Below are positions 1-64,000 of a stretch of DNA of 64,000 bases, in pieces. The position numbers and the translations under genes are program-made. Where the stretch lies: the NCBI RefSeq assembly GCF_964204645.1, contig NC_134026.1, positions 8,951,950 through 9,015,949 on the forward strand, written 5' to 3'. The notes beneath the pieces were generated by a model, which did not search any database, was not told where the DNA came from, and was given only the letters and a program-made list of their open reading frames with translations. This DNA is from Tubulanus polymorphus. Taxonomy: Eukaryota > Animalia > Nemertea. Position 1 is the first letter of the stretch, and the number at the start of each line of letters is the position of its first letter.

Positions 1-8
1 CTCATTAA

Positions 9-285
9 CCCTTTCAGTGCTGACTAATCAATACCCTTTATTGCTGGAGATTTTGAAAAATTCCAACCTAGTGTGTTGAATAACGGGAATACCACTATAG
101 TGCGTCTACACCGCGGTTCAGTGTATTGTTAGTTACTAATATTTCACTATGTTTGACAGGTGCTACCATCTTTCAAAAGAGATAAAAACTAATTACTAAT
201 TACATCAATACACCGTAGTGCGGTGTACTAGCAAAATCCATCACCGTTTCATACACTGCAGTGTGGTGTAGACGCACTGAAAGGG
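9..285. mobile_element. piggyBac-type MITE
   Basis: 12-bp TIR CCCTTTCAGTGC/GCACTGAAAGGG flanked by TTAA on both sides (5-8, 286-289); no ORF. Confidence 0.8.
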
Positions 286-1238
286 TTAAGTGATTCGACT
301 CTGGCCGAAAAGGTTCAAAATGCTGCTCCGGTAGAAAGGGTACATACCTCACACAGTCGAAAATAGTTTATGGTCATAAGCCGATCAATGATCTCATTCA
401 TTTCTGATACGTGCTATGTTAACAAAGAAGTGCATATACAGTAGATTGCGCCAGAGTCAGATAACTGTTCAACTCGGATAACTGTTCAACTCGAATAACC
501 GTTCAACTCGGATGCTTGTTGAAATATTTTTTGTGACACATTTAACAAATACATAACATCCAACTCAGATATGGCTCTCAAGTCAGACATTTTTACGGTC
601 CCAAAAGATCCAACTTAAGCGGAGTCTACTAGTACTGTATATAGCAGGAAATCTGATTATACATCATTTTGTCTGCACACTCGTCTACTATGGAAGTGAT
701 TTACTCTGGCTATGCTAGTATCAATCAGCTGCCCGAAACCCAGACATTCAATACTGTATCACCTGTGTTTAGGACTTTCACCAGACACCTAATTGAAAAC
801 AAATTAGAAATTCCAGTTTTGTAAAGCGATCATCTTCAGTCACACTTCCCACTATGGCAATTGTCTAGGTACAGGCCTTTAGGCAGATAGATACCCCTTT
901 AGAAGCAGGGTTTGTACAGTGGCGGAGTGTCAATCATATTTTGAATTTTTGTGAAGGAAAGATATCTATTGTACTCGCATTCTATAGATTGGAAAAGGAT
1001 CTCCTGAACCAACTATGAGGAAAGCTCTTCATAAACCATGCAGTAACGAACTGTGATGAGAGGAGAGTAAGAAACCAGAATCAAAGAACGCAGAGAAACT
1101 TGTTTGAGATAGAAAATATAAAACTTCATTTTAAAACTAATTTTAACAATTTAACATCTACCAGTATGCATGTCATGAGCGAATAATACTGCTAAGTTTT
1201 TTCAATGTTTTATGAATATGAATCAGGGTCTCAGATTA

Positions 1239-11557
<10,319 letters not shown>

Positions 11558-11879
11558 GAAGCAGCTAGCAGATTACGTTTGTAATGAATTTTGGTAGCAT
11601 TGAAGAGTAGTCCGCCAGCAGCAACCTAGGCTACATCAAATCATTTCTTGATTTCCGCATTAACTATAAAAAAGAATGTACACTACTATAGATAGGATCT
11701 ACTAACTGCAATCTAGCTCACCTTTCCATTATATGGCGCTAGTGTACGATTCAGGTTGGGTACAACCATAAGGGATACCTGTAATCTGTAATCAGTAGTA
11801 ATACGTCATAGTATCCCATATCGGCATTAACACGACGGGTAGGGGAGAGCGCAAGTTAGGTTAATTTTTGCTGAGCTGG

Positions 11880-13260
11880 GCGTCAATCTGCTCAGTTGTA
11901 CGAGAGCAGATGATATTTTCCGGCAGTTTATTCCGATTGAGTGTTGTTTTGACAAAGAACTAGTGTTTGTACTGTTCGGTGTTCGCACGGGGAACGATAA
12001 ACCACTTTGAGTTGTTGTAGGCCTATGAATAACGATCGACGACGTTGGTTGTAGAGTAGTCTTTATAACGCGCCGGCTGACAAAGACTTCGTCTGCCTCG
12101 GGGTATTGGTTTTAAGAACTCTGATGAGGGTATGGCCGGCACCAGCCCCTCGACAACCCTGTACATAAAGCCAAGATGTTTTTTCCGACAACGTTCTTCT
12201 AAACTCGGAAGGTTATTTTCCATAAGCATTTTTGTAACACAACCTGGTTGTCTTGATTTGTAGTCGCTTGTAATGAATTGTGCTGCCCGGTGCTGCATGC
12301 GCTCCGAACAGTCAATATCTTGTCTGAGATAGGGGTCCCATATAATGGCCCCATACCCTAGTAATGGTCGAACAAGCGTGATGTATGCAGTGCATCTACA
12401 TGGTGAAGGGCAGTTCCAGGGTTACGTCAGAGGAGGCCTAATGTTGAAGCTGCTCTCTTGCCTCCTTGCGAGATGTGTTGATGCCATTTAAGGTCTTCTG
12501 AGATTTGAATGCTGGGATATTGTTGGCTGCTGACCTGTTTTAGAATTTCATCATTTAGGCTGTAGAAGTAGTGGGAATGATTTGAGGTACTAATGATATT
12601 GCGTTTCTTCACTTTGAAATACATTCCCCACTCTCTAGCCCACGTTTGGAGTGATGCTAGGTCTTCATGCATAATAACGTGATCGTTGAAGCTTTTAATT
12701 GCTCGGTAGAGGAGGCGTCATCGACGAACAGTCTGACCTGGGATTTGACACGTGGCGGGAGGTCATTGATATGTACTAGGAATTACAAGGGCCCTAGGAC
12801 CGTGCCTCGAGGTACTCCAGAGTCTACAGTAACCTCTTCCCCTTCTACGATGATTCTCATTTTCCGCTTGGTAAGGAAGTTTGACAACCATGTTTGTAGT
12901 ACACCGTTAATACCACAGCCTTTGAGCTTGTATAATAGTTTCCGGTGCGGAACTGTATCAAAGGCTTTGCTGAAGTCTATGGCAATGTCAGTTTGCAGGC
13001 CATGGTCGTTAGTCAATAGGAGGTCATTTACTGTGATCAACAGCTGCGTTTCGCAGGAGTGGCCCGGTCTGAAGCGGTGGTTTAGACTGGTGAGGATCTG
13101 GTTTTTGTCCAGGTGCTTTCTTAGGTGTTTGCAGACAATATGTTCTAGTAGTTTGCTGATAACTGACGTCAGCGAGAACGGGCCATAATTTTCTGGGAGG
13201 TGTCTGTCTCCCTGACGCACAAAAAGTTGGCGTTATGCCAATCTAATGGAAGCTCACCAC
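11880..13260 (-). mobile_element. Degenerate CR1/L2-group LINE reverse transcriptase
   Basis: NYGPFSLTSVISKLLEHIV, HSCETQL, DFSKAFDTVPH, SGVPRGTVLGPL, LFVDD, QHRAAQFIT in broken frames. Confidence 0.88.
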
Positions 13261-13778
13261 TGTCGGAAAACGTTTACTACTCTTACTACACTGCTTACAG
13301 CTAATAAAGTTTAATAAAATATGTTAAATTGATTGTGATTGACCTGATCCGTGAACAAATTTTGATATCGATAATTTACGATCTGATAGTGAAATATCAT
13401 GTTGTATAGCACAAAAATTCTCTCTATATCATCCAGTGATATAACTTATCGCATAAACGTATCTAAAAAGCGATCAACAGCCGTTAAATTGCGACTATTT
13501 ACCTTAAAATCTTGGAAAAAGCAGACAGCTGAAATTTACTTCCGGGTTCAAATGGGGGTCAATGAGAGGGTGTTGAAAAAATCAGATACGAAGAAATTTT
13601 ACACGGGCCCGCGGTCACCCCCATCTTCACCCGTCAAGGGATTCGAATCCACTACGCTAAAGCTGTTCCCTGGTGGAAGCGAGTTCGGGAGTGATACCGG
13701 ACCCCTGGCAAGCGAGGATGCGGTCACCCTTGCCCGAAGAGACTTTAGTCGTACAAACGTCGTAGAAAAAGAAACCAA

Positions 13779-13835
13779 GGTAAAAGTGCAGATCCGCACC
13801 TCTCGTGCGAAGAGGTGCGGATCTGCACTTTTACC
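13779..13835. repeat. Perfect 25-bp inverted repeat with 7-nt loop
   Basis: GGTAAAAGTGCAGATCCGCACCTCT-cgtgcga-AGAGGTGCGGATCTGCACTTTTACC. Confidence 0.95.
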
Positions 13836-14639
13836 CCGAAACCCATTGCCAAATTTCAATATACATCCGATACCTCGGTATCTCAAACAACTCGTTTCAC
13901 AGTACGATTCATTCAAGCGAGTAGATAATGTCAATTTCATCGATTAGGCTCGTCTCGAAACACTGGCGGCGGGTCCAATTTGTAGGATCTACATTTCAGA
14001 ACTTTCTCATTAATTCTCTCTTAAAACTGAGGTGATGGGAGGTTGAACTCATCCCTGTCTTTTTGAATTTCTTCAGAGCAATCACAACCAAAAACAGAAT
14101 GTACCCTAGTTAGTTACCTAATCGTTGGTGGTAAGCTTTTATAATCGGATGGGCTTATACCCACCAATATGTGGTTTGTGAAAATATCCGATCGTGAAAC
14201 TAAACCAGACAGGTTACAGACTAAATATACCCGATATCTATAAGATATTAGAATCGGAACCATGCCTGCAATGAGTTTAACGATACGCTACCACACCTAC
14301 ATATCTGGATAATAATTTCCATTTTTTAGCCATAGAAAGGTATCGTTAAACTTTGATTTACTTCACAACAGAAGCTCTTTTCTTGCATTCAACTACCGTT
14401 AAAAGAATACTATCTGGCAATCCTTCAAGTCTGTACAGAACTGGTATAAAATCAATTGTTCCACAAGAAAGATGTTTGGATGCATTCACAAATAAAACTT
14501 TTAAACGATAAATGTTGTGCCCAATATTTCTTCTGTGTACAATGATCTTTGTAAATCTCCTCATCCTATTCAACCATAACCAACAAATGATATTAGATTT
14601 TTCTAAATTTATTTAAAAATAAAACAAAAATAGTCAGTG

Positions 14640-17600
14640 TCATCTCTTTCCTTTCTTAGATTTGGCAGTAGTACTATTGCTGCCGATATGTTTCGCGTGT
14701 CCAGTCGCCTTGATGTGCGAAAAAAGTTTGTTACGAGTTTTGAATTCTACATTACAAACGTTACACCGGGTATCCTGTTGTAAATCATCAGCTTCAACCT
14801 GAAAATAGAAAGAATTTCTGATTCAATAGAATTAAATGATACGATATATCCAATAGCTCAGATTGAAATTCAATTGATAAAATTTCGTACTAGTTCAGTA
14901 AACATTCAAATCTGTGATGAGACTGACTGACAATAAAAAACTTTGAGCAGTACCGGTATCTAAAACCACAATGTTTTCACTGCTGACTAAATGAATTTAC
15001 AGCACAAAATTGACTAAATGAATTTACAGCACAAAATTACGGTACTTTAAGTTACTCGTGGTAAAGCTTACATCATTTTGTTGCTGCTGTTGTGCTCGAG
15101 CTGCCTTCCTTGCATCTTTTGCTTTCTTTCCTTTTAATTTAGTCGGTTTTGGAGTGCTGTAAATACGTAAAGTTGCAAAATAAGCGAAGGCAATCTATCT
15201 GGTAGATGTTTTCAACTAGCCAAAGTGATATGACAATATCCAAAGCAGCTGCAGAACTGATCAACATTTGGATAACGAATTTCGATCAAAAGGCTTACAT
15301 TTCTTCATCTTCACCTTCACTAACTTGATCTACCTCTTCAAAAACTTGAATACGTTCCTGTAATATATTAATAATACATTTGAACGATTTTCACATTGAT
15401 AAGAGTACACTTGTATCGTATTAATCACTGGTGGAAAAGGAATATTTTCAATTCCCCTAGTCCTCAATTCGAAATATCTACTTACATCAAATTTAACATA
15501 TAGATTTTCCTTGTCTTTTTGTCTGCAAGTGAAAATTAATCATGTCAAAAAATCTATCAAATGAAGATATCTATACAATGTAAGGATTATCATTCAGGAG
15601 GTAGGCCTACTCACTTGACTTTATTTTTGGCAGTTACCTCTCCAGATCCATTCGTATCGAGGTGACAATTGTCTATTTCCTCGACCACATTCTGAATTTC
15701 TTCATCATCTATTAATTCCTAAAGGAAAGATTGAAAAATGTACAGTTTGCATACAAGAGCTTCGTAACCAATTCTATCTATAAGGCAGACATGTCAATCA
15801 ATGCCGGTATCAATCTACAGCCTAGAACCAGCCACCCTTCATGCATTCGCCATTGTCGAGCGAAGTCTGGATGATAGAAAATTTTGCAATTAAGTGTCTG
15901 CTGTCCATACCAGGTAGTTAGTTTACATTCAAGAATGTTTTTCTTAAGTCAGGATGGTCAAAAATTGGAGGTGATCAAGTACGGAGTTCAGGCAGCTTAC
16001 ACCAGTTGAAAATGAAATATTGGTAAGGCCAAATTCCGAACAACATTCCTACTTTAGTTCCTAAGTGAATACACTATATACTCATATACAGTCAAGTCCA
16101 TTAAAACGCCATCCTTTTCAATGGCAATGCTCGCTTAATGCCAAAAAGAACAAATTTGCCCTATCTAACTTGAATTCAATGGAAATATCATTCTCATAAT
16201 GCCATGTTTTTCATCGGTCCAACCAGTGACATTATGGAGGACTTATACTGCATCTTATATTGAAATTGACAAAAAAGGATCTACCTGTTCAGCCTGTTGT
16301 TGTCGCCTTTTCTTCTTTTGCTTTTTTGATAACCTGAAAAAGTTGAATCACTCAATAAATCTTATTGGTCGTGTTACTACGTATATGCAATGGATAGGCT
16401 TTTCAGATAGTGCCGAGACATCTTTTAACATCTCTCAACCAGCCGCTAGCTTCTGAAGTTGGTTTAAACGATTTTAACCAGTTATCAATGGAAGGCGAGG
16501 GGCACGGCACCCCATGCATATAGAAGCTCAACTGTACATAACTCTTAACTACTGGTACTTGGCTCAGGAAACTGAGACATCAAAATAAAAATGTGTTCAT
16601 ATCTAAATGATAACCTTCCTCCTGTCTCTTCATTTTACGATCAGTCCTAAATCTTTCAATATCTTCTTCTTAATTCAAAACATCCATATCATATAATCTT
16701 TCGATTTCCTCAGCAAACCTACTTCTGTTTAGGTTGTTCTTCCACTTCTGGGTCTTCGTGGAGTTCACTATGGTGGATGACATGTTCCAGGTCTTCTTTG
16801 GTCATCTGCTCCTTCAGGAATGCAACATTTTCTTTATGTTTCCTACTGTTTTGATGATTTGCATAACTAAGAGGAAAAGAGACAAAATTATAACAGATCG
16901 CACATCACATGAAACTGATTCTTAATAAATTCATCAAGAATGGAATATGAATTACATACGATTGAGGAGTTTTAAATGCTTTATTGCACGCAACACAAAA
17001 CATATCATCTATCATTGCTTCTTCTACATCTTCATCATTCTCTTCATCTTCATCGGCGAGAGATTCTGAAATAATAACGCCAGGGCGGACTGATAAATTT
17101 AAACAAGCTTTATTTAGTAGACTCCACTTAAACTAGTACAGTTGGGACCTTGATTATTCTACTGAAATTAGGCAGTCATTGGTTTGAAGAACCACAAAAA
17201 TCAATGGATGAAATAAGGAATTATTCAGCTTATCAGCAGTCAAATGATATTCCTGATATCTTTTGATTTCATATGCTCAGACCTTAGAGAATCGTCAAGG
17301 GTTTGCTTCATTATATAAATGTTCAGACACATGTCCTTCATTAGTCTTGCCATTTTACATATCTCAAAATCGGCAACACTTGCCTCCATTTTAGCGCACT
17401 CGTGATGCACTTGCGTATGAATGAAAACTATGGCTAATTTAGGTCATTGGTGTGAAGTGGTAGTAACACATACCCGCTAACTCGGAAAACCGAAAAAACA
17501 AAACAAACCTTCATCAGATGAACCAGCATATTGAGCCTCTAATTGTTTGAGATCAGTTTCCAATGCAGACATCGCTGACCAAGCAGTTTCTTCATAGTTT

Positions 17601-20312
17601 TCCATCTGCCTTAAATATCAAGTACGTGAAATGTTTTAAATTGTGAAATTGAACACTATTAATCACTAGGTAAAATGCATGATATTCAATGTTGATTTGA
17701 TGTGACATCGTTACTTACTTTAAGCGTTCAGCTTTCTGTTTTTTCTTTCTTTCAGCGTCTAACCGGGATATTTCTGCTGCTCTATCTTCCAGCTTTTTCT
17801 ACAATTGGAACAAAAAATATTCTAACAATGCTCAGATGAGATCAAAATCCATGTGAACTCCAGGTTGAAGTATAAACGAATAACTTACCCTGTAAGCCTG
17901 AACACGCTTGTCTCTTTTTCTAACAAAAGCAACAAGAGCCTAGAAAAAAGATAATGAAGAATCGTTCAGAAATGACCAATAAGTGATGAGCTTGTTTTAC
18001 ACTGCCAACTGATGAAGAACCACGCCATTCCTAGTCACAACGAAAATCAATGCCACAGCTTGAACAAGTTGGAGCAGTAATTTGAAAGGTGGGAAATGGA
18101 AGTGAAAAACATGTTCAACAATGCCCTTTAGAATTCATGTACTAGTTAGAAAATAAAACAAAAAGATAACACTGCTCTTAATTCAACTATCATCATACGT
18201 AGATATGAAACTACTAATTACATGAAATAATCAATTCTTACCCTTATTTCTTCATTTCGTTCTTTTCTGGCAGCGTCTCGCAGTTTCTTATTTTCAGCTT
18301 CCATCAACCGTCGCGTACGCCTGTCGGGCGCCTCTCGCGTGTCGTATTTTTCCACCCACACATACGATCGAGCCGTACAAAAACTTTGCCAAAACGCATA
18401 GAAATCATGTACGACCTACAAGTATTGAAATCCACAACACAATTCAAAAGATAATTGATGCTGCAATATTATTTTAGAGGGGTCGGATTGATGAATTCTG
18501 GAATTGTCATAATTCTAAAATCATTACAATTGGCCTTTTTTTTAAACATTTTTTCAACAAAATACCAGGTGCTTCTACATTTTTTTCACATAATTTTCCC
18601 AGATTTTTTCATGTCAAGACACAATAACATAAGCAGTAAATGATCACAATCAAGACGGATTAAAATGAAATTTCTTGAAGTTTAATACAGCTCGTGAATC
18701 AGGTATGCGCTACGGTAAATGGCATAAAAAGTGGATCAAAATATTTTGGCAGTCAAATTTGTCACAATTTTAACATTTTTCACATCAATCTGAGCCCTGA
18801 CATTACTATCATTCAAAGTCTTACCTCTTCGTAATCACTCTTTGAATCACCGAATCCAGGCATATTATAATCTGAATCATCTTGTTCCATGAACTCAGCA
18901 TCCTCAGCTGCCAGAGCTTCGAAAACTGTCCGATAAACTGTATAAAACCCCTAAAAATTCGAAATTCAGACATAAAGAAAGGAAATTTGATCTCATTCCC
19001 CAAATAATATCCATAAAACCTCCCCCACCTCCCCACTACTGTGAAATAGACTATATTTTACTTGAATTTTCTAATTTCTTATTCACAAAGAAGTTAAATT
19101 AAAAAGATGTACAGTAAAGCTCACTGAATTGTGAAACTGTTTGCTTAATGTTTAAGAATATTAACTGAATATTTTGAGGTTTTCAAATTCAGCTTTCAGA
19201 ATGTATCAAATTAAATCAAAATCATTGGACGAGATTATTGCAAATAATTCGAAATTCAAATCGAAGGGCACCTTTATTCGAAAATCCTGAGACTTTGGTG
19301 AGTACTGAAAGAGACCAACATTTTTCGAAACCAAAATTTATCTACTCAATTGTGGTTAATGGTACTTACGTCTTCATCATCTCCATATCCCGAGTAACAC
19401 TGCGCTGTGAAATACTCGTAAACATTCAGACACTTGTCCTCGTATTCATCCCCTCGACCTAAGCCTAGAAGAGAAATTTCAAAACTTACGGTGCATTTCT
19501 TATCACGAAGTGTTAAGGAGTAGAATATAGTCAGAAGTTAAATTTCGAAACGTAGTATTAACCCTTTCACTGCTGCGGTGTATACTACAGTAGATTTTAC
19601 ACCCTATATTGCGCATACTGTACCCTGCGATCAGTGTATCCATCAAATTGTTTATTACCAGGACCCAGTTCCATAGTTCTAAGTTAAATTTGACTCTAGA
19701 GTCAAAACATTGAAAATAAACTAACTTTAACTCAGAGTTAACTCACAACTCACAACTGTGGAACCAGGCCCACGCGTTGAAATTCCTATTGAAAGATGGC
19801 TGTAACTAACATTGTGAATGTCAGTAACTCGCACGCTGTACATCCATAAATAGTGTTGGATCTTTTTTAAAAATTTCAGTTTTTCATTCCAGTAATATAT
19901 GGTAGGGTGGGATATTAATTTTCTGCCTGAACCCACTTCAGACATTCACATTATAGGGTGAAGTCACACACAGTGCGAGATCAATTTCTATGAGAGTGCT
20001 GAAATGGCGTTCGTAGCGTATTTTCAAATGATACTTTCAGAGATATGAAATAATGAACACACATGTTGTCAGATTGTCAGAATTAAGTACACGTACTGAT
20101 TGTCTGAAGGGGCAGGTCTAGGTCGTAGCTATTGTTCCTACGTGAGATAATGAGAGGTGTTTAAGGTTTAAGGATATACAAACCTCCTCTGAGTATGGCC
20201 TCTCTGTGTTTATCATACCACGCCCGTTCCTGAGGGTCGCTCAGTACCTCATACGCTTGTTGTATGATTCTGAATTGCTTCGTACATTCTTCTACGTCGT
20301 CTGGATTCTTAT
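14640..20312 (-). CDS. DNAJC21: DnaJ homolog subfamily C member 21 (J domain, DBINO/coiled coil, two C2H2 fingers); 5'-incomplete
   Basis: Exons 20184-20312 (DKNP...[26 protein letters not shown]), 19370-19464, 18825-18950 ([10 protein letters not shown]), 18242-18415 ([10 protein letters not shown]...[13 protein letters not shown]), 17889-17939 ([12 protein letters not shown]), 17719-17798, ~17509-17609, 16960-17065 ([11 protein letters not shown]), several small exons, 14640-14798 ([26 protein letters not shown]). The exon encoding the J-domain start up to HP was not found. Confidence 0.93.
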
Positions 20313-20673
20313 CTGTAAATAATAATAGAACCTTTTAGCAGACTCGATGATTTGACAGCAGGTGCATCCCTTGCTCATTTTGAAGGTAAAATACCCTCTC
20401 ACGAGATAAAGTTTCTATTAGTAGTCACAGTGCTCTTCATTAAAAAAAGAACAATTCAATGTTAATACTTGAGTACCAATAGAGCCATTACGTTGTTTGA
20501 GAAATATTCAGTTTTAAAGGACCAGCAAATGTTTTGTTTGAGCAGTTTACTTTTACAGAGTTTGTTCAAAGTCTCTCCTAGATGTGAGAATACACAATGG
20601 AAGATCTTTTTTCGGCGGAGTGGAGACAAGTCAAAGATCTTGCAGCAATGTTTTTGTCACAGTGGAGGAACCA

Positions 20674-21580
20674 CCATGACTTGCAAAAGACCAGGACTTG
20701 GGACGGTTGAGATTACATGGACCAAGACTTGCAAAGGAAGAGAGTATGTGGACCATGACCTGCAAGGGAAGAGAGTACATGGACCATGACTTGCGAGCCA
20801 AAAATAAGTGACTTATGCCATCCCCAATGTGACGAACTTCTGGACACAGATTCAGGAGAGGGTTATCTGATTTTGTAGGAAGCATTTCTGAAGGCTGATT
20901 TGGAACAGCTACGGAAAGCGAAGTGACCGAGATCCTGATTCCATGGAGGTACACAAATGGCCGGCAGACGTGCAGAATCTAATTGATGGGTAACTACCGA
21001 TCAATCTAGTGCCATCACATATAATTTCTAAAACAATCGGTACAATCCGAAATTTTCTTTCTATGCATTATCCTGGATTCACGATTTCATATTCGACATT
21101 GCTACAAAGTGCCGAACGTTCTTTACACCAGAACTGACAAAGCAATATATATATATAAACATCAAATTTCCAATGGACCGTGACTTACTAAGGGTAGAGA
21201 GAACAAGGACCATAACTTGCAAAGGGAAGAAGGTACATAACTTGCAAAGGGAACATGGACCATGAATTGCACAGGAAGAGAGTACATGGACCACGACTTG
21301 TGAGGGAAGATAGTACATGGACCATGACTTGCAAAGGGAAGAGAGTACATGGACCATGACTTGCGAGGGGAGAGAGTACATGGACCATGACTTGCGAGGG
21401 AAGAGAGTACATGGACCACGACTTGCAAGGGATGAGAGTACATGGACCATGACTTGCACAGGAAGGGATTACATTGGCAATGACTTGCAAGGGGTGAGAG
21501 TACACGGACCATGACTTGGGAGGGAAGAGAGTACATGGAACATGATTTGTGAGGGAAGAGAGTACATGGACCATGACTTG
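20674..21580. repeat. 31-bp minisatellite in two blocks (20674-20796, 21172-21580)
   Basis: Unit CATGGACCATGACTTGCAAGGGAAGAGAGTA; blocks separated by an env-like fragment. Confidence 0.92.
20938..21172 (+). mobile_element. Gypsy env-like fragment
   Basis: Nucleotide homologue of 29893-30130 (LPINLVPSHIISKTIGTIR...YTRTDKAIYINIKFP). Confidence 0.6.
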
Positions 21581-22429
21581 CTGAAGAAGGTGTAGTTTCA
21601 TTTTCCGAAATTACTGTTTTATTAAAAACAAGCTATGGAACCTTATCAATTAAAAAAGCAAAACATCTATGGGATCATATAATTTTCGGGGATTATTTAA
21701 ATAGAGGGTTTTCAATGTTTGATAGACAAACTGTGGGGATTTCTTGGGCTTCTTAGGCAAAAAGAAACATAAGTATTAGTGCTGGGTATGATAGAAAATT
21801 AAGAGGAGTAGGTAAATTATTTACGTACAAAAGATTTCAATCATTGAGTTTGTCATTTTCTGATGAAGTTAAATATTTAAATGATATTGAAAAAATGTTT
21901 GAAAATAATTTCTGAAATTTAAGAATTCTGGTTGAAATTATAAATTTTATCATTGCAACGGGATTAAAAAATCTTCAGAACTTATTAAAAACAAAGTGAT
22001 CCACCAAGGCAGTGAGATTTCCTCCTTTATGAACATCTTCTCGCCTGGATAACATTGTTGAGGGTGTACGGAACAATCACACTCTCATCAGTAATATCAA
22101 GGAGAACCTGATCAATATTTCCGCATTTGCTGGATAGAATAGGGTAGAGTGAGTTCCTCAATTCTAGGGTCGAATCCCATTCATATTCAATCTCGGCAGG
22201 TCGTATCTGAGCATCATTGTGCACTATGTAATCATAATAATGATGTTTAATTTTTGTATAGCACTTAACAAAAGTGTCTCTCATGCACTTAGATGTTTAT
22301 CTTTACCATACGCAGCCTGGGGTATGGTCATCTTTCGGGTCCCACCATGAACCCAAAGTCGCAGGGGATTCTCCATTCCCTGAGGAGTATACTGCTGTTC
22401 TAATATTTGTTTCTTATTTTATTTTAAAG

Positions 22430-23380
22430 GTTACAGTATGTATAGAAGAAAATGACTAAGTGTCGGAGATATGGTTCAGGCGTTAGATGCTGATGATAGT
22501 GAACTGTCGGAACTTGATGATGGGAGTGATTCAGACGATGATGATTCTGATTTCGCTGTTATCATTAACAATCAGCATTCCCAGGACGATGACAATGATG
22601 GTGAAGATGATGAGCCGCTTGCTTATTTTGTTGGTACGCCTACCACGACCACTATCAACAGAAATCAGATGACGGTGAAATGGAAAAAAAAGAATTTGAA
22701 CCTTCAAATCATAACTTTACGGGTCCTGGCCTCACTCGTCCAGATGCTATAAAAACGCTGCTTGAGTATTTTAGACAATTTATTTGAGGTGACATGTTGT
22801 ATATGATAGTTGAGATGACAAATATGTATTCTTTACAAAAAAGGCAAGAATGCAAACATGAACAAAAAAGAGCTTGAGATGCTAATGGGACTGTTTTTAC
22901 GAATGGGGCTTATGATAATGCCCGGCGTACGGTCGTATTGGGAAATTGACACGCGCTGTTCCTTGAATGCAGATGTAATGAGCCGAGATCAGTTTAGGCT
23001 GCTGGTAACTGTATCACATTTTGTGGACAACGAATCGGTCACTGACGTAGTGAAGCGTGATTAAGTATGACCACGTAATAGGCCATGATAAGACCAGGAC
23101 TGAATAAAGTCAGGGAGCATTGCTTGGAGGTTGAACCAGGGAAAAAAATTTGATAGACGAAATGATGGTCGCTTTCAAGGGCAAATATAGCTCACTTAGA
23201 CAATATATCAAGAATAAACCCCATAAATGGGGTCTAAAAATTTTGGTACGCGCCAGTATTTCTGGAATTGTGTTAGACTTTGATGTCTATCAAGGTGCAG
23301 GAGGCGCTAAAGGTGAGCTAGGTGTAGGAGGTGACACTGTAGTGAAATTGTCAGAAACTCTGCCAAAGAACCAGAACTAT
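22430..23380 (+). mobile_element. piggyBac transposase pseudogene
   Basis: Acidic N-terminus, RSYWE, VMSRDQF, IDEMMVAFKGKYSSLRQYIKNKPHKWGLK...DFDVYQG; stops and frameshifts; 3'-truncated. Confidence 0.9.
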
Positions 23381-23398
23381 AAAGAACAGCTGACAACA

Positions 23399-24270
23399 AG
23401 TTGTATTATAGTTGGTCATAAAAAAATAAAAAATAAATTCTCGCACGCACGAATTTATTTTTCATTTTTTACTCACCCGCCCTCTCCACCTTTAACCTGA
23501 ACCAACTATTATACAATTACTCTAATATTTTTATAAATGAATATTTTATATATGAATAACTTCTAAAATCAATTTTGATAAAAAATTTGATATTAAAATG
23601 GAAGCAAATAAGAAGTACTACTGTCCAACAGAACAAACACAAACCATCAATATTACAAATAATACTGGTGTTATAAATATATATCAGTAGACGTGTTGCA
23701 AATGTAAAATTAGTAAGCCATTTACAGATTATTATAAACGTAAGATTGGTAAAGATGGTTTACGACATAATTGTAAAACTTGTATTAAACTAAATACAAA
23801 GCAATATCGAGCAGATAATAGAGAACATTATAATGATTATATGACAGAATATATGAGAGAAAGATATCAAACAGATTTAAATTTTAAAATGAAAAGATGT
23901 CTAGGTAATAGATTATCACAATTTTCAGTAAAGAAAAGCATTCAGTTACACTATCTAATTTGTTGGGTTGTTCAGATGAATTCTTAAAATCATGGATTAT
24001 ATATCAGTTTGGCGATAAAATGAATATGAATAATTATGGTGATTATTTCCAGATTGATCATGTATTACCATTATCTAAATTTAACATGAACGATGAACAC
24101 AATCAGAAGTTAATATGGAATTGGAAGAATTTAAGACCTCTTGAAAAGATATGAGTAAATCTGACAAACTAGATTTACAGTTGTATTTAGATCAACTGGA
24201 TAAAGTAAAGACATTTGTTGAATTATGGAACAATAGTCCAAATAATGAGCCGTGTACTGAGACTTTAATC
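23399..24270 (+). mobile_element. Hairpin terminus plus fused zinc-finger start / HNH-type nuclease pseudogene of the hairpin-ended element family
   Basis: Partly deleted terminal hairpin (23399-23521), MEANKKYYCPT joined to EQTQTINIT..., then FQIDHVLPLSKF...WNWKNLRPLEK. Confidence 0.75.
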
Positions 24271-25415
24271 AGCGCTTAGAATAAGAGCTCGATAACACCC
24301 AGCCTATATAACTACTAGCTCTAGTTTGTTTATCAAAACACCTGTTGCCAGCGTTGCCATAGCGGCAGACGATGCCTGTTGAAACAGGACGTATTGCACC
24401 ATACTGAATCACCGCAGACATATACTGTTGAGACAGGATGCATTGCAACATACTGGATCGCCGCACCCGCACCTATCCGCGGCACCTATCTTTAGGTAAA
24501 GAAAATGTCATACTGATCAAGAAGTCAATTGTCTTTTGCAAGTCAAACACCGGAAAGTGAGGAACCAGAAACGATGGATGTTAACACACCATCTCAAGAG
24601 ACTGTAAAAGATATAGACGACAAAAATATCGAAAAGCTTAAAAAACATTTGGATTACTATAAACAATTAGTAACAATTGTGGACGAAATAATAACAACTA
24701 AACAATCAACGATTCGAGAATTGCCGAAAATACCAACTCCGAGTTTAAAAACATTATTAGGAATTAAAGACAATTGAAACATTGTTATCGAAACAAACAA
24801 ATCATCTTTGGGATTTTATAATCTTTGGGAATTAAAGGGTTTGTTCTTTATCATTCTATCCAAACTGTATCCAAACGGGGCTCTCGATCTAGGCTCCGGC
24901 TTGTCAGTTCGGCCATTTTGCAGCAGCAGGAGCAGTAATAAAGCGACAGCAGCAGTACAGAGCATACATTGAAACCTACAAAACTACGACTTGAACTACA
25001 ACTTCAATTCGGTCTAAGTGAGGACCTAAGACTATTCCCGACAAAACGTAGTATTAGCTTACATCTTCAAGAATGGGCTGATCTCAACTGGCATAGGGAT
25101 AAGTTTCGTCATCAATTCATTGCAAGTATTGCACCAAGTGTGGAGGGGTCTTTTCATCAACGGGGTATAGAGATTGCGACTAGCAGCACAAGCAGATTTG
25201 GTGAACACTGAGCTGGACGCCAAACAATTCCTTCAGGGTGAGGGTAAAGGTATAAAAGTCATAGATGCATAGGATTTCTCTCTCGAAACACAATTAGGAG
25301 TTACAGTTTACAGTTCTAAATGTAAGTACCGTTTTTGTTGTTATCAAGACGTCGGGAAAGGTGTTACTTAATATGTTTAAGTGCTGTAATTCATATTTGA
25401 CAACTTGAACAATTT

Positions 25416-26090
25416 GAAAATGTCATACTGATCAAGAAGTCAATTGTCTTTTGCAAGTCAAACACCCGAAAGTGAGGAACCAGAAACGATGGATATAAAC
25501 ACACCATCTCAAGAGACCGTAAAAGAGATAGACGACAAAAATATCGAAAAGCTTAAGAAACATTTAGATTACTATAAACAATTAGTAACAATTGAGGACG
25601 AAATAATAACAACTAAACAATCAACGATTCGAGAATTGCCGAAAATACCAACTCCGAGTTTAAAAACATTATTAGGAATTAAAGACACTAGAAGCACATT
25701 GAGTGGTTATGAACACCACGAATACTTGAAATCAAAATTAACGGATTATAGAGATTTGTCAAACTTTCAAGAAATAGATGCGCATTCATTTTCGGAAATT
25801 AGTGATTTATTAAAATCTGAGTATGAAACATTGTTATCGAAACAAATAAATCATCTTTGGGATTTTATAATCTTTGAGAATTAAAGGGTTTGTTCTTTTT
25901 CATTCTATCCAAACTGTAAATATTTCATGGACTACTTGGGTTAAATAAAATATATGTATTAGTGTTGAGTATGAACGAAAAATTAGAAGAATTGGAAAAT
26001 TATACTCCTTTAAAAAATTTCAATTATTGGGTTTGCCATTTGCTACCATTATTAGTCATTTGAATGAAAATGAAAAATTCTTTGAAAATT
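25416..26090 (+). pseudogene. Uncharacterised repeated ORF ('ORF A') of the hairpin-ended element family
   Basis: KLKKHLDY...LWDFIIF...YERKIRRIGKL; homologues at 21620-21940, 24499-24870, 34288-35037 and 50708-51365. Confidence 0.65.
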
Positions 26091-26769
26091 ACACCACATA
26101 AACTCACAGGTTGTCACAATGAAAAGGAAGATAAAACTGTTTCACAAGTAAGAAATTTGCCTGTGCTTCATTTGCTATTTTCTAACGCTGCTGATTTGAA
26201 GAAGACAAGAGGGAATGAGTTATCTAAAGCACCTATGATCGAGGTTCTTCCTCTTAAACTAAATAAAGAATCTTGGGATTTGGTTGCGTCTAAAAACACA
26301 AGAGTTTTGATAGACCATAAAAAACGTGCTTCACCGCATAAGTTTATTTGTCGATTTGTTGGCCTCTAAGGCTGACGCATCAAAAAGTGAGCTCACTAAA
26401 GAGAATCTGCGCATTATCATTTACCGTCACCTACTTCTAGGGTTATAATATCAGTTCCTACTATTCTAGGTATAACTGCGCTTGCTATTTTTAATATATA
26501 TTTTTTCATGATAAGGTATAATCCGGGGGCAAATTTTTTCTATAGCTGGCTTGTTTTATAGCATGGAATAAATTGTTTTGGGTTGTAGCGCTGTGCAGAT
26601 TTTCTTTTAGATATCTATGGAATTTCGATCGGGGACTATGGTTGATCAAGAACCAGATGGGGAACAGTTGCCAAATCCTGTGGACATCTCTTTTGTTTGA
26701 TCAACTACGCATTATTTAGATGGGGGGAACTTCTGCGGGTGCACTCTAAATGATTCCAAAACATATCTT

Positions 26770-26940
26770 ACCCCGTCAATTCATCTTCGGTGTACAAGAC
26801 ATTTTAAGAAAAATCTATATTCCAAATTAAGTAGCTTAGATTTGAGTTAAAACATTTCAAATGAAATCATTGATAGTATTTTTGGAAATGATGACGTTAA
26901 TGGATTAATTGAAGCAACCTCTCCAAAGGGTTGTGAGTTA
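26770..26940 (+). mobile_element. MULE transposase fragment
   Basis: HLRCTRHFKKNLYSKL...IIDSIFGNDDVNGLIEA (CxxH motif), same type as 62480-62890. Confidence 0.5.
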
Positions 26941-27219
26941 CGTTTTCTAGCTATCTGTTGGCTGGGATGAACTAGACCACTCAGAGAAATTTTCTGATTT
27001 CATAAAAATAATTTAACAATGATACACCAGGGACAGTGAAGATAAATCGTAAGAAGTCGTCAACCTTAGAGATTGACACTAGGCTCGTTGTACGAAAGGA
27101 GCCCCTAACCCTGGTGGCACGGAAGTGGAGCCACCAACGACGGCAGCAGTTGGGGTTGGCGGAACCTCCACCACCACCACCAGCAGCTCCAGAGAACATC
27201 GAACAACAGCCTCCGAGTG

Positions 27220-27650
27220 GCAAAAAATCGAACGCATTGACATACATACTTTCGAACTAAGTGATGACCTACGACTATTCCCGACGAAACGTGGTATTAG
27301 TTTACATCTTCAAGAATGGGTTAATCGCGACTGGCATAGGGATAAATTCCGCCATCAATTCATTGCAAGTATTGCGTGTGTGTTATTATTACTATCATTA
27401 TCATTAGTAATATCATTCTACCACCTCTCATTTTTAGATGACTCAAAGACAAATTGACAATTGAAAATTTTAATAGGTTCAGTAGAAGGTCAACCCCTGA
27501 GGGAAAGATTTCCTTGCGGTCAGTGCAGGGCAATACTTGCCCATAAAAGATCCCGATCACACCATGTGAGGCGCGTATGCACTAATTTCAAACCAATATG
27601 CACCAAGTGCGGAGGGGTCTTTTCGTCAATGGTGTATAGAGATCATCACT
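27220..27650 (+). pseudogene. PC4-like ssDNA-binding fragment followed by C2H2 zinc fingers (Maverick/Polinton-associated)
   Basis: RIDIHTFELSDDLRLFPTKRGISLHLQEW resembles the PC4 core; FPCGQCRAILAHKRSRSHH...CTKCGGVF. Copies at ~25010, ~28465; finger region also at 46030-46200 next to the packaging ATPase. Confidence 0.6.
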
Positions 27651-29892
27651 AGCAGCACCAGCAGCTCCAGTGAACACTGAGCTGGATGCCAAATAATTCC
27701 TTCAGGGTGAGGGTAAAGGTATAAGAGTCTGCCCCTGCACAATCAATGCGATCACGATCAGTCTCATCCTGTGCTAGAGAACTTTTTTTCAACAATCACA
27801 AGGATATTCTACGCTTCTGTGATATAGGGTACCAGGAATAAGGCCTATTCGAGGGCGCTCTCGATCTAGGCTCCGGCTTGTCAGTTCGGTCATTTTTCAG
27901 CAGCAGGAGCAGTAATAACGCGACAGCGGCAGTACACAGCATACATTGAAACCAACAAAACTACGACTTCAAACCTGTGCAACTTTTAAGATACTGGCTA
28001 AAATAAGTAATTGCCACAAGACTCTAACCACACCTATCTATTCCCAGTTAACCTGCCTGTTACCTTATCATTCTATGAGAATATGCCAATAAACCAGAAA
28101 CGGGAGCTTCTTGATCTGCAATCCAACTCATCCAAAATCCACCGGGTGGTACCACCCAATATCCAGATAAGAAAGGACAAGTGGGACAAAGTAGCCGACA
28201 CAAAGGAAAAATTACCGCCAGTTTTCGGAAAGTTTCTGTGAAAGGGCACAAAGATGTCGAACTCCTTGCCACAAAGGCAGAAGTGCTGATGTCATCTGGC
28301 CGCAAAATACAATAAAATTCATTTCTGGGTATACCTCAATCAGATCTAATAAGAAGAAGCGTGTGTGCAAACGGCTGTTAAACTGGACGAATCTAAAGAA
28401 CAATAGGAATATTTTAAAACGTATAAAGGCACCATGTCGGCAATTTAGTATTTGCATGTGTCAACGACTATTCCCGACGAAACGTGGTATTAGCTTACAT
28501 CTTCAAGATTGGGCTGATCTCCACTGGCATAGGCATAAGTTTCGCCATCAGTTCATTGCATGTGGGTTATTACTATTATTATTATCATTATCATTAATTA
28601 TATCATTCTATCTCCTTAAATTTTTAGATGATTCAACGACAAATTGATGAGAAACTTTTACTAGGTTCAGTAGCAGGTCTACCCATGAGGGAAAGATATA
28701 AAAGTTGCCCATAAAAGTTCACGATCACGCCATGTGAAGCGCATATGCACTAATTTCAAACCAATATGCACCAAGTGCGGAGGGGTCTTTTTGTCAACGG
28801 CGTTTAGAGATTGCGACTAGCAGCACCAGCAGATCTGGTGAACACTGAGCTGGACGCCAAACAATTCCTTCAGGGTGAGGATAAAGGTATAAAAGTCTGC
28901 CCTATTGCGCAATCAATGCGATTGCGGTCAGTCTCATCCTGTGCTAGAGAACTTTTTTTCAACAATCACAAGGATATTCTACGCTTCTGTGATATAGGGT
29001 ACCAGGAATAAGGCCTATTCGAGGGCGCTCTCGATCTAGGCTCCGGCTTGTCAGTTCGGTCATTTTTCAGCAGCAGGAGCAGTAATAACGCGACATAAGT
29101 CATAAACATAAGTCGTTATGTTTGTGCTTTGATTAGTAATTGCCACAAGACTTTAACCACACCTATCTATTCCCATCCAGTTAACCTGCCGGTTTCCTAA
29201 TCATTCTATGAGAATATGCCAATAAACTAGAAACGGAAGCTTCTGGATCAGCAATCCAACTCATCCAAAATCCACCAGGTGGTACTACAAATGTGAACTA
29301 ACTGAGGTATGTAACATTAACTCTATTACATAAATTGTCATGGTCATCTCTGCATTTATATTTGTTTCTCCTCTGTACTTGCAGGGAGATGTACCTCAGC
29401 CGGTCAAAGATTTGGCGCCAAAATATGATGAAAAATCTCCGGTAGCTGATACGCGAATTGCTCGGGGTTTGTACATTTTTTTTTTCAAACTTTGACATGA
29501 AATATGATTTGGAATCCGGTGTTTTTATTTCGAATTTCTCAGGCCATTTTCTTATTTTCACAGGTTTCAATCTCAAATGCTCATGACATGTTCTATCATG
29601 ATGGTGAATTTCAATATTTTCATATAATCTGATATATGATCTGCCTAAAAGAGGAAGGAACACAGATTTCAATCTTGAGAAAAAGGAACAACATTCCACT
29701 TGTGTCATGATGTAGCCTTTTGGCTATAAAACCCGGAGACATAGGAGCCTTTCTCGCTCTTTTGGCTCTCGTTCTCTCTCTGAGCTCTATAACTCTCTCA
29801 GTATTATATATAAATAAAACTTAACATTATCATAACATCGTTTGTATTTGGCATTCCTGGGCTAGGACTCTGTATCAACTCTGCACAGTACT

Positions 29893-30910
29893 CTATGGAG
29901 GTACACAAATGGCTAGCCGGCATGCAGAACCTAATTGATTGATGGGTATCTGTCGATCAATTCAGAACCATCGCACATAATTTCCAAAACAATCGGTACG
30001 ATCCGAGATCTTCTTTCGATACATTATCCTGGATACACGATTTCATATTCGAATCCAGGACATTAATATCAAACACAAAACGGTCTCTACACAAGAACTG
30101 ACAAGGCAGTATACATAATTGTCAAATTCCCGATATCCGAAACCAGTACCATTTTCAATGTTTATTCCATTTCTGCAATGCCTGTGCCGGTCAATGCGTC
30201 CTCCCACAATTGCACATTGATCAAAAACCACCCTGGCTATATCGGTGTATCCCAATCTGGTGATTTTTATACAGAATTTAATTCCAAAGAATTCTTACTG
30301 TGTGAAGGAAAGGGAATTGAAGTCTGCCCCACTGCACAATCACTGCGTTCACGAGCCGTGCCGTCGTGTGCCAGCGGACTGTTCTTTAATAATCACAAAC
30401 ACACCATGCAATTTTGTGATATAAGGAGTCAGGCTTGTTTGAAGCTCGACCTCGGTTCCAGGTCATACCTGGTAAGTGGATGAGAGGCCTCTTGGCCTGC
30501 CCTGGTAAACCTGCACAAGCCATCCTTTCTTGCCCCATGTGTCTGATACGATTGCCCGGCGGTTGCGGAATCACATTGGCCACTTCAAAATTCTCGCATA
30601 AATAAGTAGTTGTCATAATTCCACCACTACACCAATACACTCGAACCCTGTTAATCTCCCGGTGATATTATCATTCTTTAAACATATGACCCTCGACTGG
30701 AAGGGGAAACTTTTGGATCCTGCTACACACTCATTGAAAATACACCAGGTATTCTCCGAAATTAAACTCATTAGGGATAAATTGGAGAATGTAGCCCACG
30801 TAGACCGAGGATTCCAGACAGATTTTAATAAGATTGCCGCAAGAGGGCACAAGAAAGTAGAACTCTTCGCCAACCAGGATGGTGCACTGGCTGCCCCGCT
30901 GCTGAAGAAG
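29893..30910 (+). mobile_element. Gypsy env-like ORF3 (degenerate)
   Basis: Cys-patterned ectodomain (MPVPVNASSHNCTLI...PGYIGVS...CEGKGIEVCP...SCASGLF...C); homologous sequence at 40880-41260 lies downstream of the integrase-chromodomain stop and a splice acceptor (TTCTCTTACAG, ~40251). Related pieces at 27670-28160 and 28840-29280. Confidence 0.65.
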
Positions 30911-31432
30911 TACCCCGATTGTGGGTACTACTTCCGCAGCATGAGGTACCATATCTCTTGTGTGCATCTGAATCATGCTTACACACAATAATAGAAAGAA
31001 TTGATTAATGTTCGAACCATACGTGATCATCGCGATAGTGTTTGTTTAGTTAATAACTTGAAGTTTCATATACACGTGTGCATACACAGGATTTGGTCAA
31101 CATATTTCTCTCATGAATATAATTCAGAGTTTTCGGTTTGTGAGGTAAATGTAATTTCCATTTTTTGTTGTTATTATGAAGTCGGGGGAAAGGGGCTACT
31201 TAGTATGAAACCTCGAAATATTTTTAAGTGCATTATTTTTTATTTGGCAACACATATATTGATTAAAGTTCGAGCTATGATTATTGATATTACTTCTTCA
31301 GCCTCAACACCTGAGAGTTTGCTATTCCAAAGAAGTGGCACTCATCAGAAGAGCATTCAAAGGTTTCCGCCAGGGTATTGATGATATCCGAAAAAATCGT
31401 CGGGTGAAACCCTGAGATAAAGGCTCTGGTCT

Positions 31433-31625
31433 GAGACTGAGGGGCAGCTGGCTTGTGTGAGGGCTGACCAGTCGACGGTGGAGGCTGAGGGGCTGCTGGC
31501 TTGTGCGAGGGCTGACCAGTCGACGGTGGAGACTGAGGGGCAGCTAGATTGTGTGATGGCTGACTAGTCAACAGTGGAGACTGGGGGGCTTCCGCCGTGT
31601 GCAAGAGCTGACCAGTCGGCAGTGG
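31433..31625. repeat. 48-bp minisatellite (second array at ~42508-42745)
   Basis: Unit GAGACTGAGGGGCTGCTGGCTTGTGCGAGGGCTGACCAGTCGACGGTG; a remnant also at ~32081-32130. Confidence 0.9.
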
Positions 31626-32080
31626 ATCTGATAAATCAAAGTTCTGTGACTGGCCAGGTAGTCAGTACTGGCTGATGATTTAGATTTTTTCGATGACGTG
31701 GTCTTCTTGGTATAAAACCTAGAGGAACACGACTCTTGCTCTCTTTTACTCACACCGTGGCAGTCATCAGGTCAGACGTTAAGATCCCATGAGATCACCT
31801 AGTTTAGTTGGAAAATTTGCATATATAGAGGTGATCGATAAATGGTGGAGGTCCCAGGCACACAACGACAACGACAAAACCAAGAATAATAACAGAACAA
31901 GAGGAAAGAATCAAAATGCAACACCAATATCCACTGAAACCAAACAGCATCAAAGAACGGCATCAACGGAAATAATTTTTTTGAAACGGCAGTGAAACTA
32001 AGTCACCATTATGAATGTGCCAGTACTTAATTATGATAGTCACAATCGGGCTTCATCTCCAGACTTTTTGTGCCAAATTC
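31625..32080 (+). mobile_element. Partial Gypsy LTR, tRNA-Ala-like PBS, leader and gag start
   Basis: Homologous to the LTR at 38045-38398; PBS TGGTGGAGG at 31843; ATG 32011 MNVPVLNYDSHNRASSPDFLCQI matches gag starts at 38550 and 42987. Confidence 0.8.
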
Positions 32081-32130
32081 ACTTGTGAGGGATGACCAAT
32101 CGACTGCGGAGACCAGTCAACAGTGGAGAC

Positions 32131-32896
32131 TTTTCCTTAGGGAAAGATTGGAGGCTAGTGAACAGTACATCCGAATTCTTGAGAGGAAAGTTTCTTACAT
32201 CAAGTACATTGTCCAAGCTATGTCATCTTTGTTTGTGCAGATTAACATGTTTAGGTTCTTTAAGGGATATAGAGCCAAAACAGCTCTTATATTCTTTTCA
32301 TTGATCTGTCATGGTGCCATTTACGCAACAGCATGTGAAAATGTACTACAAGCAGACACCATAACTGGAGAAAAGAGTCAACAAGTGTGGATACATATTA
32401 TGGATGAGGAACAATGTGTTAACATAGGATTACAGGCAGCCAGGAGACCTATACAATTTCATCTTGGAGAAGGACGGATAGCACAGGGAATAAAGTGTGA
32501 ATACCTGATACCAATGAAACTCCATCATATTGTTGTCTCTGAGTCAGCTTGCCCGGAGGAGAACCCAAGATATAGCACCATAGCCTCAGTATTTGTCACA
32601 CTGGAAGTGTGCTAAGGGGATGGGATAATGGATGCTATATTCTTGGAACTGGCCTCGTGGAAACCTGTGTCAACATAGCCAGCCACTCTAAAGAGGAGGC
32701 GAATTACGCCTGGGTTTATTCGATGAATCAGGTGGAGTTCGTCGCTGAATTAACAGTGGGAAAGGACTTGACTAAAAGCCATGCCACAATGATGGGAAAG
32801 GTTGAAGGACCTGGAGGATAAAAAATGGCACACTGTTAAAAAAACAGCTCTGGAATCTGGACATTTGAGGGAGAAGTTTGTAAAGTGATAGAGGGT
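32131..32896 (+). pseudogene. E: Endogenous flavi-like virus fragment: M C-terminus / signal sequence and N-terminal half of envelope glycoprotein E
   Basis: Hydrophobic KTALIFFSLICHGAIYA then Cys pattern C-x26-C...SESACP... and, after a frameshift, ICHTGSVLRGWDNGCYILGTGLVETC (32591-32668), matching the flavivirus fusion loop VCK...DRGWGNGCGLFGKG..VTC. Confidence 0.88.
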
Positions 32897-33260
32897 AGTA
32901 ATAGGGATTATACTCAGACTTGGGTTTCACTATCCAACTGAGTCTCAACTGATACATGGGACGCTCGAATTTATTTTTCATTTTTTACTCACTTGCCCCT
33001 TCAACCTTTGATATGAACCCCTATTATCCCTATTACTCTTATAATATTCATATATATGAATATGAATAACTTCTAAAATCAAATTTTAGTAAAAAAAAAT
33101 GGAGCCAGAACAATCACAAACTATCAATATTACAAATAAAACTGGTGTTATAAATATATACTACAAGAAATGTTCTAAATGTGAATTAGATAAATTAGCT
33201 ATAACAGAATTTAGTAAGCGTGAGATTAGCAAAGAGGGTTTTCAATATTGCTGCAAAATT
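32897..33260 (+). mobile_element. Damaged hairpin terminus plus truncated CxxC/HNH ORF start
   Basis: AGTAATAGGGA at 32897, partner arm ...TATTATCCCTATTACT at ~33037, then MEPEQSQTINIT...CSKC. Confidence 0.7.
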
Positions 33261-33269
33261 AGTATTAAA

Positions 33270-33940
33270 CTATTACTCAGGAAGATAAATATAATTATGA
33301 AGTACATTATAGAATGTTGAAGTTTTATTTGAATCAAGGAATGGTTCTAAAAAAAGTACATAGATATATTTCATTCAGTCAATGTAAATGGTTAGAAAAA
33401 TATATAGATTTTAACACCAAACAGAGAACTAAAGCTAAAACTGTTTTTGAGAAAGATTTCTTCAAACTAATGAATAATGCATTCTATGAAAATATTAGAA
33501 ATAGAAATGATATTGAGTTGGTTAGTAATGGTAAAAGAATTAGACATTTACAAACATATCCTAAATTTATTGGTAACAGAATATTTGATGAAAATTTAGC
33601 TGCAGTTAAAATGAGAAGAACTTCTATGAAATTTAATAAACCAATTTATATTGGAGCATCAGTTTTAGAAATATCAAAGCTATTGATGTATGAATTCTAT
33701 TATAACGTATTACAACCTCATTTAGTAGAAAAGCATATAGAAATCTTACATGCTGATACTGACAGTTACATATTAAAGATAAAAACTAATAACATAACAG
33801 ATGATTTGAAAACATTAAAACATCATTTTGATTTCAGTAATTCCTTTAAAGATCATGAATTGTTTAACAATGATAATAAAAAGGTGCCTGGTAAATTCAA
33901 AGATGAATTAGGAGGTGAAGAAATGATAGAGTTCATTGGA
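33270..33940 (+). pseudogene. Protein-primed family B DNA polymerase, C-terminal fragment (Maverick/Polinton type)
   Basis: YIDFNTKQR...FEKDFFKLMNNAFY, KPIYIGASVLEISKLLMYEFYY, DTDS, KKVPGKFKDE. Confidence 0.92.
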
Positions 33941-35329
33941 AGCTGTAACTATGTTATTTACAACAATTGGTTTAGCTATATCAAATTCATTTATGAAAAA
34001 CATGATTGTTTTCAATTGTAAAGAATTAATTAACTTCATCATAAAGAACGTCTGTTACCATCCAGGCAAACGTACAGAAATAATCAGTTTGGTCGAACGT
34101 GCGCCACGTCGGCAGTTAGAAATCAACATTCACATACATAGTACATATTGGATATTCTCTCTCAAAACACAGTTTACAGATCTAAATCTAAATTTAAGTA
34201 CCGTTTTTTGTAGTTATTATGAAGTAGGGAAACCTTTAAACATATTTAAGTACAGTAATTCATTTTCACGACATCTTTTAGATTAAAATGGAATACAAAG
34301 ATCGACCAGAAATTCCAAGACAACCATCGGAAGAGGAAAAAATGCTGCTGGATAGTTATTCACAGGATTCAACAGAAATGTAGGAGGAAGGAACTCAAGT
34401 TATTGACAATCAAACTATAAACAAATTACAAAAACATTTGGATTATCGTAAAGAAATGACGAAAATGTTGGGTGACGTAATTCATAATAAAAAATTACCA
34501 CGCGAACCACAATTACCAAAATTACCAACGACAAATCTGAAATTGCTGTTGGGGATCAAGGAATCTGAATTGCTGTCGGGACTCGAGAAATTGAAATGAG
34601 TGGAGAAGAGTTGAATAAGTTTTAAAAATCAAAATTAATTATTGAAACAGAACATTTAAATTTCCCAGAAATACGAAGTGAAGAAGTTAATTCATTTGAT
34701 AAAATTACTAATATATCAAAAATAAGTTATAAGACATTATTAAAAAGAAAAGCAAATCACTTATGGGATCACATCATTTTCGGGAGTTATTTGATTATAG
34801 GGTTTGACATGTTCGATAAAAAAAACTGAGGGGATTTCTTGGGGGGCTTGGGTAAAAAAGAATATAGAAATCAGCACCAGTTATGAAAGAAAACTGAGAA
34901 GAGTGGGAAGATTGATAGAATATGAAAAATTCCAATTATTAAGTTTAACATTTAGTGAAGTTGTCAACTATTTGCCAGAAATTGAAGAAATGATTGAAAA
35001 CGATTTAGTAATTAAAGAATTCTGGACAAAAATATAAATTATAACGCTGAAGATCTTTGTAATATAGATATCAAAAAATGTATTCTTGATTGTGTATATC
35101 TGCTTTAATATTGTATTGTTATGCATTAGTCGTTCGGTCGTTGTTGATGGCGACGGCTGTTCTGTATTGATTGGTTACTGTTCTATGTTTGAATGTTGTA
35201 GTTTACAGAATAAATTATATAATTGGCGCATGCACAGAAGCAAAAGCGGTCTTCTAGGACCGCTTTTCATTGTTCTATCTTCGATCACTAAAATTTGCAT
35301 AATAAATATATGTGTTTATGAAATTTGAA

Positions 35330-36420
35330 AGATCCTTATGCGCAAGGGTGCAACGAAAACTGTCAAGTCAATTACAGGATTGGCTAGGGTAGATTTTGAT
35401 TGTAATCTTTGGGAGAGGTCCAAGCATAACAATGTTTACCTGTTGCTTTTAAAGAATGGCAATGATTGGGAACTCAAAGTCATGCCAGAAGATCCAGCAA
35501 CCTTCTTGGACAGCCATATACAACAGAGATGGGAGGCATGGTACACAACCCTGAAAGAGATTTGAAGTGGGGAGAAGCGAAACCCAATGCTGCACATTTC
35601 TGGATTAAAACCATGGAAGGTAAGGATTATGAGATCAAACTTAAAACAAAAGAATTGTTAATGAGTGCTATCCAACAGGACTATGGTAAAGTCACAATTA
35701 AGGATTTGTATGTGTCTGTTGAGCTATCATGAAGACTAGGCATTAAGCCTACAAGATTGGAACTCGCTTCGACAACGAGTTGTAAGGGAGTGCCCTCAGT
35801 CAGAAGAAAAAGAGAGTGAAACTGATCAGATTCGTTTAGAGGATTTGGGACAAGAATCAATCCAGTGAATATGTATATGAAAAGGGACTACTATGTGAGA
35901 GTGGTGTACTATGCTTTTCCTTCTGGTGCTTTCTATGGACCTATGGATTATGCCGGGAGTAAGTATTCAGCGTCAGAGGTTGAGGCAGCTTATAGGACCC
36001 AGGTGCGTGGCAAGTGGGACATATATGGATACAACCACAATCATGTTTATAGTAACACCACCATATCATTCGACGGAAATTTTAGAGTGTATAGTTACAA
36101 CAACACTGAACAACCAAGAGGTGTTGTTGACAAACAGGGAGACCACTGTAAAGTCACATGGAAGGCAAACAATGGAACAATATCAAGTTCACACACTAAG
36201 GAACAAGTAGTTAGCATACAGAAGTTTGTCAAGGAGTTTGATGAATATGCTAAGCGTAACTATTATTATGAATGTTGAGCTTGAATATTATGCACCAATT
36301 GGCAATTTAACAAGGATGGGTGTCAGAATGAGTAAGATCAAAGTTGGTAGTGAAGAGTGGAAAGTGATTAGACCATTGAAAACCACTTTTTGTGAGACAG
36401 ATTCAGATTGTTTAAACTAG
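35330..36420 (+). pseudogene. NS1: Endogenous flavi-like virus NS1 (frameshifted)
   Basis: Ordered NS1 landmarks across frames: LKVMPEDPATFLDSHIQ (cf. YKFQPESPSKLASAIQ), RECP...IRLEDLG...NMYMK (cf. ECP...VEDYGFG...NIWLK), FYGP...YRTQVRGKW (cf. LAGP...YHTQITGPW), NTTI, VIRPLK (cf. MEIRPLK); ends TAG 36418-36420. Confidence 0.75.
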
Positions 36421-36772
36421 TTGAGATGGGACCACTACCGTCACCAAAAGGTGGTGCAAATGCTAAAGAAAGGAACATGGTAGCGGAGGCTAGGTGACGC
36501 GCTGGGATGGTTGTTGGTAATATAGTGAATAAATAGTAATATAGTGAAAAAACATAGAAAATGGCACTGAATGAATAATCGAACCAAACACTAGACTACA
36601 TAGAATAAATCTTATAGGAGCTAGTGGTCGCTATAGTGCAAAACAAAACTGTTCCCTTCCGGATATATAATCCGAATACACTAAGAATTCTGGTACAGCG
36701 TTTAATTTGGTTAATTTTGGTTTTGGAATGCGATTCACTGATCTTGCAGATCAGGCAGATGTGTTGATGGCA

Positions 36773-37700
36773 AGAATGTACATTTCGGGTGCGCCTAAGA
36801 AAATAACTGAAAGAGCCAAAGTACTGAAATCATACGTGAACACTATCATCAGGAAGAGCCACGAAAAGATCCACGATGCAAACTAGACCCTCCAGACTAT
36901 ACTGAAACCATGCAGAACCTTGGTAGGATAACAATATCATGTGGAAATTTTTGGAAGGACTCAATTCTATTATAGGGTTTGTCAACAATTGGACGTTGAC
37001 AGACACCAGCGCTGCAGGCACCTTTTCTGTGTATAAGAAAAAGGTGGACACAGTCACACCAGCCAACACCAACACACCAACAAACTTGAGGAAGAAGTGT
37101 GGGACACGATATCTGATGGAATTACCATGGAGACTTTCTCCATGCTCACCTTCGAGGAAGGAGTTGAGAGGCTGAAGAAGAAAGCAGCTGGTGGACTTCT
37201 TGATAAGAATTGGACAGAGGATCCTGAACATGAGTAAAGTTGAAGAGGAAATAGACAAGATTGTTTCTGGAAGACCTAGTAGAGGATGGGTTAACACCAT
37301 GGGGAAAAGAGAGAAGAAGAAGACTCCATGAAAAGGGAGTAGGCTGATTTCCTTCTATGACATAACCATACAAATTTTAGAACAGATGGTCTTCGGACCC
37401 CTCATGGACCATATAACCAGGAGAGAGAACAACCTTGTAGGAGTGGGACATATGAACCCAATGGATTATTTCCAACTCATGAGTGAGGAAGAACTTGAGT
37501 CAGGTAAACAAATCAACAGGGATATCGTATTCATAGCAGATGACACAGCTGGCTTTGATACCAGAATCAGAAGGAAAGACTTGGAAGAAGAATGTAGATT
37601 CATCACATCACGCCTCAATGGTAAAGCTAAGGATGTAGCCACAGGTCTATACCGCATGTATTCAAACCACATAACTCTACTCAAACGTCATAGAGCTGGT
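36773..37700 (+). pseudogene. NS5: Endogenous flavi-like virus NS5 fragment (end of methyltransferase through RdRp motif A)
   Basis: RMYISGA (cf. EMYWVSGA), LTDTSAAGTFSVYKKKVDT (cf. MTDTTPFGQQRVFKEKVDT), AAGG, NTMGKREKK...SRLI (37299), IADDTAGFDTRI (37536; cf. ADDTAGWDTRI); stops/frameshifts; truncated before GDD. Confidence 0.93.
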
Positions 37701-38044
37701 ATACGCGGAGGGTGACTTCGTTTGGCTTCACAATTCTAAAAACATTAAGGGCCTGACTAAGAAACTACTTCATCCTTATCATGGGCCCTATATTATTAGT
37801 AAAAAGGTTTCACCCGTAAACTATATTCTAAAGACCCATGCTGGTAGAGTATTAAGGGCTCCAGTTCATACTAATCGTTTAAAGATGTATACCCACACTG
37901 GAGATCGTACAATTGGGTTGCCCATAATTGATAACGACGATAAAGACGATAATGATGATGATTTTTCAGACCCGGACTATGATATTTTCCCTGTGGAATG
38001 TATTCTAAAGAAACGCACGCGTAAAGGAGTTCGTCAATACCTTG
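37700..38044 (+). mobile_element. Gypsy integrase C-terminus (GPY/F module) and N-half of a chromodomain
   Basis: GDFVWLHN...KKLLHPYHGPYIISKKVSPVNY...VHTNRLKMY, acidic linker, FPVECILKKRTRKGVRQYLV; chromodomain resumes at ~40123 (VKWAGDFPHSWEPANNIL). Confidence 0.85.
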
Positions 38045-38398
38045 TGATAGTTGACTTGGGTTAATTAGATATACATATATAGCATATCGAAATTCGTAGA
38101 CAATACTGTTCCGTATGACGAGTGCTCAGGACACATGATCTGATAGGTCAAAGTCCTGTGTACTGGTTGTATGGTCAGTCCTGGCTATTGTTTTAGATTT
38201 TTCGATGACGTGGTCGTCTGGTTCTGCTGGGTATAAAACCCAGATGCACACACGACTCTCGCTCTCTCTTTTGTCTAGCTCTCTTTTGCTCAGACCTTGG
38301 CAGCCATCGGTTCAGACGTTGTTTAGATCCCATGAGATCGCCTAGTTTGTTAGATTTATTTTGGAGAAGTTCCATCCGTATATAGAGGCGATCGATCA
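38045..38398 (+). mobile_element. Gypsy LTR (354 bp) followed by tRNA-Ala-like PBS
   Basis: TGAT...ATCA ends, internal TATAAAA, PBS TGGTGGAGAA at 38400; same start TGATAGTTGACT follows a purine tract at 44252. Confidence 0.82.
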
Positions 38399-38549
38399 AT
38401 GGTGGAGAACCCGCGCATCCAACAACGTAACCGATAAGAACAGAACGAGTAGGAAGCAACACCAACATCGACTGAAACGTACAGCTTAGAAAACGGGATC
38501 AACGGACGAAATTTTTTTTTGAAACGAGAAATCTGAGTAAGTCATCAAA

Positions 38550-40100
38550 GTGAATGTGCCGGTATTTAATTTAGAAAGTGATAATAGGGCTACATCTACA
38601 GAATTTTTGTGCCAAATTAGCCAATTAAAGGCACAGGTTGCTACTCTGGAAGCGGGAACAACGGTCGCTTCAGACGGGCTAGCTTTATCTCCCTTACTTA
38701 ATAAACTACCTATCAAAAAGGCATCATTAACTGTGGCGCATTCAGCAAATGGAAGCCCTATATCTTTAGGAACGGTAGATATACCTATTCAAATAGGTTC
38801 TGAGCATTTTTCTCAAACAGTATTTTTGCACATCCTATACAACAAACCTTGATATTAGGATTAGATTTCATGAATGAGAAAAGGGTTGTATTAGATTTCA
38901 GTTCAGGAAGCATGTCTATAGATAATGGTCACCCGATAAGATTACAAAATCAAGTTGGCTTAGGTCATCAAGCTAAAGTGAGAGCAGTTAATGAAATAAT
39001 AGTACCACCAAAATCTCAGTACGAAATAAGAGGTAAATCAAATTATCTTTCGGATAATAATCAGGTTCTTTTGGAACTAGATCGCAACCTTGGATCGCGG
39101 TATAGTATTTACAGTGATGATTCAATAGTAGAAGTACGCAATAAGTCAGTACCGTTAACGCTATATAACTTTACAAATGCCCCGATAAAATTGCATAAAG
39201 GCACCTCGTTAGGTTTTGTAACGTTGAATTATATGATAGTTTCCGAAGCTAATCAGTCTAAAGTCCACAGGGGTGAACAATCAATGAACCCTGGAACTAG
39301 ACAAGCTAGAGTCTCTGTGGGTGAAAAGTGTTTAGAAAATGACACTCAAAATGTCACTTTTAAAGACATCAATATTACTAATACAGGTCTCAGTCCAGAA
39401 GGTAAAATTAAATTATACGATTTATTGATAGAATTCAAAGATATTTTTGCGGATGAAACGAAGGAATTATCAAGGGCCAAAGTACCCTTGGAGGATAGAA
39501 TACACACTGGTTCATTTCCCCCAGTTAGATTGAAACCATATAGACCCGCCGAATTAGCCGATCAGGGAATCATTCGGGAATCAACTTCCGAATGGGCGTC
39601 TCCTTGTATACTTGTACGAAAAGCTTCAGTGAACCCCGATAAGACGTCAGCCTACCGATTGGTTCATGATTACCGTCAGCTAAATAAGGTAACCAAAATT
39701 GACACATTCCCTGGACCTACATTGAATGAAATATTCACTAATATCGGTAAAGGGAAAGGCAAAATATTTACAACTCTAGATTTACATTCGGGATATTTTC
39801 AGATTCCTATGCATTCCGATTCTATAGACAAAACAGCTTTTGTTTGCAACAGCGGAAAGTGGGAATATCTAATGATGCCGCAAGGGTTAGGATTGCCCGC
39901 TACGTTTTAAGGGGCCTCCTTCACGACATTTGTGAAGTATATTTTTAGATGATATAATCATATACTCTGAGAGTGAGGAATCTCTTAGAGTGAGCTCATC
40001 TTAGATTAGTGTTTGAAAGGCTACGTGAAGCGAATTTGAAATTGAAACCAGTTAAATGTCATGTCTTTTCTGATAACGTTAAGTATTTAGGTTACTTAGT
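38550..40100 (+). mobile_element. Gypsy gag start, protease C-half and reverse transcriptase (internally deleted)
   Basis: ILGLDF, ESTSEWASPCILVRK, YRLVHDYRQLN, TLDLHSGYFQI, KTAF, MPQGL, FLDDII, LKLKPVKC. Confidence 0.92.
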
Positions 40101-42986
40101 GACGGAATTTCTGATTGCTACCGTTAAATGGGCCGGTGACTTCCCGCACTCCTGGGAACCAGCCAACAATATCCTAGATTGACGGCTCATCTATGATTTT
40201 GAGACGAACCACCACTAAATAAATAATTGGATCGATCTTTTTCTCTTACAGGTTTCTCTTTTTTGTCATTCCAGAAGATGGATACAGTCACTTTAGTTTT
40301 TCGATTTGGTTAATCCACTTTTATTTTTCAACGAATTCTCTGAACAGGTACAATCAAATACGCACCTGATCCTCCTGGTTTTAATTGGGTTCATCCTTAT
40401 CCGATGTGCTATATCCACATGAAGTAGTATGAGATCCTTGCTACGGAATCAACGCAGGGGGTGTTCATTAGTTTTTAATTTATCATCCCTGGACGACAGC
40501 ATTAATATAGTGATACGTTAGTTGCCAGATTGCCCTCTTTCCTACTTTATCAGTGAGGTCCCAAAGAGAATTTTAATCATGGTCATGTCGAATTAGTTAC
40601 CTTATCTAATTACCGAATGGCATGAACACCACTTGGTGACCGCCGGATCGAATACACTTCGTGTGATAAAACTGAATAGGTCCACGAGAATTTCATGGAT
40701 CCAATATTTTAGAGTCTCGAAAGTTATTAACGCAAATTTTGACACCTACCTATACCTGGTGTGCCCAGATGGTAAGATAATACCGGTACCCATAGCACGT
40801 GCTGTTTAAAAATCGATGATACTAGATCTACTTAAATGCTCTATTTTAGAGTCTCAATAAGTTTCTATTCATAAATGGATGAATGATTTCAGCGACGACC
40901 CATGTCTACTATGCTACCTCCAGGTTCTGTTGCGGAATCACATCGGCATTCCCGCCAAAATAAGTAGTTGTCATAAATCCACTACTACACCAATATACTC
41001 ACACCCTGTTAATCTCCCAGTGATATTATCATTCTTTAAACATATATCCTCACCTAGAAGAGGAAACTTTTGGATCCTGCTACACACTCAACGACAATAC
41101 ACCAGGTTGTCCTCCCTGAAATTAAACTCATCAGGGATAAATGGGAGAAAATAGCGCACGCAGACTGAGGATTCCAGACAGATTTTAAGAAGATTGCTGC
41201 AAGAGGGCACAAGAAAGTAGAACTCTTCGCCTCCCAGGCGGGTGCACTGGCTGCCCCACAGCTCAGCTCAAACTCTGATTTCTTTATCCCTGGTGTCTCT
41301 CAATCGCAATTTCTTAGCTATCTGTCTAAGTATTTTTTCAACCATTTGTGTCGGTTTCTTGCTTTGGACAAGGAGAGCAGGTGCCGCACTTTTACCCCCG
41401 TGGCATCAAGCATAACTTTTCCCAGCTGAATATCAAAGACTATGGCGTGAATGTGATATATTTTTATTGATGTACAAGAAACCATTTATCCTGACAGAGG
41501 AGAGAATTTCTGTTCTCCGGAATATCTATCTGAGCGGGTGCACTTTGAAGCTGAATGTCAAGTCCGTGGGGTTCTACATTCCCAGCATGTTCACCCTCAT
41601 CAAGCTCTTGTGCAATTTGGGGATCTTTTCTAGCATCATGGACCAGGACCTGGTGGCCTTCATCAAGTGCTTTCCGCTGAACATGTCCCAGCGAAAATTT
41701 ACATGTTTTAGTTCCCAAGAGAAGATGGAGTGAAAACGAGGCTCGCAAATTCTACACAAAACTGCACAAATATGTAAAGGAACAACAGATGCCTCTAACA
41801 AGTATCTTTAAGGATATGGTGAATGATCTGCCCAAAAGAGGAAGAAACACAGAATTCAATCTTGAGAAAAAGGAACAGCATTCCACGATGTCCTCCAAAA
41901 TATAAATCTGAAACTCGTGTCATCAAGTACTATGGGTTGATTGTCATGATCGAGCAACTGAACAACTACATTATCCTGGATTCACGATTTGATATTCGAA
42001 TCCAGGACATTAATATCAAATGTGAAACATTCTCTACACGAGAACTGACAAAGCAGTATACATAAGTGTCAAATTCCCAATATCGGAAACCAGTACCATT
42101 TTTTATGTTTATATTAACATATTTTTCTCTCGCAATATAATTCGGAGTTTTCGGTTTGTGAGGTAAATGTAAGTTCCATTTTTTGTTGTTATTATGAAGT
42201 TGGGGGAAAGGGGCTACTTAGTATGAAACCTCGAAATATTTTGAATTGCATTTATTTATATTTTGCAACATATATATTGATTAAAGTTCGAGCTGTGATT
42301 ATTGATATTACTTCTTCAGGCGGGACACCTGAGAGTTTGCTATTCCAAAGATGAAGTGGCGCTCATCAGAAGAGCATTCGAAGGTTTCGCCGGGGTATTG
42401 ACGATATCCGAAAAATCGCCAGGCGAAACCCTGAGATAAATGCTCTGGTCAAGAAATACCACGATGGCCTAGAGAAACCCATTGTTCTGATATCAGAACA
42501 GCATTGAAGACTGAGGGACTGCTGGCTTGTGCATGGCTGATCAGTCGATGGTGGAGACTGTGGGGCTGCTGCCTTGTGCAAGGGCTGACCAGTCGACGGT
42601 GGAGGCTGAGGGGCTGCTGGCTTGTGCGACGGCTGACCAGTCAACGGTGGAGACTGAGGAGCTGCTGGCTTGTGCGAGGGCTGACTAGTCAACAGTTGAG
42701 ACTGAGGGGCTGCCGCCATGTGCAAGAGCTGACCAGTCGGCAGTGGATCTGATAAATCAAAGTTCTGTGACTGGCCAGGCAGTGTAAGATTATTTTTTGG
42801 AGAAGTTCATTAATAGAGGTGATCGATCAATGGCGGAGAACCCGGGCAACTTTGACAACTATAAGGAGGAAAAGTAAGTGCAAAAGCTAACGACAACAAC
42901 AACAAACTCGGGAGAATTCAAGCGGGAACGAAAGACTCGAATATTACTTTTGGACGTGAAGAAAAAATTTGAAGTAAGTCGATAAA

Positions 42987-43820
42987 ATGAATGTGCCGGT
43001 CTTCAGTTTAGAAAGCAGCAATTCTCAAGCTACATCATCAGACTTAGTGAGTAAAATCAATCAGTTACAAACTCATATTGCCAATCTGGAAGCGGGGACA
43101 ATGGTCACCCCAGACGGGCTAGCTTTTGAGCCTGATATTCACTTTTCAGGGGATGCAGATGAGGATATTGCAGAGTTTGTGAGGGATTTCCAAATAAGAG
43201 TTGAGTTTGGGGGGTGGAAAAAGAGTAAAGCGCTGGACACTTTACCTATTTACTTGAAAGGGCGTGCCCGAGAGCACTACTATCATTTACGGTCAAACCC
43301 TCCGCTTGATACGGAAAATAAGATAAAAGAAAGATCTTTAGAAGAAATCTTAGAATTATTCAAAGAAAAATTTAAAAATAAAGATATGCAATTTGTAACA
43401 CAGCAACAGTTCTACATGCTAAAAATGAACGAAGGCGAGTCACTTGACTCGTACATTCAAAGATTATTATACTTGGAAGGTTAACTTGAAAAGTCAGTTG
43501 AGGACCTGTTACAACTATTTCTGCATGGTTTATTGCCCTCAACAAAGGCATTTGTGATTGGGAAATGCCCAATAAATTTTGATAAGGCGATCGCTAATGC
43601 CAGGTTGTCACAAGAACTAGAAAAAATATCGCCCGCACAGGAATCAATCAGATCATTGAATATACATTATTCCCGTCAGATAGCCTTAGAAGGTCTAAAT
43701 GAGAAATTGACTGAATTATTGCAATTACAAAAGGGTAAAACAAGACAAAACAAATCTCGACCGATTAGATCATCGGATGGTGGACCATATTGCGAGTATT
43801 GTCAAACGGTAGGGCAAACT
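42987..43820 (+). mobile_element. Gypsy gag (frameshifted)
   Basis: After LTR end and PBS at ~42830; FSGDADEDIAEFVRDF, LKGRAREHY, GESLDSY, FLHGL, degenerate knuckle CEYCQTVG. Confidence 0.85.
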
Positions 43821-44229
43821 AGGCATGTTCGTTATTGTGTGCGAGTGATACCGATTCGTGCTACGAAACTTTCTTCCTATCTATATAACTTAATTGAATT
43901 AATTGTTAATGTGCGTTCAATATAGTGATGACCTTTTGTAGTGCGTGTTGTACGCTGAAATGCTGCAGAAGTGTAAATAAAATAGTAAAAAAATAATTGC
44001 ATATATAATAATGCATTCATGAAATGAATAAATAAATTGCCATGTATTATAATAAGTGAATGATGATATAAATTATGATAATATAAACTACTGATGATTA
44101 TTATGTTGAATCAAATTCCTTAGAATGCTGTCGTATCTCTATTGTATAGCTTGTATATGGTTGTATCTTATATTTTATCTGGTAGAATAAAGTATTGGTC
44201 TGGGTGGTTGCCATTTGTTTTTCGGGGCG

Positions 44230-44570
44230 AAAAAAATTGAGCCTGGGGAGATGATAGTTGACTAGGGTTAATTAAATAATGATATAAATATCAATAACGT
44301 CTGGGAAAACAAATAAAATGAAGGATTTAATGGGAAGAGTAAAGAGAACTGTACATTAGTAAACATGGCCTTCGTAGTAGATCCACATGGTCATTGTTTC
44401 ACTCACGTGGCCTTCCTGATCATCAGGTTGAGCCAGATGGTCATTGTCCAATTGACGTGGCCATCTGAGAATATAAATACTCTTGTCGTGGTCTCCGCCT
44501 GGCTATCTCTTGTTTTAGCTCTCACAACAGCTCGGTTGGCTCGTTAATAAACTCAACTAACTAACAACTA
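44230..44570 (+). mobile_element. Polypurine tract and truncated 3' LTR
   Basis: GGGGAGA directly before TGATAGTTGACT (44252); later TATA-like ATAAATA and AATAAA. Confidence 0.65.
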
Positions 44571-45299
44571 ATTTTCTTGTCAATTCTCTGAGCTAGGAAT
44601 TTCACAACGGAACCCTGTATCACATTTCTTCTTCAGGTTCGACACCAGAGAGTTTGTTATTCCAGAGATGAAGTGGCACTCATCAGAAGAGCATTCGAAG
44701 GTTTCCGCCGCAGTATTGAGGATATCCGAAAAATCGTCGGGGGAAACCCTGAGATAAAGGCACTGGTCAAGAAATACCACAATGGCCTAGAGAAACCTAT
44801 TGTTCTAATATCGGAACAACATAGAAGTAGGGGGAAGGCCGTTGGGCCTAAGCGCTAACAACCAGATCATAAGTTGACAATACATCAATTTTGTAAATAA
44901 TTTTTCTCTTTGTGGTTGCGATGAAATGCTTTCTTTTATTTTCATTGACATCCTTGACAGTGGAAGAGTTTGCTACTCAAAGAGATGAGGCGGTGCTCAT
45001 TAGAAAAGAGTTCAAAGGTTTCCGACGGAGTATTGACGATATTCGAAAAAAATCGGCAGGCGAAACTATCAAATTATATTTAAGCAAAATTTAGAGTTTG
45101 TTTCATTCATTTGACGAGTACTTGGATAGCACCGGAGTGGATGTATGGCCATTAGGGCTGGGGTTTTTCAGTGGGAATATGTTTGGACATGTGATGATAT
45201 CAGTGAAATGTGCCCTTCATGTATGTTGTAGGATATTACAGATGAAAATTCCAATATTGTTGAGCTGGTGGTAGTAGGTGTAGATACGCAAGAGGACGT

Positions 45300-45437
45300 A
45301 TTCATGCACACTTCACAAATAACTTTCACTAGTCCGTTCGGTGATGATGATAGAATCGCATTGCGCATATTTTTCTTTCCATTAAATAAAAGTCTTAAAT
45401 GCGGCGCGTATTCCTTCAGATGTGAATGATGCTTCAT
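45300..45437 (-). pseudogene. Small conserved Maverick/Polinton ORF fragment
   Basis: HLRLLFNGKKNMRNAILSSSPNGLVKVICEVCMN; directly downstream of the ATPase. Confidence 0.55.
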
Positions 45438-45509
45438 TTCAACAATTGATAACGATTAAATTAGAAATTGTACTATCTAATACTTTTTATCTTATAATAA
45501 ATATGATAT

Positions 45510-45960
45510 CTATCGCTGGGAAATATTCGTGTACGTAATCGACATTTTGTCCAAAGTTTGTGGTTTGAAATCGCAGAATAGATACCCACGTGGAGAAATT
45601 GAGGTGGCATCCCTAAAAGCTTCCTCGAGCGATTTGCCTAACCCGGGACTGCATCGCTTAAGTTTCACATGAAGTCTATACCTAGGATGCTTGAATAGAA
45701 CTATATAATGTATGTTTAATGATATAGTTCGGAAATGAGGTCCTCTTGGGAAAAGGGTTTGTGATATGAGAATCACTTGAAGTTTCCTGTGATGAATGCC
45801 ACGCATAAAAATAGTCTCCAATAATTTAGGGTCACACTCATTCAAGATATTGTCTAGAATAAGTAGTTTTGTTGTCTCGGAACACGCCAAACTTTCGTTA
45901 ACTAAGTTACTAACTATTACACCATCGATACGTTGATAATGCCAATCGTTTTTAAAGATT
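45510..45960 (-). pseudogene. Maverick/Polinton A32-like packaging ATPase, C-terminal part
   Basis: Degenerate Walker B LLILDN, FMRGIHHR...ILISQ.LF, RTISLNIHYIVLFKHPR, AFRDAT..PRGYLFCD. Confidence 0.85.
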
Positions 45961-48329
45961 TCTGCTATTATTCTCATTATCATCATCGTTAATATATCAT
46001 TCTATTACCTCTCACTCGGAAGTGTGGAAGGAATCCCAACGAGGGAAAGATTCCCGTGCGATCAATGCGGGGCAATATTTGCTCACAAAAGCTCATGATC
46101 CCGCCATGACAAGAGGGTACATGGGCATTTTAAACCCACATGCGCCAGATGTGGAGGGATCTTTTCGACGACGGCGTATAGAGACCGTCACTACGCCCAT
46201 TGTTCGAAAAGAACCCCTCCTGCGCTGGTGAGCCATTGACGGCGACATTAGAATATGTCGGAGATGTTCTCGAAATTCCGGACATCGATGAATTGCTTCA
46301 ACCACTGTTCCCAGACTTGCCGAGGACGTTCGGGGCTGGAGGGGGGCTTTGTAGCGGAACAGCGGGTTTCCTTTCTGTTACAGAGTCCAACTCCAGTCCC
46401 GACCTCTTTTAGAGCTTGTCGACCCTTTTACCTGTATTTTATATGTCCTTTTATATTGCTTGATATCGTGTCTATTTCAACTATTTTTGCATTCGCGAAT
46501 TCATTTATTCATTTCTTTTGCCAGCTTCCCCCGTGAGGTGTCGCTCGCGAGGGGAATCCTCGATACACACTGTTGGTAAATGTTGGCTCCGAGCCGGCTG
46601 CGGTGCTCGTTGCCGGGCCGGTCGATGCGCCCGTCTCCTGGTGAATATTTTCAACGTGCCTCATTGTTGAGTCGGAGGGGAGACACGACTGATTCACAAC
46701 TCCGTGAGGGTAAGACGCTTGGAGAATTCTCTCTAATTTCCTACCGGAATCCTAGCGCGACCGGGGAAGGACCGGCGGTGTCGCGGACCTTCTCGAGTTG
46801 GAAGGCAAACCGTCGTGTTCTGAACCGGTCTTGTTTCGCTTGTCTCGTATATCGCGCCTATAATATGTCTAACTTAAGAGCGTCATATCGCTATTCGCCC
46901 TCGGTTCCATCCGAGGGCGCCGTTAACTTGTAAACTGTATGCACGAATTATTGACGTTGATCGTGGGGTCAAACACTAGTTCCCCGCGACCGTATTACCG
47001 CTATTCGCCCTCGGTTCCGTCCCAGGGCATTCTGTATAAATGTTTGAAGTCCCTCCTATCGATAGTGTTTCGCGCGTTGTAGATATTGTAGTACATGTAG
47101 AATTCTTTCAAGGAGTCTCCTCGATTCCTTTTCGTTATATGACTCGGATATTATTCGTATTAGAATTTAAGCTTTATTATTCTTAATTTTCGCTTTTTGT
47201 GATCTAGCAAGATCGGTCGTACTCTGAGGCTGCGGGACTGTGTGTCCTTGGACTGTGTCCTTTTAACTAGACTGTGTGTCTGATTTGACTTTTTATTTCT
47301 ACTGTGAAGTTACGTTGATTCTTTTAAGACATTGTACATAGCTTGTAAATATATCTTTTTCGTTACGATTAAATCCACCGTAGTGGACCTATGATCATAT
47401 ATACATTCACCTCTGAATTTCGTTCTTTGGGTTTTAGTCCACTTCCTGAGGCATTCTGACCACTCCCGTGATTTCAACTTTTTCCGCGTGAGGAGAGGCG
47501 CCCTCCTGCGAGGATTCGTTCGACGACTTAGCCACTTGTGTGAGGATGATAATCTCCCTGACGGAGGTGGTGATCCACCCCTTTTCGGACTCCCTCCTAG
47601 AGTCCGTTCGACATCAGCGAACTTATGTAGCCACGTCTAATTTTTGCCCCTCGTTGTTCACGCTACCACGAGGAACTCGGGGAATCACCTTACCGGAAGC
47701 GTGCAAACCCGCTTCCCTGAGGAGACTTTGTGTCGCGATACGATTCCCTCACCCTTTACGCTACAATGGAACCTCCCCATCTCCACCTCCACCGCCTGCA
47801 GTACCATTACCGCTGCCTCCAACGCCGCCAGCAGCAGTACCACCACTACTACCACCACCACCACCGCCGCCAGCAGTAGCAGTACCAGCAGATATGCAAG
47901 GGGACTGTGAGTGGGAGGAACTTCCTGATCTCAGCGAGGAAACCCGGGTGTATAAACAAAATCGATCTAGGTCACGTCACTCCTTATCGGTGAATTGAGG
48001 TGAGGTTGTGTAAACAAAGTAGGGCAAAATTGACCGGTATACCTTACTATACATGACTCAGTGGATATAATGGCGATATAGAGAGACAATTTGAAGCTGT
48101 GGTTGGCCCCAGGGGTACCTGAAGGACCCGGATGAAGGTAAAAGATTATTTTTTTAACATTTTTGGGGGCCCTAACGACTCCAGAATTGCTAGATCAACC
48201 AGCGGAATCATCCTATTTGAGTGTAGGGAAGGGTATTAGACCGTCTAGAAGTATGATAACCCGTTATTTTTTGAAAACAAATTTTTCGAAATAAATTTAG
48301 CACAGGTTCACGATCTGAAATTAAGAAAG

Positions 48330-49539
48330 TTCGCATCCAAAGAGTTTTAAGTAGATTGGGTGGGATAAAATGGTTTACCAGCATTCATGTTGTGCTGGAA
48401 AAAGACGTAGACGGTGTACCTCAGCACAGGACAGTCTTTTTTACAAGCCATACTCGAAGTGCCTTCAATGTAAATCAGTTTGATGAGCTCTTAGAACAGG
48501 CTAAGAATAAGATGGTTCAATTACTAGAACAACATAATACTGAGGGTACTGGTTGGAGGTTTGATCATGTAGTCGTTCTCGACCTTCATCTCGGCATGTA
48601 CCAACCATTGAGTGGGGGATCATATATACCCTCTCCTCGGGTGATCGTCGCTCGAGGTGGGGTAATAAACATTGTAAACTACGATGACAAATGCCTCCTT
48701 TGATCGGTTGTAGCCCAATTACACCATGTGGATACAAACCCCCAACAAGTAGTCAAGTATTAACGGTACAAGGACGAATTGAATATGAACAATATCAATT
48801 ATCCAATGACCGTAGAACAAATACCCATATTCGAACGGCTGAACAATATATCAATTAACGTATTTGCCTATGAAGATGGGAATATTTTTGTCGATGAAGA
48901 CAATACTCATTACTGTCTTATCAATAACTTGAGTAGATTTTTATCCCACCTGAATAAGAGAAAAGCTCAATGTTTTTGGTGTTTCAGATGTTTAAATTCC
49001 TTCATTACGCAGGTTAACCTGGACACACACTCGGTTCTGTATTCAAGGAATACAAAGGACAATCATGCCGTCGACAGATGAGAACATACACAAATTTGAA
49101 AATGTTGCAAAACAGCATCCGCTCCCCTATGTTATTTATGCTGATTTCGAAATGTTTTTGAAACCAATACAGGGGTGTAATTTGAATCGGGATCAATCTT
49201 GGACATATTGATATCAGGTTCATGAACCATGCGGATTTTGTTTTTAAAGTCGTTGGCCCTGACATCAGACATTCCCACCCGACAGTCCTATATAGAGGAG
49301 ACGATGTTATGAAGACGTTTCTATCATCTCTCCTCGAAAAAGCTGAGGAGATCTTGGAAGAATACAAACATCGCCAACCTTTGGTTATGAACGACGTCGG
49401 TGAAGCACACTTCAATTCTACTGATATTTGTCATATTTGTAAGAAAATTATAAATGAGAGGAAATGTCGGGATCATGATCATATAACCGGTAAATACAGA
49501 GACCCAGCTTGTAATTCGTGCAATCTAAGCTATCGGGTT
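48330..49539 (+). pseudogene. Protein-primed PolB N-terminal region, interrupted; continues at 56943-57085
   Basis: EGTGWRF...YQPLSGGSYIP, INIVNYDDKC, HYCLINNLSR, CFRCLNSF, VIYADFE, CHIC...RDHDHITGKYR..ACNSCNL; rejoined frame reads NLSYRV-PNFIPVLFHNLKSYDSH. Confidence 0.9.
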
Positions 49540-49897
49540 AGTAATAGGGATAATAGGCTTTCATACCAAAGGTCGAACGGTCGAGCTCATAAAAAATAAA
49601 AAATAAATTCTCGCACACTCATATTTATTTTTCATTTTTTACTCACTAGCCCTTTCAACCTTTGATATGAAAGCCTATTATCCCTATTACTCTTAAAATA
49701 TTCATTTACATGGATAAAATATAGGTATGAATTACATATAAAAGTAATTAGAAAAGTGGGGTTTCAAGCCAGAGGTCGGAGGTCGAGCTCACTTATAAAT
49801 AGATATATAGATATATTTTAAACATATTTCAATATTTATATTTGTATGAGTTAGATTTTTAAACATTAAAAGTGTTACTAAAGTGTGATTGAAATAA

Positions 49898-49900
<3 letters not shown>

Positions 49901-49991
<91 letters not shown>
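49901..49991. repeat. (TA)n microsatellite
   Basis: Directly visible. Confidence 0.97.
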
Positions 49992-49994
<3 letters not shown>

Positions 49995-50707
49995 GATATA
50001 ATACATAGCATTTGCTTATACTAGAACATGATTCTATTTGAGCCTATATACATTTCATGTAAAGAGCTATGGAATAAATCTATAAATTCACAGCTGTCAC
50101 AGCTGTTACTATGACGCCGAGACATATGAGTCATAATACTGCAAACGCGTTAGATCATTCTAGAAATCGCACCGGAACTGAATAGATGATGCAACATAAC
50201 GCTTAGGATATTCTATCTCTCGAAACGCAATTAGGAGTTTATAGTTTACAATTCTAAATCTAAATGTAAGTACTGTTTTTTGTAGTTATTAGGGCTATTA
50301 AATATGAAACCTTTAGATATATTTAAGTGTATTTTGTATATCTTTTAGATAGCTAGAGTTACCATAACAGTAGACGGGGTTTATTGCGTAATAATTAATA
50401 GTTTCCGGTTTTTGAATTAAATGTAAGTACTGTTTTTTGTTGTTATTAAGAAGTCGGGAAAAGGGGTTACTAAATATGAAACCTTTAAGTGCATTTGACA
50501 ACTACAACTTCATACAGTTAATTCTATTTTACGTTAGATGGATAATAACTTGAACTATAATAAGTTATAATAATTAGAAACGATAGACTTGAAAATATTT
50601 ATATCATTTAATATCGTAGTTCCTGTTCTACCGCTGATATCTTTTAGTTGAATAAAATCAAGAAGTGATAGAGAACTCAAGATACTCCTTCTGAGGAATC
50701 AACAGCA

Positions 50708-51365
50708 ATGGAAGACGAACCAATGGAAATGGGCGCTGAAGTAAAAGAATCTCTAGATATAGACGACGAAACTTTAGAAGTTAAAAAACATTTAGATTAC
50801 CACCAAGAAATGACATTAATTTTTAAAAAAATAATAGAAAACCAGCAATCAAGCGTAACATCATTACCGAAAAGACCAACAACCAATGTAGAAATATTGT
50901 TAAGACTAAGAGGAACAAAAACTAAAAAGAAAATGAGTGGAAATGAGTTAAATAAGTTTTTAAAATCAAAATAATCAAATGAAACAGATGTAAGTTTTAA
51001 AGAAATAGAAGGTGTAACAACATTTAATGAAATAACTGTTTTATTGAAAAAAAAATTATTGAACCTTGTTATTTAAAAAAGCAAAGTATTTATGGGATTA
51101 TATCATTTTCGGGGATTATTTAAATTGGGGATTTTTAATGTTTAATAAACAAACTGCGGGGATTTCTTGGGCTTCTTGGGTTAAAAAATATATAAGTATT
51201 AGTGCCGGGCATGAAAGAAAATTAAGAAGCGTAGGGAGATTAATTACATATAAAAGATTCCAATTTTTAAGTTTGTCATTTTCTGATATAGTAAAATATT
51301 TAAACGATATTGAAAAAATGCTTGACAATGATCCAGAAATTGAAAAGTTCTGGTTGGAATTATAA
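50708..51365 (+). pseudogene. ORF A copy within the 7.4-kb element
   Basis: KKHLDYH...LWDYIIFGDYL...SWASWVKKYISISAGHERKLRSVGRL; function unknown. Confidence 0.65.
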
Positions 51366-52062
51366 ATCAAATGATGTATTAGTTGAAACTATAAATTTTG
51401 TCAATACAACGACCGAACATACTTGTATATGTATTGTGTAAATCTGCTTGGTGAATGTTCTATGTTCGGTCGTTTCAATTATGATTAGCGCATGCGCATT
51501 AAGCAAAAGCGCGCCTGTATGTGCGCTTTTGCCTAATGCGAACACATTTTGATATTTTATGTTCAGTCGTTTCTATTTGCATAATGAATATACAATTATG
51601 CGTTTGAATTTTCTATGATCGGTTGTTTCTATTTTACAGAATGAATATATAATTATGATTAGCGCATGCGCATTAAGCAAAAGCGCGCCTGTATGCGCGC
51701 TTTTGCCTAATGCGAACACGTTTTGATATTTTATGTTCAGTCGTTTCAAATATGATTAGCGCATTAAGCAAAAGCGCTCCTATAAGAGCGGTTTTGCCTA
51801 ATGCGAACACGTTTTGATATTTTATGTCGGTTGTTTCTATTTTACAGAATTTACAGAATGAATATATAATTATGATTAGCCCATGCGCATTAGGCAAAAG
51901 CGCGCCTGTATGCGCGCTTTTGCCCAGTGGTATGATTTAGATATCAAGGAACTGAAACGACTTATCAAAAGCAGCGAGGAATGAAAAAGGATGACGTTGG
52001 TCGAAGAAATGGAAGAGGATTCTAAAATATTAACCAATTTAGTAAAAAAATATGTATAATAA

Positions 52063-52735
52063 ATGGAACCAGAACAACCACAAACTATCAATATTACAAA
52101 TAACACTGGTGTTATAAATATATACTACAAGAAGTGTTCTAAGTGTGAATTAGATAAATTAGCTATAACAGAATTTAGTAAGCGTAAGATTAGCAAAGAT
52201 GGTTTTCAATATTGCTGTAAAACTTGTCTTAAACTATATACCAAACAATATCGGGAAGATAATAGAGAAGCTTATAATGATTATATGACAGAATATATGA
52301 GAGAAAGATATCAAACAGATCTTAATTTTAGATTGAAACAATGTTTAAGGACTAGATTAACACAATTATTCAACAAAGAAACACATTCAGAAACACTAAA
52401 CATCTAATTTGTTGGGTTGTACAGATAAATTTCTTAAATCATGGATAATATATCAATTAGATAGTCAAATGAATATAGATAATTATGGAGATTATTTTCA
52501 TATTGATCATACGTTACCGATATCTAAATTTAACATGAATGATGAATACAATAAAAAACTTATTTGGAATTGGAAAAATTTAAGACCTCTTGAAAAGAAA
52601 GAAAATTAAATAAAATTTAATACACTAGATTTACAGTTATATTTAGAACAGTTAACAAAGGCAAAGAAATTTATTGATCAATGGAACAATGATCCGAATA
52701 ATGAACAATACGTTGAATCTTTAATGAGTGGTTAA
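52063..52735 (+). pseudogene. CxxC + HNH-type endonuclease resembling those of large DNA viruses (frameshifted)
   Basis: KKCSKC...KDGFQYCCKTC, TDLNFRLKQCLRTRL, LGC, YFHIDHTLPISKF...WNWKNLRPLEKKEN. Confidence 0.75.
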
Positions 52736-53610
52736 AGATTAATATATCTCAAATAAAACATAATAAAAAAACAATAACTTCAACTATCCATTATTTCTAT
52801 TTGAATTTTTGATATTTTCTTTTACAATTCTTTTCAAAAGAGAATACTTTATATCACAAATAAAAAATACTAAAAAAACAATAACTAATACTAAAATTCT
52901 TTAACTGAACTAAGCTAGTATTAACCCAAAGAGATGCTAATATCATTTTATAATACTTATAATATTTTTTTCGCTTTTTTCTCTAATATAAATGTCAAAG
53001 AAATCGAGTAAGAATAATACCGATATTGAAAAAACATTAGATAATAAATGGATCAGTACCAAAAATCTTGATTATAGTTGTTTATTAGTTGATGTAGAGC
53101 CGTTTGAAAAACGGCAAATTCATCGTCTGCTAACCGCGTATATTGAAAACCGACTACTAGCGCCGCCGCCACAAAAGCGCAAATGTTTTTAATGTGATCG
53201 TGATTATTCAATATGGACTGAAATAATTCGGACAGGCGTTTTTCCTTCCTTTATTGATAATATATTGGGTTTCTAGAAGTAGGGCAAAATGTCAATTCGA
53301 AAGTAACGCCGTAGACAGAGAGCTGAGTTCTATTGTACTGCCGGGTAGCCCGGGGGTTGTTTAGGTTTTGGCTATGATAAGAAAATTGATAATTGACGTA
53401 TTTTTGTCAAGTAACCTAGCCTGAGGCCGTAGTGTCACACTGAGAGGCTTGATTGCGCATAGTAACTACAGGCGTCAATCTCGGGGATTCAGTATATTAA
53501 TTACCATACACGATGCCCGCGCGCAATTAGAATCTTATCAACGATGCGGTCTGTTTTGGTTAATCTAGTTCATATCTTTGCTGGTAGTCTTATGCTACAG
53601 ATGCAAAGAG

Positions 53611-55905
53611 GATGGCGGATGACTGAAGTCAAAATTCTACGCTCGCGAAAAAAGAGAAAAAACGAGTGATCGGAAAGAGATGTGCTGTTTGGGGATGCGG
53701 GAATACCAATGCTAATTCAGGATTGGGCATTCATGGTTTCCCAGATCGCGAGAAATCACCTGTGTGGTTTAAGTCATGGTGTAGCATTATCAAACACACT
53801 CGAGCAGATTTCACCTATACGAAAACCGGATCATTCGTATGTACGGACCACTTCGATGACGAGCAATGCAACCGAAAGAAATATAAAATGATGAAGGAAA
53901 TAAACCCGACTTGGTGATTTCAGTGGCTTCTCGAGCCAGGTGCTGTGCCATCCATTGCTAGAATGCCTAAGAAGCCAGTACACGGTGCTCCTGTTCCATC
54001 AACGTCATTAGCAGCGCGGCGGCAACGAGGGCCGGAATCAACTACTAAATCAGAAAATATGTCAAAACGGACAGCTGCCGAAAAAAGGACACGGAAAAGG
54101 GTAATTATCTTATTCTTAATGTTCGTTAATCTTTTTACCCTATTTCCATTTTTGTTTCTTTGTTTGATCAGGGTATTCTTTCATGTCCCGGCGCCGGTGT
54201 GACATTATCTGCCCAATAAATAAATTTGAATTTGACTTGACAAGCCACTCATGACTCAGTTGGCGGTCCCGGTGTAGTCTGAATATTGACCCCATAGGCA
54301 CATGTGGTTATGCCAGGGTAAACTTAGATAAGTGGTATGTGTATTTGAACAGCTTAGGAAGACTGAGTCGAGTGATATCAATTATCTAGGCCTACTTTCT
54401 ACAAAACAATTCAATCCAATTAAATTTATATCATCCGAGCAGTAGGCCTAAAACAAGTTTCACGATTCTGGAGGGTCCCCAAGCTACTACACACCCCATG
54501 GCCGAACTCCGTGCCAAAAAGAATGAATACTAATTGATATTCTGCTTATAATTTACATTTAGCGGGATTGAGAGTATGAATGATGAAGTCACTACTGATC
54601 CTCATTTGTGATTTCTCAGATTTTCTCAGTCTCGCTCTGTATCATTATGATTCCTTTGCTCAAAAGATGTTATGCATGTTGTATTTTGGCGCTACAACGT
54701 ATACGACAAGAGCCAATGCTGTCATTGATGATTTATGTCATGATCGATATTGAGTGATTTTTGATTGTCATACTTATTTCAGCTAGCCAATGATGCAATA
54801 TCAGACGATAGGTATGATGATAGAGAATTTCTTATGCATCAAGAGTCTGAAGCAGCTGAAGATGAAGGTGCTGGTGAAATCCATCATCAAGACCTTGATA
54901 CAGTACAGGTTAGTTTTGCTGCCCATATGATTGTCAATACTGAATTTTTCAAATGACTCCGACACAATTGGCTTATCAAAACCCATATCGAAATCAAGTT
55001 CGTACAATAAAAAATGCTGTTTTAACCCTAAAAGGACATTATCAGTAACCTCATTAAATAATTGAGGCCTACTATTATTTGTTTTGGCTGAGAAATGTAA
55101 ATCAATCGAAAATCTTATTTGTGTTATATTTTTAAGAAGTAGGCCCACTATAGGCCTATCACTCTTGGGTTGCAGTTTTAGCTGTCCGGTGAAGCCTTGA
55201 CAAAGCCTATGTAACGTGAATTAAATCATCTCTTTTTAGACCCACAGTAACAAGTCCGCTCAGGCAAACTTGAGGCCTCGACATAGATCGGCGGCCATTC
55301 AAGTGAATAGAAGACACAAAACGTTCGATAGAGGTATGTTCTAATGCTTTTATTCATTAGCAATGAGTTATGTTGATGTATTATATGGTAGTTATTGGGG
55401 TTTTTTTTCAATTATAGGGACTCAGAATGGTTCTCCGGTGATTGAAGTTCAAGAATCAGGATCATTGGATGTAGTCAATGCAGGTAAATAGACTCAGTTT
55501 CTCCTTTTGTGTTTGTGTGTTATCAGTCATACAAAATTATTCATTGAAGAGAATTTACTGATTCATGCCACATGAAGAATCCCTATAATAATTGTAGAGG
55601 CCCACTCAAATGTTGAAAAGCTTTTTTATTCAATGGAAGCAGTTATATTGATGTCAAACTATAGTAATGATTTGATACAATTACATGTCAAGGAGTTCAT
55701 ATTCAATTTTTTTTTTATTTATGAAGGAACCCAAACTGACAGTGAAGAGTTGTGGTTGTGAATGTGCTTGTGGATCAAAAAAACTAACCTGTAGTCGTAG
55801 ATCGTCCACCTCTGACATGGAAGACGAATATATCGATAACCCACATGATGTCGATTATACGCCAGATTCCGATAGTGAAGATGATGCAATAAGTGTCATC
55901 TATTG
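53611..55905 (+). mobile_element. Spliced THAP-domain gene fragment, probably the 5' part of a DNA transposon
   Basis: RCAVWGCGN...HGFP...W...VCTDHF...AVPSI (C2CH THAP with AVPS box); donor at ~54101, acidic exons at 54783-54908 and ~55728-55905; in-frame stop. Confidence 0.75.
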
Positions 55906-56704
55906 GTTTTGATTTAGTTAACTTATTATATTTTGTGTTAAAAACATGTAAAGTCATAAATATTATTTCATCAAATATTAAACCAGACCTTTCAAAATAT
56001 TTCTCTTCTATTTTATTTTTTACTTCATTATAACATTTATCTAATTTATCATCTATATGTTGTTTAGATATTATATGTTGTGAATGAGAATTTATATTAT
56101 ATATTGGTTTATCTTCAGATTTTATAAACTTTACTTTAACTGATATACTAATTTTAGAGTATTCAACATCAGTAATTATTTTTATAATATTTTTCATATT
56201 TTCTAAATGTTTTTTATTTTCTTCTAATGTTTTTCCTTTATGAAATTTAAACTCAATAGCTGCTGGACCAATATCACTTTTAAATGCTTCGTTATCTCTA
56301 TATCTTTTTTTATTATCTAATGAATTAATATAATTTCTTACATCTTCCATGTATGGTCTTTTATTGTTTAATTTATTTCTTATTCTTTTAATTGTCTCAT
56401 GTTTCTTATCATTATCAAAAAAATCTTCACCTAAAATATCATTATTCATATTTCTAATATGACTTTTAGATTTTAAATGTTCATTATAATATCTTTTATC
56501 ACTGAATGATTGATTACATGTATCACATTTGTATGTTTCTTTTTCATTCTTTAATTCATCTAATTTAGTTTCTAATATATCATCTTCATATTCTAGTTTC
56601 AATTTATTCTCTAAATGTGTTTTAGTTTTATTGTGTCTTGCTTTTTGAGATTTATCTATATTGATATTACATGTTGGACAGTAGTACTTCTTATTTGCTT
56701 CCAT
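55906..56704 (-). pseudogene. Zinc-finger N-terminus of a PolB-type ORF, truncated
   Basis: YYCPTC...HNKTKTH, YKCDTCNQSF...HLKSKSH, ERSGLIFDEIIFMTLHVF (same motif class as EGTGWRF at 48540); starts just inside the right hairpin. Confidence 0.7.
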
Positions 56705-58272
56705 TTTAATATCAAATTTTTTTTTTTAATTGATTTTAGAAGTTATTCATTTATATGTTATTCATATATATGAATATTTTAAGAGTAATAGGGGAAATAG
56801 GGGTTCAGGTTAAAGGTTGAAGGGGCGAGTGAGTAAAAAATGAAAAATAAATTCGAGTGTGCGAGAATTTATTTTTTCATTTTTTATGAGCTCGACCGTT
56901 CGACCTTTGGCCTGAACCCCTATTTCCCCTATTACTCGGGTTCCTAATTTCATACCTGTGTTATTCCATAACTTGAAGAGTTATGACAGTCATGAAATTA
57001 TTAGATCGTTGGGCTTGGTTGAATTTCGGGGGTATAAAATTTCAATGATCCCAACAAATACTGAAAAGTTTATCGGATTTTGGTTGGTGGTTAGTATGGC
57101 TTGTTATATTATTGTGGTTAATAATGGGTATTCTGCTTTTCCAGAGCCTTATTTCACCTTATTACACCTATTTTGAGTTACGGAAGTGAGATTTGGTGTC
57201 ATTTTTCCATGTCTAAGTTATGTAACGATAACTTCATGGACGTCTGTCATAAAGTAATTGGGGAGAAGGTCTTACTCAAATTAGGTAGATACCTCCTATC
57301 TGCCGTCAGAGGTGAATTGGGCCAATTACATAAATTTATGTACTGCTAGGAGGGAGGAGTTGCTTGTTAAAGTTCCCCTCCAGCAGAAAGCCTTGTACAC
57401 TAATTAAACTGCCGTGTTGGGCGGTTTCTTTTTTAGTTGTCTTGTCTTGTAAGTACACATAGTATGTTCATTGACATGTATTGCCCATTTGTATTTGTAT
57501 CCTAAGGTATCAAAAAATGAATTGAATTGTCTGACAGATGATGGCCTTTTATACTTGAACTCGGCCATGAACAACACTAATACACTTCGTACGTAGATCC
57601 AAACACGGCAAATTCCAAAAGCAGAGAGAGACTTGGATAAATGAAGAAAAATGCATAATAGGATCACGAAACGTTGACACATTGGTACCATGTATGAAAT
57701 TTCTGCATGAAATACAGCTAAATATAATAACTATGCTTGAAAGCACACTCGTAGTTTGAAATAGAACAGGGATCATTCATTTATTACGTATGCATGAAAT
57801 TTGACTTTCTCTACCATGTATGCAAAATCGGCCATTTTTTCATATACATTAAGCATTACAGTACACAATTGCACTTACCCCTCCACTAATGCGTACGTGA
57901 ATGAATTAATTATCCCACAATAATGAGATGATTATCATATCGTATGAGCAACGATTTTGATATAGATGTATATTGTCCTACTTTATTGTATATGTTGATT
58001 AGATTGTATTATATGGAAGCCCCGATACGACAACCAAATTACAGATAACGACTTACACAAATTAAAGATAACAACCCACACTTTAGAAATCCAATTTTAC
58101 GAGTTATGTTAACGATTACCCACCACCATGAACTCCCTACATTTTGTCAGTGCGGGCGAGGTCAAAGTTTTATATAATTACAGGAAGTGGTTATTTTGCG
58201 GGATATACGGTTATGGTCCACAAAAAGTTATCTAGTGAGCTGTTCACTGTTGTTGTTGGAATCTCTCATCGC

Positions 58273-58420
58273 TACGATGAATGAGCAGCAGCCTTTCTAG
58301 CTTTGCGTTTGTCCTTGAGCTTGTTGATGCGTTCGGCTTCGAAGGATATGAAAGCATTATGACAGTGGGTGCGCCAGAGCAATCTGTCCTGGGCAGAACG
58401 TTCCCATGTCTGTTCACTAA
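58273..58420 (-). mobile_element. RTE-clade LINE 3' fragment
   Basis: Alternative frame TWERSAQDRLLWRTHCHNAFISFEAERINKLKDKRKARK. Confidence 0.65.
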
Positions 58421-59349
58421 TGTATGGCTAAACACCAGCTCCAAAAAGATATTTTGCCATACCATACAGTATTTTCCGGCCAATGAGCCAAGGGCAGTTT
58501 TTTTACCCTGGTTTTCATAAAGCTTCACCCAACAAACCGAGGCCCTTAATCAGATATTGAAATTCGCTGATTTGTCGATTAATTTGTCGGTACAATTCAC
58601 CATTTTCTGGGACGTCAGGGGACACTTCTTAAGGTAGTGACAACCCTGAAAATTTGTAGGATAATAGAAAATGGTCTATGCTATATGTATAACATAAAAC
58701 ACCTGGTCTCCTGTCTGTCAGTTGAACACAGCCACCCCTCCCCTCTCCCCTTTTAATGGTTTAATATCTAGTGACACCCACAAAATCTTTTAATATGACC
58801 AATATTATACAATAAAATGGGTCTCTGAGCGGCTAGATTTTAAATTTTTTTTAATTAGACGCATGGAGAAGCATTCTGGGCACGATCAGAGTACAATTTA
58901 ACTCGCAATTTGAATAGTGATTTTCACAACTTTCATGAAAGATGTAGGACTGCCGAAAAAAGTGCTGGTAATTGTAAACGACGACATCAGTTTATGCATT
59001 TTCAGGGATTTTTCAGGGACTCACAACCCCAGCTCAACTAGAAACTTCAAGTAACTGTTTCTTATCTCCTGGATAAATATGTCTAATTGATTCTTTGCAA
59101 TCAAATAATTAAGCCCTCCAAAATCATTGAGAAAGTTAGTCTGGACACTTGAGGATGATAACAAGGCCTATAGTCCATTAATAACCATTGTTTAAACTAA
59201 TCTGACCAACAAGACAACTTCAGTATAAAATGCCAATCCATTGTGTACATAGTAATTAAAGCAATAATCTGCTGTGATTATCATCAAACAACACAATGCA
59301 TAATTCACTCTGTCTCACAATTCATGATGTAGGGGGCATACATTGAGAG

Positions 59350-60598
59350 AATGTAGAGAGAATCCCACAATTATAACGAAAAAGTCCGAAAATGAAACTT
59401 CGAGATAGTAGTTTATTTCAACGTTTCCACTATATCCTAATAGTCATCTTCAGGAATAATGAGAAACTACAAAAATTATGAGATATATATACAATCCAGA
59501 GACAAAGAGACTAATTCAAGTAATCAGAGATGATACAAACTAAAGGAAAATTAACGTAGAAACAGTTACACCCTAAAATAGATTAAAGGGAAGCAAACTA
59601 AGGGGTAATTATAAACAACAATAGTGAGTATAAATATAAATTAGAACTTGAAATCAGTACTAAAAAGACAAACTAGGGGGCACTTAAATTAAAACAATGG
59701 TGAAAACAAGTTGAGAGACTAAAATAGATGAGAGAACAGATAACAAAATATAGCTGCAAAGCAGCGATAACGGGTTTTCTGGATGCATGTGATCGAAAGG
59801 AAAAATTAATTAACGGGTATTCGATGGAAGAAATAAAATGAGATGATTTGGATATTATGGGAGCAATCCTCTTTTTGGTTGAATGGTCTAACCCCAGTAT
59901 AGTCCCCCGTGATTTGGAAATTCTCGGAGCCCTCCTTTATTTACTTACTAAATGACGTCACAAACTGTTATTTCGCCGGTGCTTGTTGTGTAATAATTCA
60001 ATTCAATTCTTTATTTACAGTAACCTAATAAGTAATTTTAAGTTTCAAATAGGATGGAAAGTACATTCAGACAATCTGTTGGTTCAGAGAGACCGTTATT
60101 ACAGTATCAATTTATACATTTCGTTTCGAAGCTTTCAGTTGCCGAATCTGAATGAAGATGAATTTTATTTGACGAAATCGGCGGAAAATATATAATAATA
60201 ATAATCAACAGAATTTCAAGAGGGTTTTCGACGAAAGTCAGAAAACCCTAATAATCAAGGGGAGTGTTGAGTTTAACCAGTTTACAAAGGAATTTAGATA
60301 TAAGTTTATTATGGGGTGAAAAACCATTGTTTAGGTTTACAACGTTGTTAGAATTTTCAATTATTAATGCAGATTCCAAAATATGTCTTTTAGTTTTATC
60401 GCTGCAAGGGTAAATTAATTCAGCATTAGCGAAATCAAAATTGTGTGAAGTCTGAAATACATGACTAGCAACTCCGCTTTCAGGTTTTAAGTTTTTTACA
60501 TCTAACTTATGCTCTTTTATGCGTTGATTAAGGTTCCGACCTGTTTCTCCTATATATACTTTGTCGCAAACTTTACAAGGTATTTTATAAATTATCAA
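59350..60598 (-). mobile_element. Penelope-like element 3' part (GIY-YIG endonuclease and pLTR-like region)
   Basis: IYKIPCKVCDKVYIGETGR.L..RIKEH...SGVASH...HILES; downstream CTGAAGA...GAAACGTTG...AATAAA. Confidence 0.88.
59415..59460 (-). ncRNA. Minimal hammerhead ribozyme-like motif of the Penelope element
   Basis: Minus strand CCTGAAGATGACTATTAGGATATAGTGGAAACGTTG: CUGAAGA core, ACTAT/ATAGT stem, GAAA and palindromic AACGTT. Confidence 0.55.
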
Positions 60599-61244
60599 TC
60601 GTGATTGAGAGAATGTTTGAAGAAAGGTCCTTTAGAAATAGGTGATACAAAATCCTCTGAGAGATACAATTGTCAGAATTTGAAGGGGTTTTGAGGGGCC
60701 AAGGGCTAAAACTCAGAATTTGAGGGATTTTATACCCTCAAAAATGGATTTTGGAATTTGAGGGTTTTTTGAGGGATTTGAGGGGCTGTAGGAACCATGT
60801 ATATTTATTTCAGAATGTCTAAATCATGGCAGTTAGAATTATTTGACCATAGACCAAATCTTGGTATCACTCATGAGGTATGTAACGCTAACTCCTTTAC
60901 ATAATTTGTCCTGGTCATCTCTGTATATATTTTATATGTTTCTTTTCTGTAGATGTACCTCAGCCGCCCAATGTTTTGGCCACACTCAAGTGTAAAGCAT
61001 TTGATGCGGCTGATAGTACGCTTGTGCAGATGTGTGAGAGTGCTGTGTAAATACTACTAATCACCACCCAGTGACTATGCTATAGCCTATATAGACTCAC
61101 TCAGGTGACTTGAACTAATATTTGTTGTGCCAACTACTACTTAATACACACAGCAGCCATATATTTTTTGCATCATGCATGATAGTGCAAATCATGCCAA
61201 AAGATGAACAGTTCAACTAGGCCTATAGATAAAGAGTCTGCATC

Positions 61245-61990
61245 ATAAAGGGTCAGCCAGTAGCATGGAATACGTTGGTACTGTCCGTATATTTTCTAGA
61301 TCGGAAGTGAAACGAGGTCTCCGTTACACCAAAATGTTAGGTGATGGGGATTCTTCGATATCCTCCGAACTCAAAGAGTGCCAGCCATATGGGGATCATG
61401 TAACAAAAGAAAAATTGGAATGTCTTGGGCATGTTCAGAAAAGATGTGGCACGAGATGTAGGACCCTCAAAGCAAACTGGCGTGGAAGAAAATTAACAGA
61501 TGGTAAGCCTTTGAGTGGATGTGGTCGATTAACAGATGCAAAGATAGATCTTTTGCAGAACAATTTTGGCATTGCCTTGAGAGACAACCACGAGTCTGTG
61601 GAAGCAATGCAGAAAGCAGTGTGGGCTAGCCTGAGACATGTCGCTTCTACTGATGAGATGCCGTTACACTCTGATCTGTGTCCAGTTGGTGAGGATACTT
61701 GGTGTGGCTTTGTGAAAGATAAAGACAGTTATACCCATAAGTATGGTCTAGCAGAACCTATCTTTAAACTGTTAGAGCCAATTTACAATGATCTTTCACA
61801 AAATAGCAACGTGCACCTAAACGGATGCGTATGGGAGCGTGTACCCAAATCAGTTTATGTGGAGCGTTTCGTATTAGAACTTGGCGTTTATTCTGCAGTT
61901 TGTAACCTTAACGATGGAGCTAGTGTGTGTGTAAAACTGTTTGAGGACTAAGATATTGTCCCGGGACGATTCACTGTAAGAGCTTGACGA
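61245..61990 (+). mobile_element. Mutator-like transposase fragment
   Basis: GSASSME...RSEVKRGLRYTKMLGDGDSS, KLECLGHVQKR, GRLTDAKID.LQ, CP....WC, W..VPK. Confidence 0.85.
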
Positions 61991-62479
61991 TCAATCGCGA
62001 TTCAAAAGTGCGGTGAACCTGCCAATAATAACAGGTTTTTCAAAAATTCATTTTTGGGTAATAAATATTGGGATTACTAAAATTTCCTTTGTAGTATCAA
62101 AATGAAAGTGGTACAGGCACTAGATGTTTGTTTGGAACATTTAACAGTTTACAGAATGAAGTTATCTCAAATACTTAGAAAATGAGATCCATTTTAGTGA
62201 ACTGCTGATATTTGTCAATTCTGCATGCAAATTAGGTCAAGTTTGCATAATTAGGGCACAATTAAAAAATTGTTTACTTTGATGAATTACATATTCTATA
62301 TCAATTGGATATAAGTTAGGTTCAATGGTTTAACGCCTTTATTAAAAGAAATAGAATTTGTGTGGTACTACCACCTTAAATATGCAGCTAAGGATATTCA
62401 CCATTGTAAAGAAAGTGATGAATTGGCAAGTGTTATTGACCTGGCCACAGAAAATCCAAGTCCATCCAAATTTATCTTG

Positions 62480-62890
62480 TGTCTTATTTTTCAACAGTCA
62501 ACTTGACGATCTAGTCCGTTTTGCATCTGATCCCCCTTATTCATCCCCATTATCCATTGATCCCACTTTTAAATTTGGTAAGTTCCATGTAACACCAATT
62601 TCTTTTCGCCATTTGCATCTACTCTCTAAAAGGTATGACAAACCGCCTGTTTTTACTGGCCCTGTTTTTATCCATTAACGTAAATCAGAGGATGATTATA
62701 AAACGTTTTTTGAATGTCTCTCATCATCGAATCCGGATGTGAATAATGTAATCGCTTTTGGGACTGATGGCGAATCAGCTTTAAGTGATGCCGCCAATAT
62801 GGCATTTACAAACGCTATCCATTAGTTGCCGAAATCATTTCCGAAATAACGTCAAGGAAAAACTAAAAAATCTGAAAATTGATGTTACTG
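62480..62890 (+). mobile_element. MULE transposase fragment
   Basis: QLDDLVRF, LSIDPTFKFGKFHVT, GPVFIH, AFGTDGESAL, CRNH. Confidence 0.8.
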
Positions 62891-63722
62891 ACTCCAGGCG
62901 TCACTGCACTCAAAATCAGCCAATCAGAGATGATGGAAGAGTAGATTTTTGTGGACCGTAACCATATCCAGAAAAATAACCACTCCCTACATCTTACGTA
63001 TTTCAATTTACAAATTAAGTTTTACCAGATTGTGACTTCTGTTTTACGAATGGGCCTAACACGTTTTCCGTTTAATAATTGGCCCCAGGCCCAGTTACCA
63101 AAGGGTGCATTTAACCTGCAAACCATAACTCATAAAACGCTGCTCGTAATTCGTAGTGCCCTTGCTTCAGATAGCTCCTACTTTATCATTCAAGACTATG
63201 TCAATGTGGTATTATGGAAAATACCCATTAACCAATAATTATAGTTTATATGTCAGATTTCCCCTTTCAGTTTATCATAACGCATGTACGTGTTGCTAGC
63301 ATTCTTGTAAACTTGTAACCATGTTTTTCACACCTAATGCACCAGCAATTTCAATTGATACCAAAATCTATACATTCTTCTCCATTATACCAGAATGCTC
63401 GTAATTCCATGAGATTGAGGCTACTTCCGCTACGTCACTGACGTCGTTGCTGACTTCCGTCACCTTTAGACGAATCAGTTCTCTTTTTTTTTGTTGAACT
63501 ATATCTTTCGACATATCCTCTAAGCCGTATTATTACCTTTTTAATGTAAGTCTTCGGAATTCGTTGAATATCTGTAGCTTTTTACTTGTAAATTATTAAA
63601 TTTACCTTTGTCTTAGGTCTTGTGTTTGCTCATCTATTTAGCTTATGTCTTTTAGGCCTAGGCCCTAGCTATCTATTTATTTTTCTATTAGACTTTTCGG
63701 ACCCGTTGGGTATCTTTTCACC

Positions 63723-64000
63723 ATGCAGTTTAATTTAGAGTATGCTCCTCTTGACATCGGTCAAGAAGTTGAAATTGAATCCCACGTCGTTGACGATGAG
63801 GATTACATGGCTTCGGCCATCAATGAAGGCCGTCAGAGCCGTCCGAGCAGAACTTCTACTGCGTCTTCAGATAATAACATTATTCCTCAGAGAATAGTTA
63901 AATCGAATAAACCGTCCACGGTTTCTAAACCATCATCATCTAGTCCTGTTAAATCTCAACAGATTGTGGATAGTGTTTCAACTAATCCTGTTATGTCAAG
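63723..64000 (+). other. Open reading frame running off the window end, unassigned
   Basis: ATG at 63723, MQFNLEYAPLDIGQEVEIESH..., Ser-rich, no stop before 64000. Confidence 0.3.

What the first reader, a model, noticed from the sequence alone, without database searches (positions are those of the whole stretch)
20600..57100. Strand-biased TE/virus mosaic: candidate uni-strand piRNA cluster, possibly inside DNAJC21 intron 1
Seen: repeat density jumps right after the last DNAJC21 exon found (acceptor at 20313); piggyBac, env, gag/pol, MULE, PolB, HNH, PC4, THAP and all viral pieces read on plus, with few minus exceptions (22.0-22.4 kb, 45.2-47.1 kb, 55.9-56.7 kb). The DNAJC21 exon encoding the J-domain start was not found up to 64000. 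Inference: a minus-strand transcript, perhaps the DNAJC21 pre-mRNA itself, would be antisense to nearly every fragment, as in flamenco-type clusters, giving heritable anti-TE and antiviral small RNAs from a housekeeping-gene intron.
Basis: inference. Interest (0 to 1): 0.78.

Follow-up and report, generated by a model that had tools for sequence, protein, structure and literature searches.

The report
One-way virus graveyard inside worm gene
In a ribbon-worm genome, what is likely the first intron of the housekeeping gene DNAJC21 is packed with broken pieces of transposons and of a flavivirus that nearly all point against the gene, a layout that would let the locus make small silencing RNAs, although that role is untested.

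Summary
The window's DNAJC21 exons match a named Tubulanus polymorphus (nemertean) protein, whose first 36 residues are absent from all 64 kb, so intron 1 is likely over 43 kb; the 14 other introns are 90-719 nt. From 20.7 kb on, 54% of the DNA is recognisable mobile or viral sequence, against 0% in the gene body. 27 of 29 strand-assigned fragments read on plus, antisense to DNAJC21; collapsed to putatively independent blocks it is 16 of 19 (p=0.004 against 50:50, but 0.08-0.26 against the 2-3:1 antisense bias ordinary introns can show). The mosaic holds Polinton, env-carrying gypsy, piggyBac and THAP pieces and flavivirus-like E and NS5 fragments joined to gypsy sequence; DNA contigs of two samples hold the E piece. 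Best reading (0.5): a flamenco/Aedes-type one-strand piRNA trap read from the minus strand, through an unspliced or separately started transcript rather than the excised intron. No small-RNA or stranded data were reachable, so function is unproven; intronic selection plus local duplication remains a strong rival (0.3). The flavivirus fossil in a nemertean is the firmest new fact.

The parts
14643..20312 (-). DNAJC21 coding exons 2 to last (residues 37-535 of P0003), 14 introns of 90-719 nt
   Evidence: tblastn of P0003, exon blocks identical; 14 CT..AC joints in run X4, 5 of them in X5; Pfam DnaJ, ZUO1-like, zf-C2H2_jaz
20184..20312 (-). DNAJC21 exon 2 (second half of the J domain), phase-1 acceptor
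   Evidence: sequence; Pfam DnaJ positions 32-63 of 63; 100% to P0003
20313..64000 (-). inferred DNAJC21 intron 1, at least 43.7 kb, open at the window end
   Evidence: residues 1-36 absent from the window; 85 of 88 full-length homologues carry this N-terminal part; exon 1 itself not located
20689..21590 (.). 31-bp tandem arrays with an env/LTR-element piece (20940-21174, plus) between them
21598..21909 (+). ORF-B family fragment (unassigned gene; further copies 24517-24832, 25432-26089, 34384-35034, 50711-51362)
   Evidence: tblastn; strand from GT..AG joints 50265-50349 and 50422-50648 upstream of the 50.7-kb copy in run X4, possibly from a paralogue
22230..22400 (-). SINE/L2-like tail (minus-strand exception)
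   Evidence: by eye from the sequence; no call confirmed it
22819..23380 (+). piggyBac transposase fragment
   Evidence: Pfam DDE_Tnp_1_7, E 1e-9 and 3e-9
23416..24250 (+). Polinton end sequence followed by HNH endonuclease fragment
   Evidence: PHROG endonuclease VII/HNH; tblastn to L002 HNH frame; self-BLAST
24877..29293 (+). duplicated chimeric units of PC4, zinc-finger and env pieces (27271-28155 versus 28464-29288, 83% alike)
   Evidence: Pfam PC4 E 2.7e-6
30067..30900 (+). env fragment of baculovirus-F type (env-carrying gypsy); further copy 40960-41279
   Evidence: Pfam Baculo_F E 1.4e-7
32200..32950 (+). flavivirus-like envelope (E) fragment with fusion-loop region, broken, directly after a gypsy LTR/gag start
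   Evidence: PDB E proteins, best E 5.8e-5, 118 sequences at E<=5; Pfam Flavi_glycoprot E 0.0019, under its cut-off; contigs of X1 (31629-32990) and X2 (32070-32919)
32961..35034 (+). Polinton piece: end sequence, HNH start, polymerase C-terminal part, ORF-B
   Evidence: 84% to L001 large ORF; relatives carry rve integrase and A32 ATPase; L006 large ORF is a DNA polymerase
35320..36520 (+). unassigned broken frames, likely RNA-virus derived
   Evidence: CpG o/e 0.36 and 59% purine, like E (0.28) and NS5 (0.25); no homologue found; contigs of X1, X3 and spliced run X4
36927..37690 (+). flavivirus-like NS5 polymerase fragment, broken, abutting gypsy integrase
   Evidence: Pfam Flavi_NS5 E 4.3e-9, above cut-off, upstream part E 0.019; PDB NS5 E 3.6e-6; X1 contig 35295-37727
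37691..40200 (+). gypsy integrase C-terminus, LTR, gag start, protease-RT
   Evidence: Pfam Integrase_p58_C, SH3_Tf2-1, RVT_1
42116..43930 (+). duplicate of the 31.1-32.1 kb chimeric unit followed by gypsy gag
   Evidence: self-BLAST 76%; gag start matches the start upstream of the RT frame
45543..45902 (-). Polinton packaging-ATPase fragment (exception)
   Evidence: tblastn to L007 frame, E 7e-6, which hits Pox_A32
48335..49545 (+). second Polinton polymerase, N-terminal half with endonuclease VII motif
   Evidence: tblastn to L006, E 1e-46; Pfam Endonuclease_7
50200..53190 (+). ORF-B with spliced leader, hairpin repeats, HNH endonuclease
53627..53914 (+). THAP-domain transposon fragment
   Evidence: Pfam THAP E 1.6e-9
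55895..56940 (-). Polinton polymerase N-terminal part with inverted end sequence (exception)
   Evidence: 63% to L003, E 2e-85
56937..57125 (+). Polinton polymerase middle piece
   Evidence: tblastn to L006, E 1e-8

Best explanation
The stretch is a dense pile of short transposon, Polinton and flavivirus fragments lying antisense to DNAJC21, inside what is likely its first intron, and it likely acts as a one-strand piRNA source locus. Inferred mechanism: fragments land here (the flavivirus pieces likely as cDNA made by gypsy reverse transcriptase, since both abut gypsy sequence); a minus-strand transcript, started at the DNAJC21 promoter but not spliced to exon 2, or started at a promoter of its own beyond 57-64 kb, would be exported and cut into 1U piRNAs antisense to Polinton, gypsy, piggyBac, THAP and virus mRNAs; selection keeps antisense pieces and internal duplication multiplies them. 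Shown: content, orientation, gene strand, absence of exon 1, genomic presence. Inferred: intron status, transcript, piRNAs, silencing.
For: 27 of 29 fragments and 92% of assigned bp on plus; 16 of 19 collapsed blocks, p=0.004; bias holds across unrelated kinds (DNA transposons, Polinton genes, gypsy, RNA virus). Sharp edge about 380 nt from the acceptor and 54% versus 0% mobile DNA; other introns 90-719 nt. Non-retroviral RNA-virus pieces fused to LTR-element sequence on one coding strand (contigs in 26, 40) are the layout of the proven Aedes cluster (PMC7161354, abstract) and of mosquito core clusters (10.1101/2022.08.22.504762, passages); internal duplications were called typical of cluster EVEs in PMC9752770 (passage). 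The trapped Polinton family is very abundant in DNA run X1 (summed contig depth 10^4-7x10^4 against about 40; not a copy number) and ORF-B has spliced sense contigs in X4, so plausible targets exist. Contigs of spliced run X4 cover unique mosaic sequence (35436-36520, 0-1 differences). Nemerteans have piwi genes (PMC7764242, start of abstract).
Against: No small-RNA or stranded data. Collapsed bias is not significant against 2:1 (p=0.08) or 3:1 (p=0.26) nulls, and one vote per family and strand gives 11 of 13, p=0.02, or 0.06 with the SINE. X4 also has contigs over ordinary DNAJC21 intron sequence (15740-16313), so its mosaic contigs may be plain pre-mRNA or DNA carry-over. Minus-strand (sense) exceptions lie at 45, 56 and 60 kb, toward the presumed 5' end, whereas flam-like clusters tolerate them toward the 3' end (PMC10643416, passage). 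The minus strand is only slightly U-rich (32.5% U, 29.9% A). Content is Polinton-rich, not gypsy-dominated.
Confidence: 0.5

Rival explanations
1. Ordinary expanded intron: insertions accumulate in intron 1, sense-oriented ones are purged because their splice and polyadenylation signals disturb an essential gene, and local duplications inflate the same-strand count; no special piRNA output.
For: Intronic ERVs show a 2-4-fold antisense bias in vertebrates (PMC1794541, passages); the collapsed 16 of 19 fits 2:1-4:1; chimeric junctions are duplicated inside the region; RNA contigs fit pre-mRNA.
Against: The minus strand still carries 40 AATAAA hexamers against 53 on plus, so polyadenylation-signal avoidance is not evident; DNA transposon and RNA-virus coding pieces, which carry no LTR signals, are biased too; the 14 other introns are short and show no repeat in self-BLAST; RNA-virus fossils are rare outside clusters in Aedes (10.1101/2022.08.22.504762, passages).
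Confidence: 0.3
2. One reading: the normal DNAJC21 pre-mRNA is the precursor, and the excised intron is routed into piRNA processing.
For: The mosaic ends just before the acceptor and is antisense to the gene; a ubiquitously expressed host would give piRNAs in all tissues (inference).
Against: piRNAs came from exons but not introns of the hamster cluster host gene C12orf45 (PMC11615739, passage); in Drosophila, insertions in exons work because the chimeric transcript is exported (PMC13226689, abstract).
Confidence: 0.08
3. The region is not one intron: exon 1 lies elsewhere because of a misjoin further out or a wrong gene model, and the mosaic is intergenic.
For: Exon 1 could not be located; no contig spans the mosaic; run X1 may be the sample behind the assembly, and the second sample's contig at the edge (20287-20634, X4) stops before the first repeat.
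Against: P0003 is an NCBI gene model on one 31.9-Mb contig; X1 bridges 19726-20790 without differences and is present in all 60 bins from 14.5 to 54.3 kb.
Confidence: 0.07
4. A silenced transposon graveyard or dual-strand cluster whose apparent strand bias is chance plus duplication of a few founder pieces.
For: Family-level vote is only borderline; Polinton genes occur on both strands.
Against: p=0.004 after collapsing duplicates; 47 of 51 repeat pairs are same-strand.
Confidence: 0.05

Closest known systems
Aedes aegypti flamenco-like EVE cluster and mosquito core piRNA clusters (PMC7161354, abstract and outline; 10.1101/2022.08.22.504762, passages)
   Same: TE-EVE hybrids on one coding strand; flavivirus-derived pieces; location tied to a host gene; predicted antisense transcript
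   Different: Those are intergenic or downstream read-through loci with piRNAs shown; this one lies upstream of exon 2, likely in intron 1, in a nemertean, and has no small-RNA data
Drosophila flamenco and flam-like uni-strand clusters (PMC10643416, passages)
   Same: dense fragments, strong strand bias, env-carrying gypsy present
   Different: flam-like bias is driven by gypsy elements and loci are hundreds of kb; here Polinton, DNA-transposon and virus pieces dominate, sense exceptions sit toward the presumed 5' end
Mammalian piC-DoG clusters and Drosophila genic Tirant insertions (PMC11615739, passages; PMC13226689, abstract and passages)
   Same: host-gene promoter would drive an antisense precursor; human piC-1 (TMEM181) variants include intronic space
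   Different: piRNAs there come from exons and 3' read-through; here the cargo is 5' of almost the whole coding sequence
Endogenous flavivirid elements (PMC9752770, passages including most of Table 2)
   Same: broken E- and NS5-like pieces fixed in an invertebrate genome
   Different: no nemertean host in the part of the table I saw; lineage of this virus not placed
Polinton/Maverick elements
   Same: polymerase with endonuclease VII motif, HNH, A32 ATPase, end repeats; relatives L002 and L007 carry rve integrase
   Different: only fragments here; no integrase or capsid piece identified in the window

Membership tests
uni-strand piRNA cluster (flamenco/Aedes type) | high density of transposon fragments over tens of kb | tested here: met
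   54% of 36.5 kb versus 0% in the gene body
uni-strand piRNA cluster (flamenco/Aedes type) | fragments predominantly on one strand | tested here: met
   27 of 29 fragments; 16 of 19 blocks, p=0.004 against 50:50
uni-strand piRNA cluster (flamenco/Aedes type) | bias beyond what host-gene introns show anyway | tested here: inconclusive
   p=0.08-0.46 against 2:1-4:1 nulls taken from vertebrate data; no genome for a species-specific control
uni-strand piRNA cluster (flamenco/Aedes type) | long single-stranded precursor antisense to the fragments | tested here: inconclusive
   host gene is on minus; unstranded contigs of a spliced run cover parts of the mosaic
uni-strand piRNA cluster (flamenco/Aedes type) | uniquely mapping 25-32 nt, 1U, phased piRNAs from one strand | not testable with these tools
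   only contig-level runs were served
flam-like cluster in the strict Drosophila sense | strand bias driven by gypsy enrichment | tested here: not met
   gypsy/env pieces are present and on plus, but Polinton, piggyBac, THAP and virus pieces share the bias
read-through (piC-DoG) cluster | lies downstream of the host gene's last exon | tested here: not met
   lies upstream of DNAJC21 exon 2 on the gene's strand; a different gene beyond 64 kb could not be examined
endogenous flavivirid element | homology to flavivirus proteins | tested here: met
   NS5 above Pfam cut-off, PDB NS5 and E matches
endogenous flavivirid element | integrated in host DNA, joined to host flanks, broken frames | tested here: met
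   X1 contigs bridge E to both flanks and NS5 to gypsy (37 letters beyond the junction); second sample holds the E piece; stops and frameshifts seen
endogenous flavivirid element | phylogenetic placement in a named lineage | not tested
   no close relatives were returned to build a tree

The most novel reading that the evidence does not exclude
A nemertean has turned the first intron of an essential housekeeping gene into a heritable immune archive: transcripts from the DNAJC21 promoter that skip splicing to exon 2 feed piRNAs against Polintons, gypsy elements and a marine flavivirus, giving EVE-based antiviral memory outside arthropods and a third way, besides own promoter and 3' read-through, to drive a one-strand cluster.
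Probability: 0.25. Interest if true: 0.8.

Novelty: new variant of a known kind. Interest (0 to 1): 0.55.

Why it matters
If piRNAs are confirmed, this would be an EVE-bearing one-strand cluster in a lophotrochozoan and would make directly testable whether Aedes-style antiviral memory exists outside arthropods and whether intron-1 transcripts of a host gene can serve as precursors. Independently of that, the E and NS5 fragments record a flavivirus-like infection of ribbon worms; my searches found no such record (1 paper with both words, unrelated by its title and abstract start; the visible part of Table 2 of PMC9752770), but subscription papers and supplements were not seen.

Tried and rejected
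No whole genome is held, so no genome-wide control and no exon-1 position. Run search: no RNA holder on record; this is no evidence either way. Bins without X4 or X5 cover inside the mosaic are not used. 300 of 331 short frames (38-59 aa) scanned against Pfam gave one weak unrelated hit; the 31 left out were 4 in the AT microsatellite and 27 beyond 60.2 kb. Viral-contig scans for polymerase, ATPase and NS5 relatives found none. NS5 search among proteins of 224-2000 aa found none (polyproteins are longer). The 35826-36275 frame: no homologue, one repeat-protein hit judged spurious, Atlas scores at most 0.80, fold pLDDT 35; neighbours gave only chance PDB matches, so my impression that the block continues the envelope gene is recalled motif spacing, unconfirmed. 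ORF-B: no Pfam, PHROG or Atlas assignment. PDB gave nothing for the L002 polymerase or for 32040-32900 in one frame. Rejected: exon 1 close to 20.3 kb (no joint from 20312 among the rows listed, 26 weaker rows not shown); polyadenylation-signal depletion on minus; long minus-strand frames over the 31-bp and 48-bp arrays as genes (tandem repeats).
Full report
Host gene and organism. The exon at 20184-20312 (minus) encodes the second half of a J domain (Pfam DnaJ 32-63 of 63). Its best full-length match is P0003, named by its source 'dnaJ homolog subfamily C member 21-like [Tubulanus polymorphus]', XP_074641526.1, on a 31.9-Mb contig; the window's exon blocks reproduce residues 37-535, so the window is from this ribbon worm or a very close relative. 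Spliced run X4 shows 14 joints with CT..AC ends, fixing the gene on minus; introns are 90-719 nt, median 288. Residues 1-36 are missing: tblastn finds nothing, no exact 5-residue word occurs in six frames, and the N-termini of 55 homologues give only chance hits, although 85 of 88 full-length homologues have this part. Intron 1 is therefore inferred to exceed 43.7 kb. Exon 1 itself was not seen; no genome is held.

Is the jump real? Self-BLAST cover rises from 0-6% to up to 85% per 2 kb at 20 kb. Recognisable mobile or viral DNA covers 54% of 20.6-57.1 kb, 0% of the gene body, 5% of 1-14.6 kb and 18% of 57.1-64 kb; it starts at 20689. A contig of unspliced run X1 spans 19726-20790 with no differing letter, and X1 covers all 60 bins from 14.5 to 54.3 kb. 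X1 may be the sample behind the assembly, the second sample's edge contig (20287-20634) stops short of the first repeat, and no record spans the mosaic, so a misjoin further out is not excluded.

What the pieces are. Pfam on all 181 stop-free frames of 60 aa or more in 20.3-57.2 kb: piggyBac (two), HNH, PC4, a C2HC finger, baculovirus-F env, flavivirus E (weak), flavivirus NS5, gypsy integrase end, RT (two), endonuclease VII and THAP on plus (13 of 98 plus frames); one C2H2 frame on minus (1 of 83); three weak hits set aside. PHROGs (86 frames) added HNH/endonuclease calls at 23691, 33093, 49186 and 52063, all plus. A metagenome scan returned 27 loci; L002 and L007 carry a 1,300-1,400-aa frame, integrase and A32 ATPase, and L006's large frame is a DNA polymerase, which marks them as Polinton-type (family features from established knowledge). 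Their proteins map to 33272-33940 (+, 84%), 48335-49545 (+), 56937-57125 (+), the three HNH copies (+), 45543-45902 (-, ATPase) and 55895-56704 (-, polymerase N-terminus). ORF-B, five copies, has no family; its strand rests on two GT..AG joints in X4.

The virus pieces. 32576-32818 matches the fusion-loop region of flavivirus E (best E 5.8e-5). 36927-37690 is collinear with flavivirus NS5. Both are broken by stops and frameshifts. E follows a gypsy LTR/gag start; NS5 runs into a gypsy integrase end. X1 contigs bridge 31629-32990 and 35295-37727; X2 (second sample) holds 32070-32919 and X3 holds 35295-35948, so these are inherited genomic sequences. The block 35320-36520 shares their CpG depletion and purine excess but found no homologue; it is not counted as a separate fragment in the strand tallies.

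Strand bias. 27 of 29 assigned fragments, 12,771 of 13,941 bp, are plus (p=2e-6; 8e-6 with the by-eye SINE). These are not independent: 24501-24784 and 25416-25701 are 96% alike, and chimeric junctions recur at 76-83% (27271-28155 and 28464-29288; 31099-31662 and 42116-42783). Collapsed by hand to putatively independent blocks, 16 of 19 are plus (p=0.004; interval 0.60-0.97; includes the weakly supported MULE block and the by-eye SINE). One vote per family and strand gives 11 of 13 (p=0.02). The bias is real against 50:50 but not distinguishable from a 2:1 (p=0.08), 3:1 (0.26) or 4:1 (0.46) intronic bias, the range reported for vertebrate intronic retroviruses (PMC1794541, passages). Against that rival, the minus strand keeps 40 AATAAA hexamers versus 53 on plus, and pieces without LTR signals are biased too.

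RNA evidence. X4 and X5 are spliced. X4 has contigs on unique mosaic sequence (35436-36520, 30465-30768, 27682-28059, 41529-41740) and on an ordinary DNAJC21 intron (15740-16313). Contigs give neither strand nor level, so this shows presence only and fits pre-mRNA as well as a cluster transcript. No minus-strand joint inside the mosaic was among the rows listed.

Mechanism. Most likely (0.5) this is a trap locus of the flamenco/Aedes kind: TE-EVE hybrids on one coding strand read by one antisense transcript (PMC7161354, abstract), with EVEs concentrated antisense in clusters driven by host-gene promoters (10.1101/2022.08.22.504762, passages). An unspliced or early-ended isoform, or an internal promoter, is therefore needed; human piC-1 variants that include intronic space are a precedent (same passages). 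The ordinary-intron rival keeps 0.3. Against the cluster reading, sense exceptions lie toward the presumed 5' end, opposite to flam-like loci, and the bias is not gypsy-driven (PMC10643416, passages).

Novelty. One-strand transposon piles recur in this scan (12 earlier findings hold the words, 8 shown, all with the piRNA role unproven; one notes many such pieces in one genome; AI notes, not support). What sets this one apart is a defined host gene and strand, the likely intron-1 position and flavivirus fossils in a nemertean. Searches for a nemertean flavivirus or EVE (passages of PMC9752770 and PMC11097642), for nemertean piRNA work (12 of 26 listed, listings only) and for intronic EVE clusters showed no such report; subscription papers and supplementary tables were not seen and may hold one.

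Verdict. Observation confirmed; interpretation partly supported; new variant of a known kind, function unproven; interest 0.55.

Noticed in passing
window 1900-10200, minus: Exons of a second minus-strand gene, likely SERAC1-like (name recalled from a motif seen in a translation; no call confirmed it), with an L2-like tail and a long ATT/AACTATT microsatellite at 8.9-9.7 kb.
   Followed up: no
window 11500-13232, minus: Non-LTR reverse transcriptase remnant between the two genes (Pfam RVT_1 E 6e-16).
   Followed up: no
window 19660-19770: Short, very abundant repeat in DNAJC21 intron 2, present in many contigs of all four runs laid; probably a MITE.
   Followed up: no
window 21598-21909, 24517-26089, 34384-35034, 50200-51362: ORF-B: an unassigned gene family that travels with Polinton HNH and polymerase pieces, has a spliced leader (GT..AG joints in X4) and no match in Pfam, PHROGs or the Atlas; it did not match the fetched Polinton relatives either.
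   Followed up: partly
window 23133-24460, 32429-34400, 49009-53656: One Polinton family gives summed contig depths hundreds to over a thousand times single-copy level in DNA run X1, suggesting a large expansion in this genome; close relatives (75-88% in the polymerase) occur in metagenome contigs L001-L005.
   Followed up: partly
window 35320-36520, plus: Unassigned frames with RNA-virus-like CpG depletion and a basic cleavage-like motif, on one contig with the NS5 piece; the longest exact contig of spliced run X4 inside the mosaic lies here.
   Followed up: partly
window 51477-51924: Three to four copies of a roughly 57-nt self-complementary-looking repeat between ORF-B and HNH; a similar short stretch follows ORF-B at about 35220-35270 by eye.
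   Followed up: no
window 31433-31626, 42508-42747: 48-bp tandem arrays inside an unassigned element with four same-orientation copies (31289, 42307, 44624, 44965).
   Followed up: no
window 57100-64000: Sparser zone with a Penelope-type GIY-YIG piece on minus (60251), a Mutator transposase on plus (61229) and a MULE-like frame on plus (62355, by eye); base skews fall to near zero here, so a promoter or cluster edge may lie in it.
   Followed up: partly
window 14-20 kb versus 20-57 kb: GC skew switches from -0.10 in the DNAJC21 body to +0.07 in the mosaic, AT skew from -0.01 to +0.04, consistent with plus-strand coding fragments.
   Followed up: partly

Follow-up and report, generated by a model that had tools for sequence, protein, structure and literature searches.

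Within the 64,000-nucleotide stretch of DNA analysed here (the window), the region 32132..37694 of the plus strand is a real endogenous viral element in what is likely an invertebrate genome. It contains ten viral blocks which are collinear with residues 254–434, 481–534, 822–1015 and 2419–2735 of the viral relative P0027 and which together preserve about 850 viral codons (849 counted). Six stops within these codons and seven frame changes across the blocks document its decay, and the element cannot provide a working protein set. DNA runs from two studies cover the viral blocks at single-copy depth, copy number being judged from read depth only. Contigs from run X1 matched 31629–32990 (0 differences) and 35295–37727 (3 letters and 2 gaps differing), and contigs bridged the gag-virus, virus-insert and virus-integrase joints, so that in genomic DNA the virus adjoins sequence of the LTR element. 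No single contig or read crossed the whole insert within the viral region; the contigs from 35295 contain about 28–31 of its bases. Raw DNA reads of X5, a genomic WGS run of the second study, lie on every viral bin. Rfam and ARAGORN searches of the window found nothing, and phage records yielded no match.

The surroundings of the viral pieces form a Gypsy-type LTR frame, which was overlooked in the initial annotation. On the left, 31625..32079 (+) comprises the 3′ part of an LTR-like sequence, a PBS-like TGGTGG (~31843), which we take to be the primer-binding site, a leader and the first gag codons, recognised by similarity to 38137–38618. The whole left segment is 78% identical (336/433 columns) to the latter, and the two LTR-like copies are only 82% identical; dating from their K2P distance of 0.20 was rejected, as the two may not form a pair. 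The gag start of the left copy is also found at 42987. The left edge of the captured sequence is a scrap of a 48-bp repeat (32111..32131, +; 95% identical to the unit 31562–31582), and this repeat occurs upstream of the LTR-like copies. On the right, 37693..38061 (+) encodes the C-terminus of a Gypsy integrase with an SH3-like domain and a weak chromodomain (Integrase_p58_C E 2.1e-6, SH3_Tf2-1 E 2.7e-5, Chromo E 0.24), and another copy in sequencing run X2 matches only from 37693 onward. The second LTR-like copy (38137..38618, +) carries a PBS-like site and the beginning of gag; it belongs to the next of several tandemly arrayed elements and leads into gag, protease and reverse transcriptase (RVT_1 E 2.2e-9 within 38804–39907).

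The viral part begins with an open frame at 32132..32282 (+), possibly an M ectodomain, which is in frame with the following M/E block and is as poor in CpG as the viral blocks (1 in 151 bases); it showed no match to P0027 (470/1000 shuffles). The next block, 32283..32612 (+), matches P0027 residues 254–326 (0/200 shuffles) and corresponds to the membrane anchor before E, with a hydrophobic stretch at 32280–32343, and the N-terminal part of E. In another frame and with two stops, 32588..32896 (+) continues E through its fusion loop; it matched a profile of the E proteins of two relatives (iE 6.4e-12) and Pfam Flavi_glycoprot below the cut-off (E 0.0019). The assignment to E made initially was borne out by an orthoflavivirus-type profile built from 62 full flavivirus genomes, which, searched against 1278 six-frame chunks of the window, matched 32576–32785 (iE 1.2e-8) and 32283–32558 (iE 0.0025). 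The two-relative E alignment in turn resembles orthoflavivirus E (hhalign probability 96.6, P 5e-10). For prM, the sole match was the anchor before E, and the C-prM profile had its best iE of 2 elsewhere. A phmmer search of the N-terminal E frame against the PDB gave nothing under E 0.4.

At 32897, E is interrupted by an AT-rich, high-copy insert (32897..35320, +; GC 0.29) with a terminal hairpin and a remnant of a B-family DNA polymerase, which its motifs mark as probably Polinton-like. Its start had been placed correctly, as this is the first position of a hairpin arm that further copies in the window share; this arm recurs in copies near 49520 and 56960. Depth in X1 reaches 87,000 in the insert versus 39–51 in the viral blocks. 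The insert ORF had no match in Pfam, PHROG, the PDB or viral contigs. Judged by its matches, E is divided by this 2.4-kb insert and resumes at ~35326, where the initial annotation had begun NS1. The continuation (~35326..35789, +) runs in two frames with stops and matches L070 ORF1 482–585 (0/1000 shuffles); within it, 35436–35624 is 43% identical to E of P0027 (residues 473–534, E 6e-8) and matches the two-relative E profile (iE 4.6e-9). The block containing PEDP (35329–35472) is, taken alone, equally weak against NS1 and E (2/300 shuffles each), but it occupies E profile positions 196–244, which the E blocks on either side leave empty; PEDP was rejected as an NS1 marker.

Thus, most of the piece initially called NS1 is E, and only 35844..36411 (+) resembles the post-E protein of the clade's unsegmented members, which stands in the position of NS1 and may or may not be its homologue. 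A profile of the post-E proteins of P0027 and L070 matched 35844–36257 (iE 5e-4) and 36322–36393 (iE 1.4), position-restricted tests gave 9/1000 and 6/1000 shuffles, and 36211–36420 matched L070 (0/1000 shuffles). The orthoflavivirus NS1 profile matched weakly around YRTQVRGKW (1/200 shuffles; iE 5.8 in the six-frame search), NS1 profiles also missing the three divergent full polyproteins P0046, P0050 and P0078. ECP..LEDLG, whose frame has no match in any relative, was also discarded as an NS1 marker. The relatives' post-E region reached an hhalign probability of 1.2 or less against NS1 alignments, and 35826–36275 found nothing under E 0.4 in the PDB (phmmer). AlphaFold models of the post-E protein were too poor (mean pLDDT 36.8 for L070 alone, 41.7 for the P0027 stretch with a four-row alignment), and fold searches with the latter, which gave no E under 0.001 and a best Z of 4.5, are neutral on NS1.

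A 433-base spacer (36420..36852, +) separates the structural from the NS5 pieces. Neither P0027 nor L070 matches it significantly; it reaches only iE 11 to the methyltransferase profile of the clade, and its CpG o/e of 0.81 is host-like, versus 0.29–0.33 in the viral blocks. The NS5 piece (36853..37694, +) consists of four blocks in changing frames which cover the linker and the fingers and palm of the RdRp, ending just past the DDxAGxD motif; the viral part stops at ~37693, where the retroelement integrase starts. As initially proposed, this is NS5: Pfam Flavi_NS5 matched 37332–37712 above the cut-off (E 4.3e-9), the best PDB matches were flavivirus NS5 proteins (E 1.1e-9), and the piece matches L070 (E 8e-45) and P0027 residues 2419–2735. 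NS3 helicase and capping methyltransferase, carried by both L070 and P0027, were absent from the window in searches with clade profiles (best iE 1.9 and 11), and the orthoflavivirus NS1, NS2, NS3, NS4 and C-prM profiles had no window match under iE 0.16.

The initial reading of a divergent flavi-like element with viral genes in genome order, broken by a 2.4-kb mobile element and deletions, is thus supported, and all of the motifs quoted for it were found on the plus strand. An NS5-type RdRp and a class II E upstream of non-structural sequence, both features of flavi-like clade I (Flaviviridae in the proposed narrow sense), are present, and the earlier argument against a pesti- or hepaci-like source is supported. 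An orthoflavivirus-like source was not upheld, since NS5 trees group the element with flatworm flaviliviruses instead, outside the orthoflaviviruses and the jingmen-like proteins. In a tree using 162 residues of the element, it fell into a group of 15 of the 72 rows together with Candiflavili and Fluviflavili viruses (support 99/94). The 596-column tree recovered this clade with SH-aLRT 98 and nested the element (92) among unnamed sequences including L070. Infectious precocity virus (IPV), the tunicate virus, lineage Ih and the X2 elements appear in neither tree by name. Besides the Candiflavili and Fluviflavili viruses, which are from triclad flatworms, the clade includes a dozen metagenomic sequences without names. 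These comparisons place the source, a divergent flavi-like virus, in this ‘Flavilivirus’ clade (lineage Ii of PMC11760431), whose named members come from flatworms.

Within this clade, the NS5 piece is 48% identical to Candiflavili virus DAZ87825.1 (73/152) and 44% to Fluviflavili virus DAZ87938.1 (59/134), with unnamed sequences being closer (56% to L070, 67% to P0025). L070 (11.8 kb, two overlapping ORFs of 1419 and 2386 residues) and P0027 (one ORF of 3101 residues) are unsegmented and share with the element E, post-E and NS5 blocks in matching order; their frames are intact, unlike those of the element, and identity amounts to 50–56% in the NS5 piece and ~20–45% in E. The flaviliviruses described from triclad transcriptomes are exogenous, were not found in flatworm genomes and are annotated as two-segment (PMC9241645, Table S3), whereas the element is broken DNA with E and NS5 in one stretch. 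With orthoflaviviruses it shares gene order, motifs in NS5 and a class II E whose fusion loop is of the GW type, but NS5 identity is ~35%, the clade is separate and prM and NS1 have no clear match. Jingmenvirus E is described in PMC11410658 as lacking the fusion loop which the element possesses; NS5 of the element also falls outside the jingmen-like clade, for which P0021 serves as anchor, and a search of viral contigs with P0021 gave no match. IPV was rejected as closest named relative, the named matches being flaviliviruses and IPV not occurring among the 10 of 63 matches looked up; the idea had come from the two-ORF layout of L070, by comparison with IPV (PMC8269200).

The Gypsy LTR frame on the virus's own strand points to a mechanism of capture. 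Because the virus lies between a gag start and an integrase end in the same orientation, we consider it likely that this decayed copy of E, post-E and NS5 came to reside within a Gypsy element by a template switch of its reverse transcriptase onto viral RNA. The hybrid cDNA would have entered the germline and then decayed. It was probably a single capture from one unsegmented RNA like that of L070 or P0027, NS2–NS4 and other parts having been lost through template jumps or later deletions, and a Polinton-like element would later have inserted into E. Least surely, the locus may be a piRNA-cluster-like graveyard of transposable elements, where the only role of the piece would be that of a template for small RNAs. 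A precedent is given by PMC6797480 on virus-LTR hybrids in mosquito cells and on an Aedes CFAV piece flanked by Ty3/gypsy LTR and gag. That piece, as described there, is likewise a non-retroviral RNA virus in Gypsy sequence within DNA dense in transposable elements; the element reported here belongs to another viral lineage and is far more decayed. Several observations speak against our account: the LTR-like copies are unmatched, the right one carrying a separate PBS and gag; the array has undergone heavy rearrangement, and such flanks are common in DNA rich in transposable elements; the spacer with host-like CpG lies precisely where the structural pieces give way to NS5; and the named flaviliviruses are annotated as two-segment.

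In a rival account, viral cDNA made by another reverse transcriptase was end-joined into a decayed Gypsy array, the flanks being incidental and brought adjacent by later deletions. Nearly the whole window is mobile DNA, the 48-bp repeat scrap is out of place at 32111–32131 and adjacent Gypsy copies have large deletions too; yet the virus takes the place of the missing gag-pol on the element's strand, between gag start and integrase end, and no flank duplication is listed. This route is improbable. Slightly less probable again is a composite joined at the 433-base spacer, whether its halves were captured separately or came together from the two RNAs of a flavilivirus with two segments. Flaviliviruses have been described with non-structural genes on segment 1 and envelope-like matches on segment 2, and the spacer is unassigned and deviates in CpG content, but the pieces retain polyprotein order on one strand and the element nests among the unsegmented L070 and P0027. 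That an assembly chimera or RNA-virus contamination mimics a chromosomal element is very improbable and largely refuted by the stops and frame changes throughout, the bridged joints and the coverage of all viral bins in the genomic WGS run of the other study, even though X1 is possibly the sample behind the window and no record covers the whole stretch.

Flavi-like elements have already been published from jellyfish, priapulid, fish and sea slug (PMC9752770, Table 2), so that the host-range argument is weaker than initially put. The X2 and tamanavirus elements of fish, copepod and insects and the jellyfish and priapulid elements (PMC9752770) are likewise divergent flavi-like fossils, many of them from outside the arthropods; the X2 elements of fish and copepod, compared here by description alone, are described from NS5 only, as jingmen-like. 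With Gypsy capture as the likely route, a mechanism known from mosquitoes would now be seen in a further clade of viruses and, probably, in a further group of hosts. More tentatively, with rather less than even confidence, we propose that the element, taken from a single unsegmented RNA and residing in an invertebrate other than a flatworm, is the first germline fossil of the flavilivirus clade and that, together with L070 and P0027, it reveals a clade with single-ORF, frameshifted two-ORF and two-segment genomes, a fusion-loop E and a post-E protein whose divergence is too great for it to be recognised as NS1. Structural genes, absent from most flavi-like fossils, are retained in the element, which is a useful record of a sparsely sampled lineage, lineage Ii, for which three coding-complete genomes and no assigned genus are on record (PMC11760431, Table 1). 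A germline copy links the clade, with its many metagenomic relatives, to a real host, and it would provide a minimum age for the clade once orthologous loci are found. It also bears on whether segmentation in the clade is real and derived. If our proposal is true, this clade next to the jingmenviruses would display, in living members, the steps by which flavi-like genomes came to be divided into segments.

The initial annotation described the element on the plus strand as a remnant of M/E, NS1 and NS5 of an orthoflavivirus-like genome, and the motif positions it listed were confirmed in the window sequence. The NS5 piece matched the Pfam profile Flavi_NS5 (37332–37712; E-value 4.3e-9), and the PDB sequences matching it at E-values up to 1 were flavivirus or jingmenvirus polymerases in 42 of 42 cases (best E-value 1.1e-9). 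For the envelope protein (E), a profile built from flavivirus polyproteins of viral contigs and searched against 1278 six-frame chunks recovered the piece with the fusion loop (32576–32785; iE 1.2e-8) and a second match at 32283–32558 (iE 0.0025); the fusion-loop bin was matched by 51 of 62 such polyproteins. The identifications of NS5 and E are secure, and the viral origin of the element is nearly certain.

The coding remnant comprises ten blocks with 849 codons, 6 stops and 7 frame changes. On P0027, an unnamed metagenomic protein of 3101 residues which carries E, NS3 and NS5 in one ORF, the blocks map to residues 254–326, 336–434, 481–534, 896–942/822–975 and 985–1015 on the structural and post-E side and to 2419–2441, 2476–2515, 2522–2566 and 2579–2735 on the NS5 side. 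Sequence to the right of the 2.4-kb insert (32897–35320) is still E, because the blocks are collinear with P0027 and a two-relative E profile places 32540–32899 at positions 78–195, 35329–35472 at 196–244 and 35457–35627 at 243–296. The block with the PEDP motif (35329–35472) is weak alone, with equal scores for E and NS1 (2/300 shuffles each) and 277/1000 shuffles against the metagenomic contig L070; it was assigned to E because it exactly fills the gap between the flanking E profile blocks. The piece previously read as NS1 is thus divided: its start belongs to E (35436–35624 against the E region of P0027, E-value 6e-8), whereas 35844–36393 corresponds to the protein after E, a candidate NS1. 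The latter stretch matches the post-E protein of both L070 and P0027 (iE 5e-4), and these two proteins match each other (0/100 shuffles). An orthoflavivirus NS1 profile gave 1/200 shuffles in the YRTQVRGKW region and no match in L070, P0027 or three other divergent polyproteins. The end of E with its anchors and the RdRp past its first catalytic motif are absent from the window, in which NS3 and methyltransferase were not found either.

A search of 1.84 billion representatives returned 63 matches at E-values up to 0.001, six of them at 1e-30; named among the ten looked up were Candiflavili virus (DAZ87825.1), Fluviflavili virus (DAZ87938.1) and one Photeros flavivirus. A tree computed from the NS5 piece (162 residues; 72 rows, including 8 of 62 flavivirus loci and leaving out P0040 and P0064 as too short) placed the element in a clade of 15 rows that also contains the two named flaviliviruses (support 99/94), separate from orthoflaviviruses and their kin (100/100) and from a jingmen-like clade anchored by P0021 (99/96), so that an orthoflavivirus-like source was not upheld. 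A second tree (28 rows, 596 columns) supported the flavilivirus clade at 98 and nested the element at 92 with P0026, P0003 and L070. Identity of the NS5 piece was 67% to P0025, 56% to L070 and 50% to P0027, compared with 48% to Candiflavili virus, 44% to Fluviflavili virus and about 35% to orthoflaviviruses. Judged from these trees, the element very probably belongs to the flavilivirus clade, a placement resting on two named sequences because infectious precocity virus (IPV), lineage Ih and the published endogenous X2 elements were not in the trees under those names. Flaviliviruses are described as of triclad flatworm origin with two segments (PMC9241645) and as lineage Ii from "Platyhelminth and environmental sources", adjoining IPV and jingmenviruses (PMC11760431). 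In contrast to the two-segment annotation, L070 (11,784 bases; 3–11329; found in a metagenome scan, with two ORFs that overlap and are 1419 and 2386 residues long) and P0027 are unsegmented, unnamed members of the clade; at position 4229, L070 carries a heptamer of the slippery type. Several NS5 sequences closest to the element appear disrupted: NS5 of contig L069 (571–2235) is split over two ORFs, P0025 loses likeness at its end, and the P0029 cluster contains 15 short pieces on contigs of 0.9–7.4 kb. These may be further endogenous copies of the clade or assembly errors. The 72-row tree also contained a long-branched unnamed NS5 pair beside the flavilivirus clade (P0063, P0075) and an unnamed 11-row clade of stand-alone NS5 proteins of about 960–1090 residues (P0053–P0085), apart from the jingmen-like clade.

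The element is embedded in Gypsy sequence. Positions 31625–32079 are homologous to 38137–38618 (336/433 columns), both comprising LTR-like sequence, a TGGTGG site, presumably the primer-binding site, a leader and the gag start; the right copy continues into protease and reverse transcriptase (RVT_1 E-value 2.2e-9). F-type envelope remnants lie at 30067–30480 (Baculo_F E-value 1.4e-7) and an integrase C-terminus at 37693–38061, right of NS5. With a gag start on its left and an integrase end on its right, the virus therefore occupies the gag-pol place of one tandem Gypsy unit on the same strand. The surrounding same-strand tandem array extends over 26000–44000, with F-type envelope remnants at 27271–31000 and 40929–42112 and a 48-bp repeat ahead of the LTR-like copies (31433–31626, 42508–42747). 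We consider it probable that the reverse transcriptase of a Gypsy element jumped to viral RNA as template and then returned, that the resulting virus-Gypsy hybrid entered the germline, that a Polinton-like element later inserted into E, and that all parts then decayed. Such template switching was demonstrated experimentally in mosquito cells (PMC6797480). End-joining of viral cDNA into an old Gypsy array would also bring virus and Gypsy together, and appears unlikely.

The viral blocks show a CpG observed/expected ratio of 0.29–0.33 versus a median of 0.79 in 146 other windows, two of which are equally low. This depletion was likely carried over from the virus, because the neighbouring Gypsy sequence has 0.89. 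The unassigned spacer between the structural and NS5 pieces (36420–36852) shows 0.81; that capture from two segments, or two separate events, was joined at this spacer is unlikely.

The start of the insert at 32897 held up, as the hairpin arm common to other copies begins there. The insert has 29% GC and, by read depth, a very high copy number. From its motifs we take its ORF to be a Polinton-type DNA polymerase; this ORF had no match in Pfam, PHROG, PDB or viral contigs. Further high-copy Polinton-like pieces lie at 21585–26089, 45513–46001, 48275–52704 and 55787–56937, with hairpin ends, an endonuclease VII domain (E-value 6.3e-7), a zinc-finger ORF and, presumably, an ATPase-like ORF recognised by its motif. 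The window also holds remnants of a LINE-type reverse transcriptase (12026–13232, minus strand; RVT_1 E-value 6.2e-16) and a Mutator-like transposase (61229–61948, plus strand; E-value 6.4e-26).

The element was present in four sequencing runs of one study. Contigs of run X1, which may be the sample behind the window itself, span 31629–32990 (0 differences, depth 51) and 35295–37727 (3 letter differences and 2 gaps, depth 39), whereas depth over the insert reaches 87,000, and contigs of a second sample (runs X2, X3) cross the left joints. In about 12/100 of run X5, from another study, raw genomic reads covered every viral bin at about 4–20-fold, with the insert's left part at 250–560. Among these run records none crosses the whole insert, and the right joint is covered by about 30 insert bases only; an artefact is nevertheless highly improbable. 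Single-letter differences between the window and X1, X2, X3 and X5 occur at 35828, 36096 and 37231, and the element is therefore polymorphic among samples.

An extension of host range beyond arthropods, as initially suggested, is not new, because flavi-like endogenous elements are already reported from 36 animal species, including jellyfish, priapulid, fish and sea slug (PMC9752770). The mobile elements and the CpG level of the DNA would be in keeping with an invertebrate host. We found no published endogenous element of the flavilivirus clade in literature covered mainly at abstract level, with most subscription papers outside, and the discoverers of flaviliviruses found none in flatworm genomes (PMC9241645). 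Published X2 elements (fish, copepod), known here by description and not by sequence, may overlap the clade. The Gypsy array at 26000–44000 looks like a one-strand transposable element cluster. A flavivirus piece flanked by LTR and gag inside a mosquito piRNA cluster is described in PMC6797480. The Tubulanus polymorphus element might have a piRNA role.

Follow-up and report, generated by a model that had tools for sequence, protein, structure and literature searches.

The analysed window (64 kb of Tubulanus polymorphus DNA, coordinates counted from its first letter) holds a 7.4-kb element of Maverick/Polinton type that lies within a decayed PolB gene and whose ends both fold into long hairpins. 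The features of the element and of its target are:

48458-49539, plus strand: left part of the target, a decayed PolB gene with an endonuclease VII domain, of a different Maverick lineage
49534-49539, strand not applicable: left copy of the target duplication CGGGTT, read from the sequence and from the uninterrupted site in 4 of 4 runs
49540-56936: element proper, 7,397 bp, AGT...ACT tips
49540-49755, plus strand: left terminal inverted repeat (TIR), about 217 nt, with a hairpin at 49540-49691 whose outermost 26 nt pair perfectly
49901-50000, strand not applicable: (AT)n microsatellite, read from the sequence
50201-50487, plus strand: duplicated non-coding unit upstream of ORF A, with further copies at 25267, 31119, 34147 and 42121
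50672-51365, plus strand: ORF A, disrupted by a stop at 50972-50974 and a frame change near 51050
51455-51964, strand not applicable: four imperfect GC-rich palindromes of about 46 nt within a repeat of about 97 nt, read from the sequence
52063-52732, plus strand: endonuclease VII/HNH-type nuclease gene, disrupted by a frame change near 52400 and a stop at 52607-52609
52992-53050, plus strand: 5' remnant (first 20 codons or so) of the 211-aa ORF found after the nuclease in the related contig L026
53051-55894, plus strand: low-copy insert, GC 39% against 23-28%, left boundary approximate
53627-53914, plus strand: THAP domain, 5' part of a THAP gene (Pfam E 1.6e-9)
55895-56704, minus strand: N-terminal fifth of a protein-primed PolB, comprising a pair of zinc fingers and a putative terminal-protein domain, breaking off before the protease domain
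56722-56936, minus strand: right TIR, with a hairpin at 56784-56936 whose outermost 26 nt pair perfectly
56937-56942, strand not applicable: right copy of the target duplication CGGGTT, read from the sequence
56937-57110, plus strand: right part of the target PolB gene, homology lost near 57110

A joint that leads from 49534 directly to 56938 (7,403 bases skipped, five shared letters) was recovered from all four runs searched, as 4 reads in X5 and as one contig each in X1, X2 and X3, these runs representing at most three samples from two studies. An uninterrupted state of the target with a single CGGGTT therefore exists, and it may be an allele or, given that the target sequence is itself repeated, a paralogous copy of the target. 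The tips are flanked by a 6-bp duplication and the TIRs are long and of the AG(T)...(A)CT type (217 nt, AGT...ACT), in agreement with the 6-bp duplications and AGT...ACT-type ends of vertebrate Mavericks described in the available part of PMC8097293, although the start of the element (AGTAAT) differs from the exact (AGT)2 given there. Thus, the hairpin-ended 7.4-kb insertion, the 6-bp duplication and the Maverick-type ends that an earlier note had read from the same DNA are all real (CGGGTT on both sides, hairpins at both ends, an uninterrupted site), but the span it had assigned (49540-56942) takes in one copy of the duplication and has to be shortened to end at 56936.

In alignments with intact PolBs, the two flanks take up adjoining stretches of the protein (residues 534-615 and 614-671 in L002; 567-654 and 653-708 in L004), and hence the insertion interrupts a Maverick-type PolB gene, as the earlier note had also stated. 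This gene is broken by other stops and frame changes as well. Its best matches are P0055, P0044 and P0023, those of the element's own PolB P0001-P0003, which puts the target in another PolB lineage than the element; that it was part of an older Maverick is suggested by a packaging-ATPase-like remnant at 45522-45833 (minus strand). Considering how many decayed elements are crowded into the window, landing in the PolB gene of another Maverick is unremarkable and looks incidental. The repeats around the element (remnants of THAP genes, retrotransposons and transposases) mark the host as an animal.

The left and right ends of the element are 86% identical across 217 nt in alignment, and each of them also folds on itself as a hairpin of about 152 nt (DNA folding, z -13.1 and -19.2, equalled by 0 of 200 shuffles). 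An arm scan (25-nt arms, span of up to 320 nt) recovered these two ends as the sole such palindromes of the 64-kb window. In the outermost 26 nt the outer arm matches its own inner arm at 26/26 positions on the left and 26/26 on the right, against 20/26 between the left and right ends, and all six differences between the tips (6/6) are mirrored in the partner arm. The four ends of the window that are readable for orientation share a single one. A hairpin was likewise found in the related contig L028 (190-446, 257 nt, AGT start, z -11.7): it is longer than those of the window and has another loop, yet its tips are matched, with 24/26 identities between its own arms and 15-19/26 against the arms of the window; L025, another relative, starts with half a hairpin. 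Extended to 30 loci, the arm scan picked up the end of L028, together with palindromes inside L010, L013, L014 and L017; since the majority of these contigs stop short of the element ends, the scan is not a fair control for other Mavericks. A short match to the end motif in L030, an unrelated contig, was judged to be due to chance.

Sequencing reads show that the ends vary within the family. Partner positions change at similar read frequencies (49550/49681, 51%/53%; 49555/49676, 48%/47%; 49565/49666, 38%/44%); these figures are unphased, cover three of the six pairs, come from the best 40 of 114 rows, and do not count as independent events, being due mostly to a pair of inherited end types. 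About half of the reads that enter the outer arm diverge from the window's hairpin no later than the loop (846 at 49596, 443 at 49603), and depth amounts to about 4,500 on the outer arm and about 2,000 on the inner one (X5, 85% identity). From the early exits it follows that further end types exist, and the hairpin is not demonstrated for every end.

The PolB fragment matches residues 1-276 of the L025 polymerase at 63% and two full-length proteins at 66% and 52%. Its structural model comprises two zinc fingers and an alpha/beta domain resembling the little-finger fold of Y-family polymerases (Z 9.2, rmsd 3.2, 110 aligned); a Foldseek search of the PDB gave nothing at E<=0.001, the best row reaching 4.7e-3 and the top rows all being Y-family polymerases. 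According to the accessible part of PMC11161782, the protein-primed PolB of Polintons has terminal-protein and protease domains, and a little-finger-like fold is the signature of their terminal proteins. The fragment is thus predicted to carry a terminal-protein-like fold, and a PolB with this domain is present in part here and in whole in L025 and L028. The polymerase and exonuclease motifs were found in 7/7 of the intact relatives checked, as was the protease Cys motif (7/7). As about one fifth of PolB is left, this copy is not a PolB replicon.

Together with six further proteins, the two matched ones are set off by identities of 43-100% to P0001, and seven of these eight entered a tree of 78 of 84 rows plus a sister fragment from elsewhere in the window (the tree excludes P0008 and any row lacking a usable core). 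In this quick tree the sister fragment (33272-33940) groups with P0001-P0003 at an SH-aLRT support of 100 and with P0004-P0007 at 99; the check that the earlier note had proposed, a phylogeny from 33270-33940, puts this fragment in one clade with P0001-P0007 (SH-aLRT 99). The clade stands apart from the capsid-bearing animal-type Mavericks L001, L002 and L004, and the viral row closest to it, L019 (support 91, a weak link across long branches), has a capsid of the Sputnik type.

For the nuclease, the window copy yields no more than a marginal Pfam match (HNH_4, E 0.038), and its intact relatives match the endonuclease VII family PHROG 1035 (E 1e-24 and 6e-12). Its predicted structure has a pLDDT of 49.5, a search of solved structures by sequence returned no match, and its Atlas features fall with unnamed viral clusters and HNH clusters (0.86-0.88). 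The gene adjoins PolB in all of the relatives that reach that far (3/3). Downstream of it lies the remnant of the 211-aa ORF, overlooked in the earlier note: the DNA is 70% identical across 108 nt (window 52933-53038, L026 5090-5193), and the order of nuclease, spacer and ORF start is the same in the window copy and in L026.

ORF A is a member of an unnamed protein family (about 200-270 aa, 76 clusters) that also occurs as an accessory gene in L002, a capsid-bearing Maverick (profile E 3e-61 to L002:937-1569); its closest relative, 63% identical to the ORF A copy at 34288, is annotated in the ribbon worm Tubulanus polymorphus. Nineteen of 20 ORF A relatives have no Pfam family, an Atlas search with the relative in L002 gave none, and the ORF was not seen in the three partial close relatives L025, L026 and L028, so that it may or may not stem from the same parent. 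No TIR or duplication of its own was seen by eye around the low-copy insert (53051-55894). When all ORFs of the 29 fetched loci, capsid-bearing Mavericks included, were compared with the window, no integrase, capsid or ATPase match fell within the element, and no protease is carried in this copy. At 7.4 kb the element thus lacks what marks an intact Maverick (its own integrase, a whole PolB, virion genes and a length of 15-20 kb). Pfam and homologue matches bear out the gene content listed in the earlier note (ORF A, an HNH-type nuclease, a zinc-finger/PolB N-terminus and a THAP fragment), and the comparison with the 29 loci agrees with the absences it had reported.

Of the five metagenomic loci retrieved, four are close to the element. 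L028 consists of flank, the 257-nt hairpin, a 121-aa ORF, an intact PolB and the nuclease, and L025 has a similar order (small ORF, intact PolB, nuclease); a suspected likeness of the family's small ORF to L004:4158-4463 was not found. L026 reads PolB, nuclease, 211-aa ORF, 129-aa ORF and an rve integrase (6216-7154, rve E 6.5e-9) that runs off the contig end. This integrase groups with the Maverick integrases of L002, L004, L010, L015, L018 and L024 (99/100, 16 rows). Polintons are defined by a protein-primed PolB (pPolB) together with an rve integrase in the accessible part of PMC5499653, and in the present lineage the latter comes from L026, a single contig that is not from Tubulanus polymorphus. 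To judge by this contig, the parent lineage has an integrase of its own. The pieces in the window are 66-84% identical to these relatives in amino acids and about 78% in DNA. Given the integrase in L026 and the shared start of the 211-aa ORF, we infer that the window copy is a deletion derivative in which the PolB part was inverted. The element is hence probably a deleted, rearranged and non-autonomous member of a distinct, AT-rich, hairpin-ended Maverick/Polinton lineage, likely moved by an intact relative and with the hairpins as predicted origins. The earlier note had accepted that full-length copies with integrase and capsid genes would speak against its reading; the integrase has been found, in L026, itself a partial contig.

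The family is multi-copy, as the earlier note had supposed. In X5, of which about 12% was read, depth at 90% identity is about 12 in the flanks, 15-27 in the THAP insert and about 500-1,000 in the ends, the nuclease and the PolB N-terminus. The reads that leave the left tip into flanks (1,795, agreement 0.34, X5), the depth and the low flank agreement point to tens to a few hundred ends at diverse sites, a rough figure; taken in bulk, these flanks gave no sign of the bias toward Maverick targets that had been proposed. Three alternative joints were recovered within the element: 52716 to 50016 (144 reads), 52629/52631 to 56590/56588 on opposite strands (266 reads) and 49825 to 56749 on opposite strands (91 reads), compared with 4 reads for the uninterrupted site. 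The sister fragments of the window (at 21585, 23416, 24501, 25416 and 32961) differ in order too, and thus scrambled versions of the element have themselves multiplied. The X1 run has far more PolB N-terminus relative to nuclease than X2 and X3, summed contig depth not being equal to copy number. Multiplied scrambled copies fit movement in trans, which the earlier note had suggested and which is likely since this copy is without mobility genes; we hold it very probable that such a non-autonomous derivative is moved by the rve integrase of its family, which leaves the 6-bp duplication.

Several kinds of parent are conceivable for such a derivative. The earlier note had proposed a PolB+HNH satellite family, and it holds that this copy has no integrase; the family is not limited to PolB and HNH, as L026 has an integrase and the window copy keeps the start of the 211-aa ORF. 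A satellite family that never had an integrase and prefers Mavericks would account for the contents of this copy, L025 and L028 (hairpin, PolB, nuclease and at most one small ORF) and for the position of this copy in a Maverick PolB gene, but L025 is 99.6% identical over 5.1 kb to the integrase-bearing L026 and merely stops earlier, the flanks are diverse and the window is dense in decayed elements, all of which leaves it very improbable. It is possible, if doubtful, that the parent was a self-synthesizing transposon without a capsid, compact at about 10-11 kb and made up of PolB, nuclease, integrase and a handful of small genes between hairpin ends, which would make the family a separate kind of element instead of a virus cut short. 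In keeping with this, the three relatives (5.9-7.2 kb) showed neither capsid nor penton, ATPase or protease, the contigs that carry PolBs of the clade measure 4.5-10.8 kb (longest per record, 19 records with length), and a viral collection that includes capsid-bearing Mavericks holds no close relative of the clade's PolB, integrase or 211-aa ORF (it returned 22 distant Maverick/virophage-like loci at 27-39%). Against it, all three relative contigs are partial, absence from the viral collection is weak evidence, relatives of the 211-aa ORF occur on contigs of 16,883 bp and 11,483 bp (full-Maverick sizes), the integrase groups with those of capsid-bearing Mavericks and a relative of ORF A sits in one of these. 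The genome bin behind L023 gave 0/1 in a capsid family search in which no positive control matched either. The wider claim of an undescribed lineage of such compact transposons (about 10-11 kb, capsid-less, self-synthesizing) in marine invertebrates, with PolB, a resolvase-like nuclease, an integrase and self-folding ends as independent origins, spawning scrambled non-autonomous families, is speculative and rather unlikely.

Our preferred reading, a rearranged derivative of a hairpin-ended Maverick lineage, has the 6-bp duplication, the ends, the pPolB, the rve integrase (in a relative) and the decay of most copies in common with animal Mavericks/Polintons (polintoviruses, adintoviruses). It departs from them in that this copy is without integrase, capsid, ATPase and protease and has only the first fifth of PolB, in that each terminal repeat forms a long hairpin, with mirrored differences between left and right, and in that a stand-alone endonuclease VII/HNH-type gene follows PolB. 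A parallel for the ends comes from the endogenous virophages and the PLV subtype 4 of Halocafeteria seosinensis, in which, according to the available text of 10.64898/2026.07.28.741278, TIR palindromes adjoin the duplication, preferentially together with non-pPolB replicases, and hairpin priming was proposed, not shown. The palindrome next to the duplication and the rve integrase are common to both, and HNH genes occur in some of theirs; those elements, as far as that text goes, are from a protist, with a drawn example of 52 nt and mostly without pPolB, whereas ours are from an animal, with hairpins of 152-257 nt and a pPolB with terminal protein. The pPolB2 Polintons of nematodes and oomycetes carry an HNH domain inside PolB (10.1101/2023.08.22.554363, in the part available); a nuclease domain within PolB is found here too (an endonuclease VII domain, in the relatives and in the target gene), but there is also a separate nuclease gene, and hairpins have 0 mentions in the same part of that paper. 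Maverick ends of this kind are not described in the accessible parts of PMC8502044, PMC11296320, 10.64898/2026.10.13.758929 and PMC13215967, and a search made without Repbase, most of the subscription literature and the supplements of 10.64898/2026.07.28.741278 (which may list pPolB subtypes with palindromes) found no published report of hairpin-ended pPolB Mavericks in animals. The element is well supported as a non-autonomous, rearranged Maverick derivative, and its lineage, with self-matched hairpin ends, looks new as far as this search goes.

How such ends might work can be reasoned from the needs of the polymerase. In protein-primed strand displacement the freed single strand requires a duplex end for repriming, which adenoviruses obtain by pairing both genome ends, and in the standing Maverick model the left end likewise pairs with the right. 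We envisage that the polymerase and integrase of an intact relative copy and insert the element by acting in trans on its ends, and that in the displaced single strand each end would fold on itself to give a duplex end for terminal protein and polymerase. A self-folded end would need no opposite end, and any scrambled interior could be carried along; folding of this kind would keep the last 26 bp or so matched per end, let left and right drift and hold one orientation. As for the nuclease, cleavage of such hairpins or cruciforms is a possible role, or it may be a passenger. That each hairpin is its own double-stranded origin for protein-primed replication is a tentative model, held with less than even confidence; it would account for the matched tips, the drift between left and right, the single orientation, the retained terminal protein and the tolerance of the interior.

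Parvoviruses have imperfect terminal hairpins of about 150 nt that differ between the ends, a likeness that extends to the present element; it is unlikely, all the same, that the hairpins prime DNA synthesis themselves in the parvovirus manner, with the endonuclease VII/HNH-type protein opening closed ends. The long terminal hairpins with matched tips and the resolvase-like nuclease next to PolB (in 3/3 of the relatives extending there) would suit it, and the same model was proposed for protist virophages and PLVs (10.64898/2026.07.28.741278, available text). Conversely, the terminal-protein domain and the protease motif are retained, the four readable ends have one orientation, and X5 gave no flank-type loose ends behind 49691 in the best 6 of 210 rows, which go down to 443 reads (1,795 were counted before 49540), nor any opposite-strand joint in the best 15 of 49, which limits the inverted (flop) form to less than about a quarter of the common one. 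One-orientation hairpin replication does occur in some parvoviruses. The element is further set apart from these viruses by an integrase-type duplication and by the lack of any visible 1:1 flip/flop, and no HUH replication protein was among the Pfam hits of the element and its three partial relatives. The hairpins could also be a historical accident, left by one ancestral fold-back duplication and without present role, an alternative offered in the accessible part of 10.64898/2026.07.28.741278 and compatible with the many ends that exit the hairpin early; we consider it improbable, given that both the six mirrored differences between left and right and the longer hairpin of L028, with its other loop and matched tips, need continued arm-to-arm copying or selection.

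The copy in the window is itself a decayed derivative. To our knowledge, neither the excision nor the start of replication of a Maverick has ever been demonstrated, and tips that are matched within and not between ends, together with a terminal protein that was kept, offer a natural test of the end-pairing model and of the hairpin model put forward lately for protist virophages. The high copy number of the family and the uninterrupted site in populations provide many natural ends for counting. If the parent were indeed capsid-less, it would be a rare case of an animal Maverick turned pure transposon. As a minor observation, a palindrome related to the GC-rich set at 51455-51964 follows ORF A at about 35230 as well.

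Beyond the copy at 49540-56936, the window holds sister fragments of the same AT-rich, hairpin-ended Maverick family, together with remnants of other virus-like elements.

Further features of the window (E-values or identity in brackets)
21585-21945, 23416-26089 and 32961-35300: sister fragments of the family, with gene orders unlike that of the studied copy
33272-33940: catalytic C-terminal portion of the family's PolB (84% to the metagenomic relative L028)
45171-46001, minus: packaging-ATPase-like remnant (5e-14 to 1072-1464 of L024, a locus with a Maverick-type integrase) and small adjoining ORF
27083-27454 and 30067-30480, plus: PC4-like domain (2.7e-6), then baculovirus F-like envelope fragment (1.4e-7)
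36927-37712, plus: flavivirus NS5 polymerase matches in two pieces (Pfam Flavi_NS5, 4.3e-9 and 0.019)

The sister fragments at 23416 and 32961 both start within the hairpin. The ATPase-like remnant and its neighbouring ORF probably belong to the older Maverick containing the target PolB. Further copies of the PC4-like domain lie at 25008 and 28466. The NS5-like stretch, which a retrotransposon integrase tail truncates at ~37700, is, judging from its sequence, a fragment of an endogenous flavi-like virus; additional pieces of it may lie at 35329-36278 and 32040-32821, for which the family search returned no match. Separate from the studied copy, 57768-57884 is another element present at high copy number, with hundreds of reads marking its many loose ends and its joints between opposite strands; it may be a small fold-back element.

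Most genes of the lineage begin at a TAAATG that directly follows an A-rich run (9 of the 10 starts listed for its relatives L025, L026 and L028), as do the nuclease gene (52063) and the remnant of the 211-aa ORF (52992). Since such starts are also frequent in the Maverick L002 and in L010, they are not specific to the lineage.

The integrase of L010, a Maverick-like viral contig, is among the closest to that of L026 (44%), and between the integrase side and PolB of L010 sits a 184-nt palindrome (4657-4840) with AGTAGTA-type arm ends. In the aphid Uroleucon, the proteins P0010-P0016, which are annotated as relatives of PolB, also carry an rve integrase domain in the same polypeptide; as annotated, this may represent either a real fusion or a gene-model artefact.
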